In this document: piece after piece, positions 1 to 53,833 of the stretch
How the letters are laid out: each line of letters opens with the position of its first letter
Numbering within the stretch: position 1 is the first letter of the stretch
Source: Rhizaria sp. SCN 62-66
Taxonomy: Eukaryota
Assembly: GCA_001724265.1 (NCBI GenBank)
Contig: MEDY01000196.1
Coordinates: forward strand, 1 to 53,833
Reading direction: 5' to 3'
DNA: 53,833 nucleotides
Program-made: the position numbers and the translations under genes
Notes under the pieces: generated by a model
What the model was told of the DNA's origin: nothing
Databases searched by the model: none
Seen by the model: the letters and a program-made list of their open reading frames with translations, nothing else

Positions 1-43
1 TCAAACAAGCAAGGCAACAGAGCAACAGCAAACAGAAACGTAC

Positions 44-416
44 CGACAGGCGCCGCCACGGGGAGCAGGAGGGCGTCGAGGGCTTCTTGGAAACGAGTAA
101 CCCGCTCCTGAGCCCCGGCCACCATGTTTCGGACGTCAATCTTGGCATCAATGAGTTTCTTCTCCAGATTGAGTGCGGTCACCTGGGCCTCGATGGTCGC
201 GCGTTGCTCCGTGTCAACGGTCTTATCCAGTTCCGAGCTGGACTTGTCGAGGCGAACGTTGACCTCAATAAGTTTCTTCTCTAGATTGAGTGCGGTCAGC
301 TGGGCCTCGATGGCCGCGCGGAGCTCATTGTCAACGGTTTTACCCAGGTCCTCGCTGAACTTTTCGAGGCGATGGCGGATGGAGTCCAGATCTTTGAGCT
401 CCTCGTGCGTAGCCAT
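44..416 (-). CDS. Partial gene (exon) for a coiled-coil protein with an internal 39-aa tandem duplication; continues off the left edge
   Basis: ATG at 416 opens a stop-free frame, MATHEELKDLDSIRHRLEKFSEDLGKTVDNELRAAIEAQLTALNLEKKLIEVNVRLDKSSSELDKTVDTEQRATIEAQVTALNLEKKLIDAKI..., up to a GTACGT donor-like site at 43. It is absent from the ORF track because no stop lies in the window. A pyrimidine tract plus CAG at 421-423 suggests an upstream intron. Confidence 0.6.
138..371 (-). repeat. Two diverged copies of a 117-bp (39-codon) unit
   Basis: Copies at 371-255 and 254-138 share ACCGTTGAC...ATCGAGGCCCAG.TGACCGCACTCAATCT.GAGAAGAAACT.ATTGA on the minus strand. Confidence 0.85.
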
Positions 417-1296
417 GTCTCTGCGCAAGAAAAGCAAACAGACAGCAACAAACGGTAAACGATTAGCAAGAGGCAAACCATTCCATGGTCGGTGTGAAGG
501 AGGGCGAGCAACCAAAGAGGTCCAACTCCGCGCTGCGCTGGTGTCGACATCAACTCGGCCCCTCTTCCTGCCTCGTGAAACAAGCGTCAAACACTGCCAC
601 CAAACAAAGCAAACAGAACACAGCAAACATAACAATAAGCAACCATTCTCATATCAAGAACATCTGTCTACATGCCGTTTTCCCACTCACCCCAAAGTTG
701 TTTGTTCCTCTGGGAGCCGAAGGAAGGTCGCCTTCCCAACTCGCTGTCACCAGTCCGGTGGGCTGCTAATGTCAATATCTGCCAGGGTCGTTTTTGAGCA
801 TTTAGTCAGAGGAATTAATTTTCGAGATCTTCACTATAAATCATATTCAATTCATAATCACTTTCATCACATGTAATCGACGTCATTGTTAAGCGCAAAT
901 GGCTAGCAATCTCACATTGTAGTTGCGCACACGTCGACACCACCTACCACTCACTAGTTCCTAAAAAATCAGGGAGAGCTGTTGGAAGCAAGAGCTGTTC
1001 AAAATCAGTCTCCTATGTTTCTCTCTACGCGACTGATATGACCGTCTATTAAAATTTAAGCAGGTATTATCAAAATTAATGGCGCACACGAACCCCAATT
1101 TTTCATATTTCACCTGCAAGTGCGATTTAACACCTTATCAGACTCTTCCGTTTTACTTCCTCGTTCGTGCAGACTTTAACGTTTCCACCTTCTTACTTTC
1201 GGCAACCGAGCATTGGAACTAGCGCTTCCGACAATCTCTTCTGCGTTTGATAACTGACAAACGCTGCGCCACACTCGGCACCCAGACACACAGCTG

Positions 1297-2385
1297 ATGT
1301 CTTACACGAACCAGCACTACGACGGGGGCGTGGATGTGTCCTCCGAGGAGGACTTTGACTCCCAGGGCGGCGCGGGCGGCGGCGGCGGCGCAGGCGCGTA
1401 CTCCTCCCACGGGCTCTCGCAGAATCTCACAGCACAGCCGCACATGATGGCGCGCCCGGGCGGCGCATCGTCGCAGTACGGCAACATGAACGGTGACTCG
1501 GAGGACGTGGAGGACGACGACGGCGACGACTTCGGCGGAGCCAACGGACACGGTATGTATAACAACAATAACGACGGCAACATGGGCAACGGCGGTGGTG
1601 GCAACCCCGAGAACGACATGTTCAACAGCGGCGGCGACGGCACCGACGGTGGCAAGGCGCAGCTCTACAACCCGGCCAACTGGGCCGACATCAACAGCCA
1701 GGCACCGCCCGACGTGCGCGAGCTCTTCACGCTCATCACGCGCCACCGTCCCGCGCCCATCGTGCTCGAGGCGAAGCTGCGGCCGTTCATCCCCGACTTT
1801 GCGCCGGCGGTCGGCGACATTGACGTCTTCCTCAAGGTCGACCGGCCGGACGCGCAGAAGGAGGCGTTGGGTCTGATCCAGCTCGACGAGCCCTCGCTGG
1901 CTCAGTCCGACCCCACCGTGTTGGACATGCGGCTGCGGCGCGACGCGCGCAAGGCCGGGCTGGACCCCATCGCCGTGCGCTCGATCGAGAACGCCGACAA
2001 GAACCCCGCGCGCGTGCTGTCATGGCTGCAAAACGTCGAGGCCGTGCACCGCGACAACCCACCGGTGGGCGTGACGTACGCCAAGCCGATGCCCTCGATC
2101 GAGTCGCTCATGCGCGTGTGGCCCGCGCAATTCGAGCAAGCACTTAAGTCCGGCGGCGGCACTGCCGCGCTGCTGCCGCCCGGCGAGATTAACCTCTCCG
2201 CGGCGCAGTTCGCGCAGGTCGCGTGCGCGCTGCTCGACGTGCCCGTCTACGAGGGCCGCACAGTCGAGTCGCTGCACCTGCTCTTCTCGCTGTACGCCGA
2301 GTTCAAGTCCAACTCGCAGCACTTCAACAACGATGCCGGACCCGGCGCCGGCAGTGGCCCCGCTGTGGGCGCTGGTAAGCTCTAA
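1297..2385 (+). CDS. IFT46: Intraflagellar transport protein 46 (IFT-B core)
   Basis: Acidic low-complexity N-terminus, then YNPANWADI..VRELFTLITRH..LEAKLRPFIPDFAPAVGDIDVFLKVDRPD..LGLIQLDEPSLAQSDPTVL..YAKPMPSIESLMRVWP..CALLDVPVY..VESLHLLFSLYAEFK, matching recalled IFT46 motifs. Ends in TAA. Confidence 0.95.
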   Translation: MSYTNQHYDGGVDVSSEEDFDSQGGAGGGGGAGAYSSHGLSQNLTAQPHMMARPGGASSQYGNMNGDSEDVEDDDGDDFGGANGHGMYNNNNDGNMGNGGGGNPENDMFNSGGDGTDGGKAQLYNPANWADINSQAPPDVRELFTLITRHRPAPIVLEAKLRPFIPDFAPAVGDIDVFLKVDRPDAQKEALGLIQLDEPSLAQSDPTVLDMRLRRDARKAGLDPIAVRSIENADKNPARVLSWLQNVEAVHRDNPPVGVTYAKPMPSIESLMRVWPAQFEQALKSGGGTAALLPPGEINLSAAQFAQVACALLDVPVYEGRTVESLHLLFSLYAEFKSNSQHFNNDAGPGAGSGPAVGAGKL

Positions 2386-3080
2386 ATGTCATCAGCAATA
2401 TGCTTGCACCATCGAAACTCGCAGGTCAAAGTTGAAACTACTTGTAAAATATATGACTCAAGCTCAAGTAGTTTTCAGATAAAAAGTGTATTCTGTTATT
2501 TTTAAACAACACGATGTTGTGTTGTCAGTACGTTAGTTTTTAAATCAGTTGTTTCAATCAGAACATTATACAAAAAATTAGTTTACAACTGACATCGAAA
2601 CAAACATAAACATAGGGAGATAACCACACAAACAACGAAGCGACTTGTTCTCTAGTGCACCAGAAACGAAGCGAGATCACGAAAGGATATGTTACTGAGG
2701 CAATAGGCTCAACAAGACATTGCTGGGTAATAATTAACAAAAAACAGAAAGCGAGAAGCAATCAAACATTTTAACGTAAGCAAATATGTGCACATGTGTG
2801 TCACAAAACAAAGGACAAAGGAGTAGTCGGGATTTGCCTGTTTGTTTTTGTCGTTGCAAAACATACATACACTCACAAAACAAACAGGATACTTACTATA
2901 CAAGACAAGAATATGATAAAAATTCAACACACAACTTATTTAACACCAATCTGTCATACTGCAGTCCTCAACCACCGAATTGCTGTTCTAGATTATGAAT
3001 CAAGTTCTAGAATGCTAAACGGTACACGAGATGCAAACACAACACGTTATATGAAGAAAACTAAACTTATGAGTGTCACA

Positions 3081-6000
3081 TTACGTAAGCGCGAGCGTGC
3101 GCTTCGGCGGCGGCGCCAGCGGCTTCGCGGCGGCCGCGAGCAGCGCCGCCTGTTCGCCGACGCTCTGGTCGAAGCGGCTCGTGCCCCAGTAGCTGAGCTG
3201 CTCGACGGGCAGCGCCTCGATGCGCTGCCACCGCGCCGCCGCCACGGCGCCGTCGCGGTCACCGCCGCGCACGAGCCCGGCGACGATGCGCGCGTTGGGC
3301 GCGCCGCCGCCGGTCATGAGCCCCGTCGCGGTCACCGCGGAGGCCTCGTCGCCGGCATCGACGGCGCCGCCGGCACCGCTACCGGCGCCGTTGCAGCCCA
3401 GACCGAGCCCGGTCTCAGCGCCGGCGCCTTCGAGGGCCGCCAACGCCGCTAGCGCGGCCGCGCGCGAGAGGGCAGAAGTGCCAGCGCCGCCGTTGGCCCG
3501 CGAGCCGCCGTCGCCGCCCGCGTTGCCGCTGGAACTAGCGCTGGCGCGGGCCGAGGCGGCGGCGTCAGCCAGCGCGGCGGCCACGGCGTTGGCTCTGTTC
3601 GCCGAGCCCCCCGAGAGGCCCAGCAGCGCGCCGGGCCCGCTGCGCAGCGCCGCGCGGTTGTCCGCGGCCTCCGCGGCGGACATCGCCGTCGAGTTCGCAG
3701 AGGCGCGCGCCGCCGCAGCGCTGCCCGCGGGCAAGGGCGCCGTCTTCGCGTACCGGGCTGCGTACAGAGAGCCAGTGCCGGCGCCGGTGTTAGCCTGACC
3801 TCGGTGACTGTGGCCGTGCGCAGAGTGCGCGTGCGAGTGCGCAGTGGCGGCGCGCTCGGCCTCGGCGCGCGCGCGCGCTCGTGCGCCGACATGCGCGGGC
3901 AGCGCGGAACCGGACCCGTGGAGCGCGTGTTCGGCGGCTTCGGTGTAGGACGTCACCGGCTGCGACAGCAGCGAGGCCCACGCCGCCAGCGGCACCGCGT
4001 GCGCGCGTCCCGAGGCCACCGCGGCGGCAATCGAGCTCGCCGAGGGAGCCTTGACTTGCGACTGCAACGCAGAGGTGCCACGCCTCTTGGGCGCAGAGGC
4101 CGCCGCCGTCGTCGTCGTCGTCGTTGTTGTCGTCGTCCCGGACGTCGAGGTAGAGACAGAGGTCGATGCGTCAAGATCGAAGCGCGATAGCACGACTTTG
4201 TGGTTGCGGCGGCGGCGGAAAGCGACAGCGGCGTCGCCCTCGGCGTCCACTTCCGCAGCGGCAGCAGCGGCGGCGGCAGTCAGCGTCAGCTTCGAGTCGC
4301 CCTCGCTCCGCATCGTGTTGCCCGCGGACAGCGACGCGCGCGCAAACGTGCCGCCGACGCCGCCGCTGTTGCTGCTGCGTGCGCCGCCACTGCCCGCAGC
4401 GGTCGTTTGCGGCCGCGACGGCGCGTGCCTGAAACGAGCACTGCCGTCCTTGTGCGACGGAGCGGCAGTCACAAACGCGAGGTTGCTCGCGGCGATGGCC
4501 TCGGCCGCGGCACGTCTAGCCGCCGTGGCTGCGGCGGCGGCGACGGGATCGAGCACGACCGCGGCCAGCTCGCCGTCCTCGGCCGCCAGCGCGCCCGCCG
4601 CGGCCACGCCCACCGCAGCGGGATCCATGCCGCGCTGCAGCAGCGACAGCGAGTCCGTCACCGCGGTGGCGCGCGCGCGCGCGGCAGCCACGGCGGCGCG
4701 CGAGATGTGCGGGGGGGCACGCGCGGAGTCGCTGCCCGCCGCACCCGCTGCTCCTGCGGCGGAGGTGGGCGTTCCAGCAGAGGTGTGCTACCCGCTGTAG
4801 TGGCCGCGCACGGTGGCAGCGTGCCCGTGGCTGTGACCGTGGCTTTGGGCGTGTGCACTCGCCGCGGCGGCCGCGTACGGATGCAGCACTCCGACCAGCG
4901 CGGCTTCCTTGGCGGCCTCCGCCGCGGCGGCCTCGGCCTCGGTCGCCACGGGCCGCGCCGCGCGCGCAGGTGCCGTCGTGGGCTTGTAGCAGTAGGTCGA
5001 CACGAGCCCGGCGGTGCTGCTGCGGCGCCCGCGGCGGCTGCCGCTGCGGCCCAGAAACGGTGACGGCGACCGGGACCGCGGGCGCAGGCCGGCGGCGTCC
5101 GCAAGAGCAGTCGACGGCTGCTGCGCAGACGCAGCGGCAGCGACGGCTGCAGACACAGCGGCTGCCGTGGCAGCAGCGGCGGCGGCAGCGGCGGCGGCCT
5201 GCCTCCTGCGCTCCGCAGCCGCGGCGGCGTCGGCGGCGTCGGCGCGCCACTCGGCGGCGTTGAACACGTACACGGCGGGCTCCGTCGGCGCTAGCGCCAG
5301 CGGCACGCCCGTGGCGCCGTGCACCGGCACCGGCGCCGCGCCGTGCCCCGCGCTCGCGCCGGCGACAGCGGCTGCAGCGGCTGCAGCGGCCGCCGCAGAG
5401 GGCGCGGCTGCCGCGGCGCTGTTGCGCGTCTGGTGCTGGTGCAGCGCGCGCGCCTGCTCCCGCTGCCGCTGCGCCGCGGCGCGCCCGCCCCGTGGTGCCT
5501 GCGCAGCCACGGCCGACGTCGACGTCGCGGCGGCGGTGGCGGCCGAGGCCGCGGTATGCGTGCGCGTGAACCGCGTGGCGAAGGAGATCTGCTGCCGCAG
5601 CGCCGCGGCCGCTGAGCGGTCCGTCATGGACCAGCGCTCGATCGCGCCTACCTCGCCCGACTGCAGCACGGACCACAGCGTGGCGTGGCCGTCGTGCGTC
5701 GGGACAGCAGCGCCAGTGCTATTACTCGTGCCGGAGAGCGCGGTTGCCGCCGGCGTTGCAGCGGGGCCGTAGTTGAGCGCGGGTGCGGTGCCAGGGCGAG
5801 CGTGCGCGGGCGCCTCGACTGGCAACAACCCCGGCGGCGGCAGCGGCGGCACGAGCGGGTGCAGACGCTGAAGCTTCGCCACGTGCGGCGCGCGGGGAGT
5901 CGCCGCCGTCGCCGCTGTCGCCGTCGCTGTCGCTGCGCTCGCCGTTGCGAGGGTTGTTGCGCCGTCCCAGGTGAGCGCGGGCGCGTCGCCGTCGCTGGGG

Positions 6001-7651
6001 AGCCGCACGGTGACGGAGTGCACGGTGGCGGCGCGCACAGTGGGGGCGCGCCGGAGAAACGGCAGGCCGCCGACGGGCTGGGCGCTGCTCGCGACGGCGA
6101 TTGGCACGGTCTTGATCAGGGGCGAGGGGGACTGGATCGGCTGCAGCGTCAGCGCTGGAACATCAGCAGCAGTCGCTATTGCTGAATTGCTCGATCCGGA
6201 GCGAGAGCTAGCGCCAGCGGAACGCGATGCTGTCGCGGGATTGGCTGTAGAGCCGTAGAGAACGTTGTTGACGAGCTTGGTAATCACAGCATCGTCGGGC
6301 GAGGAAACCTTCACTTTAGCATTGATTTTACCGCTGCTGCCGGAGCTGCTTAACACCGTCGACGCAGCCAGGCTGCGGGAGGCACTCGCGCTGGAGGGCG
6401 CCGCGGTGACCGCAGCGGTGGCGGACTTGGCTGCTGCAGCGGCGTTCGCAGGCGGCTTCACGGAGCGCAGGGCAAGCAGCGTGCGCGCGCGTGCGGCGAC
6501 GGCCAGTGCGAGGGCGTTGGCGAACGCTTGCCGCAGCCGCAGCGCGGCCGCGAGCGCGAGCTGGTCGGCGTACGACATGTTGGAGTTCACAGGAGCAGCT
6601 GTGTCACGGTGGGTATCAGACTCAATCTGAGTGATATTGGGAGCAAAAGTCACAGTCAAAGCGTCAATCGGCTCATCAGAGACTGCCGCAGCAGTTTTTG
6701 CCGCTGCTTTTGCGGCGGTCGCTAGTGAGGAAATCGTTGTGGAGCGGAGTCCCGGTGGCTCCGGGTGCATCGAAACGCCCATATCGGCCGCCAAACGCGC
6801 GAGCTGTGCCGCCGCCGCGCGTCCGGGCCGCGACGCGGCGAGCGCCACGGTCACAGACGACGCGTCACCGCGCTCTTGATCCTCCTCTCGGTTTGCGACT
6901 GCACTGCTGCCAGGACCAGACACCAGTGCCAATGATGTTGACGTCGTCGCGTCCGCGTTATTCGTCGCAGCGTCCGCGGTTGCAGCTGCGGCAGCTGCAG
7001 CGCGCTGCGCGGCGCAGAGGCGTTGGTGTGCGACGCTGGCGACGATCGCGGCAAACGACTCGACGGCGGCGCCGAGTCGCTGGCCGAGCGCGCGCTCGCG
7101 TCGGCGGCGGCGGTGCCGCGCAGTGCTATGCGCCTGCGTCTGTGCCGCCGCCGCCGCACCGGGGCCCACGGCGGTCGAGCGCAGTGCGGCGGCCGCAGAG
7201 GCCGCGGCCGAGTCGGAGCGGGACAGCGGTGCGGTGGGCGAGAAGAGCTGGCTGCGGGTGCTTGTGGCGGCGAACGGCGGCGCGGGCAGCGCAGACCGCG
7301 TTTTCGCCCCCGCACGCACACGCGTACCAGGAGTACTGCTGCTGCCGTTGCCGTTCATGCTATTGTCGTTCTCTGTATCGAGCTCGCAGTCAGAGTCGCC
7401 GTTGCCGCTGAGCAGCTCGCCGCCACTGTGCGCGACGCCCGGGAGCGCAAAGTCGCTGAACAGCGGCATTTGGCCCGCCGCGGCAGCAGCCGCCGCCGTC
7501 GTGGCCGCGGCGCTCTCGGCGGCAGCGCTCGCACCATTGCCGCTGCCGCTGGAGACGGGGTCGGCGACGGCGGCCGCGCGTAGCACTTGCTGCGAGTGCA
7601 CACGCGCCGCCACGGCCGCGATGCCGTCGACCACGCTGCGCAGCCGCAAGT

Positions 7652-7689
<38 letters not shown>

Positions 7690-8504
7690 TCGGTGTTGGC
7701 GCCGGGGATCGAGGCTGGCAGCAGCGGCTGCGTGGGCCGCACCAGCGGCAGCGGGTTGTGCGCCAGCGCGGTCGCCATCGCCCCGCGTGCCACGGCGTCC
7801 GTGGAGGCGAAAACCCCGGCGCTGCTGAGCGCGAACTGCTGCTGCTGTTGCTGTTGTTGCTGGAGGCTGCGCCCATGGCGCGCGCGCGCCTGTTTGCGCA
7901 GCGCACGCTCCCGCTTCGCATCATCGTCGCCGCTGCTCTCCGCGTCGCTGGCGCCGTCGCTGCCCGCGCTTGCGTCCGCGTCCGGGTCCACGTCGTCTCT
8001 GTGGCCGGCGGCAAGCGCCGACGCGAGCAGCGCCGGGTCGGGCTCGAGCAGGCCAAACGGCCCCGGCCCGGTCAGACTGTGCTCTGCGAAGACACCGCCG
8101 AGGTCATCATTGGTATCATGACTGTGACTGTAGGGCCGGCTCGCCTACCGCGGTTGCTGCAGCTACATTTGGCTTTGATTCCCCTGTTGCTGCTGGAGCA
8201 GCGGCTTGTACGCCAGCGGCTGCGGCCCCGCCCCGGCGGCGCTGAGCGCGGCGGCGAGCGCGGGCGAGCCGGGCACGGGCGTACGCGCGAGTGTGCGCCT
8301 CAGCGCGCGCTCGGAGGTCTTGATCACGGGGGTGAGGGGAAGCGCCGCACCGGCGCCGCGGGCCGTGATGGGGCCCGCGCGCGGCGGCCCCGTGGCCCAG
8401 GCCGCCTGGCCGAGCGGGAGCGACGAGATCAGCGAAGCCGAGGGGCGGCGCGCGCTGCCACCGCGGGAGGTGTGGGGGCGAGAGAAGCCAAGGAGCGGGG
8501 ACGG

Positions 8505-8546
<42 letters not shown>

Positions 8547-10346
8547 TTGTTGCTGTTGCGACTGAGCAGCGAGGGCTTGCGAGAGGGCGAACGAGTTGAG
8601 AGGCAGAGTCATCTGCTGGACGTTGCCGCTCCACACTGGGGACTGCGCTCCCTTGCTCTGCGCAAACAGGCCATGCTGTTGATGCGGCTGAGTGCGTGCG
8701 CTTGAAGCCTGCAACTGAGGGCAAGAGGTGCTGCTATTGGCCTGATTGTTACAGTCGTCATCGTGCTGCACCGCGGCCGACGCCTGCTGCGCATGCTGCT
8801 GCGGTAGTGCGCCGGTGCTGGCGAGGTAGGCTGTGGTAACGAGCGACACGGTCTGCGCGCTGCAGCCCGCGCAGTTGGGCCGGGGGCATCCTGGCCTGGC
8901 CACGGGCGCCGGCCGCGGTCCGAACAGCGACGGACTCCCCGGCGTCCCCGCCGCTGCCGCAGTGGCGCCGGCGGAGCCGGCGACGGCTGTGAAGGGCGGG
9001 GACAGCGTCGGCGCGGCGGTGTGCGGGCGCCGGCCGGGCGCGAGAGCCTTGAGCATGTGCTGCCGCGTCCGGCTCGCGGCGGCCGCGCTGTCGTTGCGGT
9101 CAGAACTGCCGCTCGCGCTCGCATTTGCACCCGCTGCTGTTGCACTGGCGCTAGCAGCAGCAGGCGTCGCAGCAGCAGCAGCGGCAGCGGCAGCGCTGTC
9201 AGCGGCGCTGTTGGCGTTGCTCCCGTCGGCCGCCACGTCGGTGGCCATGAGCGCGTCCGTGTCGGCCGCGGCGGCAGCGGCCGCGGCGGCGGCGGCGGAC
9301 GACTGCAAGTGCTGGAAGCGCGCCTTGTGCTCCGCGTCGAGCCCGAAGGCCTCGACCTGCGTGAGTCGGAACTGCACCTGGTCGATGCCGCGCACAAGCG
9401 CGCGCCGCTGCTGCCGCAACAGCACGGCCGCGCGCAGCGACGGGTGCAGTTCCGAGAGCTTGCGGCCGTGCGCGCGCGCCGCGGCGGCGGGCAGCGGGCG
9501 GCCCAGTTTGAGCAGGCGCTGCTCGACGAAGGCGCGCGTCTCGTCCGAGCACAGCGGCGGGTCGATCGCGGTGCGCTTGTTGGCGTTGACAATGGTGACC
9601 AGGGCGCCGTGGTCAAGCAGCTCGCCCACCACGCCCAGCTGCGCGCGCTCGCACGACAGGTGCAGAGCGGTGTTGCGCCGCACATTGGCGTGGTTCGGAT
9701 CCGCGCCGTAGTCGAGCAGGATGCGCGCGACGGCCGTGGCACCCACCCACGCGCAGTGAAACAGCGCCGTCGAGCCGTTCTTGTCGGCCGCGTTAAAGGC
9801 CTCCAGCACGGCCTGCGGCGAGCACTGTCGCTGCGCCCAGGCGCGGATGAAGGCTGTGTCGTCCGCCTTGCACGCCTTGGCGATCGCAGCTACCGGGTCC
9901 TTGACGTCCAGCAGTAGCGCCTCCACGCGCGCGCGCTCGGCGGCGGCGGCCGCGGCCGCCTCGCGGCGCTGGCGGGCCTGCTGCGCGGCGGCCGCGGCGG
10001 CTTTGGCGGCCTCGACCGACTCTGTGGCCGTGGCGGCGGCGGCGGCGGCGGCCGAGGCGGAGGACGGCACGAAGACGGCTGTCCAGAGCAGCGCCGAGTC
10101 CGGGTGGGAGCCCGAGACAAGCTCGCGGCGGGACAGCGGCGCGGGGGCCGTCGGGGGGCGCGCTGAGAAGGACAGCGACGGGGATGACGCGTGCGATGTG
10201 GACTCGGACGCAGACGCAGACGAAGCCGAGGCTGAGGCTGAGGCGGAGGCATCTAGGGGCGTTATAGAAGCGTTATGACGCAGGAAGTCATTGGAAAAGG
10301 CGGGTGGCACCTGTTCATCGGGTCTAGCCGGCGCGGCGTGGGACAT
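3081..10346 (-). CDS. Giant (~2421 aa) Ala/Gln-rich protein with N-terminal ankyrin repeats; 3 in-frame TAG codons
   Basis: ORFs 8163..10346, 4788..7991 and 3081..4691 share one frame and are separated only by TAG at 8163-65, 8145-47 and 4788-90. I translated the gaps and found no TAA or TGA. Ankyrin motifs DKNGSTALFHCAWVG..ARILLDYGADPNH and RNTALHLSCERAQLGVVGELLDHGA lie at ~9560-9795. Final TAA at 3081 abuts AT-rich DNA. Confidence 0.8.
8508..8558 (-). repeat. (CAG/CAA)17 polyglutamine microsatellite inside the ankyrin gene
   Basis: Read directly as (ctg/ttg)n on the + strand. Confidence 0.95.
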
Positions 10347-11236
10347 TTCAGGTGCGGGGGCCGGGCCAGGGCGCGGGGGACGCGGGCGGCGGACGAGTCA
10401 CACGAGCTGAGCAAAGGGGAAGGGTGCAGTCTCGGAGAGAAGTTCAGGGCTGCCAAGTGTGGGTGCTGAGACGCACACAAAGTTAAAACTGTAGAGTTAT
10501 GAACGAAGTGCGCGTATGCAACCTTGTTGTCGACTAAGAAGCGAGTAATAAAGTATGGGAGAGGCGGTTAGGGGAGTGAGATGATGAAACGACAGGTGGC
10601 AACGGGTTTCTTTTCTCGGAGATTTACTGACATAAATACGGCGATTAGCACACTAAACGGATATAAAAAACAAAGAAAGTAGTTGATGCAATTGCAGAGA
10701 AGTGTTCGTTTTACGTTTGACGGTCATTGAATGTGTGACTGACTGACTTTTGTTCCAATGATGGTTGATACAGTTTTTGTTTTCTTCTACTCTTCGACCG
10801 AAGCAGCCGTTACACCCGAAGAAAACCCGATACGCGAGATAACGGAGTATGCTTCCAGTGACCATTCAGCACGCTTGATATAGACAGCACACGACATAGT
10901 TGTAAATGACTTATCTATATTCCTTTTTGTGTCCTTTCAGTCGTTCTTTTCGCCTTCTACACAGTCTTCGAAACCCAAGCATTCACCCCAGCTCACCAGT
11001 CGTCCGCCAACATCTTCCTCACCCGTCTGCCTACTTTGTCCCGCAGCCCTTTTAGAAGAGTTTCTTGCTCTTTTGCTACCCTAACTCTTTGAATTCTTGT
11101 GACCCGCGCCCAGTTCCCTAGCGCGCCACTTATAGTCGGCCCCAGCCAGCCGCGCGCGTCTCTCGCCCCGCCGGCTCTGCTCTAACCCACCCACACAGCC
11201 GCTCAGCAACCCCGCTCCTTCGCCCGCGCCCCGCAG

Positions 11237-14200
11237 ATGTCCGGCCCTACGTCCGTGACGCTTGCCGTCGAGGCGCTTACGGCCAAGCTTGAGCGTCTGG
11301 CGCTCCTCGAGGACCAGATCCGCAAGCTCGAGCGCGGCGACTCGACTTCTATCTCCCTCGCTACCGTCGCGCCGCCCGCCGGCTCCCCCGCGACCAGCCT
11401 CGCCAAGGCGCAACAGTCGGCCTTCGAGGCCGCGCTCGACGCCGATGGCGACGGCCCCGACGGCTCCGACGCCTCTCTGTCCTCCGACCGCGCATCAAAG
11501 AACTCCGCCAACAGCGCGCCTCTGCTCGCGGCTGGCGGCAAGACGCTGTACCGGCCGATCTTCACCGAAGAGGACGCGCGCGCCAAGCTTAAGGACTTCT
11601 CGCTGGCCTTTGCGGACATGACGGCCGCGCTGGCGTACCAGCTGCTTGCCGCCTGCTGCAACCGCGCGCGCGACCGCCGCAGCTACGAGTCGACCAAGAT
11701 CACCCGCGCCGACCTGGACAAGCTCAAGATCGCCGTCCACTCGCAGAACCCCGAGGTGTCGGCCCCCGCCAAGCTGCGCCGCGCGGGCGTGCAGGACCAG
11801 CTGAAGCAGCTCACGGAGCAGCAGGCGCAGGCACAGCGCGCGTGGCAGGAGGCCGTGCGCGTGCTGCGGCTCGCCTACCGCGGCAAGGCGCCCGAGACCG
11901 ACGCAGAGTTCGACGCCCTCTCGCTCGCCATCGAGGCCTGGCACGACGTCAAGCTCACGGCCTTCCAGCAGCGCTCCGAGCAGTGCCGCGGGGGCGTTGC
12001 CGCCGCCGTGGCCGCGGTAGCCGCCACGACTGCTGCGCTCGCGACCAAGGACCAGCCGCCCGCTGGCTTTTCGCGCACGGCGCTGGCGCGCAACCGCATC
12101 GTGATCGCGCGCCGCGTCGTCATGACCGAGGCGCAGGCCAGCGCGGCGCGCGCTTTCGAGCCCCCCGCGTCGGCGCTCGACTCGCCCGCTGCGGCCGCCG
12201 CCGCCATCGCCGCCGCCGCGGCTGCCGCCGCGGCGGGTGCGGGCGCCGGCAGCGACGCCTCGGCCGGCGCGGGCGCCGGCGGCAGCTCCAGCGCCGCCGC
12301 GGACGCCGCGGGGCAGCCCACGTCGGCGGTGGCGTACTTGGGGTCGCCGCTGGTGGCGCCGCCGACGGTGTCGCAGCGGCGACTCGCGTCGTACGAGGCG
12401 CAGCGCAAGGCGGAGCTGCAGACGGCGCGCGACTTTCCCGTCGGCGCCTCGGTCCAGGCCATGGGCCGCGCGGGCTCCGTCTTCTTCACCGGCCGCCTTG
12501 CGCTGGGGCCCGCGCCGTGGGTGGGCATCAAGCTCACGGTGCCGCACGGCGACGCGGACCCGCAAGTGTTCGCGCACTGCGCGTCGCTGCCGGTGCGCGC
12601 CAGCGCCGACATCAAGCGCGCGCTGCGTTGCGCGCCCGAGCAGGCGCTCTTCGTGCCCGCCGTGCTCGTGCTGCCTTACAACGAGCGCGCGCTGCCCAAG
12701 CTGCGCCACAGCGAGCGCGCGCACGCCGCCGCGTTCAAGATCCAGCGCGCGTTCCGCGGGTACCTGAGCAGGCGCGCGCGCCGCGATGCCGTCGTAGTCG
12801 AGACGCACGCGCACGGTCCCTACGCCGCTGTTGACGCGCTCGCCGTCGCAGCTGCCGCGCTCATGGTCAAGCGCCCCGCCGCGGCCGACGAGGCCGGCGA
12901 CGACGCTAACGGCGACGCCAACGGCAACGGCAACGGTAACGGCAACGATGACGCTGGCTTTGGCGCCATGTCCGCACGCGGTGCCCCCCCGAGTACCAGC
13001 AGCAACAGCAGCGGCAGCGGCAGTGGCGCCGCGTCCGGCTCCGGCAAAGGCGCGGGGCTGCCGTGGGGCGCCGGTGAGCCGTCCATCTCGGCGCTGGCGC
13101 GGTATCTGACGTCGACGCCCGCGACGTCGACCCCGCTGGCTAAGGCGCGCGCGCTCTTCCGCTGGGTTACCGCGGCGATCGCGCAGTCGTGGGCCGCGGC
13201 GCCCGAGGCCGAGGCGGACCCGGCGGCCGTGCTGGCGGACCGCCAGGGCACGGCGCTGGGCATCGCGGCGCTCTACACGGCGCTGGCCGAGGCCGCCGGG
13301 CTCGACTGCATGGTTGTCCAGGGCGTCGGCAAGGGCTGCGGCGCGCTCGTGACGTCGCGCTTCACGCCGCCGCTGCCGCCCGCGGGCACGGCGCCCGCGG
13401 CCGCGGGAGGGATCGGCGCGGCGCCGCAATGCGGCATCATCCCCCTGCAGCCGCACCACCTGCTGGTCCCGCTGCCGCTCACTTCGGGCGGCTCCGCCAC
13501 CGCGTCCGCGGGCGCCCACGCCGCGCACGCCCACCACGGCGCCGCCACGCCGCTAGGCTCCCCGTCCGCGACGCCCGGGCCGGACTCAGACGGCGACGCC
13601 GGGAGCAGCGGCGCCGGCGGCGGCAGCGGCGCGAGCGGCGGCGTCTCGGGCGACGCGCCCGACGGCGTGACGCACTGCTGGAACGCGGTGCGCGTGGGCC
13701 CGGACCGGTATGCGCTCGTTGACTGCGCCTGGGGCGCGGGCTCCTGGCGCGGCTTCCGCTTCGCGCCGGCCTTCTCGCCCGCCTTCTTCGACGCTGAGCC
13801 CTCGGTGTTCGCGCTGGACCACTTCCCGCTGGCCGTCATGGGCGGCAAGCGCCTCTTCGCCGATCTGGGTCCCTTCGCCGCCGAGCCCTGGCGCGCGCAG
13901 TTTCCCCGCGCACCCGTCGCGCCCGCCGCGGGCCCTGCCGCTCGCGCCTCGCACGCGGGCGTCGCGCTCGACATGCTCACCGCCGACGGGCCCGGCGCCT
14001 TTGTCGCGCGCGGCGCTGCAGAGCACGCGCCCGCGCTGTTCCGCTTCGAATTCGAGAACGCCTTCCTGCCCTCGCGCGCCTTCGCCGAGCTGGGCGCGCG
14101 GCTGATCCACCCCGCGCCGTTGTCGTCGCCCGTGCCCGTGCCGCGCGCGACGGGCGGCGCGCTGCCGCTACAGGCCGCCACGCCGTCGACCTTCGCTGTG

Positions 14201-16240
14201 GAGCGGCCCTTCGCCGTATTCTCGCTCGCGCTGCCGCGCGGCGTCGCGCTCGAGCTCACCGTCGCGCCCGTGCTGCCCGCGCCCGCCATGCAGACGCTCT
14301 CAGTCAAGCGCTCCCGTGCCGCCGCCGTGCCCGCCGCGCGCAAGCGCGCCGCGCTGACCAACACGTGGTACGTGGCCTCGGAGGCGCTGCCGGGGCACCC
14401 CGAGCGGCAGCTCTCGACTGCGATCGTGGTTTTCCCGCACAAGGACCTCTACGCAGTCACGCTGCGCGCGCGCCAGATGCTGCTCGTGCCGGGCGCCGTG
14501 GGCGGCGGCGCCGCGCCGCAGCTTGAGCGCGTGTCCCGATCGCTGGCCACCTTCTACGTTGACGTCGCGGCGGGCGTGTATGACGTGCGCTCCAACACCG
14601 ACGTGCTGGCGGGCTTCTTCCGCCGCATCCCCACGCCGCACCTCGCCGCGCCGCTGGGCATCAAGCCCTCGCGCACCGCCGCGGCCGCCGCGGCCGCGGC
14701 TGCCGCCGCCGCCGCCCTCACGGCCGCGGCCGAGTCGGGCGCCGTGGGCTCCACTGTGGGCCCTTGGCGCGGCGCCGACAGTGGGTCAAACTTCGCGCAG
14801 AAGCCCGACGAAGAGTTTTTCAACTTCGCCGCCTTCTCAGGTGAGCCCGCCGCGCTCGCGCCAGCGGGTTTCTCTCACGGCCCCAGCGGCAGCCTCGGCG
14901 GCGGCATCTCGGGTTCCCCGCGCGCGGGCGCCGCGGCGCAGTCGGCGTTCGCGACTTCCGCGGAAGAGGCCGAGGCCGAGGCCGCTGACGGGCAGGGCTT
15001 CGCGCTGCTGGCGCCGCTGACGGGCTTCATCGAGGCCGCGCGGCCGTTGACGGTGAGCTTCCGTGCGCCCGCGGCCGTGGAGCGCGCCGTCATCTCAGCC
15101 GGCGCCGACTGGGTCGAGTGCACGCGCGCGCAGCTCGCCGGCGTCACCGGGGGACTAGCACTGCTCAACGACTCCGCCGCCACCGCGTCGACTGCGGCGG
15201 CGGGCCTCGGCGCCCCTGCGACGCCCGTTTCGTCGACGTACACGCCCGCCTTCAGTCTCGGCCGCCCCGGCGCCGGCCTCGGTGCAGGGAGCGCGGCGCA
15301 GCGGGGCGCGACGGTGACCGTGTTCGAAGGCACTCTCGCTGTGCGGTCCGTGGCGCCCGTCGTCGTCTCGGTCCAGCTCAAGGGCTCCCACGTGTTCCAC
15401 CCGATCTACTACCTGCAGACGACCACCGACGTCGCCGTGGTGCCGCTAGCGACCGACGCCGCGCAGCTCTCGGGCCCCGCCATCGCGGGCGCCGCCGTCG
15501 CCGTCGTCACGACCGTTCCCACTACCATGGGCGTCGCCGCCGCTGCGCTGTACGCTGCGGCCCCCGCGCCCGGCGACAAGGGCGGCGCCTTCTGCGGCTT
15601 CCTCCCGGCGCCCTCCTCGCTCGCGTCGCTCCCCCAGTCGCTGTCGCAGCAGAGCGGCGTGCCCGAGGACCCCTCCGGCGCGGAGGCCAAGACGCCCTCG
15701 CCGCCCACCGCGACTGGCGCCGCCGCGCTCGCCCCCGCGCTGCGCCCGCTGCCCGCGGCGGCGCTGGACCCCTCCGGCCGCGCCTACGCGCTCGGCCTGC
15801 GCCTGCTATCGTCAGCGACCACCGCGGACGCCACCGCTGTGACGCTTACGACGCGCCCCGGTGTGTTCGTGCACGCGCGCCTCATCGCCTCGCGCGCCGC
15901 GCCAGTGCCCGGCATGCCCGCCTCGCTGATGACACGCGCCGCCAGCGCCGCGCTCACTGCTGCGCAGGCCGCCGCCGTGCCCGTGCGCGCGCTGCGCCTG
16001 GAGCGCGACCTCGCCGCCGAGGCGCTGTCGTCCACCGCGGGCCTTACCGGCGGCGCCGGCGCCGGTGACGGGCTTGACGGCGCGACCGCGCGCGTCGGCG
16101 ACTGGGCGTGGCAGATCGTGGCCGAGCTGCCCGCTGCGGGCGCGTACACGCTGCAGATCCTGGCCAGCACCACGCCCGGCGGCGTCGCGCGCTTCGTCGC
16201 GAACTGCTACGTGCAGACGCCCTACGTGCAGCAGACGTGA
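11237..16240 (+). CDS. 1667-aa protein with a CAP-Gly-like domain, an IQ motif and a transglutaminase-like (KY/Hillarin/Cyk3-type) domain, probably catalytically inactive
   Basis: CAP-Gly-like FPVGASV..GSVFFTG..PWVGIKLTVPHGDAD..CAPEQALFVP (~12430-12670). IQ motif AAFKIQRAFRGYLSRR (~12728-12775). TGase-like KARALFRWV..QGTALGIAALYTALAEAAGLDCMVVQGVGKG..HCWNAV..LVDCAWGAG..DHFP (~13140-13830). Ends in TGA. The ATG follows CTAAC...CCGCAG, so an upstream exon is possible. Confidence 0.75.
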   Translation: MSGPTSVTLAVEALTAKLERLALLEDQIRKLERGDSTSISLATVAPPAGSPATSLAKAQQSAFEAALDADGDGPDGSDASLSSDRASKNSANSAPLLAAGGKTLYRPIFTEEDARAKLKDFSLAFADMTAALAYQLLAACCNRARDRRSYESTKITRADLDKLKIAVHSQNPEVSAPAKLRRAGVQDQLKQLTEQQAQAQRAWQEAVRVLRLAYRGKAPETDAEFDALSLAIEAWHDVKLTAFQQRSEQCRGGVAAAVAAVAATTAALATKDQPPAGFSRTALARNRIVIARRVVMTEAQASAARAFEPPASALDSPAAAAAAIAAAAAAAAAGAGAGSDASAGAGAGGSSSAAADAAGQPTSAVAYLGSPLVAPPTVSQRRLASYEAQRKAELQTARDFPVGASVQAMGRAGSVFFTGRLALGPAPWVGIKLTVPHGDADPQVFAHCASLPVRASADIKRALRCAPEQALFVPAVLVLPYNERALPKLRHSERAHAAAFKIQRAFRGYLSRRARRDAVVVETHAHGPYAAVDALAVAAAALMVKRPAAADEAGDDANGDANGNGNGNGNDDAGFGAMSARGAPPSTSSNSSGSGSGAASGSGKGAGLPWGAGEPSISALARYLTSTPATSTPLAKARALFRWVTAAIAQSWAAAPEAEADPAAVLADRQGTALGIAALYTALAEAAGLDCMVVQGVGKGCGALVTSRFTPPLPPAGTAPAAAGGIGAAPQCGIIPLQPHHLLVPLPLTSGGSATASAGAHAAHAHHGAATPLGSPSATPGPDSDGDAGSSGAGGGSGASGGVSGDAPDGVTHCWNAVRVGPDRYALVDCAWGAGSWRGFRFAPAFSPAFFDAEPSVFALDHFPLAVMGGKRLFADLGPFAAEPWRAQFPRAPVAPAAGPAARASHAGVALDMLTADGPGAFVARGAAEHAPALFRFEFENAFLPSRAFAELGARLIHPAPLSSPVPVPRATGGALPLQAATPSTFAVERPFAVFSLALPRGVALELTVAPVLPAPAMQTLSVKRSRAAAVPAARKRAALTNTWYVASEALPGHPERQLSTAIVVFPHKDLYAVTLRARQMLLVPGAVGGGAAPQLERVSRSLATFYVDVAAGVYDVRSNTDVLAGFFRRIPTPHLAAPLGIKPSRTAAAAAAAAAAAAALTAAAESGAVGSTVGPWRGADSGSNFAQKPDEEFFNFAAFSGEPAALAPAGFSHGPSGSLGGGISGSPRAGAAAQSAFATSAEEAEAEAADGQGFALLAPLTGFIEAARPLTVSFRAPAAVERAVISAGADWVECTRAQLAGVTGGLALLNDSAATASTAAAGLGAPATPVSSTYTPAFSLGRPGAGLGAGSAAQRGATVTVFEGTLAVRSVAPVVVSVQLKGSHVFHPIYYLQTTTDVAVVPLATDAAQLSGPAIAGAAVAVVTTVPTTMGVAAAALYAAAPAPGDKGGAFCGFLPAPSSLASLPQSLSQQSGVPEDPSGAEAKTPSPPTATGAAALAPALRPLPAAALDPSGRAYALGLRLLSSATTADATAVTLTTRPGVFVHARLIASRAAPVPGMPASLMTRAASAALTAAQAAAVPVRALRLERDLAAEALSSTAGLTGGAGAGDGLDGATARVGDWAWQIVAELPAAGAYTLQILASTTPGGVARFVANCYVQTPYVQQT

Positions 16241-16609
16241 ACAGCCGAGCCTAGTCAAGCCAAGCTGATTTGATTTGCTGTTCTTCAAGTCGTTCCAGAT
16301 ATACGTATTCATTCGTAGATATTATTCAATTTTTATATTCTATTTTGGGTTGCAGTCAGTTTTATACTAACAGCTTTGAGGCCATGTTGTGTGCACGTGG
16401 TCATTGTTACTTTAACTTGACTTATGACATGGCCATTTAGCACCAATACCAATCAAACAGACAAAATACAAGTTTCATATATTCCTACAAATAAACGTGT
16501 CTTTAAAACACAATCAGAACGACAGCCACAATCGAGTCACTTTGAGCACACGCACACACGATAACTCGATCACTTCAGCATTTCTTGTTCCTCAGTCTCA
16601 GCCGCAGTC

Positions 16610-18964
16610 TCAGTCGCTGTCGCCGGCCTCGCGCTCCGCCTCGGGGTGGCGGTACGGCGCGAGGTCGAGCGTGAGCAGCGCAGACGACTTGGCGGTGTCG
16701 TTGCGGTACACGCCCATGAGCGCGTCGGCCTCGCTGTACAGCGCGTCCTTGAGCGAGATGACGATGCACTGCAGCGGCGCCTCGGCCTCGGCTGCCGCCG
16801 CCGCGCTACGCCGCGCGCTGCCGCCGCCGGCCAGCGCGGCCGCGGCGGCGCCCAGCCCCGTGACGGCGCCCGACGCGCGCGCGCGCAGGTAGGCTGCGAC
16901 GCGCGAGACGTTGTACTGGTCGAGCGCGGCGTCGACCTCATCCAGCACGAAGAAGGGCGCCGCGCGGAACGAGTGGATCGCGAACAGCAGCGCCAGCGCC
17001 GCCATCGTCTTCTCGCCGCCCGAGAGCTGCGACACGTCGCGGAAGCGCTTCTGCGGTGGCGTCGCACTGTAGATGACGCCGCCCTTGTAGGGCTCGTCCG
17101 CGTTCTCGAGCGTAAGCTCCGCGCGGCCGCCGCCCAGAGGCTCGCCGGAGGGCCCGACGCCCGCGGAGAGGATCTTGTAGATCGGGTCGATCGTGGCCGA
17201 GATGGCCGCGAAGGCGTCCAGGAAGAGCTTCTTGCGCTCGGCCTTAATGGCCTCGTACTCCTCGGTCGCGCGCTTCTGCGCCTGCTGGCGCTCGGCGAAA
17301 AGTTGCGCAGTGGCGCGGACTTTGTCGGCCACGTCCGCCTCGTGCTCGCTCGCGCGCGCATTGGGCGACATCGCCTCGATCTCAGACCACAGCTGCTGCA
17401 GACGCGCCTGCGAGGGGTTGATTGTCACAAACAAGCAAAAGAATAATGGTGAAAACAAAGAGGTTGCCAGAGAGTTTGTGCATGCATTATCGCATTGATG
17501 TTTTAGAATTAAAACGATTTCCATTGAATCCACAAGCATATCGAGATATATCCGAGAGTTTTACGTGTTTTGCGCATGTTACTATATGACGTACCAGATA
17601 CTTGCCCTTGAGGTCTTCGACCTCGGCCTCGGTCTGGAGCCCCGAGATCGCGGACTCGACGGGCAGCGTCGCGTAGTCGATCAGCACGGTCTCGTGGGCG
17701 CCGCCGCGCGTGCCGGCCAGCGCCGAGCCCAGCTCCGTCTCGGGCTGCGACGACGACGGCGCGCCGCTGTCGCTGCTGCTCGAGGAGCCCAGTGCCTCGG
17801 AGAGCGAGAGCGGGAACGACTGCGACAACGACTGATCACTCTCACCCTCGCTCTCCTCTTCCTCGTCGTAGTCGTAATCGTCGTCAGAGCCGCCGGCGCC
17901 GGGGGCCATGCGCGCGCGCTTACTGGGAGAGCCGACGCCGCCGCCGCCGCGCTTGTGCCCCTTGCCCTTGCGGCCGCCCCCCGCCTTCTTACTAGGGGGG
18001 GGCCGCGCGAGGGGCAGCGCGATCTGCTCCATGACTGCCTTGCGCAGCAGCTCGCCGCGCTCGGCCACGGTCTTGGCCATGCGCAGCCCCGCGAGGAGAA
18101 TCTCCTTGCGCTCGCCGGCGACCGCGGCCTCGGCGGCCTCGAGCGCGCCGCGCGCGGCCTTGAAGGCGGCCAGCTCCTCGGCGACCGCGGCCTCGGCGCC
18201 GCGGAAGGCGCCCTCGAGCGCCTGAATCGCGGCCTCGTGCTCGGTGATGCTGATGTCGAGCTTGCTCAGCGCCTTAAGCGCCGCCGCCAGGTCCGCCTTG
18301 GCCGCGGCCGAGCGCTTCTGCAGCGACGCCTGCGGGCCCGCGTCTTCGGCCAGCCTGGACTGCTCGTACGCCAGCTGTGCCTCGAGCCGCGACACCTGCA
18401 CCTGGAACTTGCCCAGACGCTCGCGCCGCGCGGCCGCCGCGCCCAGCTTCTCCTCCTCCCACGCCTTGAGCGAGGCCGCGCGCTGAGCCTTGAGGAAGGG
18501 CGCGAACCGCTGCGTCTCGACCGCCGTCGCATCCTTCTCGGCGCGCGCAAGCTTCTCCTCCACGGCGGCCTGTGCAGCGCGCGCCGCGGCGGCCTCGGGG
18601 CGCTTGCGCGTGTTAAGCTCCGTCTCCAGGGTCGCGACGCGCTGCTCGTAGATGGCAATCTCGCCGGCCAGGCGCGCGGCCTCGTCCTGCGCGACCGACA
18701 GCTTGGTCTGCAGCGCAGACACACGGTGCTGCAGCCGCCCGCGCGCGTCGCCGGCCGCAGCGCCCGAGACCGAGGTAAGGCGCGCCAGCTCCTCCACCAG
18801 CGTCTGCGTCTCTTCGCGCAGCTTCGCCACGGCCGACTCCGTGAAGCGGTCGTTGCCGCCCGCGGCGCGCGCGCCGCCAGTCATGTTGCCGGAGCGGTGC
18901 AGGACGGACCCGTCCAGCGTCACCACCTTGAACCGCTGCTGGCCGCCCGCGCCCGCGCCCGCGC

Positions 18965-18996
<32 letters not shown>

Positions 18997-21230
18997 CCGC
19001 CGCCGCCGTTGCCGCCGTCGTTGGCCTTGGCTTCGGCGAGCGAGCGCCGGAGGCGCGCGGAGCCGCCGCCGAACTGGAAGCGGCGCGCCTCGTCCATGTC
19101 GCGCGCCACGAGCGCGTTGCCGCAGGCGTACATGACGGCTTTCTTGTCGACCTCGGCGAAGGTGATGACGTCGAAGACGAGCTTCATGGTCGGGTCCAGC
19201 AGCCGGCGGAAGTGGTCTGAGGGCGGCTGCACGCGCAGCGAGCTCAGCGGCAGGAACGTCGCAATGCCCGCGCGCTGTCGCTTGAGGTAGTCCATGCACT
19301 TGAAGGCCGTCGCGTCATCGGTCACCACGACTGCGTCCAGGTCGCGGCCCAACGCGACAGTCACTGCACGGTTGTACTCATCGGACACGGGCCGGATGAG
19401 GTCCGCGAGCCGGCCGCGGATTTGACCCGGGTACAGCGCGCGCAGCGTCGCCAGCGAGTCGGCCAGCCGCGCCGAGCGCGCAGACTGCGCCTGATCCACC
19501 ACTGCGTCGCCCATCGCCTCATTGTTGGCCTGGGGAGGGGGCGAGAAACAGAGACAGCAAAATGCATGGGATATGCGCGGTATAAAAGATGTAAGTAAGA
19601 AGAGACAACATAATTCCATCAAAAATCAACATGTAGATAATGGTAACAAAGTAACATTTCAATTTGCGAATATTTCCTCAAATGAAAGCAAGACCAGCTG
19701 TCTCGAACGCACCTGGATGAGCTTGAGTAGCTGCTCCTTGCGCAAGGCGCCCGCGGAGCCGGCCTCGACGAGCGCAGCCAGCTCGGTCTCGGCCTCGCGC
19801 AGCGCGGCGCGCGTCTCCTCAGCGGTGCGCTCCGCGGCCGCCTTGCGGGCCCGCGCCCCGTCGCGCCCGTCGCGCACCGAGCCAAGGTTGCGCTCGACGA
19901 CAGCGACAAGCGCGTCGGCCGCGGCGGCCTTGTCCCCCGCGGCCGCGAGCTGCCGCCGCATCGCGCCCAGCGCCTCGCGCAGCGTCGCCGTCTCCTCCTC
20001 CACGCGCGTCTTGATCGCGTGATACTCGGCCAGAGTCGCCGCCGACACGCCACCGCCGCGCGCCGCCTCGGCCTCGGCCTCGCGCTCGAACCGCTCTTGC
20101 GCGCCTCGCAGCGCGGCCAGCTCGTCCCGCAGCGTCTTAAGCGCGGCCTCACGCTCGCCGCGGTGCTGCGCGAGCGCGGCGAGCTTGGCCTCGCACTCGC
20201 GGACCGTCCGCTGGAGAAACCGCGCCTGTTCGCCCTGCCGCGCCGCGTCGGGCTGCGCGGCCGCGATCGCGTGGCGGTGCTCGTTGCGCCGGCGCTCGAG
20301 CTTGCCCAGCGCGCGGCGCGCCTCGGCCAGCGCGCGCTGCCGGCCCTCGAGCGCCACCGTCGCCTCGGCCGCGGTCCGCTCGGCGGTGGACTGGCGCGCG
20401 CGCAGCGCGGCGAGCTCCTCGCGCGCGCGCGCCTGCGCCCGGTCCACGTAAAAGAGCTGAACCAGGTAAAACTCGTGCTTGAGCTGCGCGTGCTCGTCGA
20501 GCTTGGCGCGGAAGAGGCGCTCCTCGGTCACCAGCTCCTTGACCTGGCGGTGCTCTTTGTTCATACTCTGCCGCTGGCGGAAGACGTGTACGAAGGCGTC
20601 CTCGGCGGCGCGCACGCGGGCCTCGGCGTCGTCGTAGTCGCGCGCGCGGTCGGCCGAGCCCGAGACAACCTCGAGGAACTGCGCGAGCTGCTGCGGCGTC
20701 TTTTGCGCAACCAGTGCGACCTCGTTCTGCGGGACCAGGAAGTTGGGGAATGACTGGCCGCCGCCGAGGGATGAGCGCACCACGATCCCCAGCGCGCACA
20801 GGCGCTGCTCGTAGGTCTTCTTCGGCACCGTCACGCCGTCGACGGAGTATGTCGTCTCGCCAGTTGTCGTCGTGGTGGCCGCATTGTCGTTGTTGCTGTC
20901 AGCGGAGGGGACGGAGGGACGGGTGACGAGTTTGATGCTGCGGCGGAAGGCGGACTTGGAGCCGTCGGCGGCCTCGAAAACCATCTCGACGTAGGCCGTC
21001 GTGTTAGGCGTGTCATCGTCGGGCCCATAGACGTTGATGAGCTCCTTGACCTGCTCGGCGCGGATCTTGCCGGCCGCGACGCCCAGCACGAACGTGATGG
21101 CGTCCATGACGTTGGACTTGCCCGAGCCGTTGGGTCCAACGACGGCGGAGAAGTGCTTGAACGGACCGATCGTGTGCTTGCCGCGGTATGACTTGAAGTT
21201 GTACAACTCCAGGTGGTGGATGCCGCGCAT
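16610..21230 (-). CDS. SMC1: Cohesin subunit SMC1, 3 exons (21230-19713, 19529-17595, 17407-16610), ~1416 aa
   Basis: LELYNFKSYRG, Walker A GPNGSGKSNVMDAITFVLG, NFLVPQ, hinge LYPGQIRGRLADLIRP..ATFLPL..KVVTLDG..RSGNMTGG, PPQKRFRDVSQLSGGEKTMAALALLFAIHS, Walker B FFVLDEVDAALD, CIVISLK. GT-AG splicing joins the three ORFs in frame. Ends in TGA. Confidence 0.95.
17408..17594 (-). other. SMC1 intron 2 (187 nt, phase 0)
   Basis: CTG|GTACGT...CCCCTCGCAG|GCG; AT-rich; splicing restores the frame (KYL|ARLQQ). Confidence 0.85.
19530..19712 (-). other. SMC1 intron 1 (183 nt, phase 0)
   Basis: CAG|GTGCGT...CCCCTCCCCAG|GCC; AT-rich; splicing restores the frame (LIQ|ANNEAM). Confidence 0.85.
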
Positions 21231-21367
21231 GGTGGCCGGGGAACTGAGCGGTGAGGGGAACTCACGACCAGGACTGCTTGGGGTGGCGCGCACTGAAGGC
21301 TGTTGCGAGGGGAGGGAAAGGCCTGCGAGGGACGCGCCCTAAGTGTACGGGGAGGAAGTAAACCCAA

Positions 21368-21640
21368 CCGTTAACGCCGTTTGAAAAAGCTATGAGTGGG
21401 GATAAGCCTGAGTGAAGCGCTGGGAGGCGGGGCAAGGGTGGTGAAGGAAGGTCGCACAGGGTCGGGAGGGATGAGAGTTGAGATATGCAATGCGGGAAAC
21501 ATATCGAGTATTGGGCAAAAATTAAATTACAAACAAAGGTGAAAGTAAGAATTATACCGATAAAAATACTTAATATTGATTTTTAGCGGAGTTTATGACG
21601 TCAAATCTCGAGGTTCTTCGAGCCCACTCAGGGCGCGAAA
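21368..21640 (-). promoter_or_regulatory. Putative cell-cycle promoter elements upstream of SMC1 (E2F-like x2, AACGG x2, CHR-like, CRE palindrome)
   Basis: TTTCCCGC (21499-21492) and TTTCGCGC (21640-21633) on the minus strand; AACGG at 21372-21368 and 21381-21377; TTTGAA at 21380-85 (+); TGACGTCA at 21596-21603. These are short motifs and function is only inferred. Confidence 0.3.
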
Positions 21641-21854
21641 GCAACAACAAAATGGCGCCACTCGAAGCCAGCCAGCAGAACATGTGGTGAGACGCGAGGG
21701 ACAAGTGTAAGAGGGCAGTACGTATCAAGGTTTATGTGTATGTGATAGACAGACAAATCAACAAAAGAAGACCACGTGTACAGCGCAGGACAACATGTCA
21801 ACCGCACCGCACGCGTATACGCCCACTTATTAGAAGGCACCAGGCCAGGTGCGC

Positions 21855-22706
21855 TTAGGCGATGAAGTACATGAAGTTGGGAAGCTTGAGGATCTCTCCA
21901 GTGTAGCCACCCGCGCAGTCGGACACCTGGTCGCCGATGCAGCCGATGATGTTGTACTTGGTGGAGAAGGTCTTGCGGTGCGCGGCCTTGTACACGGCGG
22001 CGGTGACGGCATCCTCCGCAGGCGTGCGAAGCACCAGCTCGTCAGCGGCGAGGCCGAACTTCTGCAGGTTGGTGAGCGTGGCCTCGCGCTCGGCCTCGTG
22101 GCGGCCCGTGATCATGATGATCTTGACCTTCTTGTCGACGAGCACGTTGTAAAAGGCCTGCGTGCCCGGGATCACGGGCGCGCGCGCCTCAAGCACCCAG
22201 GCCGCCCAGGCCGCCTTGTCGTACGCGAAGTCGGCGTTCTTGGTCGCCTCGTAGTTGTTCAGCAGCGTCTCGTCGATGTCGAACACCACGGCCGGGGGCA
22301 GCTCCGCCGCGACCGCGGCCGCCGCGTCGCCGGTCTCGGCGCCGACGAGGGCCGCGAGCTGCGCTGCCTTGAGCGCGACCTCGAGCTTCTTGGTATAAGG
22401 CACCGTGAGCGACTCGACGTGCTCATGGTACTTGCTCGACTCATAGTAGGCGACGACGTTGCGCTTGACGTCAGCCACGTTCTCGAGCCCCTCGGCGAAG
22501 GGGTCCGTGGGATTGGGCACGTGGTGGTCCGTGTTGGGGCGCGTGGCCACGTAGACGATGCCCGTGATGGCCATGATCGTGCCAAGCACGACCACGATCG
22601 AGAGCAGGATCGAGTTGCGTTTCGTGATCTTGATCAGGTTCGCGTTCGGGTCCACTTCGGGCACGGACGTGTTAATGTCCATGTTGTGGTAACTCTTGGT
22701 AGACAT
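21855..22706 (-). CDS. HAD superfamily IIIB acid phosphatase with an N-terminal membrane anchor
   Basis: Motif I VFDIDETLLNN, motif II ITGR, motif III YKAAHR, motif IV IGDQVSD, C-terminal KLPNFMY. Hydrophobic segment ILLSIVVVLGTIMAITGIVYVA. Ends in TAA. Confidence 0.92.
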   Translation of the reverse strand: MSTKSYHNMDINTSVPEVDPNANLIKITKRNSILLSIVVVLGTIMAITGIVYVATRPNTDHHVPNPTDPFAEGLENVADVKRNVVAYYESSKYHEHVESLTVPYTKKLEVALKAAQLAALVGAETGDAAAAVAAELPPAVVFDIDETLLNNYEATKNADFAYDKAAWAAWVLEARAPVIPGTQAFYNVLVDKKVKIIMITGRHEAEREATLTNLQKFGLAADELVLRTPAEDAVTAAVYKAAHRKTFSTKYNIIGCIGDQVSDCAGGYTGEILKLPNFMYFIA

Positions 22707-23564
22707 GGAGACCCTCTGTTGGGTTGAGTGGTGGGCGAGAGCAACAGAAGGAACGACATGGAGCGACAGGGGTGAGTGTTAATTGCGATTCATGCGTTGA
22801 GAATTGAGTTTGAATGTGACATTTGTCTTTCAATGAAACAAAGAGAGATTTTGTTTCGAGTGTCATCTGTAGCAGAGAGAAACAGTGATAAAATAGTGCC
22901 TAACAGTCGTAAACAAAACAGTGGTGTGTGCCACCGAACATGTCGTGATGACAACACTCAAAAGCATGATGCCGAGCACAATATCACGACATGATGGACA
23001 AAAACGCACTTAACTAAGCACAAACACAGCAGCAAATGCATTCACACATGCGTGCTATCCCCATCAGCAAACATTCCGGCGCGGGCAGCTTGATAAACAC
23101 GAACGATGACGAGAGCGTCACAGCTGTGTTACGAAGGGAACGTATTATAGGATTCCAGCAGTTCACAATTCCACTTAAACGGCGTGCAATTACAGGGGAA
23201 TATACAAAACCACTAATTAAATACCATAACAAAGGTCCGATACCATTTGCACGCGGGCACATTGCGCTGGTGTGCTTTCGCTGAGAGCGAACATGCAGGC
23301 CTGTAGGTCCGTCGTCCTACGACGGACAACTTGGACAGGCTGGATTGATCGTTTCCTTTATAGAGCGCTACCACAGGGGGTACATCGTAAACCTTGCCAA
23401 TAACAGGGTGTATAGCGTTTTTATATGTTGAAGCATTTATTTTTAAATTCATTTTTTCACAGAAGCTCATATACCCCTCTCACGCCTCTCTTTGCACCCA
23501 TCGACGTCGCCTAAGCGCATCTACTCCACTCCAGCTTGGCCAAACCCCTCTCTGCACTGCTGAC

Positions 23565-26500
23565 ATGCCTCACTCCCCAGACGGCCCGCCCATGACGTCC
23601 ATTGTCGCCTCTGGCGAGCTGCTTCGCCAGCTGGCAAACACGGTCTCCGCGCGCCGCGTCTCCGGCCTGGCCGCCGAGCCCGCAATGGGGTACCTGCTGG
23701 GCACGCCCGACGCGGCCCTGCTCGCGGAGGACCCCGTGGAGGGCTACTCCTTCGTCGACGTGCCCTGCGCGCCGGGCGCGCTCGTTGCCAGCGGCGCGCT
23801 GATGCTGCCGCCCTCGGTGCGCGGCGGCGTGCACCTGCACTGCGGCCCCATCGGCTCGCTCGCATCCCTGCGCCTCGCCGCGCCCGACGGCGTGCCCTTC
23901 CTGGGCGTTCTCGTCATCGCGCCAGACGCGGCGGCCGCTGACCTGGCCGCGCCACCGCCCGCGGCCACCTTCGCCGCCTTTGCGCGCGCCGCCGTGCTCG
24001 ACTCGGCCGGCGCGCTGCCCTTCTGGCGCGAAAACCTCCGCGTGCTCCGCGGCAGCGGCGCCACCGAGGCCACCGCCGCCGCCGCCCCGCTTGTCGTCCT
24101 CGTCGCCATCCCCGCGCCCGCCGCGCTGCTCGGCCCCGCTTCTACCGCTGGCGCCGCTGATATTGCGGACAAGGACGGCGTGGTGCGCGTGGGCGTGGCG
24201 GGGCAGCGCGCGTTCGACCCCGCCTATCTGCGCGCATTCGTCCTCCACGGAGACTGCGACTGCACCGCTGACGATGACGCTGATGCTGATGACGAGGGCG
24301 AGGGCCAGGGTCTGGTGGTCGGCGACGACGACGACGGCGTGGTCCGCGCGCTTGCGCGTCCGCTGCGCGTCAAGCTCGGCACCAGCGACGTCGACACGTA
24401 CAGCAATAACGATAATGACAACGCCAACAAGAGCATCAACAGTGATCCCCTGACGAGTCGCCTGGATGTGTCACGCTTTGTCGCCTTTACGCGCACGCTC
24501 ACGCTGCGCATACCACCCTCGCTGTCGTCGGAACACATGGCGGCTTACCTTAAGTCGCAGCTCGACACAGCGCCCGCACTCACGTGCGTCTCCAGCAACA
24601 CGGACGACAATGATGACGATGACGACGAAGACGGCGAGGACAATGCTACGAATGAGAGCTCTCGTCACCGTACCACAGCCGCCGCGTGCGTGCTTACGTC
24701 TCCCACCGGCGTGTTCGAGCCTCTGCTGCTCCCGTCCCCGTCTCCGCCCACCGTCGACACGATCGCCGCCGCCGCCGCCGCTGCCGCTGCTGCTTCTGGT
24801 GGCAATGAGGCCAGCCCTCTGTTGACTGTGCCCGTGACCGTCGTCTCCCAGTCCGCCCCTGTGTCCGCGCCCCTGCCCCTCGTCCTCTCCGTCGACACCA
24901 ACGACGCCGACAAGAACGCCGCCGCCAAGAGTTCTGCCGCCGCAGCCGCCGCCTCGGCCGCCGCCGCGGCGCTCCCGGCCCCCGTGGCGCGGCCCTGCAC
25001 GGTGACGCTTGCGGCCGTCTGCGTCTTTTCACGCGCGGTGCATGGCGCGCTCACCGCGGACCGCGTCGCCGTCCGTCTCGCGTGCGCGCTCCGCGAACAG
25101 GCGCAGCTGCTTCTCTCGATGCTTGCCGCGCCCGCGCTGCTGGCCCACGAGACGGGGCTCTTCTCGCGCGGCGTCGGCGCTGATGCCTTCCCGGCCGCCG
25201 CGCTGACCACGCCCGCGCTCGCCGCCGCCGCCGCGCCGCCGCTGTCGGCCGCCGCGGCCGCCGCGGCCGCCGACGCCGCCGCCGCCCTGTCCGGCGCCAG
25301 CGGTGGTGCCAGTGCGGGCACCGGCGAGGTGAGCGCGGAGGTGCGCCGGCTGATGCAGCGGCTGCAGCGCTGGGTGAGCCCCTTCCCGCTGGCGCTGCCC
25401 GCTGAGGCCCGGGCCGCGTTCTCCGCCGCCGAAGCTGCGTACCCGTCGTACCTGCTCCCCGTGGCCTACACATTCACACAGCTCCCCGCCCCAGGCTCTG
25501 TCTCGAGCGCAACTAGCGGCAACAGCAGCGGCAGCACCAGCACGGCTGTGAACAGGAGTGCGTCGCTGTGGGCGTTCGCGCCCCTCGTCGCACTGCCGCA
25601 CTTCGACCTCGCACTGCCGGCCGACGCGTCCGCCTCGTCCGCCGCGGCGGGGGGCAGCAATACGGACCCCGTGTTCTCCCCGCTCGCCGCGGCGACGGCG
25701 CGCGCCCTCCGCGCGGCGGCCACCGACGCAGTGGCGCTCGCGCTCGCGCGCGGACGGCCCGTCGCGGACTCGCTGACTCCGCTCCCGCTGCCCGCGGCCG
25801 CGGCGGCCATCAAGACCCACGCGATGCCGTCCCCCGGCGCCGATGTAGGGGCCCTGTTGCCGCCGCGCGCGTTGGCCGCGGCGCGCACCGAGCAGCTGCG
25901 CGCCGCGCTGGCGTGGCGGCTGGGCACCGAGACCGCCTGCGGGACCTCCGCCGTGCCCATCGCCGCGCCTGTCGCAACTACGATGTAGAGTGGCTTCGGG
26001 GCGAACCACGGCTTCGGCTTCAGCTTCGGCGGCGCGGGCGAGAGTGCCATCGGGGCGGGCGCGGGCGGGCGGCTGGTCAACGTGCATCTGTCCGTGCCCA
26101 CGGTTACTTTCGCGCAGAAGACAAACGCCAGCAGCAGTAGCAGCAGCAGGAAGAGCTCCGCCAGTACCAACGACGACGGCTTCGGCTTCAACGATCTCGA
26201 CGGCGACGACGGCGCTAACGACGGCGACTCGACTCCCTCTGCTGCGAGCGGCGCTGTGATTGTCGCGCAGGTGTCGGGGCTGAGCGAGTACTGCCATTAC
26301 GGCCAAGACGGGCTCGCGGACAAGGGATGGGGCTGCGCCTACCGCGTCCTGCAGACGATCCTGACGTGGTACCGGCTGCAGGGCTTCCTCTCCGAGCGCG
26401 CGCACCCGCACCTGGCGGGCCGCGGCGGCTCCTTTGCGGGCGTGCCGTCGCACCGCGCGCTGCAGAGCGCGCTGGTGGCCGCGGGCGACAAGCCCGCCTC

Positions 26501-26888
26501 GATCCGAGGCTCACAGCAGTGGATCGGCAGCGTCGAGCTGGCCGTCGCGCTCGCCGCGCTCTATGGGCTCCGCAGCCGCGTGCTGCCATGCGCCTCGGGC
26601 GCCGCCGTGCGCGCCGCCGCGCCGGCGCTTGTGGAGCACTTCGCGACGCAGGGCACGCCCGTCATGGTCGGCGGCGGCGCACTCGCTCTCTGCGTGCTGG
26701 GCGTCGCCGTGCACCGCGCCTCCGGCGACGTGCGCTATCTCGTGCTGGACCCGCACTACACAGGCGCCGACGCCGTGGAGCCGGTCATTAAGGGCGGGTG
26801 GTGCCGCTGGCGCGGGGCCGAGACCTGGAGCGAAGGGGACTTCTATAACATTCTGCTGCCCCAGCGTCCACGCGCGTTGCAGCTCTAA
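23565..26888 (+). CDS. UFSP2: UFM1-specific protease, UFSP2-like (peptidase C78), ~1107 aa; 1 in-frame TAG
   Basis: C-terminal HYGQDGLADKGWGCAYRVLQT (catalytic Cys), GDKP..GSQQWIGSVE, GTPVMVGGG, LDPHYTG (Asp/His). In frame with the upstream ORF across TAG 25986-88. There is no in-frame ATG between the TAG and the catalytic Cys. The start could be 23565 or 23592. Ends in TAA. Confidence 0.88.
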
Positions 26889-27499
26889 GGAATCTGTCAA
26901 CTCTTTTTTCATACTCGTGGTGAATGGCTGTTAGTTCTATTGTTTAAAGCTCTACATTGTTTATTGAACATGCAAATGAGTCGAGATATTGAAATGTGCC
27001 AGGTGCAGCGTTTCACACGTACATGTAAATGGAAATACAAAAGTTCAGGTTGCATTTCCAAGCAGCATAGTAACACTGTAACATTGTGACGAGTAACGAC
27101 GTCTTTATCTTTCATAAGATGAGTGAGAAGACTTAAAAATTTGTATTTTATAGGTTTATATTTACTAAAATAATAATGTTGTTTGGAATTGCAGTCTATT
27201 TCACCGTTTTTGAGTTGCTTTTATTTAGTTGTCACCACACATCGCTCATGCAAGTTGTTTGTGGTCGGCAAATTGGCGCCTCCTCAATCGAGATATGTCC
27301 TTCGTTCTAGTCAGGATTTCGCACTGGTTTGATCGTAAAACAAGAAAATTCGATGTGTTAGAGAAATCTAATACAGCGTTATACGAATTTAGTTTAAATA
27401 TACTGAAAAATTTCTATAATTTCAGTGGAATCTAACTGAAATGCAATCGCCCTTTTCCTTCTTGCTTCGGAAAGGTATCAAGCCTATCAGCGCTTGTTC

Positions 27500-29188
27500 A
27501 TGCCTCGCCCGGCCTCCAAGCAACAGGCAGACTCTTCCCTGGCACGAAAAAGCCCAGCTCGGAAGTCGCGCCCGACTGCGTTTTCCCGCGACAACATCTC
27601 CTCTTCCTCAGAGTCCGGCGACGACTCCGAGCTTGAGGTGGTGAGCGTTGTCTCCGTTTCCAACTCGCCATCTCTCGCCCCCAATTCACCCGACGCTGGC
27701 CCCACAGCCAAGCGTGCTCGCACCGCACGGCCTAGCAAGCTTGACCTCAGCGCGCCGCACGAGGGCAGCGCCCGCGCTGGCGCTTCCTCCAGCGACAACG
27801 ATGACTAGAACGACGACGTCGCGCTCAAGTCTCACAGCTCCAGCTCAAAGGATGCCGCTGCTGCCGCTGCCGCTGCCGCCGGTGCTGACGGTAGCGGTAG
27901 CGGTGCTACGTCTGGCCGCGGCGGCCGCGGGCGCCCATCAGGGCGCGGCGGCAGCAGCGGGGCGGTCTCGCGCGGCCGAGCTGACTTCGCCGACACGGGC
28001 GCTATCGCCGGTGGTGGCGACTTGGACAGCGGGCGCGGGCGCGTGCGCGGGCGTGGGCGTGGCCGCGGCCGTGGTGCCAGCACCGGCGTGACACGCGGTG
28101 CGAGCGTCTCAACCCGCGGTGGCGGCGCGGTCGGCCGCGGCGGCCGTGGCAGAGGCAGAGGCCGCGGCCGCGGAGCCAGTGCCAGTGCCAGCGCTGGCGT
28201 GAGCGCCCGGAGCAAGAGAACCTCCACCGCGAGAGCCAGTAGCAGCGACGACGGCGGCGACGGTGGCGACGAGAGCGACGCGGACGACTTTGGCGATGAC
28301 GACGCGCCGGTCGTGGACGCTTCCTCCGGCTCTGGCTCTGGCTCTGGCTCCGGCGGGAGCCCCTCAGAGAGAGATGATGAAAATGAGGCCGTCGCCGTTG
28401 TCGAGACCCCCGTTGTGAAGCGCCGTGGCCGCCCTCCGGGGAGCGGCTCTAAGAGCAAGGGCAGCGGCCAGGCGCCTGCTGCGGGCACTCCTGCCTCCAT
28501 CGCTTCCAAGAACGGCGCCAGCGCGGCCGCGGGCGCGCCAAGAGGCGCCGCGCAGTCCGACTCGCTCATCGCGGCGGCGCAGCACGCGCGCGCGCTGCTG
28601 GCGGCCTCCCGCGACGGGCCCGGCAATCAGCGCGCGTCGGCGGCGGCCGAGGCGGTTTTCGTGCGCGCCACCAGAGAGGCCGCTGTCCGGCGCGAGCAGA
28701 TGCCCGTCGGCGCAGGCCGCCATACCTTCTGCCTCATCTCGAGCGCGCCCGCGGCCGTGCTCGCGGCCGACGCCGCCGCGATGGCCGCGCAGCTCGCGCG
28801 CGCCACCAAGGCCGCCGGCGAGGCCGCCGCGGCCGCGGCTGCGGCTACTGCCGTCGTCGCGGCGGCCGAGCGAGTGCGCGCTCCGGGCGGCAGGGGAGGC
28901 ACGGGCGCGCTTGAAAGCGACCCGGACCTGGTCCGCGTCAGGGACAGGGCTGCGGCGGCCGTGGCGGCCGCGGTCAAAGCGCAGGCGGGTGTGACGACTG
29001 CGGTGCGCGGCCTGGCCGCGGCCGGCGATCGCGGTGCGTGTGCCAGCTGCGGCGCCGAGACCAGCTACGTGTGCCGTGTCTGCTCGCTGATGGTCAGGCG
29101 GCCCGTGCCGTACTGCCTCTTGGGCGCGCAGGGTTGCTGCGCGACCGCGCACCAGATCCACTGCTTCTTGCTTGGTCTCGACGGCTGA
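27500..29188 (+). CDS. ~562-aa probable DNA-binding protein with RG/RGG repeats, an AT-hook and a C-terminal Cys/His zinc ribbon; 1 in-frame TAG
   Basis: ORFs 27494..27808 and 28022..29188 share a frame across TAG 27806-08. AT-hook KRRGRPP at 28418-28438. CASCGAETSYVCRVC..VPYC..GCCATAH at ~29039-29152. Ends in TGA. Confidence 0.75.
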
Positions 29189-29451
29189 ATACCGCATTGC
29201 GCAACATAGCACGCTGATATGGACAGATAGCCAGTGGAGGCGAGCCGTCTCAGGGCCAGCCATGACTGCTACATATTTCATTGTTTAATTAATTTCTGAA
29301 TACAATAGGACGATTTACATTCGTAAAATCGATATGCTTTATGATTGCAATCATTAATTGGTTCACATAATTTGGATATATCCTACTAGATAAAGATTGA
29401 GAACATTCACTTTTTTCGCACATTGTTGCGCGTACAAGTCCGTCGCACTAG

Positions 29452-31716
29452 TTACAGAGAAGGCTCCGAGTCTTGCACGAGCGCCTTGGCTCGCTCAAAC
29501 TTGGCCCTCTCCATCTCGCGCAGCTCCTTGCGCACGACTTTGCCCGTGGTCGTCATTGGCAGCGCCTCGATGAACTCAATGTGGCGCGGGAACTGATGCT
29601 GCGCCAACCGCGCGCGCACGAACTGCTGCAGCTCCGCGCGCAGTTCCTGCTTGCTTACGGCCGCGAACGCGGGCGCCAGCACAATGAAGGCCTTGACAGC
29701 CTCGCCGCGGATCTCGTCGGGCACGCCCACAACGGCAGCGTTGCCCACGGCAGGGTGCCGCAGCAGACAGCCCTCGATCTCGCTGGGCCCGATGCGGTAC
29801 CCTGCGGACTTGATCACGTCGTCGTTGCGCCCCACGTACCAGAAGTACCCGTCCCCATCGCGCCGCGCGAGGTCGCCCGTGAGCAGGTACCCGTTCTGGA
29901 CCTTCTCGCGCGTCGCCACGGGGTTGTTGAGGTACTCGAGGAACGCGACAGGGTGCGGCACGCGCACGCCGATGTTGCCGACGGCGCCCGAGGGCAGCGG
30001 CTGGCCCTGGTCGTCCACGATGTCGACCACGTGGCCGGGGATCGCGCGGCCCATCGAGCCCGGCCTTACTTCCGGGGAGAGCGACAGGTGAGGCTTTCCA
30101 TCTGCCGACACAGACACACCTTGCGATTTGCCATTGTTCAGGTTCGAGCAGTTGCCGATGACAAGGTTGCACTCGGTCTGCCCGTAGAACTCGTTCACGG
30201 TGACGCCGAGCGCCTCGACGCCCCACTGCAGCACGGCCTCGCCCAGCGTCTCGCCGCCCGACCCCACGGAGCGCAGCGCGAAGCGCCAGCGCTGCTGCGG
30301 GTTGGGCACCGCGCGCATCATCTTGAGCGCCGTGGGCGGCATAAACGCGTTGCGCACACGGTACTTCTCCAGCACCGCGAACGCCGCCTCGGGGTCGAAC
30401 TTGCGGAAGCGCTTGGCGACTACTGGCACGCCGTGATGCAGTGACGGCAGCAACACATCCAGCAGCCCGCCGATCCAGGCCCAGTCCGCGGGCGTCCAGA
30501 ACACGTCCTGCGGCTGCGGGAAGAGGTTCTGCGGAAACTCGACGCCCGGGAGGTGGCCTAGAAGCACGCGGTGCGCGTGCAGCGCGCCTTTGGGTGGGCC
30601 CGTCGTGCCAGAGGTGTAGATCACCAGCGCGGGGTCGTCCGCGCGCGTCGCCACGGGCGTAAACGAACGAGACGCGGGCGCAAGCAGCGAGCTTAGCGAC
30701 AACACCTCCAGCGGCTGCGGCGGCAGAGAGTCGAGTTCCGAGGGGGAGCGAGCCCCGCTGTCACCAGCGCTCGAGCTGCTGTTGAGCGCAGAGCTCGAGC
30801 TGCTGCTGCTGCTGCTGCTAAATGGGGGCGGCGGGGGCGGGTTGGCCGGCGTGAACGCAGACAGCGGCGCCGAGGAGATGACGTGGCGCAGCGCAGGCAG
30901 GCCCGCCGCCGTGCCCGTCGCACTAGAGCTGTTCGCGAGCGCAACGACCTCGTCCAGCTTGCCGGGCTCTGCAAACACTGCGACAGCGCCCGAGTCGCGC
31001 AGCCGGTAGTGCAGCGCGTCGGGGCCGAAGAGCACGAACAGCGGCACGGCCACGGCGCCGGCCTTATAGATGGCCGTGTGTATGATCGCGGCCTCGGGGG
31101 ACTGCGAGCACACCAGCGCGATGCGGTCGCCGCGCTTGACGCCGAGGCGGTGCACGAGCGCGTTCGCAAGCTGGTTCGACTTCTCGATGAGGTGGCCAAA
31201 GGTCATGGTAAACTCAAGCCCCAGCTCGTCGGAGTAGAGCACGGCGGGCGCGTCCCACTTGTCGGCCGCGTGCTTGTCGCTGATGTCTGCGCCCATGTTG
31301 TACATCGCAGGCGTGGGCATCGTGAACCCGGCGCACAGCGCGGCGTAGGACGGCGCCGACGCGGGCAGCATGCGGGACCGCGCGGGGTCGACGTAGGGGT
31401 TCGCGACCGAGGGGATGAGCAGACGGCGGCGCTGCTCCTGCTCCGGGGAAGTCACGGCCGGGGCAGCGTTGTCGGCGCAGTAGGCATTATTAGAATCGGC
31501 GGCGGGCGGCTTGGACACAGTAGAAGTGCTGAACGGGGAGCAAAGAGCGAGTGGTGAGATCAAATCACACAGACATAAGGTACCACTTGAAGCGAGAGCA
31601 AACGACCGAACACCAACGCTGGCAGTGTCAGCCGCTTTTGCAGTGACGGCGACAGTTCGAGAAACAACCGCGGCTGAGGAACGGGAAACGAGGTTGCGGC
31701 AGACAGAAGAAAGCAT
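29452..31716 (-). CDS. AMP-forming acyl-CoA synthetase (ANL superfamily) with a putative mitochondrial presequence
   Basis: YTSGTTGPPKG, WTPADWAWIGG, EFYGQTE, TGDLA, GRNDDVIKSAGYRIGPSEIE, LPMTTTGKV. The N-terminus is Arg/Ser/Ala-rich and acid-poor (MLSSVCRNLVSRSSAAVVSR..VRSFA). Ends in TAA. Confidence 0.93.
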   Translation of the reverse strand: MLSSVCRNLVSRSSAAVVSRTVAVTAKAADTASVGVRSFALASSGTLCLCDLISPLALCSPFSTSTVSKPPAADSNNAYCADNAAPAVTSPEQEQRRRLLIPSVANPYVDPARSRMLPASAPSYAALCAGFTMPTPAMYNMGADISDKHAADKWDAPAVLYSDELGLEFTMTFGHLIEKSNQLANALVHRLGVKRGDRIALVCSQSPEAAIIHTAIYKAGAVAVPLFVLFGPDALHYRLRDSGAVAVFAEPGKLDEVVALANSSSATGTAAGLPALRHVISSAPLSAFTPANPPPPPPFSSSSSSSSSSALNSSSSAGDSGARSPSELDSLPPQPLEVLSLSSLLAPASRSFTPVATRADDPALVIYTSGTTGPPKGALHAHRVLLGHLPGVEFPQNLFPQPQDVFWTPADWAWIGGLLDVLLPSLHHGVPVVAKRFRKFDPEAAFAVLEKYRVRNAFMPPTALKMMRAVPNPQQRWRFALRSVGSGGETLGEAVLQWGVEALGVTVNEFYGQTECNLVIGNCSNLNNGKSQGVSVSADGKPHLSLSPEVRPGSMGRAIPGHVVDIVDDQGQPLPSGAVGNIGVRVPHPVAFLEYLNNPVATREKVQNGYLLTGDLARRDGDGYFWYVGRNDDVIKSAGYRIGPSEIEGCLLRHPAVGNAAVVGVPDEIRGEAVKAFIVLAPAFAAVSKQELRAELQQFVRARLAQHQFPRHIEFIEALPMTTTGKVVRKELREMERAKFERAKALVQDSEPSL

Positions 31717-32233
31717 TTGCGTCTTTCAGTCTGCGCAGTGTGCAATAAATACACAAATTATTGCTTGGGTTTGTGTGCTGACTTTGTTTAGAGTCGAGTG
31801 GAGTGCACGGAGAAGGAGAGAAAGGAGGCAAGAAAGATATGATGAAATAAGACTGATGAGAAGAGTTCGAAGACCTCGGCACGTCTCATCAGAAGAGCTA
31901 TGAAAGTATTATGAAAAAATCTACATACATATTCATCTGTTATATATGAACAAAATCAAGAATCCCCATTGTGACGACTCTGAGCCAAGATCTCCTTGAT
32001 TCCAATGTTGAGAGCAGTTAGGGGTAATCGGACTTCGTGCACGCGCTGCAGTGTAACATGTGGCTGTACAAAAAATACCGGGGTACCTGACTTGAAAGAA
32101 AGTATGATTGAAGTAGTCTTTATCGAAAGTCAAATAAGACAGTAGTCTAAGTACATAAAACAGTCAGATGAGTCATTTGTAGTCAGTATTGGTTCGATTT
32201 CAGACAGCAAAAAGGCGTGATTTCAGTGCTGTG

Positions 32234-35200
32234 TTACATCTGCGGCACTACGCCCTCGTTGTCGCCATAACCGGGCCACGCAACGTGGACATACCCGCGC
32301 TCGACGACCGGGACCGCCGCAGAGGCCGGGAACACCGGCGCCGGCTCGCCTTTGACCGTGGGCGAGTTGACCTTGTTGTCACTGGCATGAACACCATCAG
32401 TGATGTGAGAGATCGCGGTCGCGCTTGTCCCGTTGTTCACAGAGGGACTGGGAGCAGCCGCAGGCGATGACAACGCTCCCCACATCATCGCGGCCACCGC
32501 GGCGCCCATGTCCCGCGGCTTGACCGCGCCCCCCACAGCCACACCGCTGCCGTTGCCGCCGCTGCTGCTGTTGTTGCTGTTGCTGTTGTTGCTAAGGGAA
32601 TCCGCCGTAGTCGCAGCGGTGTGAGAGGCGGGAGCGAGGCGGACAATGCCGCCGGCGAGAGCAGACCCGCCCACGCAACCGCTGTCGCTGATGTCAGCAA
32701 CGGCAGCGGCGGCGGCGTCGGGGAGACGCGCGCGCGGCATCAGAAGCGCATACATGCTGCTGTCTGTGTTCACCGCAGTCCGCACGTTGACACTCGCGCT
32801 CGCGCTCGCACTCTGCGAGTGCAGCTGTGGGTCGGCGTGCGTCGGCGAGTGCGAGGGCGGAGTGGCCTCGGGGGCCATCGTCGTCTCCAGCGGCATCAGC
32901 GCAGACCGGGACGGCAGCGACGACTGAGCCGGCAGAGCGAACTGAGCCATCGAGCCACTCACACTGGCGTTATTGTCCACCACAGTCGTAGCCGCCGCTG
33001 CCGTGTTGTCGCGAGGAGCGGCGGAGGTACTTAGAGCCTTGTAAGTAGGCGCGGTGTACGGGACGTCGGGCGCGTACGCAACAACACTCCTGCCGCCAGC
33101 GGCGCCCGCGCGCGTCGCCACGGTTGCCGCGGCACTCACAGTGCTGGAGCTCACAGTGGCGGAGGTGTTTGAGGCGGGGAAAGCGCGCGCGCGGACGGGG
33201 GTAGGGGCAGTCACGGCCGCCATGCTCGACACGGCCGGCGGCAGCGCGGCATGAGGCGGTGGTTTGACGCTGTAGCCAAGCTTGCGGAGCAGCAACAGCG
33301 CCGAGGCGGCCTCGGCGCCCGCGCGCGCAACGTCGGCCGCCACCTCGGCCGCGGTCTGCACCGCGCCAAAGCCACTGGCGCTGGCACTGGCGCTGGCGCT
33401 GGCACTTGCAGGAGATTCAGCGGGAGCACCTGTCCCACTCGCACTGGGGGCGGCGGGGGGGATGGCGTTCGCGGCCGGGGGAGCGGCGACGGGCGACTGC
33501 GAGGCCGGCGGCACGCGCGCGCGGTAGCGGCCGGGCGTCACCGGAGCACACTCGGCCTGCTGCGACTATGATTGCGAGGGTGGCTGGGTCTGCTGGGCCT
33601 GCGAGTGGGCGGGTGGGCTCGCGCGCACCGGCGAGAGAGGTGGCGACTGCGCGCGCGACAGCGGCGGCGACTGCGCCCCAGAGAAGAGCGACCGCGGCGG
33701 CGACGAGGCCGAGATCAGCGTCGCGGGACGCAGCAGTAGCACTGGGCCCGCGCTCTCGTAGCCGCAGCCGTCGCCGCCACAGCCAGTTGTCGCAGCGCTG
33801 CGGGCGACGCTGGCTCTGACGGCGGCGACCGCGGCGGCAGTGGCGTTGCCGATGCTCGTGTTGTGGCCGTCGCCGCCGCCGAAAGCGTTTGTTGCGTGAG
33901 CGCTGCTACGGGCGGGCATGTGCGCCGCGGCGGCGGCCTTCGCTGCGGCAGCAACGGCAGGGTCGACGCCGCCCGCGGTGTAGCTGGCGTTCAGGCTCAT
34001 ACCCGTGTTCGTGTGAACATTAGCGTTGTTGTTGTTGACCGGCGTGGGGGCGCGACCGTGGGTTGACGCCAGCCCCGGGAGCGCCGGCCTCACCGACGAC
34101 GACGACGACGACAATGATGATGACATGTGCGGACCAATACCACTAGCACCAGTCGCGGCAGCCGCGGTGGCGGCGGTGGCGGCGGCGTAGGCGGCGGCGT
34201 AAACCGAGGCCGACACCGCGGGGCCCGCGTACGCAGGTACGGGCGCCGGCGGTAAGTGCCTCTGCAGAGGCTGCTGTTGCACATGCTGTTGCTGGCGGCG
34301 GAGCGCGGCTGCCGCCTCGGTGGCGTGCGCGGGCGCGGCCGTGAAGGGCGGCATGTGACGCGCCGCCGCGAGCGCCGGGGACAGCAGCGGCAGAGCCACG
34401 CGCGTCAGGACGTCGCCGCTGATGCCGCTCGCCACGGGCGGCGGCGGCGGCGCCAGCAGCACGGGCGCGGCGACCGAGCGCACGGTGGCCGACACCGGCG
34501 CGGGCGCTGTGTGAGCTGCTGCGGCGGCGGCGGTGGCGTGGGGGCCGGAGGCGGCGTGCCAGGCCAGCCAGGCGGGCAGGCTGTCGGGGCGGTGGACCGG
34601 GTGGCTCCAGTCAACTGCAAACACAGGCGCTGCCGCTGCAGCTGAGGCTGGGACTGACTGGGCGACTGCGGGAGCAGGAGCGAATGCGGGCGCCTGACTG
34701 TGGGCCGAGTGACTGTAAGCAGAGTGACCGTGGGCAGCAGTGGCGACGGCGGCAGGGTGACTGGAGGCAGTGGGCACAGCGGGGGCGTGCGAATAGCTGG
34801 CGTTAGCGTCTGTCAGTTGCGCTGCAAACTGCGCGCTTTGCGGGACTAACGGCGTGTACTGCGTCTGGAACGCCGAGTTGGACTGCTGCATCACAGCAGG
34901 CGTCTGCTTGAGCTGTTGTGTGAGATTCACAGCAGAAGGTGCAGCCGCCGGAGCAGCGTCAGTGTAGTGATAGTGCTGGTGGACTGCAGGCTGAGCGGCG
35001 GCCGCCGCCTTGGCGTGGGCCCACCGCTCCCGCATGCTCTCTGCGGGGCTCAGGATCATATTCACGGTGTTGGCCGCACCTTTTGCACCGTCACCGCGAC
35101 CGGCACCGAGCAGAGTGTTGCTGCCATAGCCACTGTATATGTTTCGGTACGCGTTGCCGTTGCCGCCGTAGGGCGTCGCCGCGGTGACCGCCGTGCCCGT

Positions 35201-37357
35201 AACGGCGCCGGTCACGGCGTTGACGCGAGGACCAAGCGCGACGGCGGCCGCATTGTGACCCGCGACGCTGTGGTAGTTGCCGTACGTGCTCGGGTTGCTG
35301 TAGTAGCTCTGCGAAGACACTGGGGCTGAGACAATGATGTCGTCGCCGTCATCGTAGGCAACGGCGCGGTTGATGTTGTTGTTTGATAGCTCGGTGGTCG
35401 CTGCGACAGGGGCAACGGCGCGAGCGAGAGCGTTGAAGCGAGCTAGCACGTCGAGCGCGGCCGCAGCGGCACGACCGGGGGACTTCTGCCCTCCAACACC
35501 AAGTTCAACATCAGCACCAGCGCCAGCGCCAGCGCTCGAGCTAGAGCTTGCGCTGGCAGAGACGGAGACGCCCGGGGTTCTCGGAGGCGCACGCTTGCTC
35601 TTCACCGCACTTGCACTCAGGCTCGCGCTGTAGCGACTACTGCTGCTGCCGTTGCTCGCGTCGTTGCTGCGGTAGTCCTGCTTCGGCAGCGTCGACGGCG
35701 GGAGCGCCGCGATGGCCGCGCGCAGCCGCGTCACATCAGCCGCCGACGCCGCGCTCTGCGCCGCGCTGTGAGCTGTGGAGGAGTCGCCTGCGTAGACCGC
35801 GGCCAGCGCCGCCGTGATGGGGTTGTCGCTGTACGCGGCGCTCGCACCGCGGCCAGCGCCCCCGTGGGACTTGTTGAGCGCGCTGCTGTTGTTCGCGCTG
35901 GCGTTGGCGGCCTCGACCGCTGCGAGCGCCTGGATGTGCGTCGGCGCGGGCGTGCGCGGCAGAGCGGGGCCGTGCAGCAGCGGGTTCACGTGCATCGGGC
36001 CGCGGGCCACGGAGTGACCGTGAACGGCAGCAGCGGCAGGGTGACCGGCGGCGGCGCGGCGGACCAAATCGTAGCCCTCTGTGAAGCCGCGGGAAAAGCC
36101 CGCCGAGTCGACTCTGACAGCGGCAGTAGTATTCAGACCGCTGCTGCTACTGCTGACGTTATTGAGGTTGTTGTGACTAGTTCTGTGTGGCGTCGTCGGC
36201 AGCGGCCCCGGCTGTGGATGCGCGATGTGAGCGGTGGACACGTCCGGGGTCGCGCCGGGCATAGCGCGCAGCAGGTAGTGCAGCGACCGCATGCCCTGGG
36301 CTGCCGCGGCCAGCGCGGCGTCGGTGCTCTCGTAACCCCTCTTGTTCGCACTCGAGCCTCCAGTCTGATGCTGATGTAGAGGCTGAGTGGGAAGCTGGGC
36401 CTGTTCGTGGACGCGTGAGGACTCCAGGTCGACGCCCCAGTCGCTGTCGCGGTAAACCACGCTGATGTTCGCCTTGGACAGCTCCGCATTCGACACAGCA
36501 TTCGTAGCGTTTGCAGCGTGCCCAGCGCTGGCCGCAATGGGGGGATGCAGAGAGCGAGCGCTCGCGATGGCAGCGTCGGCCGCAGTCGGCCCCACGTTGC
36601 CATAGTCGTTGTAGTCGTCGACACTGTTGCTGCCGCCGCGGTGGCCGTGCGCAGACGTCGCTTGCGTTTGCGAGGGCTGCGCAGGTTGGTAGTACACGCT
36701 GTCCCCGTACTGGTACCCCTCGACTGACACGAGCGCAGGCGCGGAGGCGGCGGCAGCGGGCGCAGGACCCCCGTAGGCGTGACTCGCAGCCAGGCCGCTG
36801 CTAGCGCCGTCGCCGTCGTCGTAGTCGTAGTCACCCTCACCTGCAAGCGCGGCGGGGGCGGCCTCGGCAGAGGCGGCGGGGGTGACGAGCACGGACACGA
36901 CGCCCGCGGGGCCCAGAGAGACGTCGACGCGCGGCTGCGAACCGCGCTCGGGCAGCGCGGCGGGCAGGAACGACGCCGACAGCGCCGCGCTGGCCGAGGC
37001 GGCGGGCCCGACGACTGTTGGCGCCGGTGCCGGTGCATGGCGGGAGTTGTAGAAGGAGAAAGGCGAGGCGGCTGCGGCCGTGGGTTCGGGGCCGTACGCA
37101 GCGGAACCGGCGTCGAACTCGTCGTCCTCCTCGCTGTAAGCGGCGTGCGCGGGGTAGGCGTGCGCGAAGGAGACGTCGGGGCGCGCGGTGGCGGCGGGGC
37201 GGCCCGGGGTCGCAAAGAACGTGGTCCCGACATCGGAGCGGTCGCTCACGGGGGCGGACACGCGCGGGGAGTCGGCGTACTGCGCCTGGAGAGCGGACGC
37301 CAGGTAAGAAAGCGCCGCGGTGGCGTGGATAGCAGAAGACGGGGCTGCTGCGGACAT
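32234..37357 (-). CDS. ~1707-aa low-complexity (Ala/Ser/Pro/His) protein of unknown function; 1 in-frame TAG
   Basis: ORFs 33566..37429 and 32234..33541 share a frame across TAG 33566-68 (PSQS*SQQAEC). First ATG at 37357. TAA at 32234 adjoins the AT-rich spacer. No recognisable domain. Confidence 0.7.
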
Positions 37358-37886
37358 CGCGGCGAGGTGAACCGAAGCCAGGAAGGAAACAGAAAACCTC
37401 TCTAACGGTTTTGAGGGCGGCAAATGCACGAGGGGTCGCGTAGGAGTGAGAAATCAAGTGCAATTCAAAAGTCATGTTTAAAATACAAACCATTAGTAAG
37501 ATATCAAACAGTATGAAGTCATTTTAATGACATTAACGATCAAGAGACACCGCAGTGACAATAATGAGGATCGCCTTAGTTGTCCGCTCCCTAGACACCT
37601 AGGTCCGTGTTCAGCGACAGCGAAGTTTGAGGTGGCCAACAAAACAGTAGCTAACAGCTGGTTCAATCGTTAAGTGCTGTTATATTTGAGTGTTATAGAA
37701 TTCATAATGACAAGTCTATATTTTAGTTCTTGGGTGACACCAGAGGCTGCATCTGTATTGAGTTATTCGCTGCTAATATTTGCATTCTCCAAATCGTATC
37801 TTGCTCCACAGTAAGCTTTCTTTAAGCCTCTCGCACTCCACCCACCGGCCATAGCTTCTGCTGTGCCGCGTCTGTCCAAGTAGGCG

Positions 37887-40800
37887 ATGTCGCATAACTC
37901 CAATCCCCCCGGTTATAACCTCTCAGAGGGCGCACCTGCCGGCGGTGTGAGCACGGACCCATCGTCGACCAACACCAGCAACAACTACAGTGACGATATC
38001 GGCGCGCATGCCGGCGCCACGACCTCAGCAACGACCGCCGTCGCCGCGCCCCGCTCCATGGCCGCGTCCGCCCTTAGCGCGATTGCCCGCGTGCTGGCGT
38101 CGCTGCTGCGCCGCAGCCCCTTGGTTGCCGCGCGCGTTGCGGGTACGACGGCGGCCGCGGTCGCTGTTCTGGCGCTCGCCGTCCAACTCGTCCTGCGCTC
38201 GCGCCGGCTCACCGCGCACGTCATCTACCTGAACTGGCTGCACTTCCCCTGGCTGGACTTTGCGCGACCCGAGCGCGCGTCGTGCTTCGGCTTCTTCCCT
38301 GGGCTGCCCGCGACGCGCTTCGTGCCCGCGCTTTCGCCTTACACAGCCAACGCCGTGCCGTGCTGGGTCACTGCGCCCGCGCCACGGACGCTGCGCGTGC
38401 TCGCAGCAGGCGCGGCCAGCGACAGTAACATCAATAGCAACAGCTATAGCGTTAGCAACAACAAGAGCGACGACGAAGGCGAGACTTGCAACAAGTTCGC
38501 GAGTGACACTGCGAGTGCTTCGACTCCACCGTCGCAGTCCCAGTCCTAGTCGCTCCCCCGGTCGACTGTGCTGTCGATCCCGTGGGCGAGCGACCCCGAC
38601 CGGCCCTTACCGGCCCCCGAGCACCTCTTTGCGGACCCCTTAGACCGGCCCGTGGTCGTCTACTTACACGGCGTCTGCTCGCACCGGGCAGAGATGCACC
38701 GCTCGCTGCTGTACACATTCCTCTCCGCGCCCCACGCGGCCGCGGTTGTGCCCAAGCCCTTTACACAGGCGCAGTCGGAGTCGGAGTCGGAGTTGCGTTA
38801 TGATGCGGAGACTGAGTATGCGGAGACGGCTGCTCAGAGGGGGCCGTTGCAGCGGTGTCCGGCCCCCTTCGCCTTCCCTCCCACTGGCGTCCCCTCGACT
38901 GCTAACCACAACATCAGTAACGCTTACCAGGCAGCGCCGCCTGCGGTCTCCGCGCCCACAGACAGCGACAAGAGAGAGGCCGCCCAGGCGCTGGCGCAGT
39001 CGCTGGCCGTGCTCCGCGCCGGCTTCTGGGCCCTGCCCGCCAGGCTCTCGGGCGTCTTCGCCCCGCACGCCACCGCGGTGCCCGTGGAGGCGCCGAACGC
39101 GTTCGTGGTGTCGCTTGACTACCGCGGCTTCGGCGACAACACGCACTCGCGTCGCGCCTGGCTCCAGGGCCGCGCGCAGGACTACAATGCGCGCGCGCAC
39201 ACGGCGCGGCCCGACGGAGACGACGGTGAAGACGACGACGAGGGGGACTCTGCTGATGCGACCACAAACACTGCACATATGAAGAGCGCGAGCGCCGCAG
39301 CGGAAGAGCAAGATCTGTGTTTCAGCGACTATTTCAACCCTCCGATTGCGCAGCCGCGCTCTTCACCGTCACAGAGCGACAGCTGCGCCTTCACCGCGAC
39401 TGCTACGAAGGACCGCGCCGACTTGGCGCCCGTGGGCCCCGAGCGCGCCCCGTTCACGGCCGCGGGCTTTGTGCCGCCGCCGCGGCGCCAGCGTGCGGGT
39501 CTGGCGGTCCCGGCGCCGCTGTCGCACGCGCGCGCGCGGGCGCTATGGGGGCGCAGCCCCATGTTCGACCCGCGGCTGCTGTGGCCGCGCAGCCCCGCTG
39601 CTGGACGCTCTGCGGGTCGTAACGCCGGTTACGCTGCGGAGTCCTCAGCTGAGGGTGCTAAGACTGAGAGCGACAGCGGTGCTGGTGCAGGCTTCGCGGT
39701 CCCGCTCGGCGGGCGCGACGGCGGACGCTCCCCCACTGCCATCGCGGCCGCCGCGGCCACGGTGGCGACCGCAAAGCCGGTCCCGTGGTTTGTCGCAGCC
39801 CCGCTGGCGGCGCTGGCGGCGGCCGCGAGCGTGCTGCTGCCGCCGTTGCGCGCTGCCCTCTCGGCTAACTCGGTTCCCGCCCCGCTTCGCACCTCAACCA
39901 ACGCGCACGCACACGCACACGCGGGCGCGAGCACAGTGACTGCGACGGCGACGGCGACCGCGACGGTGACGTCAATCGTGACCGCGACGGCGGACGCGAC
40001 TGGGGCAGTTACGCAGACGCAGACGCAGACCGCGCAGACCGTGACCGTGACCGCGACAGCGGACGCGGCCGTCCCGTCCCCGGGCTCCGAGGCGCCGACC
40101 CCCGCCGGCCTACTATGGGACGCGCTCGCGGTGTGGGACTGGCTGACGGTGACGTGCCGCGTGCCGCCGCACCGTATCGTGCTGGCGTCGCACTCGCTGG
40201 GCACGGCCGTGGCGGCCAAGCTAGTCGACGCGCTGGCCGAGCGGGCGCACGCCCTCGCTGACCCCGCGCACCCGGGACACGCGTGCGCGTGCAAACACTG
40301 CGTGGCGCCCCGCTTTACGCAAAGCAACGCAGCAGCAACAGCAGCGACGCCGGCGAGCACTGAGGTCGCAACACCGCAGGCGTTGGTGTCGGTCGAGAGC
40401 TTGCGCTCCGACGGTGTGATCACCACGCAGTCGGCCTACACGCGCTGGGCGGCGGCCGAGCTGCTGCCCGCGGGCGTGGTGCTGGAGGCGCCTCTGCTGT
40501 CGCTATCCTCGGTGGTGCGCGACATGCCGCTGCTGCAGCCGTTGCTGGCGCTGAACAATCCATTCCCGTTCAAGATCAAGCTTCCCGCGCCGCCGAAGCT
40601 GCCGCCGCTGCCGCCGCTGCCCTCGCTACCGCGTCTGCCCTCGCTCGCGCGGCTCCAGCGCCTCTCGGGGCTGTCGTCGCTGTCCTCGCTGCCGGCGTTG
40701 CCGTCGCTGGGGCAGATCCGGCGCAGGCTGCGGCGGCAGCCGACGCTCACGCCGGCCAGCACGAGCGGCCGCCCGCGGGGCGACGGTGCTGCCGGCGCCG

Positions 40801-43800
40801 TCACCGCGTCGGCGACGGCGACGGCGACGGCAACTGCAACGGCGACGGTAACGGCTACAGTGACCCGGACGACGACCGATGCCCGCACTGACTGCCATGC
40901 CCCAATTTCTGGTGACGCCCGCGACAACAATCTTTCCAGCTCTGATCGTGAAGCGCCGAAGACTGTGAACGCCGACGACGACGAGACCCCCATCGGCTCA
41001 CTCACGCTCACGCTGCCCTCCCACACCGCGAATCACAACAAAAACAGCAACAACAATGACGACAGTCACGGCGACGCCGAGGCGCAGCGCGCCGCCGCGC
41101 TCGAGCTGACCGTGAGCCCCTCCGACGCCGCCACCGACTGCGAGAACACCTCCGCTGAGGATCAGCAGCTGCAACAGCACCAGCAGCAGCCGTCACAACA
41201 AGGGCCGCCGAGCGTACCGCCGCTGCCGCCGCTGCCGACGCTGACGCACCACGTGTACGACAGCGCGCTGCACTGGGCGCGCAGCGAGGCCGCCGCCGCC
41301 TCGGCCGCGCTGCCCGCCGCGACCGGCCTCGCACTCGCGCTCGCCACCGCCGCCGGCCGCAGCCCCGCCGCGGCGGACAGCGACTCCCCGCTGCGCCCGC
41401 TGTCTGTGGCGACTGCGGCGATCACGGCCACCGCGTCGCTGGCGGCGGTTTCGCGCGCGGTGCGCACTCTGCCCGTGCTCGTGCTGCACGGCGGCCGCGA
41501 CGGCGTCGTCCCACACGCGCACGGGCGCGCGCTCTTCGGCCACATCGCGGCGGCGCGCGCGCGGGCCGTCGCCGACGTCGCGGTCGCCGCGGCGGTCGAC
41601 GCGGCCGCGCTCATCGCCGCGGCCTCGGCGACCGCAGCCGCCAGTGCCGAGCTCGCCGCCGCCGAGGCCGCCGCCAAGGCCGCCGCCAAGGCCGCCGCCA
41701 CAGTCGCCTTCAGCCCTGCCTCGGCCGCTGCAGAGGCTGAGGTGCAGTCTCTGCTGATCGCGGAGCCGTCGGCCGACATCGCCCACATCGGCACCGGCAG
41801 CGCCCACTCCGGCGCTGTCGCGATGGTCGCGGGCGCGTCGCTTGCAGCGTCGGACGACAAGCCCCTGATCTCGCCACTGCAGTCGCTCGCGCAGTCGCCC
41901 GCCGACTCCGGCCGCAACGCCGCAGGCGGCAGAGACGGGCCCGCTGCGCTCGCCCTCACCCGGCCGCTGCCCACGGTCTCGCTCGTCGGCCATGACGCAT
42001 CTGGTGCTCCCAGTGGGGCTGCGGTGCCGCCGACGAGATTCGCGGGCGGCGCCGTGCTGTCACAGACGCAGTCGTTATCTTTATCGCTGGGCCAGTCGGA
42101 CGTGCACTCGAACGACCTCAGCCTCAGCTTCACGCTCGTCGGCTCCGACATGTACAACGACTGCGGCGACGACGACAATGATGACGGCCGCGATGACGTC
42201 AGCGTGAGCACGGACGTCAAGGGCGACGGCAATGGCGGCACCAGTGAGGCCGGCACCGGCAAGCGGCCCGCGCCCAAGCCCCGCAACGCGGCCACGGTCA
42301 CAGTCGCTGGCGCCGTCGCCGTGTCGGCCGACGAGAAGGACGAGGACGAGTTCGCCCTTTCGGACCCCGGCAACAACACCATTGCCAGTAACAGCAGCAA
42401 CACCAACAGCATCACGAACGGCAGCATCGACCTTGCCGCAGCGCTGTCGGGCAGCATGTCCGCGACGGCGACCGCGATCGCGGCCGCCGCTGCCGCCGCG
42501 CCCGCCGAGACCCGCGCCGCGCTCTCAGCCAGTGCAGCGAGCCTCTCCCTGGCGCAGTCCGCGCTCACAGCTTCGGCCTCGGCGACGGCGACGTCATTCG
42601 CGGCCGCGCAGGCCTTTTCGCCGGCCCCCACGCTCTCGGTCGCGCTCACGGTGCCCACCGCCTCCCCGTCGGTCTCATCGCTGCCCGGCGCCGCGGCCGC
42701 TGCGGCCTCGCCAGTCCCGGGGCCTGGGTCGGGGCTGCAGTGCGTGTCGCTGCTTGCGGCCGAGGGCTCGGTGAACGCAGACTCGGACACGGACGCCGTC
42801 GTCACCAGTGGCAATGGTGCTGCTGCACTGCGGCCGCACTCGCCGGCGCCGTCGTCGCGGTCGTCGGTCTCCAGCCCGCCCCTGCGCCCTAACGGAGCCG
42901 GCTCCAACGCTGAGAGCAAGCACATCAGCAACAGCAGGAGCTTCGGTAGCAGTAGCCACAGTCTCAATGCTGCTGCTGGTGCGAGCGCTGGCGCGCTGAC
43001 CCCTGTGCCACTGCCGCTGCCGCTGCCGCTGCAGTCGTCCCCAGCGGCATTCTCAGTCTCTTACGCCCCAGCTGCCACCGCTGCGAATGCGCACACTGCC
43101 GCGTCGTCGTCGTCCGCGTCCCCCGCGACCGCCGCCGCCACCGCGGCCACTGCGACGCCGGTGGGCGCGACGCCAGCTCGCGGCGCGACCCCGGTGTTCG
43201 CGGCCGCGCTGGGCCTTCTAGTCCCGCCCTCGCCTTCGCCGCCGCCGCTCTCGTCCTCCAGCAGCGCCGCTGCGGCCGCCGCTGCGACCGCGAGCGCCGC
43301 GGCAGGCGCTGCGGCGGGGGACGGGATGGGTCTGGCACCTTTCCCGCTGACCGAGTCCGCGGCGGCGAGCCCCGTGGTGCTGCCGCTGGGCCACGCCGCC
43401 GCCGCGGGCGTCCTCGCGGCTGCGGCCGCGGCGCGCGCCGCCACGGCCGCCGCCGCGGTCGCCGCCGCCGCCGCGGCCACGGCGAGTGCGAGCGCGACGG
43501 CCGCGCAACATCAGCTGCTGCACCAGCGGCCGCCGCGCGCGCCTGGCTCCGCGACCGTCGCCGCCGCGCCCGCCGCGTCCGCACCGGGCGGCACCGGCGC
43601 GGTCGGCGCGGTGGCGGACATGCGGCTCGCAAGCCCTGCGCTGGCGGGCTCCGGCGGCAGCTCCGGCATCAGCAGCGCCACGCTGAGCGCGAGCGCGAGC
43701 TTGCGCACGCCGCCGCCGCAGCCGCTGATGCTGACGCCGCCCGCGCGCATTGCCGGCGCCGCATCGGTCCCCAACTCAGGCTCTCACCCCCAGTCCAGCT

Positions 43801-44897
43801 CTAGTTCAGGCGCCGATGCTGTTGCTGCCGCTGCTGCTGCTGGTGCCGCAGTGACACCCCCGATGCACACGCGCGCGGTGCTGACCTCCACCGTCGCCAC
43901 GGGCGGCGCCGGGCGCGACACGGTGCTGTCGCTGCTGTCGACCCCGCCCGCGCGGGCGTTTGCGCGCGGCACAGGCGCGCTCCCTGCGCCGACAGTGCCC
44001 GGCTTCGACGGGAGCAGCAACCGCAGCGGCAGCGTCGACATCGACGGGAGTGCTGGCTGTGATGGCACCAAGGTCTTCCTCGCGGCCGGTCTGGCGTCGC
44101 CCCCGTCCTCGCCGTCTCTGTCGTCGTCGGCGTGGCCGTCGCTCACCGCACTCTCAGCGCTGCCCGTGCCCCCGCCATCGCTCGCGATCGCTGCTACAGA
44201 TGCTTCCGACGGCGACGACACGGCCGAGGCGTTTGCATTCACTCCTGTTGTCAATACGACAACCGCCGCGGCGGCCGCCTCCGCGGCGTCTGCCGCAGCC
44301 GCCGCTGCCGCTGTAGCCCAGGCTGAGGCGGACGCCGCCGCCGCCGCCGCGTACGCCGCGGAGGCCGCCGCCGCGGCCGCTGGGTCAGTGACGTTCCACC
44401 CTCAGCTGCCCTCGGTGCTCGAGTCGACCGCGGCGCAGTGGGAGCTGCCCGGCGAGGGTGGGGGCTCGGTCCGCGCTGCCGCCGCCGTCACGCTGCCCGC
44501 CGCGCTGCCGCCCATCTTGCGCGCCATGGGCCTGCCCGTCGCCGTTGCCGCGATCTCTGACTGCAATGGCGAGGCTGGTGGTACGTCGAGTAGTGAGTCT
44601 AATGAGTCGCTGTTCCAGAGCTGCGTGCCCGCGGCGACGGCGCGGCACGAGCAGCGGCGCGTGCTGCGGCTGGGCGGGGGCGCGGCGGTGACCGTGGACG
44701 CTGCGGTGCCCTTCGCGGCGCGGCCCATGTGGGGCGGCGCACTGTCCAGGGCCGCAGCCAGGGGCGCCGTGGCGTTCGTGAGCGTCGCCGAGTCGGACCA
44801 CAACGAGCTGGTGTGCTACAGCTCGACCAGGATTGCGCTGTCGGCGTTCATCTTGGCGCATACTGATCCGCTTAAACAGCAGCAGAAACAACTTTAA
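37887..44897 (+). CDS. ABHD12-like alpha/beta hydrolase, ~2336 aa, inflated by very large low-complexity insertions; 1 in-frame TAG
   Basis: A TM-like segment and VIYLNWLHFP come before TAG 38547-49. After it, in ABHD12/13 order: VVYLHGVCSHRAEMHRSLLYTFLS, SLDYRGFGD, PTPAGLLWDALAVWDWL, ASHSLGTAVA (Ser 40194), VLEAP, LVLHGGRDGVVP (Asp 41499), SDHNEL (His 44799). Ends TAA TAA. Confidence 0.82.
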
Positions 44898-45164
44898 TAA
44901 CATCTTTTTACTGTGTCCCGACGACAGCAAGATCATGTGACGGTGAAGTTCATTCATCGAATCTTGTTTTACATTAGTTTCTATCATTACAATAGTGAGC
45001 TCAATATAATTGTGAGTAAAAATAAAGATTTATTATCATGACGTTAATTTTAGAGAATTATAATTTTTTAAAGATCATTTAAATTGGTTGAGATTCGTTG
45101 CATTTTTTATTGTATTTTCAGTGTTTTATTCTTGCCGTTACAAAGTTTGATGGTCCAAAGAAGT

Positions 45165-48100
45165 TTAAACCAGAATATCCCTCCGCGGCCGACGCACGCT
45201 TCCAGTTACCTTATCCTTCTCTGCGCGCATTCTTTCCAGCATCTTGTGCAACTCAGCGTCGACATTCTCATATCTGCTGCGCCGCCCGCTTGCCAGCGCG
45301 CGCGAGATCGACCGCTCCAGAGCGCGCGCGCGTTGACGGGCACGTGCGCGTTCAATCTTTTCACGGCGCTGCGCTATGCGCTGCAGCCGCGCTTCTGTGC
45401 TTGCATGGCGGCGGGGGTGCGGACCCCTGTAACGCGTTGTCCCAACGTTGCGATCCACGGGCACGCTTTCGATGCGAGGACTTGGACGACGATCAACAGT
45501 GAGGTCGTCCTAGTCAGCAGCCATTACTGTGCGTCTCACAGTTCGTGTCACTCCGCCACTGCTGTGGGCGCGCGTGTTATCATTGCCACGGACGTTTTCA
45601 GTGCCAACGTCGACTGGTGCGGTCGTTCCGCGAGGGCGGCGGAGCGCGCGCACCTCGTTGCGGCGCTCCAAGAGCACTCGGCGCGACTCGGCAGCAGCGT
45701 CGGCGGCGGATGTGAAACGCAGCTCAATATTTTGTCCGCGCCATGTACCTGTGCGTGTACGTGGCAGTCCCCTGCTTGCTCCTGAAACAGCGTCTGAGAA
45801 TGCACTCGTTGCAGTGATTGGACTTGTACCGGGCACAATTCTCAGCGAGACAGAGCGACTCGATGACGCACTTTCTAGCTCACGCTCAAGCGCTCTACGT
45901 CTCATCACAGTTGCGAGCGCACTATTACGGGTCGCTCGAGAACTTGAGCTGACGGGGTCAGCCTAAGGAGCGCGGTGAGCGCGAGGTGCGCGCTGCCGCC
46001 TTGCTGCTGCTGCTGCTGTTCCAGCGGGAAGCGAGGCACGACTGATAGGAGGCCGCGACGTTGTGGCCATTGTTGTTGAGACTGCGGGTGTTACAGTTAA
46101 TGTAGATGCCACCGATGAAGTATCTGGAGTTGTAAATATGACAGGAAGTGCGGTGCCACGCGTACGAGAAGCTGACGGTTGTGCCTATGTCCGGGGGCTT
46201 GTCGGGCTTGCACGACCCACACGAGCTGCAGAAGTCACACTTGTTATAGCTGATGCGGCTGTCGCATTTACAGGTGCATTGATAGGGCACACACCGTTAT
46301 TCTCATCGTCTTCTGCATCTTCTGCATCTTCTGCTGGGTCTGCTGCTGCATGGCATACGTCCCCGTTAGGAGACACTTCAGTCGCAGGCACATTCGGAGT
46401 CGGAGTCCGTGATGTCTCGCCCGATCCAGTTGCTGTGGAGCTAGCGTTGGTGCTACGACCGGTACTGGAGCTAGAGCTTGCCGGGGGAGTCACTGAAGGC
46501 CGTGGCGTGGTTGCGGGTTTCTCAGCAGCCGCAGCTGCAGCAGCGGCTGCAGCCGCGCGGCTCCGGAGACGCTCACAGTGCGCATGCCTCTGCAGCTCGC
46601 GGCGCCACTGCCTGCGTCCAGCACGGCCACCGGGGAGATACGTGCCGTCGGCAGCGCGGTTGCGCGATGACGGCGGCAGTGGACATTTGTCAACGTCTTT
46701 ACGCTTCTCTTTCTCTTTCTCTTTCTCCTTCTCGCTTGACTTATCTTTTTGTTTCTCCTTCTTCTCCTTGTCCAAAGCAATGTTAATTGACACATTTGCC
46801 AGTGGTGTATGGCGAGATGGGGGCACCGTCGGAGCAGAGACTGCTGCGGCGGGAACCGACACAACTGCTGTTGCAGTGATGACGACAGCAGCTGGTGCAG
46901 CCGATGGTTGCGAACGTGGTGAGGATGACACCGCTGCATTGCTAGTGTTGCTGTTACTTGTACTGATTACTGCGGTACGAGGCACCTACATTGTAAACGT
47001 GCGCATTGCTCGCCCACGTCGAGGCTGCATTGCGCCACTGTTTGCCCTGCGCACAGTGCGAAAGGGTGGTTGCGTATTAGGCCTTAAATTGCGGCTGTTG
47101 CTGTAGTAAATCTGATGCGGCACATACGCACTCAGTGCATCGTAGAAGCGGCAACATCCACCCTTCACGAGGTTGGTCGGGGTTAAGCAGCACGTGCGCG
47201 CATTAGTCATTGCGTTTTGTAGTGCAAGCGTTGCAGCGTACCCGCTGCGCATTGCGTAAACCGCGTTCAACGCGTCTTGACTCGAGTACCCAAGTGACCG
47301 CAGCGCGAGCCGCACATCTAACGAGTTTAGCACATAATCAACACTGGAGGGAATTGTTGGGTAGTAGTATGGTTGAGGTTGCGGCTGCGGAGGTGGGGGC
47401 GGCGGAGGCCGGGGGCGTGGGTGGGGCTGCGGGCGAGGCCTGCGGTCATCGGGGCGCGGTTGCGGCGGGCGCGGCTGTGGCTGCGGGGGACTTGGCTGAG
47501 GTGGACGCGGCTGCGGCGGATTTGGCTGTGGGGGATTTGGCTGCGGAGGGTTCGGCCGAGGCGGATTTGGCTGAGGCGGTCGCGGTTGTGGCCGTGGTGG
47601 GCGGCGGTCATCAGGACGCGGGCGCGGCTGCGGCGGACGTGGCTGCGGCGGGCGGGGCTGCGGGCGCGGACGGCGGTCGCCAGAATGATGGTGGCGATCG
47701 TCACCCAAAGGACTGCGGTCAGCGACTAAATTGTTTGAAACCTCACTGCTCACAGTTGCTTGCGCAGAGGTAACACTTTGAGGCAAGGCAACATTATCAT
47801 TGAGGTCTGAGTTGTCGCTTGCAGGAGAACTCCTGTTGTTGTCAGCGTCACGATTGGTAATGTTGCTAGTGTCCGTGATGGCACTATCAGTAAAGTGACC
47901 ATAGCTGATCGTATTACCGTTGGAGATGTCACCACTTGTATCAAACAACAGGCCACTGTGCTCGTTATTAGAGCGATAATCATATGTGTTCTCATTGCCA
48001 CTAATAATATCGTCTCGAAGTGACATCACACGAACTTCACGCCCGCGGCTGCGCGCATGTTCCGGTGCCTCAGAGCGACCGTGAGCATTGCTTGCACTCC

Positions 48101-50063
48101 CGCGCTCAGCATCTTTCGCAATCTTTTCGATCGCTGAGCTCAGTTGGCAGCACCCGCGGCGCACGCGCTTATTACGGTCGTTGCCGCAGCAGAAAGTTAG
48201 CGCGCGCCTGGCCTCACGCGCTTGACGCGACAGTGTAAGAGAGGGGTTGCGTTTCATCGCAATCAATGCTATGCGTGCGCGTGCAGGGTCAAGTCCGATT
48301 GCATTAAGTCCGGGAATCATACTCGGCGTTAGTATCGGTGATGCTCCGTGGACACCAGTTAAACCCGCTGCTAAGGCAGTTGAAATTGCCGACATGATTG
48401 ATGACGAGTCACGACCGCTACTATCAAGTAGGCTGATAAAATTTGGTCTTGAGCTAGACTACAAGGTACTAACCCGACGACCACGCGCCTTAAAGCGATC
48501 TATAGGAGCCCGCTCATCGCGCTTAGCGGCGCTTTCAAGAACCATAAGCAGGTTAGATGGGTTGGAGTCGGCGCGGAAACGATTCAAAAAGGAACCCTGC
48601 ATCGGAACAAGATACAACCACATCTGCTAAGGATTGTGCTATTTTTGATTGGTACTATGCATGGGCGCAGGCTTGAGGTTAGCGGAATCGGTTGCCGCCA
48701 TCCTGACCTTATTGCTGCCTGAACTTGTTGCAGGGCTAGTGGCAGCCGAGGTCAGCTTGTCTTTCGGCTTGTTTGTGGATGCAGTGCTTGCAGTCGGGGT
48801 TGTTGTCGTCGCTGAAGGTGGTACAGACGTTAATCGTGTTGCCCTCACTCGGGACCCACCACGTGTTTCAGCCTTGGGCTTACGCGTGCTTTCACTCTTG
48901 CTCTTGTCACTTTTACTGTTATCCTTGTTCTTGTTGATAGCGAAGTGACCACGAGCACCAAACGAGCCTTGTCCCGCAATAGCACCAGCTGGGTCATGCG
49001 CAAACTGCAGCGCTCTGCGCCCGCGCTCAATGTCCGCATTTTGCCTGCGCTTTACCTTCCGCGCCCGTCTCTCCTCAGCCGCAGTGATGGCCGCAGTCAG
49101 GTCGACGCCGCCGCTGCTGACGTGGCCACGGCTGGCGTGTCCGCCGAGCGCGGGCACGCGCGCGCCAGCGTCAACTGCGGCGGCGACAGCCACAGCGCGG
49201 GGCTCGGGCGCGGGAAGAAAGAGACGGCGCGCGAGCGTGCGGGCAGCGGCGGGGAGCGCAGAAAGCGACGGCAGCGAGATGTACTGCAGGAACCCACTCT
49301 TTTCGTTCCCGTCGCTGTTACGACCCGGGCGATAGCTCGCCGCGTCTGCCAAATCTAGCGCAGCACTTGCAGGGGCTGCGCGCGACGCAAATGCAACCGC
49401 AGCAAGTGTTGCTGATGGCGCCAAGACCAGTCGGCGCGCGTGGTATTCATTTGGCAAAATCGGTGTAAAGCCTGCTGTTGCGCACTTCGAGTGGCTCATC
49501 TTGAGATTTTTGTCATGAGCAGAGTTTGAAGCCTGCAGAGCGCAAAGACAGACTTCAGAGTTTGCAGGGCAAGCGCAAAACTCGTTGCACTTGGATTGGT
49601 ATACAGTGGGCGATGTGTGCTTTGTCGCTGCGACGGTGGCAGCAGCGGATACACTCGCGACGGGGGGACGCGTGCATCGGCCGTTTTTGCGACGATACGT
49701 GCCGCGCGGACATGCAAGTTGAGCAAGGTTAACATGAGAATGCGGCTTTGGGCGCGGCCCAGATGTAGCAGGCTTAGCAGGGTTCTTGGGAGGCGGCGGC
49801 TTCAATGCGCCTTGCGAGGGAGTAGGGGTGGAAGTCGGAGCAGTCGTTGTTCTGGCCTCCCTGGCTACAATGCAAGTGACAGCAAAAGATAGCGTGAGTC
49901 AAGTTATAAAAATAATAAGAAGAGTACTTCAATACACACTTACATGTTGCAACGTACTTGAAGTCGTTGAAGGGGCTGGCTTGGAGGCGTCTGTCGGTGG
50001 ACCCGAAAGCGCAAGCACAACTTGAAGTGCGAATGCGCACAACAAAAGGCGTAGCCACGCCAT
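45165..50063 (-). CDS. Putative secreted ~1601-aa Cys/Pro/Ser/Thr/Arg-rich protein, 2 exons (50063-49958, 49864-45165); 7 in-frame TAG codons
   Basis: Exon 1 encodes signal-peptide-like MAWLRLLLCAFALQVVLALS. ORFs 48639..49805, 46986..48395, 46185..46985, 45510..45908 and 45165..45464 are one frame broken only by TAG (48639, 48627, 48459, 46986, 46185, 45963, 45510). Terminal TAA at 45165 lies beside AT-rich DNA. Confidence 0.72.
47375..47680 (-). repeat. Imperfect 15-bp tandem repeat encoding (P-Q-P-R/N-P)n
   Basis: RPQPRPPQPRPPQPRPRPDDRRPPRPQPRPPQPNPPRPNPPQPNPPQPNPPQPRPPQPSPPQPQPRPPQPRPDDRRP in the translation. Confidence 0.9.
49865..49957 (-). other. Predicted intron (93 nt, phase 1) of the secreted-protein gene
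   Basis: A|GTACGT...TTGTAG|CC; AT-rich; joins the signal-peptide exon in frame (PSTTSTREARTT). A nearby GTAAGT donor would not keep the frame with this acceptor. Confidence 0.6.
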
Positions 50064-50460
50064 CTACAGAGAAGGGATTCAACAGAGTGGATAAATTGTC
50101 AATCCAATTTTATGCTTTGTAAGTCTAAGATAGTAAAATTCATTGTGTTATGACGAAGTGGCATATCGTGATGTCCAGTTCAAATTCTGTCACCTTCCTC
50201 TCGTTGCCCCCTTCGCTCACAGTCACAGGCTCTTGTCGTAAACCCAAAGATTAACTAAAACAGATCAATAGTGTATGCCCATGAACAGAATCACAGGTAA
50301 TCTTAACGGAAAACAAACTAAATCAAGTCTATCAAACTATCAAAATAAGCCTAGGGCATCACCTAATGTTCATATCACATCAGAATCTTGCCCTTGTCCT
50401 CCACACACAGAGGCTTCTTTCATAAATCCATGCAGGAGCTGCTTGCGCTAGTTTGCGAGC

Positions 50461-53304
50461 TCACCGCCAACGGCTGCGGTCGCCGACGCGGCGCACGTTC
50501 CCTGGCGCGGGCCCCGGCGGCGGCGCGGGCGCGGGGTTGCGGTTGTTGCCGTACGGCGAGCCCATGCCGCCCGCGTTATTGGCGTTGGCGTTGTTGCTGG
50601 GGTACTGCGGGCTGCCATAGTAGCCCCCCGCCCCCGTTGGCCGCGGCGGCACCGCGGGCGCGCGAGAGCCCGGGTAGCCGCCGTTGCCAGACGGGGGCTG
50701 GTACTGGCCGCTGCCGTTGCCGCCGCTGCCGTTGCCGTTGTTGTTGCCGTAGGCGTTGCCGCCGCGGATGGGGGTGTACTGTTGCTGCTGCTGCTGCTGC
50801 TGCTGCTGGAACGGGGTGTAGCCCCCGCTGCCGCTGCCGCTGTTGCTGTTGCTGTCGTACCCGCCCACGCCGCGCTGGTTCGCGTTGCCGGCGCCGGCGC
50901 GGACGGCGGGCGAGCCGATGGGCGGCAGCGACGCGGGCACAGCGCCACCGCCGCTGCCATAGCCGCTGCCGCTGCTCTGCTGCTGCTGCCCCGCGCCGTA
51001 GCCGCTGTAGCCGCGTTGGCCCGCGCCAGCGCTCTCAGCGCCGCTGCCGTACGCGCCGCCGTCAAGCCCAAGCGCGGCGGCGACGCCCGCACCCGCGGCG
51101 TGGAAGCGTGAGGCCGACCGGCTCAGGTGCAGGGGGGGCTCATTGACGCCGCTGCCGGCGCTGCTGCTGCTGCTGCTGCTGACCGCGGGTGCGGCGTCCG
51201 AGGGCGCGCCGCGGCGATAGGGCGACGGCGGGTACCTCTGCTGCTGCTGCTGATGTTGTTGTTGTTGCTGGAGCTGCTGCTGGCGCATGTCGTGCGCCTG
51301 CTGGTACACTGGGGCCGCGGCGGCGCCGTTGTAGGCCCCGCTGCCGTAGCCGCCGCCGCCGTTGTCCGCGGGCCCGGGCGTGGGGTGTTCGCTGCCGTAG
51401 GGCGCGCCACGGTGCTGCTGCTGCGCGAGGCGGCGCTCGCGGTCCAGCGCTCGCTCGCGCAGGTTCTGCTCGCGGATCCGCGCCAGCGCAGACTCGCGCT
51501 CCAGCCGCTGCGCCTCGCGGTCGCGGTCGGCAGCGCCAGCGCCGAGCTGCTGCTGTTGCTGCTGCTGGAGGCCGGCGCGTTGGGCGTGGGCCGCGGCGGC
51601 GGCGGCGGCCTGGGCCTGCGCACCGGCAAACACGCCGCCCTCGCCCGCTCCGCCCCGCTGCTGCTGCGGCGGCTGCTGTTGCTGTTGCTGGGAGGGCGGT
51701 GGCGGGACGGGGCGAGCCTGCGAGATTGGCGACGCGGCGGGCATGGGCACCCCGCGCTGCGGCACGGGCGGCTGCTGCTGCGGCTGCGGCTGGGCGAAGC
51801 GGTGCGGTGTATACTCCTGCTGCTGCTGCTGCAGTTGGGCCGAAGGGGGCTGCTGGTAGCCCGGGTTGCCGTAGCCCTCGCTGACGCCGTCGCGGGGAGA
51901 GCTGTTGCTCTTGGCCTCCGCCGCCGCCGCCGCTGCCGCACCAGCACCAGCGCCCGAGCCGCCGCGCGCGCTATCATCGCCGCTGCCGCTGCCAGTGGAG
52001 CCGCTGCTGCTGCCGGGAGCGTCGCCGGAGCCGCCCTTATCGCCGCCGCCGCCGTTGTTGAGCGAACGAGTGAGCAGCTCGACGTACTCGGGGTCGTGGT
52101 GCGGCGCGGCCAGGAAGCGCTTGACGTGCGCCTCAACGTAGGGCAGCCGCAGCATCTCGTGGATGGTGATGCGCCGCGTCTGCTGCTTGGTGAGCAGCAT
52201 ATCAACCAGGTCGCGTAGCGGCTTCGAGTAGGCCGTCGACAGTGGGCGGTGCTTGGTGTGGATGATGGCGTGGAGTAAGCCTTCCATCGACGTCGCGTCG
52301 AAGGGGTGACGCAGCGAGCAGAGCTGGTAGAGCACGACACCCAACGCCCACGAGTCGTTGCGGCCGTCGTAGGGCTTGTCCATGCAGATCTCGGGCGAGA
52401 GGTAATACGGCGTGCCGATACGCGTGCGCGCCTGCGCGAGGGTCCGCTCGAGCGACTTGGAGATGCCAAAGTCGCCGATTTTAACCTGGTTGCGGCGGTT
52501 CAGGAACACGTTCTCAGCCTTGACATCGCGGTGGATGATCTTGCGATCGTGCATGTGCTTGAGCGCCAGCGCCATCTGCACCATGTAGTACACGATCTGC
52601 TCCTCCGGGAAAGGCTTCCCGCGCCGATTTTTAATCAGGATCGAGAGGTCGCCGCCGTCGGCGTACTCCATTACGATGTACAACACGCGCCGCGTCTGGT
52701 TGTAGGCCTAGGGAGACCGGTCGAGCGAGAGGGAGTCAAGGAGATGATGCGTTGGTTTGAGTCAAGGACCAGGGGGTTTGAAAGTAAAACGTTAGTATTT
52801 GAGAAAGTGAGAATACGATCAGTCATGATAATACGTCTTGAGCAAATATCAAGTTATCATTGTTGTTCTAGACGTCATCGTCGTTGGTAGTTGGTGCGCG
52901 TATGTGTCTGGGCGTGTTGTGATCATACCTGCGTGGTCTTCTCGAACCACTCTCGGTAGCCAATGATGGCGGGGTGCGCAAGCTTAGCAAGGAAGCCGAC
53001 CTCCTTGAGCGCCTCCTTGCGGCCCTTTGCGCCTAGCGTGGTGATGTCGATTTCCTTCATTACGTATAGCTGTTGGTCGCGCAGGTCCTTGACCAGGTAC
53101 ACGCTGCCGAAGGAGCCCTAAGCAAGAACAAACACAAAAATACCACAGTCATGAGTATATAAGAGTAGAACACACGTGGGTGTTAAAGCGGAATCTGTTG
53201 CATATTCAGATATCGTGCGTTGCAGAGTGGATTGGGCTGTTCTGTGAGAGGAGAGCACTGACCTGACCGAGGCGCTTGACGCGCTCGTAGTTCTCAAGAC
53301 CCAT
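50461..53304 (-). CDS. NIMA-related kinase (NEK1/3/5-like), 3 exons (53304-53263, 53117-52929, 52707-50461), with a Gln/Gly-rich tail
   Basis: Spliced product MGLENYERVKRLGQ|GSFGSVYLVKD..YVMKEID..EALKEVGFLAKLAHPAIIGYREWF..|..LYIVMEYADGGDL..IIHRDVKAENVFL..KIGDFGISK..IGTPYYLSPEIC..DSWALG. Ends in TGA. Confidence 0.93.
52708..52928 (-). other. NEK intron 2 (221 nt, phase 0)
   Basis: CAG|GTATGA...TCTCCCTAG|GCC; splicing restores the kinase frame. Confidence 0.88.
53118..53262 (-). other. NEK intron 1 (145 nt, phase 0)
   Basis: CAG|GTCAGT...CTTGCTTAG|GGC; splicing rebuilds the glycine-rich loop GQGSFG. Confidence 0.92.
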
Positions 53305-53833
53305 AGTTGGCGGAGCGAAAGCGCGGGGCGGCGGTGCAGCAGTCCGCGGGCTGTCGTGTGAAAAAGGCGTGGGTGCGGCCGGGATGAGACTGTGAGTCTG
53401 GCGGCTGCAGGGGAAGCGAGCTGCTGCGAGGAGGGAGCGAGAGGATCGGAGGGGGTGCTGTCAGAGTGAGATACGCAGCCAAAGGGATTATTGACAATAT
53501 CAGACAATAAAAACAATCGTATTAATTACTAAAAGAAAGCGCCAGTTACTGGTGTGATGATCCAAGACCGGTATCTTGGTTTGAGAAAAGTTGGTCTTTG
53601 CCAGCGACCCGTTAGAGGAGGCCTTAAAGGAGCACATTGACTGGGACATCTATAGGCGATATTAAGCACATATTGAAACATAACAAGACAATTCACAGCA
53701 TGTATCATCGCATTAAAACACAAAGATTTCAACTGTTGTCACAACCGACATTCTGCATAAAACACCAAGTCTCACAGGCTCACACTGGGGCAAACACCAC
53801 CAAACATCAATTCCCCGCGGCCATATAAGGGTG

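Follow-up and report, generated by a model that had tools for sequence, protein, structure and literature searches.

Introduction

Both UAR codons are translated as Gln (NCBI table 6) in many ciliates, hexamitid diplomonads, Ulvophyceae, Streblomastix, and Amoeboaphelidium. It is rare for a nuclear code to give UAG and UAA different meanings; about eight such cases appear in the account given in PMC11687900. As described in PMC5304391 and PMC11687900, UAG encodes Gln, with UAA kept as a stop, in Iotanema spirale (Fornicata), Protocruzia tuzeti, Hartmannula sinica, and Trochilia petrani, and encodes Leu, with UAA and UGA as stops, in the rhizarian exLh (Sainouroidea) and three TARA phyllopharyngean ciliates. 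For exLh, these sources give 56 UAA and 15 UGA ends, together with 384 UAG codons across 71 transcripts, most of them at positions of conserved Leu (PMC5304391, PMC11687900). Other amino acids are also represented: UAG encodes Ser in the green alga Scotinosphaera (PMC11687900), and in the ciliate PL0344 UAA encodes Lys and UAG encodes Glu (PMC11687900, PMC10553269). The earlier note on this DNA listed fewer decoupled UAG cases, and its list was incomplete, as further UAG-only cases have been published (PMC11687900).

The class of UAG-only codes is already known from a few lineages, and the organism described here appears to be a further member. We estimate a probability of about 85% that this GC-rich, uncultured flagellate translates UAG as an amino acid and uses UAA and UGA as its sole terminators.

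Gene Content of the Window

The window, that is, the whole 53,833-nt stretch of DNA that was analyzed, contained 12 gene models:

1297..2385, forward strand, IFT46 (IFT46_B_C, E = 7e-71), no TAG, stop TAA
3081..10346, reverse strand, ankyrin-repeat, Ala-rich gene of 2,421 codons, three TAG, stop TAA
11186..16240, forward strand, transglutaminase-core/IQ open frame, no TAG, stop TGA, start tentative
16610..21230, reverse strand, SMC gene (exons 21230-19713, 19529-17595, and 17407-16610), no TAG, stop TGA
21855..22778, reverse strand, HAD IIIB acid-phosphatase open frame, no TAG, stop TAA
23565..26888, forward strand, UFSP2 (Ufm1-specific protease), one TAG, stop TAA, C-terminus ..LPQRPRALQL
27500..29188, forward strand, gene without an assigned family, one TAG, stop TGA
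29452..31716, reverse strand, AMP-binding enzyme gene, no TAG, stop TAA
32234..37357, reverse strand, low-complexity gene without an assigned family, one TAG, stop TAA
37887..44897, forward strand, alpha/beta-hydrolase-like gene with long inserts, one TAG, stop TAA TAA
45165..49499, reverse strand, gene without an assigned family, seven TAG, low GC3, stop TAA, start tentative
50461..53304, reverse strand, NEK-like protein kinase (exons 53304-53263, 53117-52929, and 52707-50461), no exonic TAG, stop TGA

The product of the gene at 45165..49499 contains a (PPQPN)n repeat and two CC..GCC modules. The exons of the organism are GC-rich (67-76% GC), in contrast to the AT-rich introns and spacers, with GC of 0.40-0.45 in three measured introns and 0.29-0.48 in nine spacers. 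Four GT..AG introns were recognized:

19530..19712, reverse strand, SMC intron of 183 nt, GC 0.40
17408..17594, reverse strand, SMC intron of 187 nt
53118..53262, reverse strand, NEK intron of 145 nt, GC 0.43
52708..52928, reverse strand, NEK intron of 221 nt ending in ..ccctag, GC 0.45

The presence of an IFT46 gene agrees with the description of the organism as a flagellate in the earlier note. In the IFT46 tree, the organism was sister to chlorarachniophyte sequences with weak support (89/64), and this single tree hints at a position near Rhizaria.

In-Frame TAG Codons

All 14 codons that the earlier note had read as in-frame TAGs were TAG on the coding strand, three on the forward and 11 on the reverse strand, and all were in frame:

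4788..4790, reverse strand, ankyrin-repeat gene, context GHYSG_HTSAG, followed by 568 more codons without TAA or TGA
8145..8147, reverse strand, ankyrin-repeat gene, context LQQPR_ASRP
8163..8165, reverse strand, ankyrin-repeat gene, context NQSQM_LQQP
25986..25988, forward strand, UFSP2 gene, about 92 codons 5' of the Peptidase_C78 domain
27806..27808, forward strand, gene 27500-29188, context DNDD_NDDV
33566..33568, reverse strand, gene 32234-37357, context PSQS_SQQA
38547..38549, forward strand, alpha/beta-hydrolase gene, context SQSQS_SLPR, after the N-terminal membrane segment and ahead of the HG motif
45510..45512, reverse strand, gene 45165-49499
45963..45965, reverse strand, gene 45165-49499
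46185..46187, reverse strand, gene 45165-49499
46986..46988, reverse strand, gene 45165-49499
48459..48461, reverse strand, gene 45165-49499
48627..48629, reverse strand, gene 45165-49499
48639..48641, reverse strand, gene 45165-49499

The frame remained open after each TAG, for 114 to 2,115 codons without TAA or TGA. By open frame, the TAGs were distributed over 3081-10397 (reverse, three), 23391-26888 (forward, one), 27440-29188 (forward, one), 32234-37453 (reverse, one), 37815-44897 (forward, one in the coding sequence), and 45165-49898 (reverse, seven). One more in-frame TAG, the 15th, is situated at 37881 in the leader, two codons 5' of the ATG of the gene at 37887, and was left out of the count because of this position. 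The 12 gene models, made exon-accurate by removal of the four GT..AG introns, comprised 14,862 codons with 14 TAG, no TAA, and no TGA. The claim that internal TAA or TGA codons are not required by any gene model stands only after these AT-rich introns (two in SMC, two in NEK) have been removed.

In each of the six TAG-bearing genes, 17-80 TAA and TGA triplets occurred in the two off-frames of the same strand, compared with none in the coding frame. This absence of in-frame TAA and TGA is far beyond chance. The frame at 45165-49898 (1,577 codons, GC 0.58) carried seven TAG and neither TAA nor TGA where about 59 were expected; the in-frame counts were 7 for TAG, 0 for TAA, and 0 for TGA, versus 9 and 15, 15 and 29, and 23 and 51, respectively, in the two off-frames. 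TAG is tolerated in this frame near its off-frame rate, and the other two stops are excluded.

The coding character of the sequence continued through the TAGs. In the five GC-rich TAG genes, the GC3 phase was identical upstream and downstream of the TAGs, and the GC of the 40 codons on either side of the 14 TAGs was 0.47-0.82. The frequency of UAG per 1,000 codons was 0.5 among the GC3-rich genes, compared with 4.9 for the single AT3-biased gene, and the codon was confined to non-conserved, disordered stretches. None of the TAGs occupied a conserved alignment column. Six genes are conserved (IFT46, TGase, SMC, HAD, AMP-binding, and NEK), and these had no TAG. The 14 sites shared no downstream context (next base C 4, G 5, A 2, and T 3), and an ATG directly preceded the TAG at three of them.

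Homology and RNA Around the TAGs

The TAG at 38547 corresponds to residue 150 of the hydrolase. One continuous BLASTP alignment (E = 3e-68, 44% identity) matches residues 26-331 of this protein to an unbroken relative, P0146, which is a 400-aa metagenomic ORF (JGI). Relative to P0146, the TAG falls in a 26-residue insert. An ordinary 360-aa hydrolase, P0148, also gave collinear matches on both sides of this TAG. In UFSP2, the catalytic domain (E = 4e-49) lies downstream of the TAG at 25986, and the first in-frame ATG after this TAG is 225 codons on, within the domain.

Poly(A) RNA contigs (X5) covered exons on both sides of the TAG at 25986 and upstream of the TAG at 33566, and two spacer bins were empty. 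No RNA contig bridging a TAG was present among the pieces listed, so that splicing or editing of the TAGs is still compatible with the RNA. Under a standard code, the TAGs could be removed by short in-frame introns or changed by U-to-C editing before translation. The genome does have introns, one of which ends in TAG, and the insert position of the TAG at 38547 would suit such a reading. However, the four real introns are 145-221 nt long and all contain in-frame TAA or TGA, with the low GC noted above in the three that were measured, whereas the sequence flanking the TAGs is GC-rich, keeps its coding periodicity, and has no other stop. The GT..AG pairs found by eye around the TAG at 38547 are 35 and 47 nt apart, neither a multiple of three, and fourteen introns, each containing only a TAG, would be needed. 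To our knowledge, there is no U-to-C editing system of the kind required. We regard this explanation as very unlikely.

TAA and TGA as Terminators

As the earlier note had counted, the 12 gene models ended in TAA (eight) or TGA (four), with none ending in TAG. GC was 0.52-0.85 over the final 60 nt of each gene and dropped to 0.24-0.50 over the 150 nt that follow. The TAA of the HAD gene lies one residue past the end of the profile, UFSP2 ends at QRP plus five residues (QRP plus three in its homologues), IFT46 ends within one residue of its 73%-identical relative P0023, and the homologues of the AMP-binding enzyme align to residue 752 of 757. When the UFSP2 TAA was read through, 67 more codons followed, which were AT-rich. 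These observations indicate that TAA is a true stop.

A code of the UAR = Gln type, in which TAG and TAA are both sense codons, TGA is the sole stop, and TAA is absent through GC richness, is one alternative. A-ending codons are indeed scarce in 11 of the 12 genes (NAA/NAG 0.07-0.22), and few TAA codons are thus expected in those genes. Against this, the AT3-biased gene has an NAA/NAG of 0.60 and seven TAG, but no TAA. If TAA were a sense codon on the same terms as TAG, the genes should contain 5.4 in-frame TAA, compared with none seen (P about 0.004). The stop at the drop in GC is TAA in eight of the 12 genes, and in four of these it lies at the homologous C-terminus. We consider that TAA is highly unlikely to be a sense codon here.

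UGA still terminates, on the basis of the four of 12 ends that coincide with a drop in GC and of the frame counts, the homology check having covered TAA ends only. TGA is the commonest off-frame stop triplet, yet it was absent in frame across the 14,862 codons, where about 14 would be expected at a Trp-like frequency. With a sample of 54 kb and 12 gene ends, and with TAG rare as a sense codon, TAG may be used occasionally as a stop, but this is very unlikely: TAG closes none of the 12 genes, and the 14 sites have no downstream context in common.

Errors, Pseudogenes, and Abutting Genes

The TAGs might instead be errors or recent nonsense mutations, arising in pseudogenes or as assembly or sequencing artefacts. 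All of them lie in non-conserved regions, and several resemble C-to-T changes of CAG in Q/S repeats. However, no frameshift follows any TAG, and the frames stay open over the lengths given above. TAG makes up 43-70% of random nonsense changes, so that the probability of 14 TAG among 14 is about 2e-4, and it is improbable that six of 12 genes in a compact contig would be dead. Moreover, independent Logan assemblies (X2/X3 contigs, from other samples) bridged the TAGs at 27806 and 33566 with no differences, and a contig of a variant strain (X4) bridged the TAG at 38547 with seven differences, the six listed all lying elsewhere. Such errors or mutations are a highly improbable source of the TAGs.

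The idea that TAG is an ordinary stop followed by a separate gene abutting in the same frame, which the splitting of these genes by gene callers (database fragments P0001 and P0142-P0145) might suggest, is the least probable of all: no TAG has a spacer where real spacers span 263-788 nt at low GC, the frame is unchanged after all 14 TAGs, those at 25986, 27806, and 46986 are followed by an ATG only after 225, 297, and 305 codons, and P0146 and P0148 match both sides of the TAG at 38547 as one protein.

The earlier proposal that TAG is a sense codon and that TAA and TGA are stops is supported by the frame statistics, the periodicity through the TAGs, and the homology across one of them, as well as by the homologous C-termini at TAA and the expected versus observed counts of TAA and TGA, and introns, errors, pseudogenes, and abutting genes fit these data poorly.

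Identity of the Amino Acid

The neighboring residues of the TAGs weakly favor Gln, which ranked first of 20 in a context score; true Gln sites ranked first in only 46% of trials. Leu scored 4.2 log units below Gln, with true Leu sites first in only 15% of trials, and in this low-power test Ser and Glu, at -4.4 and -15.9 log units, were not favored either. None of the TAGs had hydrophobic surroundings. Several lie in Q/S-rich sequence, which fits Gln, and CAG-to-TAG mutation would yield the same context. We give Gln roughly even odds; another residue (Glu, Tyr, Ser, and so on) is less likely, and Leu is less likely again.

Proposed Decoding and Comparison with Known Codes

In a UAG-only code, UAG would no longer terminate translation, ribosomes would insert an amino acid at this codon, and termination would be left to UAA and UGA. 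By analogy with other UAG-only codes, UAG would be decoded by a cognate tRNA with the anticodon CUA, which by wobble rules would not read UAA, and eRF1 would have lost or weakened its recognition of UAG. ARAGORN and Rfam detected no tRNA genes in the window, and the eRF1 gene is absent from it. The contig itself would be nuclear DNA of an uncultured flagellated eukaryote living in wastewater and bioreactor communities.

The organism resembles those with UAR = Gln codes in that a stop codon has apparently turned into a sense codon, probably through a mutated tRNA-Gln. Membership in NCBI table 6 was rejected, as TAA is a stop here, and codes in which all three stops are sense (Condylostoma, Blastocrithidia, and Amoebophrya types) were rejected on the zero TAA and zero TGA counts. 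As in Iotanema-type codes, TAG occurs in frame and TAA is the commonest terminator, followed by TGA; UAG is scarce as a sense codon, as it is in the account of Iotanema in PMC5304391 and PMC11687900. Unlike in the UAG = Gln set, the assignment to Gln here comes from context and is weak, and the organism is GC-rich, intron-bearing, and found in wastewater reactors. Its gene structure is not that of a ciliate, and in the tree its IFT46 clusters with sequences from Rhizaria. UAG and UAA have separate meanings here, as in Scotinosphaera and PL0344; unlike in PL0344, UAA does not appear to be a sense codon.

The stop set is identical to that of exLh (here TAA 8 and TGA 4). In contrast to exLh, the 14,862 codons contained only 14 UAG, and none of these occupied a conserved column or had hydrophobic neighbors. 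The two organisms may belong to the same supergroup, because IFT46 is sister to chlorarachniophyte sequences in the weakly supported tree. UAA is preferred as the stop despite the exon GC of 67-76%; GC pressure should have favored UAG as a stop.

We tentatively propose, at somewhat less than even odds, that this uncultured, probably rhizarian wastewater-reactor flagellate represents an independent, undescribed UAG-only reassignment. If so, the low usage of UAG and its restriction to disordered regions would suggest a young or weakly decoded sense codon.

Decoupled codes bear on how eRF1 can lose one codon of the UAR pair. In the codon-capture theory, a stop codon first becomes rare under AT pressure and is then captured, and a GC-rich, free-living host tests the idea that such rarity must come before capture. 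Gene calling with the standard code would split the proteins of this organism in public metagenome databases, as exemplified by P0001 and P0142-P0145. If the organism is rhizarian, comparison with exLh would show whether the reassignment of UAG took place once or twice within the supergroup, and whether the amino acid was the same.

Gene Content of the Contig

The window consists of gene-dense eukaryotic nuclear DNA, in which coding stretches of 58–76% GC alternate with spacers of 29–48% GC. The Pfam families detected were IFT46, ankyrin repeats, transglutaminase core and IQ motif, SMC, HAD IIIB acid phosphatase, Peptidase_C78 (UFSP2), AMP-binding enzyme, and protein kinase. The IFT46 gene marks the organism as flagellated or ciliated, in agreement with the earlier note, which had called it a flagellate. 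The N-terminal, hinge, and C-terminal parts of SMC are spread over three exons. Four spliceosomal introns are directly readable, and the three that were measured have a GC content of 0.40–0.45:

19712-19530, (-) strand: SMC intron 1, 183 nt, GT..AG
17594-17408, (-) strand: SMC intron 2, 187 nt, GT..AG
53262-53118, (-) strand: kinase intron 1, 145 nt, GT..AG
52928-52708, (-) strand: kinase intron 2, 221 nt, GT..AG

Neither tRNAs nor other RNA families were detected within the window. The same DNA as in the window is present in Logan assemblies built from the bioreactor and wastewater metagenomes of several studies, and an activated-sludge poly(A) metatranscriptome carries part of it. The nearest metagenome-contig matches of the AMP-binding gene (29452-31716, (-) strand) are 44–52% identical, many of them on very long, prokaryotic-looking contigs (up to 2.2 Mb). 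A metagenome-contig scan for syntenic relatives, anchored on this gene, listed 80 loci at 44–52% identity, none of them close.

In-Frame TAG Codons and Gene Ends

The earlier note had proposed that TAG is a sense codon while TAA and TGA remain stops. Each of its 14 coordinates proved to be an in-frame TAG of the coding strand: 4788, 8145, and 8163 in the ankyrin gene (3081-10346, (-) strand); 25986 in UFSP2 (23565-26888, (+) strand); 27806 in 27500-29188 ((+) strand); 33566 in 32234-37357 ((-) strand); 38547 in the hydrolase gene (37887-44897, (+) strand); and 45510, 45963, 46185, 46986, 48459, 48627, and 48639 in 45165-49499 ((-) strand). When TAG is read as sense, the open frames merge into six long ones, and the 14,862 codons of the 12 intron-free gene models (14 exon blocks) include 14 TAG, no TAA, and no TGA. 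Eight models terminate at TAA, four at TGA, and none at TAG, exactly as previously counted. GC content drops at every gene end, from 0.52–0.85 in the last 60 nt to 0.24–0.50 in the next 150 nt. The TGA and TAA terminating two SMC exon frames are both intronic. A dual meaning of TAG is a slight possibility, given a sample of just 12 gene ends.

One extra in-frame TAG (37881-37883, (+) strand), absent from the earlier note, lies in the leader of the hydrolase gene, two codons before the ATG and outside the CDS; tandem TAA TAA closes the same gene (44895-44900, (+) strand). An ATG directly precedes 3 of the 14 in-frame TAGs (8163, 25986, 46986), and Met makes up only 1–2% of these proteins; this post hoc observation is of marginal significance.

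At 70–76% GC, non-coding frames are also long and open, so the length of an open frame is by itself weak evidence. The off-frame stop counts settle the choice between chance and coding. In the ankyrin gene, the other two sense frames contain 25 and 33 TAA plus TGA codons per 2,438 codons versus none in the coding frame, and the corresponding counts in the hydrolase gene are 32 and 43 versus none. The frames stay free of stops for 568, 299, 459, 443, and 2,115 codons after TAGs 4788, 25986, 27806, 33566, and 38547, respectively, each with a chance of ~5e-3 or less by our own arithmetic from off-frame stop rates. The clearest case is the frame at 45165-49898 (1,577 codons, GC 0.58), where TAA occurs 0 times in frame versus 15 and 29 times off frame, TGA 0 versus 23 and 51 times, and TAG 7 versus 9 and 15 times. 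Selection excludes TAA and TGA, and not TAG, from this frame. Additionally, the GC3 phase is the same on both sides of the TAGs in the five GC-rich genes.

The gene at 45165-49499 has a codon bias opposite to that of all other window genes (GC3 0.28–0.55 versus 0.72–0.95; overall GC 0.58) and carries half of all TAGs in the window. It contains two CC..GCC cysteine-pattern modules and a 15-nt tandem repeat (47453-47678) encoding (PPQPN)-like units. We detected no mobile-element terminal repeats at ~44500-50600, the coding 15-nt tandem repeat being the only repeat seen. A search for relatives among shorter proteins returned only two fragments of the gene itself, and its seven TAGs therefore cannot be read against a relative.

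Homology around TAG Codons

A search of hydrolase residues 72–471 against 1.84 billion representatives yielded six proteins. These include two fragments of the window itself, split exactly at TAG 38547: P0145 stops at this codon and P0144 begins after it. P0146, a JGI metagenome ORF of 400 aa, gave a single BLASTP alignment over query residues 26–331 (E = 3e-68, 44% identity, 322 aligned columns), in which the TAG is residue 150. The matches span from a membrane-proximal motif (..RSRRLTAH.IYL.WL.FPWLDF..) to the HG motif (RPVVVYLHG). P0148, an ordinary 360-aa hydrolase, showed collinear matches on both sides of the TAG. Since these two relatives cover both sides, the halves flanking TAG 38547 belong to one gene. 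The TAG itself sits inside a variable insert, 26 residues longer in the window than in P0146, adjoining an alignment gap, and is thus uninformative on the amino acid. P0146 passes into non-homologous sequence where the window hydrolase goes on, possibly at an intron of the relative.

The UFSP2 catalytic domain (E = 4e-49) lies downstream of TAG 25986, with no in-frame ATG before the catalytic Cys motif. When 12 homologues were compared by hhalign with the full protein and with the TAG region, no homology was found upstream of the TAG; only the catalytic domain aligned, and the flank gave E = 0.19. The search gave no UFSP2 relative above 49% identity.

TAA and TGA as Stop Codons

Four genes ending in TAA have C-termini that agree with homology. 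The HAD gene ends one residue beyond the Pfam profile end; the UFSP2 C-terminus reads ..LPQRPRALQL, compared with QRP plus three residues in 12 homologues; IFT46 and a 73%-identical relative continue for 16 and 17 residues after their alignment ends; and AMP-binding homologues align as far as residue 752 of 757. If TAA were read like TAG, 5.4 in-frame occurrences would be expected from each gene's own NAA/NAG ratio, 4.2 of them in the AT3-biased gene at 45165-49499 alone, and none was seen (P about 0.004). Likewise, ~14 in-frame TGA codons would be expected if TGA were used beside TGG, and none was seen. TAA and TGA are therefore stops, TAA from the counts and homology-checked C-termini and TGA from the counts and the GC-drop ends.

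Alternative Explanations

Removal of the TAGs as introns fits poorly with their surroundings. The four real introns are 145–221 nt long, AT-rich, and stop-filled, and no TAG lies in such a setting; the 40 codons on each side of every TAG resemble exon, unlike intron or spacer. The GT..AG pairs readable around TAG 38547 have lengths that are not multiples of three. Contigs from the poly(A) RNA run X5 cover exons, with zero depth in two spacer bins (27005-27671 and 31674-32340). Among the RNA pieces listed, none bridges any TAG, and no listed piece of any kind bridges TAG 25986. The matching, done at 90% likeness, also picked up low-complexity sequence of other organisms as noise, and stretches lacking coverage weigh neither for nor against the reading.

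The TAGs could also be errors or pseudogene lesions, and several observations argue against this. Contigs from metagenome runs X2 and X3 span TAGs 27806 and 33566 with 0 differences, although the two contig sets are identical and possibly represent one data set filed twice. A variant strain in metagenome run X4 spans TAG 38547 with seven differences, of which the six listed are all elsewhere. Random nonsense would produce TAG only 43–70% of the time, giving a probability of ~2e-4 for 14 of 14, and the TAG-bearing frames show no frameshifts. Most differences between X4 and the window fall in spacers (5 listed in 27131-27398 and 13 in 31847-32267); the few exonic changes are as expected from purifying selection on exons.

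A plain TAG stop between abutting genes is very unlikely given the lack of spacers at the TAGs, the invariable continuation in the same frame, and a next ATG as far as 305 codons away.

Based on the frame counts, the homology across TAG 38547, and the TAA at homologous C-termini, the proposal that TAG is sense with TAA and TGA as stops is upheld, and we consider it very probably the right reading of the code (probability roughly 0.85).

Amino Acid Context

The hydrophilic contexts of all 14 TAGs include two acidic ones, D_DD (45510) and DD_NDD (27806). At several TAGs, a Q/S microrepeat would lead one to expect CAG, as in TCC CAG TCC TAG TCG (38547), CAA TCA TAG TCG CAG CAG (33566), and the Q-rich run at 8145/8163. 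A neighbour-composition classifier trained on the window's own proteins ranked Gln first, with Pro, Tyr, Leu, and Glu at -0.3, -0.5, -4.2, and -15.9 log units, at low power: the correct residue was ranked top in 46% of trials with true Gln sites and in 15% of those with true Leu sites. For the seven sites of the GC-rich genes, the same low-power classifier placed Gln ahead by 4.8. The Gln-like context is ambiguous, since the same surroundings would result, whatever TAG encodes, if a CAG in a disordered region that tolerates change had undergone a transition to TAG.

Placement of the Organism

The closest IFT46 relative among the matches listed, P0023, is 73% identical and was found on 14 contigs (JGI and Logan), followed by sequences at 41–54%. 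Together with P0146, it shows that at least one related organism is present in these metagenomes. Genome-contig scans with the IFT46 protein and a 53-nt exact window string returned nothing, as did a viral-contig scan. For the IFT46 tree, we used 45 of 120 listed matches (the 26 best and 19 with recognisable names; the 75 omitted were mostly animal or unnamed). The window and P0023 form a long branch, sister to an unnamed sequence with Partenskyella and Bigelowiella at weak support (89/64). This grouping falls within a clade of 21 rows (100/99) whose other members are unnamed metagenome sequences; the stramenopile, alveolate, euglenozoan, and animal rows lie outside it. The single-gene tree thus hints at a rhizarian affinity.

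Comparison with Known Codes

UAG-only reassignments are described for Iotanema spirale, to Gln, and for exLh, a rhizarian, to Leu (PMC5304391). Further UAG cases appear in a second account: Scotinosphaera (Ser), Leu in three TARA phyllopharyngean ciliates, the Gln cases Hartmannula, Trochilia, and Protocruzia, and one ciliate in which UAA encodes Lys and UAG encodes Glu (PMC11687900). Outside supplementary material, the literature search turned up no UAG reassignment in an activated-sludge eukaryote and, apart from exLh, none in a cercozoan. exLh has 384 UAG codons in 71 transcripts, mostly in conserved Leu columns, whereas the window has 14 in 14,862 codons, of which none falls in a conserved column; its sparse use of UAG is like that reported for Iotanema. 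Decoding would involve a tRNA(CUA) and a changed eRF1. Since the window has the same defining pattern as the published UAG-only cases, this kind of code is already known, and the window is a further case of that class.

Follow-up and report, generated by a model that had tools for sequence, protein, structure and literature searches.

Putative decoding of UAG, most likely as glutamine, in nuclear genes of a GC-rich eukaryote known from metagenomes

Introduction

Nuclear genetic codes in which UAG and UAA differ in meaning are rare, and the carriers mentioned in the accounts of PMC5304391 and PMC11687900 are Iotanema, Scotinosphaera, one rhizarian and a small number of ciliates. According to these accounts UAG, where reassigned, most often means glutamine, and codes that give UAG alone to glutamine with UAA as the main stop are described from Iotanema spirale (Fornicata) and from the ciliates Protocruzia tuzeti, Hartmannula sinica and Trochilia petrani (PMC5304391, PMC11687900). 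A nuclear code with UAG=Leu and UAA as the dominant stop is documented there for exLh, an uncultured sainouroid rhizarian, and for a clade of marine phyllopharyngean ciliates represented by three TARA MAGs (PMC5304391, PMC11687900), UAG being under-used in highly expressed genes of that system (PMC5304391), and UAG is described as serine in the green alga Scotinosphaera and as glutamate in an uncultured ciliate (PMC11687900). Codes that split UAG from UAA are informative about the limits which eRF1 and suppressor tRNAs set to code evolution. Both UAR codons are read as glutamine in many ciliates, hexamitin diplomonads, oxymonads, some ulvophytes and Amoeboaphelidium protococcarum, and as tyrosine in Mesodinium.

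The stretch analysed here (hereafter the window), positions 1 to 53,833 of contig MEDY01000196.1, belongs to the nuclear genome of a eukaryote that is uncultured and rich in GC. Similar to the UAG-only glutamine taxa, its genes contain in-frame UAG, use UAA as the dominant terminator and UGA as a further one, and employ UAG rarely; the pattern UAG=Gln with UAA and UGA as stops we take to be that of NCBI table 15. If UAG means glutamine here it makes up 2.5% of the glutamine codons, compared with ~8% as given for I. spirale (PMC5304391, PMC11687900). The window departs from these taxa in that the meaning of its UAG is putative, its genome is very GC-rich, it lies on a long multi-gene contig, and it comes from samples of aerated wastewater and bioreactors. 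Moreover, unlike Protocruzia, Hartmannula and Trochilia the organism is no ciliate, and it shows no tie to the Fornicata, its nearest named homologues being ~46-53% identical and spread over several supergroups. With the UAG=Leu code (the NCBI table 16 pattern) it shares the split of UAG from UAA and the dominance of UAA as a stop, and the under-use of UAG in that system compares with 0 TAG in 5012 codons of conserved, strongly biased genes here; unlike in the exLh type, however, the context statistics disfavour leucine, and a Leu-like hydrophobic placement is not apparent at the TAG sites. The UAR=Gln codes (table 6 pattern) have a stop-to-glutamine change, which is putative here, and Gln-rich low-complexity proteins in common with the window, but TAA is not reassigned in it, with 0 in-frame TAA in 14,589 codons and TAA ending 8/12 genes. 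Scotinosphaera is likewise described as a non-ciliate with UAG-only reassignment (PMC11687900), but serine is disfavoured by the contexts analysed below, and no green-algal sequence is found among the best 120 IFT46 matches. A TAG code in the window would be a new case of a known, rare class, that of UAG-only reassignment.

Results

The genes of the window carry spliceosomal introns and include IFT46, SMC1, a NEK kinase and a UFM1-specific protease, together with a transglutaminase-like gene, an ankyrin-repeat low-complexity gene, an RG-rich gene, the low-complexity genes LC1 and LC2 and an orphan gene, ODD; GC3 is 0.78-0.92 for most of them. Read from stop to stop, the frames hold 18 in-frame TAGs, four of which are non-coding, which leaves the 14 coding sites, in six genes, that a preliminary description of this DNA had counted. 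They are as follows, with the asterisk standing for TAG in the peptide context.

3081-10346, minus strand: ankyrin-repeat low-complexity gene, three in-frame TAGs
8163..8165, minus strand: TAG, ankyrin gene codon 728, QSQM*LQQ
8145..8147, minus strand: TAG, ankyrin gene, six codons downstream of the 8163 site, QQPR*ASR
4788..4790, minus strand: TAG, ankyrin gene, GHYSG*HTS
3081..3083, minus strand: TAA terminator of the ankyrin gene
23565-26888, plus strand: UFM1-specific protease gene, one in-frame TAG
25986..25988, plus strand: TAG, UFM1 protease, ~90 codons upstream of the Peptidase_C78 domain, ATTM*SGF
27500-29188, plus strand: RG-rich gene, one in-frame TAG
27806..27808, plus strand: TAG, RG-rich gene, DNDD*NDD, 0 in-frame TAA/TGA
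32234-37357, minus strand: low-complexity gene LC1, one in-frame TAG
33566..33568, minus strand: TAG, LC1, PPSQS*SQQ
37887-44897, plus strand: low-complexity gene LC2, one in-frame TAG
38547..38549, plus strand: TAG, LC2, SQSQS*SLP
45165-49502, minus strand: orphan gene ODD, seven in-frame TAGs
48639..48641, minus strand: TAG 1/7 of ODD, NQK*HNP
48627..48629, minus strand: TAG 2/7 of ODD, HNP*QMW
48459..48461, minus strand: TAG 3/7 of ODD, VSTL*SSS
46986..46988, minus strand: TAG 4/7 of ODD, TFTM*VPR
46185..46187, minus strand: TAG 5/7 of ODD, SPRT*AQP
45963..45965, minus strand: TAG 6/7 of ODD, HRAP*ADP
45510..45512, minus strand: TAG 7/7 of ODD, MAAD*DDL
52708..52710, minus strand: non-coding TAG, 3' acceptor (CCCTAG/G) of a NEK kinase intron
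37881: non-coding TAG, 5'UTR of LC2
21390 and 21339: non-coding TAGs, 5'UTR of SMC1

The last four were dropped as coding TAGs since they lie upstream of a start codon or at an intron acceptor, and on their upstream side 2-5 in-frame TAA/TGA occur with GC3 at 0.42-0.52. All contexts quoted in the preliminary description are present in the window: TCG CAG TCC CAG TCC TAG TCG at 38547 and DNDD*NDD at 27806 on the plus strand, and on the minus strand TCG CAA TCA TAG TCG CAG CAG at 33566, QGNQSQM*LQQPR*A at 8163/8145, NQK*HNP*QM at 48639/48627, RT*AQP at 46185 and AAD*DD at 45510. Its remark that no TAG occupies a conserved column also holds, given that Pfam matches cover 0/14 sites and that the only TAG for which orthologues were found is part of a variable insert. 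When paralogous copies of the 14 TAG contexts were sought with blastn, a single match came up, by chance.

TAG is very probably a sense codon in this organism, as argued by its stop counts, terminators, continuity of codon usage and GC3, the non-intron setting of the sites, their replication and the ORFs of orthologues. In the coding frames of the six TAG genes the stops are 14 TAG, 0 TAA and 0 TGA, whereas TAG makes up 224 of the 921 stops (24%) in their other five frames, and the chance of all 14 being TAG is 0.24^14 = 2.5e-9, which places the TAG-only excess beyond chance. Because ORF limits are set by TAA/TGA this count is partly circular, but it is backed independently by the ODD frame, by codon usage at the sites and by the UFM1-protease orthologues. 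In fact the ODD frame runs from 45167 to 49901, ~1578 codons at 55-60% GC, with 7 TAGs and no TAA/TGA, and each of the other five frames over 44900-50100 contains 40-102 stops. Using a codon-usage likelihood model trained on 5012 codons from TAG-free genes, we found that at 7/7 sites outside ODD codon usage and GC3 (0.68-0.93) favour one frame on both sides of the TAG, with a single downstream tie at 27806, where frame +1 scores equally within the RG repeat; at 8163, frame 0 scores highest upstream as well as downstream (GC3 0.89/0.81) and is free of in-frame TAA/TGA. The 12 recognisable genes terminate in TAA (8) or TGA (4) and never in TAG, and in-frame TGA, like TAA, is absent from the 14,589 codons. 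TAG itself occurs 14 times in these codons, mostly where the sequence is of low complexity or, in the case of one gene, where codon bias is relaxed. Since the terminator sample comprises only 12 genes, UAG may have a dual, context-dependent meaning. The proposal of the preliminary description that TAG is translated and TAA and TGA still act as stops thus receives strong support from the ODD frame, codon usage, orthologues, terminators and stop counts.

The residue inserted at TAG was addressed through its neighbours. A glutamine lies within ±3 residues of 7/14 TAGs (50%), compared with 41/81 CAA, 214/457 CAG, 230/1109 leucine (21%) and 55/242 tyrosine codons. Directly beside a glutamine, however, TAG is rarer than true glutamine codons (1/14 versus 27/81 CAA and 131/457 CAG) and as infrequent as tyrosine and leucine codons, and within runs of at least three glutamines it is found at 0/14 sites versus 18/81 for CAA and 78/457 for CAG. 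An uncalibrated neighbour likelihood set P, Y, H and Q no more than 4 log units apart and was uninterpretable; in its place we used a likelihood test of neighbour composition whose nulls were drawn from real codon sites with the same gene distribution (2000 samples). For all 14 sites the observed Q-versus-X contrast lay at quantiles 0.08-0.47 of the CAA-site distribution and did not reject His (p 0.14-0.30). Sampled sites of rare codons for Leu, Glu, Lys, Ser or Tyr (TAT) attained it in 0/2000 draws, and those for Trp in 3-5/2000. The 7 sites outside ODD gave p <= 0.028 for all nine alternatives tested (Leu 0.004, Tyr (TAT) 0.028), and the 7 ODD sites alone carried almost no signal (Leu p 0.058). 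When one site was removed from each adjacent pair, the remaining 12 sites gave p 0.021 for Leu, 0.12 for Tyr, 0.089 for His, 0.19 for Pro and 0.07 for Met, with Gln itself in the tail for two contrasts (0.013-0.015). Across the site subsets Ser ranged over p 0.014-0.032 and Trp over p 0.0015-0.018, and Glu and Lys stood at 0/2000 in every one. With all Tyr codons as the null, the log likelihood ratio of Tyr versus Gln was 0.1-1.5 and the Tyr posterior 0.26-0.73 under a flat prior. Taken together the context test, an indirect one, fits Gln, rejects Glu and Lys, disfavours Leu, Ser and Trp, and is compatible with Tyr and His. Granted that TAG is sense, these contexts make glutamine its likely meaning; it is the best candidate, most likely correct though unproven, so that the earlier assignment to glutamine stands as regards its fit to the calibrated contexts and the disfavouring of leucine, and is weakened by Tyr and His, which the contexts also allow, and by how seldom TAG adjoins a glutamine.

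The alternative that survives best, unlikely as it is, holds that TAG encodes Tyr, His or some other residue that is neither Gln nor Leu (Ser, Trp, Glu, Lys, Pro, Met), delivered by a matching CUA tRNA. The rarity of TAG beside glutamine speaks for it, as do the likelihood ratio and 12-site value of Tyr and the values of His, Pro and Met, and the Ser and Glu codes of Scotinosphaera and the uncultured ciliate provide precedents for UAG, as Mesodinium does for tyrosine at UAR; Glu, Lys, Ser and Trp are nevertheless opposed by their sampled nulls, and Tyr by the TAT sites, both in the full set and outside ODD. Codes with UAG=His, Pro or Met do not figure in the portions of the literature on reassigned codes considered here, and the His codons (CAY) are not one step away on the route to a CUA anticodon set out in PMC5304391.

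It is improbable that the TAGs go untranslated, whether as parts of short in-frame introns, through U-to-C editing to CAG, or as genuine terminators or nonsense changes of genes that are split or in decay and are followed by GC-rich sequence open by chance. Introns do exist in the window and two NEK kinase acceptors are TAG (52708 and the exon 2 boundary), although a role as intron acceptor does not apply to the 14 coding sites; around 48639/48627 an in-frame GT...TAG pair 69 or 81 nt apart can be drawn. Moreover, the GC-rich DNA here holds long chance ORFs, such as one of 680 aa antisense inside the transglutaminase-like gene. Against this, untranslated TAGs would demand that 14/14 interruptions be TAG where 24% is expected, that ODD be free of TAA/TGA over its length by chance, and that codon usage and GC3 run on in frame past each TAG outside ODD, and 0/12 genes end in TAG. 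The two SMC1 introns are ~180 nt long at 38-39% GC, and reading on into the first would reach an in-frame TGA after no more than 18 codons; the TAGs lie outside such AT-rich ~180-nt introns, in surroundings (±60 nt) of 58-76% GC at the sites outside ODD and 47-64% GC at the ODD sites.

Additional support for translated TAGs comes from other assemblies, for which contigs of runs X3, X4, X5 and X6 were aligned to 30000-49999. Eight TAG sites are reproduced by independent assemblies, among them 33566, 38547, 45510, 45963 and 46185. In X3, a run from another study, DNA contigs are identical over 33566 (record 3), over 38547 (record 5) and over 45510, 45963 and 46185 (record 7), and the JGI contig L001 is identical over the same last three sites. 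Record 14 of X4, from a diverged strain, keeps the 45510 TAG with its 3 differences all elsewhere, and record 29 of X6 keeps that at 46185. Records 13 and 15 of X4 and 28 and 32 of X6 each have one unlocated difference, and 38547, 48459, 48627 and 48639 were left uncounted there. No canonical intron joint was seen in the contig alignments over 30000-49999; depth peaks and roughly 750 joints were uninformative because GC-rich low-complexity repeats drew many foreign contigs. The polyA-RNA contigs of X5 map inside LC1 and LC2 and to the 5' portion of ODD, and none bridges a TAG among the matches listed, a point for the untranslated alternative, so that translation through TAG rests on sequence statistics. 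Two metagenomic orthologues of the UFM1 protease, P0125 (50% identical) and P0126 (41%), each consist of one unbroken ORF that aligns from the N-terminal end up to the C78 domain and spans the TAG position, which likewise argues against an untranslated TAG; the 25986 column itself is a gap in P0125 and Ile in P0126 and is uninformative, as it sits in the variable insert.

Discussion

The reading that best accommodates these data is that UAG probably specifies an amino acid, most likely glutamine, with UAA, the dominant stop, and UGA kept as terminators, in a flagellated eukaryote. By analogy with the route set out in PMC5304391, it would require a CUA-anticodon tRNA, able to pair with UAG and unable to pair with UAA, probably derived from tRNA-Gln(CUG) by a single anticodon change, and an eRF1 that is no longer an effective competitor at UAG. 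Scans of the window with ARAGORN and Rfam found no tRNA gene, nor any Rfam family. Leucine, supplied by a tRNA-Leu(CUA) derived from tRNA-Leu(CAA) and retained as possible in the preliminary description, is an improbable meaning, for although the code is documented, the lineage could be rhizarian with best named matches spanning several supergroups, the ODD sites alone reject it weakly, and the hexapeptide QSLSQQ does occur in the transglutaminase-like gene, so that SQS*SQQ could be SQSLSQQ, it is disfavoured by the contrasts of the 14-site, 12-site and non-ODD sets, by the frequency of nearby glutamine and by the acidic and polar contexts DNDD*NDD and AAD*DD.

If the glutamine reading, or sense UAG more generally, is true, this would be about the fourth non-ciliate nuclear lineage to decouple UAG from UAA, and the first among these whose genome is very GC-rich, which yet prefers TAA over TGA or TAG as stop; found in several wastewater data sets, a GC-rich non-ciliate lineage that uses a UAG code would be an independent case. 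We slightly favour the view that an unrecognised clade of uncultured wastewater eukaryotes, with at least two further metagenomic species (74% identical for IFT46, and 50% and 41% for the UFM1 protease), independently decoupled the two codons, and in a bolder form of this view UAG may be neither Gln nor Leu but, for example, Tyr. The lineage is tractable, since DNA and polyA RNA already exist. Searches with other genes were less productive: the 56 loci from a NEK kinase scan of genome contigs were bacterial-type kinases throughout, with identities of <=41%, three scans of viral contigs gave no relative above 49%, an ODD metagenome scan found only contig L001 of the same organism, and a protein search with residues 1-340 of a 570-aa ODD query (lengths 313-998) returned no sequence other than ODD. 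A search with the ankyrin gene protein (1501 aa) returned nothing, its own 1067-aa ORF included, and carries no meaning because low-complexity words swamped it. Gene callers that apply the standard code split the proteins of this organism, and the UFM1 protease is stored in the database as two such pieces, of 798 and 268 aa.

Genes of the window and their in-frame TAG codons

The 53.8-kb window has a G+C content of 55-77% and carries eukaryotic nuclear genes for IFT46, an ankyrin-repeat low-complexity protein, a transglutaminase-like/IQ protein, SMC1 and a class-B acid phosphatase, as well as for a UFM1-specific protease (Peptidase_C78), an AMP-forming acyl-CoA synthetase and a NEK-type kinase; several of its low-complexity genes are without Pfam matches. 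Four features needed here are:

3-635, minus strand: incomplete gene, present by its 3' end only; its product is a coiled-coil repeat protein whose C terminus is hydrophobic; no TAG
16610-21233, minus strand: SMC1, three exons, two introns of ~180 nt (38-39% GC; 5' GTGCGT/GTACGT, 3' CAG)
45165-49898, minus strand: ODD, an orphan gene of ~1444-1578 codons, 55-60% GC
50461-53300, minus strand: NEK kinase, at least 3 exons and at least 2 introns, both intron acceptors TAG, one donor CAG/GTCAGT (exon/intron)

The GC-rich genes also contain long ORFs, of up to 680 aa, in frames other than their own, antisense ones included (11495-13537 and 41162-42967, minus strand; 17565-19220, plus strand; and many others), and these we rejected as genes, regarding them as by-products of base composition.

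When TAG is allowed as a sense codon, adjacent ORFs of the standard code join into long frames closed by TAA or TGA. These stop-to-stop frames contain 18 in-frame TAGs, and every context quoted in the preliminary description was found where it had been placed. Four of the 18 are non-coding: two (21390, 21339) precede the SMC1 start, one (37881) precedes the start of the low-complexity gene LC2, and the last (52708) serves as acceptor of an intron in the NEK gene, where the acceptor of intron 1 is a further TAG. The 14 coding TAGs are at 8163, 8145, 4788, 25986, 27806, 33566, 38547, 48639, 48627, 48459, 46986, 46185, 45963 and 45510. The six genes that bear them have 14 TAG, 0 TAA and 0 TGA in frame, a count that taken alone is partly circular because the ORFs were delimited by TAA/TGA, whereas TAG accounts for 224 (24%) of the 921 stops in their other five frames. 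No TAG occurs in 5012 codons of conserved genes.

TAG is very probably a sense codon

Several lines of evidence strongly support a sense reading of these TAGs. Using a codon-usage model trained on the 5012 codons of TAG-free genes, we scored 120 codons on each side of every TAG, and for the seven sites outside ODD the best-scoring frame was identical before and after the TAG, except at 27806, whose downstream side, within an RG repeat, gave a tie. GC3 flanking these seven sites was 0.68-0.93, and the four non-coding TAGs, which act as a control, scored differently. GC within ±60 nt of the TAGs was 58-76% outside ODD and 47-64% within it, in contrast to the AT-rich introns of SMC1.

Half of all TAGs lie in ODD, a gene with a GC3 of 0.53 (0.78-0.92 elsewhere) in which CAA makes up 19 of the 42 standard Gln codons. 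Its sequence combines a PRPPQP-type proline repeat with two Cys-rich repeated modules; no Pfam family matched it, and in one length-limited protein search its sole database match was ODD itself. Its frame cannot be open by chance, because seven TAGs are the only stops in 45167-49901 while the other five frames of 44900-50100 contain 40-102 stops each. Contigs of polyA RNA cover the 5' part of ODD; among the matches listed none bridges a TAG.

Eight TAG sites are reproduced in other assemblies. Contigs of sequencing run X3, from another study, show no difference over 33566, 38547, 45510, 45963 and 46185, a JGI metagenome contig is identical to the window over 42569-46980, TAG 46185 is kept in a contig of run X6, and TAG 45510 is kept in strain X4, which is ~1% diverged. 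One X4 contig also carries a 15-nt in-frame insertion polymorphism at 42156, in an alanine/threonine-rich stretch of LC2. In the UFM1 protease a TAG divides two halves, which have separate database entries of 798 and 268 aa; in each of its metagenomic orthologues, P0125 and P0126, a single ORF aligns from the N terminus to the catalytic domain.

The 12 recognisable genes terminate with TAA (8) or TGA (4), the former being:

2383, 3081, 21855, 26886, 29452, 32234, 44895, 45165: TAA terminators, 8 of 12 genes

TAA is thus the more frequent stop although GC3 is 0.78-0.92 in most genes, the opposite of what base composition alone would lead one to expect.

Glutamine is the leading candidate

NCBI table 15 describes the pattern in which UAG alone is Gln, and table 6 that in which UAR is Gln. 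The preliminary description had proposed Gln for TAG with Leu not excluded; here Gln stays the leading candidate only, and is unproven. If TAG is sense, we judge Gln probable from the context results combined with a literature prior (reassigned UAG most often means Gln). None of the 14 sites falls inside a Pfam match, and no paralogous copies of their contexts were found. Scans of contig collections yielded no additional DNA of the organism or its relatives. The only site with orthologues, 25986, lies in a variable insert, with a gap in P0125 and Ile in P0126; a search for orthologues of the ankyrin gene gave no usable result, the protein search being swamped by low-complexity words.

The neighbourhood of the codons points to Gln. 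A Q lies within ±3 residues of 7/14 TAGs, compared with 41/81 CAA, 214/457 CAG, 230/1109 Leu and 55/242 Tyr codons. We calibrated a neighbour-composition likelihood by drawing real sites for each amino acid with the same gene distribution as the TAGs. When rare codons served as nulls, the Q-versus-X contrast of the TAGs fell at quantiles 0.08-0.47 of CAA sites; for the 14 sites it was reached in 0/2000 draws for each of Leu, Glu, Lys, Tyr (TAT) and Ser and in 3-5/2000 for Trp. The corresponding p-values were 0.006-0.018 (Met), 0.016-0.028 (Pro) and 0.14-0.30 (His). Restricted to the seven sites outside ODD, the test gave p <= 0.028 for all nine alternatives, and the ODD sites alone were uninformative.

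Other observations count against Gln. TAG directly adjoins Q at 1/14 sites (~30% for CAA and CAG), and 0/14 lie in a poly-Q run compared with 18/81 CAA. Tyr and Gln were not separated if the null comprised all Tyr codons, and when one site of each adjacent pair was removed Tyr rose to p 0.12 and Leu to p 0.021, with Gln itself in the tail for two contrasts. A Tyr code is known from Mesodinium. Given a sense TAG, we regard Tyr, His or another residue as unlikely, and Leu as more improbable still.

At three of the 14 sites an ATG (Met) stands directly 5' of the TAG:

8166-8168: CAA ATG TAG CTG
25983-25985: ACG ATG TAG AGT
46989-46991: ACA ATG TAG GTG

Met makes up 1.05% of residues (binomial p 4e-4, before correction for ~40 possible tests), and the adjacency may reflect either chance or an influence of codon context on how UAG is decoded.

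Relation to known codes and possible mechanism

The window is best described as adding a case to the already known UAG-only nuclear reassignments. Those described include two with UAG=Leu, the rhizarian exLh and three TARA phyllopharyngean MAGs, one with UAG=Ser, Scotinosphaera, and several with UAG=Gln, namely Iotanema spirale, Protocruzia, Hartmannula and Trochilia (PMC5304391, PMC11687900). The latter source gives UAA=Lys with UAG=Glu for one ciliate, and cites Amoeboaphelidium for UAR=Gln, a code that does not fit the window because TAA is a stop there. A full-text literature search found no paper on a UAG-only code in a wastewater eukaryote.

PMC5304391 states that UAG can be translated without loss of UAA as a stop only by a tRNA with anticodon CUA, which is one mutation from tRNA-Gln(CUG) or tRNA-Leu(CAA). 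By analogy, such a tRNA would read UAG here with UAA still a stop, and weaker recognition of UAG by eRF1 would also be needed. Both organisms of that study terminate mostly at UAA and make little use of UAG in highly expressed genes; the window resembles them, with TAA ending 8/12 genes and no TAG in the 5012 conserved-gene codons.

Source organism

Metagenomes from bioreactors and wastewater, produced by several studies, contain DNA of the window, part of which also occurs in a polyA metatranscriptome. The closest named sequences to IFT46 and the UFM1 protease share just ~46-53% identity with them and belong to metazoans, a Ploeotia vitrea transcriptome, Chromosphaera, Gefionella, Phalansterium and Pigoraptor, and therefore do not place the lineage; no green-algal affinity was seen among them. 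The organism is not a ciliate, because the contig is long, multi-gene and GC-rich and TGA serves as a stop. Closer relatives are uncultured: the metagenomic protein P0002 is 74% identical to IFT46, in an alignment that takes in the low-complexity N terminus, and P0125 and P0126 are 50% and 41% identical to the UFM1 protease and share its long alanine-rich architecture.

Follow-up and report, generated by a model that had tools for sequence, protein, structure and literature searches.

The window, meaning the whole stretch of DNA analyzed, is 53,833 nt long. The target gene lies on its minus strand and is comprised of two exons. Exon 1 (49958..50063, 106 nt) starts with an ATG at 50063 and contains 35 codons plus one base. 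Its hydrophobic N-terminus was classed as signal-peptide-like on the basis of Kyte-Doolittle hydropathy (19-residue peak of 2.13 at residue 1). The intron (49865..49957, minus strand) is AT-rich, 93 nt long and bounded by GT..AG. Exon 2 (45165..49864, minus strand) is a single frame with seven in-frame TAGs, ending with a TAA at 45167-45165. The first base of this frame is two bases inside the range of the exon, and frame 1 counted from 49864 is the wrong frame. Splicing of exon 1 to exon 2 keeps the frame and gives a product of 1,601 residues, rich in A, R, S, P and T. An AATAAA (45125..45130, minus strand) was read from the sequence of the AT-rich 3' flank.

The seven TAGs, all on the minus strand, are numbered 1 to 7 and located at 48639..48641 (residue 444), 48627..48629 (residue 448), 48459..48461 (residue 504), 46986..46988 (residue 995), 46185..46187 (residue 1262), 45963..45965 (residue 1336) and 45510..45512 (residue 1487). 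They divide the target frame into stop-free pieces of 443, 3, 55, 490, 266, 73, 150 and 114 codons. The five pieces of more than 100 codons correspond to the five short ORFs that a sequence-only reading of this DNA had merged by readthrough. The open frame runs from 49898 to 45168 and holds 1,577 codons with seven TAG and no TAA or TGA, the stop counts being those of that reading. GC content is 0.58 compared to 0.70-0.74 in the remaining long frames of the window, confirming that the exon is less GC-rich than its neighbors. Chance TAA and TGA codons were indeed to be expected: the dinucleotide content predicts 33.5 against none observed (P(0) = 2.7e-15), and the five remaining frames over the gene contain 25-80 apiece. 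The probability that all seven stops would be TAG is 1.3e-4. The gene is split by standard-code annotation, which had been expected to miss it, with only fragments of 469 aa and 286 aa in the protein collection, each ending at a TAG. The exon had been put forward as the strongest single-locus evidence for recoding. It is the best in the window for TAG as a sense codon, but it is silent on which residue is inserted.

The exon joint 49864/49958 was found in contigs of X1 and X3, with the 93-nt intron removed and the frame kept, which bears out the proposed upstream exon, here signal-peptide-like. These are assembled contigs labelled cDNA; X1 and X3 are one sample and may hold DNA, and none of the contigs listed for X2, the sole true polyA run, crosses a TAG. 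Contigs of X1, X3 and X4 run across TAG 3 with no joint. Between 48400 and 48670, three contigs each differ from the window by one base that is counted but not itemized. Identical sequence was present at TAG 4 in X4, at TAG 5 in X1, X3 and X4, at TAG 6 in X3 and X4, and at TAG 7 in X4. Gaps in RNA cover, the small word share of X3 and the zero share of X5 were left out of the evidence. Thirty-four strain differences were found in the exon, 26 of them transitions. None creates a TAA or TGA in the target frame, compared to one or two in each of the five others. Fourteen differences are synonymous (about 10.5 expected) and 20 non-synonymous. This synonymous excess falls short of significance, and a frame on the opposite strand reaches 18. 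Protein-level constraint on the exon is weak.

No Pfam families were found in the target protein. A word-indexed search among shorter proteins returned the target's own two fragments alone, a HMMER search with the 490-codon middle piece returned proline-repeat matches and nothing else, and viral contigs searched with the protein gave no match. Within these searches the target is an orphan protein with no homologue found. A fold search returned generic helical hairpins (best Z 8.8, rmsd 4.7, 78 residues). Two helical modules were predicted, with a weak likeness to each other (E 0.04). Module 1 (48087..48290, minus strand) is modelled from its single sequence as a helical hairpin bearing two Cys-Cys pairs, with a pLDDT of about 65-73 across the hairpin. 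Module 2 (47100..47348, minus strand), folded on its own, is modelled as a RuvA-C/UBA-like three-helix start followed by a Cys-Cys hairpin (mean pLDDT 65.9); its match to RuvA_C (E 0.0017) is below the cut-off of that family. Pro/Gln/Arg-rich 15-nt repeats (47471..47663, minus strand) form an extended linker. The target is probably an ordinary expressed and spliced gene with a long, mostly disordered, secreted product. The models tentatively suggest, at somewhat less than even odds, an extracellular or surface scaffold in which two small disulfide-stapled helical modules are joined by long flexible linkers.

In-frame TAGs were also present elsewhere in the window. One (25986..25988, plus strand) precedes the Peptidase_C78 domain in a neighboring gene and another is located in an Asp-rich tract (27806..27808, plus strand). 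Ser/Gln tracts contain one each in a 1,739-codon frame (33566..33568, minus strand) and a 2,360-codon frame (38547..38549, plus strand). Two are contained in a Gln-rich stretch of an ankyrin gene (8145..8165, minus strand), and a third TAG of that gene starts at 4790.

In a sample of about 0.9 Mb from the 34.9 Mb genome, 106 well-scoring coding runs were examined for the codon at which they end. TAA was found at 63 ends, TGA at 37 and TAG at six. Four of these six runs continue as an open frame and two of the TAGs are intronic, leaving no terminal TAG. The TAA-terminated genes include dyneins, HSP90 and eRF1. In-frame TAGs in conserved coding sequence were found in eRF1, a UBC6-type E2, four kinases and a ubiquitin domain. 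In the same 0.9 Mb sample TAG has a frequency of a few per 10,000 codons, mainly in weakly biased genes. No exonic TAG was found in the 39,194 codons of the dynein genes. In matches to dynein, kinesin, DEAD and HSP90 every TAG was either upstream or in an intron, and many of the TAGs inside other domain matches of the genome serve as intron acceptors. A nucleus in which UAG is a sense codon while UAA and UGA are stops is supported. The recoding proposed from the sequence is upheld both at the locus and genome-wide, by gene ends, in-domain TAGs, a tRNA with anticodon CUA and eRF1. The genes for the last two are located elsewhere in the genome, outside the window.

The eRF1 gene contains one in-frame TAG, which is the same in an independent metagenome contig. 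Among 117 homologues the TAG column is E in 107, D in nine, V in one and Q in none; the human residue is E107. The TAG exon has a GC3 of 0.90 and the codon directly after the TAG is its only AAA. Position 32, a Thr in all 116 homologues compared, is Ser here (T32S), and G57S and T58K were also found. NIKS, E55, L69, S70, Y125, C127 and F131 are unchanged. The nearest relative, P0005 (85%), keeps T32 and shares T58K; its residue at the TAG column is V, and this site is thus relaxed in the lineage. The contig of P0005 itself was absent from the matches of a metagenome scan made with that protein. Two further eRF1 search matches were read as a pelota-like paralogue.

One copy of a nuclear tRNA-CUA gene was found (G000:C84:76008-76080). 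It is 73 nt long with a 4-nt variable loop, scored 58 bits against RF00005, is followed by a T-run and is flanked by frames in the style of this genome. Its first five acceptor pairs are those of both genomic tRNA-Glu. Within the genome its identity is 47/73 to Glu-CUC and 37/73 to Glu-UUC, while the two tRNA-Gln reach 33 and 31. It carries U11-A24, U13-G22:A46 and A37 and is without base 47 (our own numbering); these are the Glu determinants described in E. coli (PMC9976931). U1-A72 and G73, features that are Gln-type in bacteria, are also present. By its sequence the body is of tRNA-Glu type. Bacterial tRNA-Glu were closer (54/73 and 50/73) than those of its own genome, and CUA tRNAs sharing its D arm were present in bacterial MAGs and viral contigs. 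The best 17 rows of a BLAST search against a phage collection comprised 10 tRNA-Glu, seven without a feature and no tRNA-Gln. No Gln-type CUA gene was found by the anticodon pattern, which can catch an intron-less CUA derivative of either tRNA-Gln; intron-bearing or unassembled genes are outside its reach.

The best reading, and a likely one, is that UAG encodes Glu while UAA and UGA are stops. Summed Pfam bits were highest for E (461.8), followed by Q (460.1), K (459.6), D (457.5), S (455.0), Y (448.9), L (446.8) and W (444.4), the margin of E over Q being 1.7 bits from just seven conserved-domain TAG sites. Leu, Tyr and Trp are 13-17 bits below Glu at these sites. Kinase paralogues of the same genome from a codon-filtered scan, used so that antisense frames do not swamp the matches, have A in nine, E in eight, D in seven and Q in one at the L078 kinase TAG site (n = 38). 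Structure alignments of UBC6 and CaMK at the TAG column gave D/S and Y/A and were not decisive. Leu was considered because of the Val of P0005 at the eRF1 column and the exLh precedent, and was rejected as it is 15 bits below E and the tRNA is without a long variable arm.

Gln at UAG, with UAA and UGA as stops, is the alternative that survives best, although it is unlikely; such a code would resemble NCBI table 15 and that of Iotanema spirale. It would need GlnRS to charge the Glu-bodied tRNA, or a Gln-type tRNA-CUA to have been missed. The flanks of 33 exonic TAGs resemble those of CAG codons (P 0.26) and differ from GAG and GAA flanks (0/5,000 draws). Three TAGs are found in polyQ tracts, which hold just 13 Glu codons, one ubiquitin copy has a TAG at a position that is CAG in the paralogues, and UAR codons are most often reassigned to Gln (PMC11687900). 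CAG to TAG is itself a transition, however, and transitions dominate the strain differences, so Gln-context TAGs would be expected under Glu too. Three TAGs are also contained in strongly acidic tracts with 207 Glu and 19 Gln codons, an argument that favors Glu at a 4-of-6 threshold and not at 3-of-6. If UAG were Gln, TAG would account for 3/22 Gln codons in the acidic tracts compared to 3/777 in polyQ. The absence of Q from the eRF1 column and the Glu type of the sole CUA tRNA found also stand against Gln. An early lean to Gln from contexts in the window was weakened by these two results.

Ambiguous decoding, in which GluRS and GlnRS charge the one tRNA-CUA and a mixture of Glu and Gln is tolerated where either fits, is slightly less probable again. 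The occurrence of TAG in both polyQ and acidic tracts and its absence from dynein exons would agree with such a mixture. In E. coli a tRNA-Glu(CUA) inserted 59% Glu and 17% Gln, but an engineered human tRNA-Glu(CUA) inserted about 95% Glu (both PMC12204705), and the strong GC3 bias and the presence of just one tRNA gene also account for the rarity of UAG. Leaky suppression, with UAG still a working stop and partial readthrough giving a ladder of shorter products, is very improbable. It would fit the single tRNA-CUA copy, the milder nature of T32S compared to the T32G of Iotanema and the great rarity of TAG in highly biased genes. Against it, none of about 100 genes ends at TAG, seven serial TAGs are kept across strains with no TAA or TGA arising, and a TAG interrupts domain 1 of the sole eRF1 gene found. 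That the target is an artefact, whether as a pseudogene, through sequencing errors or because the TAGs are 3' splice sites of unrecognized introns, is scarcely credible, for although in-domain TAGs elsewhere are often intron acceptors and the exon is weakly constrained, the 80 nt upstream of the seven TAGs have a GC of 0.51-0.70 (verified acceptors 0.31-0.41 in five of six and 0.55 in one), four TAGs are unchanged in contigs of other samples with no joint at any, and stops arise among strain differences in every frame except this one.

The target gene looks broken because the nucleus uses a changed code. Under the Glu reading, the tRNA-CUA with its tRNA-Glu body would be expressed, charged by GluRS and pair with UAG and not UAA. 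Thr32 of eRF1 has a structural role in contacting the third-position G of UAG (PMC5304391), and the T32S substitution would remove that contact. UAG is gone from gene ends and occurs within genes at low frequency in the 0.9 Mb sampled, where Glu would most likely be inserted. An extended version, which is unlikely, is a non-ciliate nucleus with UAG as Glu in which a bacterial or phage-type suppressor tRNA was acquired horizontally and the eRF1 UAG may act as a feedback sensor. As eRF1 carries its own UAG, residual UAG termination would cut eRF1 synthesis. The tRNA-CUA comparisons covered own-genome, bacterial MAG and viral/phage tRNAs; its D arm could possibly be a plain retention of the ancestral eukaryotic D arm instead of a transfer.

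The organism is an uncultured flagellated protist. It recurs in wastewater and activated-sludge runs and should therefore be obtainable. The lineage is probably Cercozoa. In an HSP90 tree the query was placed within a clade of 13 sequences (support 0.997). The C-terminal motif resembles that of Mataza sp. D1, and rows labelled Euplotes, Ploeotia and Noccaea resemble it as well. The ubiquitin genes have an extra Met-Ser ahead of the usual start, with no monomer-monomer junction in the sequences seen; an amino-acid insertion at polyubiquitin junctions is a trait described in PMC6133090 and compared for Cercozoa/Sainouroidea. Rosculus vilicus was a misfit, with 37.7% GC and no flagella (PMC10770858).

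Nuclear codes that separate UAG from UAA are very rare. The published UAG-only nuclear recodings found have Leu, Gln or Ser, and Glu was found just where UAA is recoded too. UAG as Glu with UAA as stop would therefore, if true, constitute a new table. With Gln as the residue the organism would still be another independent non-ciliate case, and one for which the genome, the tRNA-CUA gene and the eRF1 allele are available. Thr32 has been proposed as the key eRF1 residue (PMC5304391), and since P0005 keeps T32 and shares T58K the order of events is testable. Standard pipelines break the genes of this organism into fragments.

Peritrich ciliates and Blastocrithidia (UAR = Glu) also have Glu at UAG but recode both UAA and UAG, whereas UAA ends most genes here. 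Oligohymenophorea sp. PL0344 (UAA = Lys, UAG = Glu; PMC10553269) likewise reads UAG with a Glu-like tRNA-CUA. UAA is also sense in PL0344 and UGA its sole stop; here UAA is the main stop, ending 63 of 100 TAA/TGA-ended runs. UAG is abundant in PL0344 (10,160 Pfam-aligned codons) with ten tRNA-CUA genes, while here it is rare with one gene. Phyllopharyngean ciliates (UAG = Leu or Gln) and Scotinosphaera (UAG = Ser) share UAA as preferred stop (PMC11687900); the residue differs and no tie of this GC-rich genome to ciliates was seen. Release-factor expression is described as dependent on stop readthrough in the autoregulation of Mimivirus/Megavirus (PMC3521657) and in the plant eRF1 circuit (PMC5397192). 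Compared to those circuits, the putative regulation here would concern a single UAG within the frame of a cellular eRF1, in a UAG-recoding genome. Iotanema spirale (UAG = Gln) and exLh (Rhizaria, Sainouroidea; UAG = Leu) are alike in recoding UAG alone (PMC5304391), with UAA and UGA kept as stops in both. Thr32 is changed in Iotanema too, as T32G compared to T32S with G57S and T58K here. Compared to exLh, Leu is 15 bits down here, the tRNA variable arm is short, and eRF1 L69 is kept (L69A in exLh). exLh is a cercozoan, as the organism here may be as well. The tRNA-CUA was just predicted in the exLh and Iotanema paper (PMC5304391), while here the gene is identified.

On the minus strand of the window, the frame 49898 to 45168 runs for 1,577 codons, in which TAG occurs seven times and TAA and TGA are absent. 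The frame closes with a TAA at 45167-45165, in agreement with the single frame of about 4.7 kb described in the sequence-only reading. The GC content is 0.58 compared to 0.70-0.74 in the window's other long frames, the lower value having also been noticed there. From local composition (dinucleotide model) 33.5 TAA and TGA codons were expected in the frame, P(0) = 2.7e-15, and the probability of all seven random stops being TAG was 1.3e-4. The remaining five reading frames over the target contained 25 to 80 TAA and TGA codons. TAG was the sole stop type interrupting other long frames of the window, in one case upstream of a Peptidase_C78 domain. The target locus is a real gene.

The window also contained an SMC1-like gene at 16613-21338, in three long frames with introns between them (SMC_N, hinge, SMC_N). 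Very long Ala/Ser-rich low-complexity frames were seen at 37815-44894, 32237-37453 and 3084-10397. Alpha/beta-hydrolase motifs appeared by eye to be scattered over 2,360 codons of the first, with no Pfam match. A dispersed repeat near the contig start (398-766) was similar to part of another numbered locus, L023.

Four public sequencing runs (X1 to X4), each as assembled contigs, were compared with window positions 44800-50500. X1 and X3 represent one sample, labelled as cDNA, which may include DNA. The GT..AG intron at 49865-49957 was absent from their contigs. Its removal places the 106-nt exon at 50063-49958 in frame, as had been proposed for a signal-peptide exon, and yields a product of 1,601 residues with a hydrophobic N-terminus. 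No splice joint was seen at any of the seven TAGs in contigs of the compared runs, and the upstream AT-rich tract typical of most real acceptors was missing there. X4, approximately 1% divergent, spanned all seven TAGs; four were unchanged among the differences listed, and the other three lay in one contig carrying one difference outside those listed. Pieces of the polyA run X2 mapped to the gene, and among those listed none crossed a TAG. The strain differences listed for exon 2 (49864-45165; n = 34) included 14 synonymous, where about 10.5 were expected, and 20 non-synonymous changes, none of which created TAA or TGA in the frame. The frame of exon 2 is kept under weak constraint.

The public protein collection holds the gene as two fragments, both stopping at TAG; standard-code annotation does miss the whole gene, as foreseen. 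No homologues were found in Pfam, among the shorter entries of the protein collection, in viral contigs or by HMMER with the middle piece, which matched proline repeats only, making the protein an orphan. In a single-sequence model most of the middle piece was disordered (mean pLDDT 47.7); it included two helical modules containing two Cys-Cys pairs each. The product is a predicted secreted or surface scaffold.

The source assembly is eukaryotic, 34.9 Mb in size, and encodes IFT46, SMC and many dynein heavy chains. The whole analysis drew on approximately 0.96 Mb, of which about 0.9 Mb served to count gene ends. Well-scoring coding runs (n = 106) ended at TAA in 63 cases, TGA in 37 and TAG in six. 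Four of the six TAG ends continued as open frame and two were intronic, leaving none truly terminal. Exonic TAGs were located inside eRF1, a UBC6-type E2, four kinase domains and a ubiquitin domain. The recoding read from the sequence alone has support across the sampled genome as well as at the target locus. TAG frequency was 56 in 191,117 filtered codons, some upstream of start codons, and no exonic TAG was found in 39,194 codons of dynein genes. Genome-wide UAG reassignment is real, and that UAG is a sense codon in this organism, whatever the residue, is close to certain.

At G000:C63:103370-103699 the eRF1 gene has an in-frame TAG at the codon matching human E107, a column containing E 107, D 9, V 1 and Q 0 in homologues. 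An independent metagenome contig was 100% identical over 1,626 nt of the locus and kept the TAG. The protein has S at position 32 (T in 116/116 homologues), S at 57 (G in 117/117) and K at 58 (T in 116/117, the exception being the closest relative, P0005, at 85% identity). According to the available text of PMC5304391, the third-position G of UAG is bonded by Thr32, and Iotanema eRF1 is T32G; that of PMC9161772 gives GTS as intact in standard-code relatives of Iotanema. P0005 shares T58K but retains T32 and G57; judged by sequence, this might possibly be an earlier stage of code change. The AAA directly after the TAG is the only one among the exon's 16 Lys codons. By analogy with giant-virus release factors, which feed back on their own synthesis (PMC3521657, in part), a TAG in so biased an exon could serve as an autoregulatory sensor.

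UAG is likely read as glutamate. Pfam scores summed over seven sites ranked E first (461.8), followed by Q 460.1, K 459.6, D 457.5, S 455.0, Y 448.9, L 446.8 and W 444.4. At one kinase-domain TAG (L078) 38 paralogues included A 9, E 8, D 7 and Q 1; at another (L106) the two closest paralogues had D and a further one had A. Three TAGs lay within strongly acidic tracts (207 Glu and 19 Gln codons). Decoding as glutamine is unlikely, fitting poorly to these tracts and to the eRF1 column, although three TAGs lay in polyQ tracts (774 Gln and 13 Glu codons), one ubiquitin copy had TAG in place of the CAG of its paralogues, and 33 exonic TAGs chosen by hand had flanks resembling those of CAG (P 0.26) and not GAG/GAA (0/5,000 draws). 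Gln contexts would be tolerable in unconstrained tracts even with UAG as Glu, CAG to TAG being a transition; transitions were the commonest strain change (26 of the 34 listed in exon 2). The argument from transitions and acidic tracts stands at a 4-of-6 threshold and fails at 3-of-6. Mixed Glu/Gln decoding, which would accommodate both kinds of tract, is a little less probable still. A leaky stop is very improbable, and an artefact behind the TAGs of the target frame is scarcely credible.

A pattern search found one tRNA gene with anticodon CUA (G000:C84:76008-76080; L050:1501-1573; RF00005 58 bits). A T-run comes after the gene, and the frames on either side are in the source genome's style. 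The tRNA list is incomplete because 63 of 506 candidates were scored in the RF00005 search. The first five acceptor pairs of the CUA tRNA are common to both genomic tRNA-Glu and its T stem to Glu-CUC. It was identical to Glu-CUC at 47/73 positions, to Glu-UUC at 37 and to the tRNA-Gln genes at 33 and 31; overall identity alone is not decisive, as an earlier gapped comparison gave Glu-CUC 47, Thr 47, His 46 and Met 46. The determinants of Glu identity that the available text of PMC9976931 gives for E. coli are present in it. Among the best 17 phage-collection BLAST rows 10 were annotated tRNA-Glu and none Gln. The D and T arms were nearer bacterial tRNA-Glu (Paenarthrobacter plasmid 54/73, Salmonella 50/73) than the genome's own. 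A D-arm scan, which selects for likeness because its pattern was built from this tRNA, called 72 tRNAs, 11 of them CUA: four bacterial MAG loci (L195, L196, L198, L200) and seven occurrences in viral contigs (L216, L218, L276, L288, L308). The tRNA may be of bacterial or phage origin. The CUA tRNA of L276 lies within a 21-tRNA array, where coding density rises from 0.31 to 0.50 on TAG readthrough. A long frame at L174 (G000:C681:1512-4727), with an internal duplication, a TAG-bearing ubiquitin domain and a match to Peptidase_S74 (E 2e-9), has the look of a viral or other mobile element with captured host ubiquitin.

The source organism is somewhat favoured to be a cercozoan. HSP90 fell in a clade of 13 sequences (support 0.997), with a relative (P0137/P0248) at 92% identity. 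Its C-terminal motif was common to Mataza sp. D1 (Cercozoa) and to rows labelled Euplotes, Ploeotia and Noccaea (P0205, P0240, P0236: ciliate, euglenid, plant), which could stem from cercozoan contamination of the transcriptomes concerned. The 18S rDNA (G000:C706:4459-8903) is very divergent. It contains four insertions that look group-I-like by eye, and a homing endonuclease (PF05551, E 1e-14) is encoded in the first. The ubiquitin genes (L172, L175, L176, L179, L185, L186) are divergent, with an extra Met-Ser at the start. They either stand alone, with a three-residue tail, or are fused to L40, and none of them showed a polyubiquitin junction. A polyubiquitin insertion in Rhizaria and extreme 18S in sainouroid flagellates are described in the accessible part of PMC6133090.

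A literature search with little reach into subscription journals found no report of UAG as Glu with UAA as stop and none of another rhizarian with a changed code besides the one already described, and the phrase 'genetic code' does not occur in the main text of a Cercozoa transcriptome paper (PMC12930898). In the available text of PMC11687900, UAG-only nuclear recoding is to Leu (exLh, three ciliate MAGs), Gln (Iotanema, Hartmannula, Trochilia) or Ser (Scotinosphaera), and UAG as Glu is listed only with UAA as Lys or as UAR = Glu. The case with UAA = Lys is PL0344 (PMC10553269, in part). UAG as Glu with UAA and UGA as stops is probably a new nuclear code variant.
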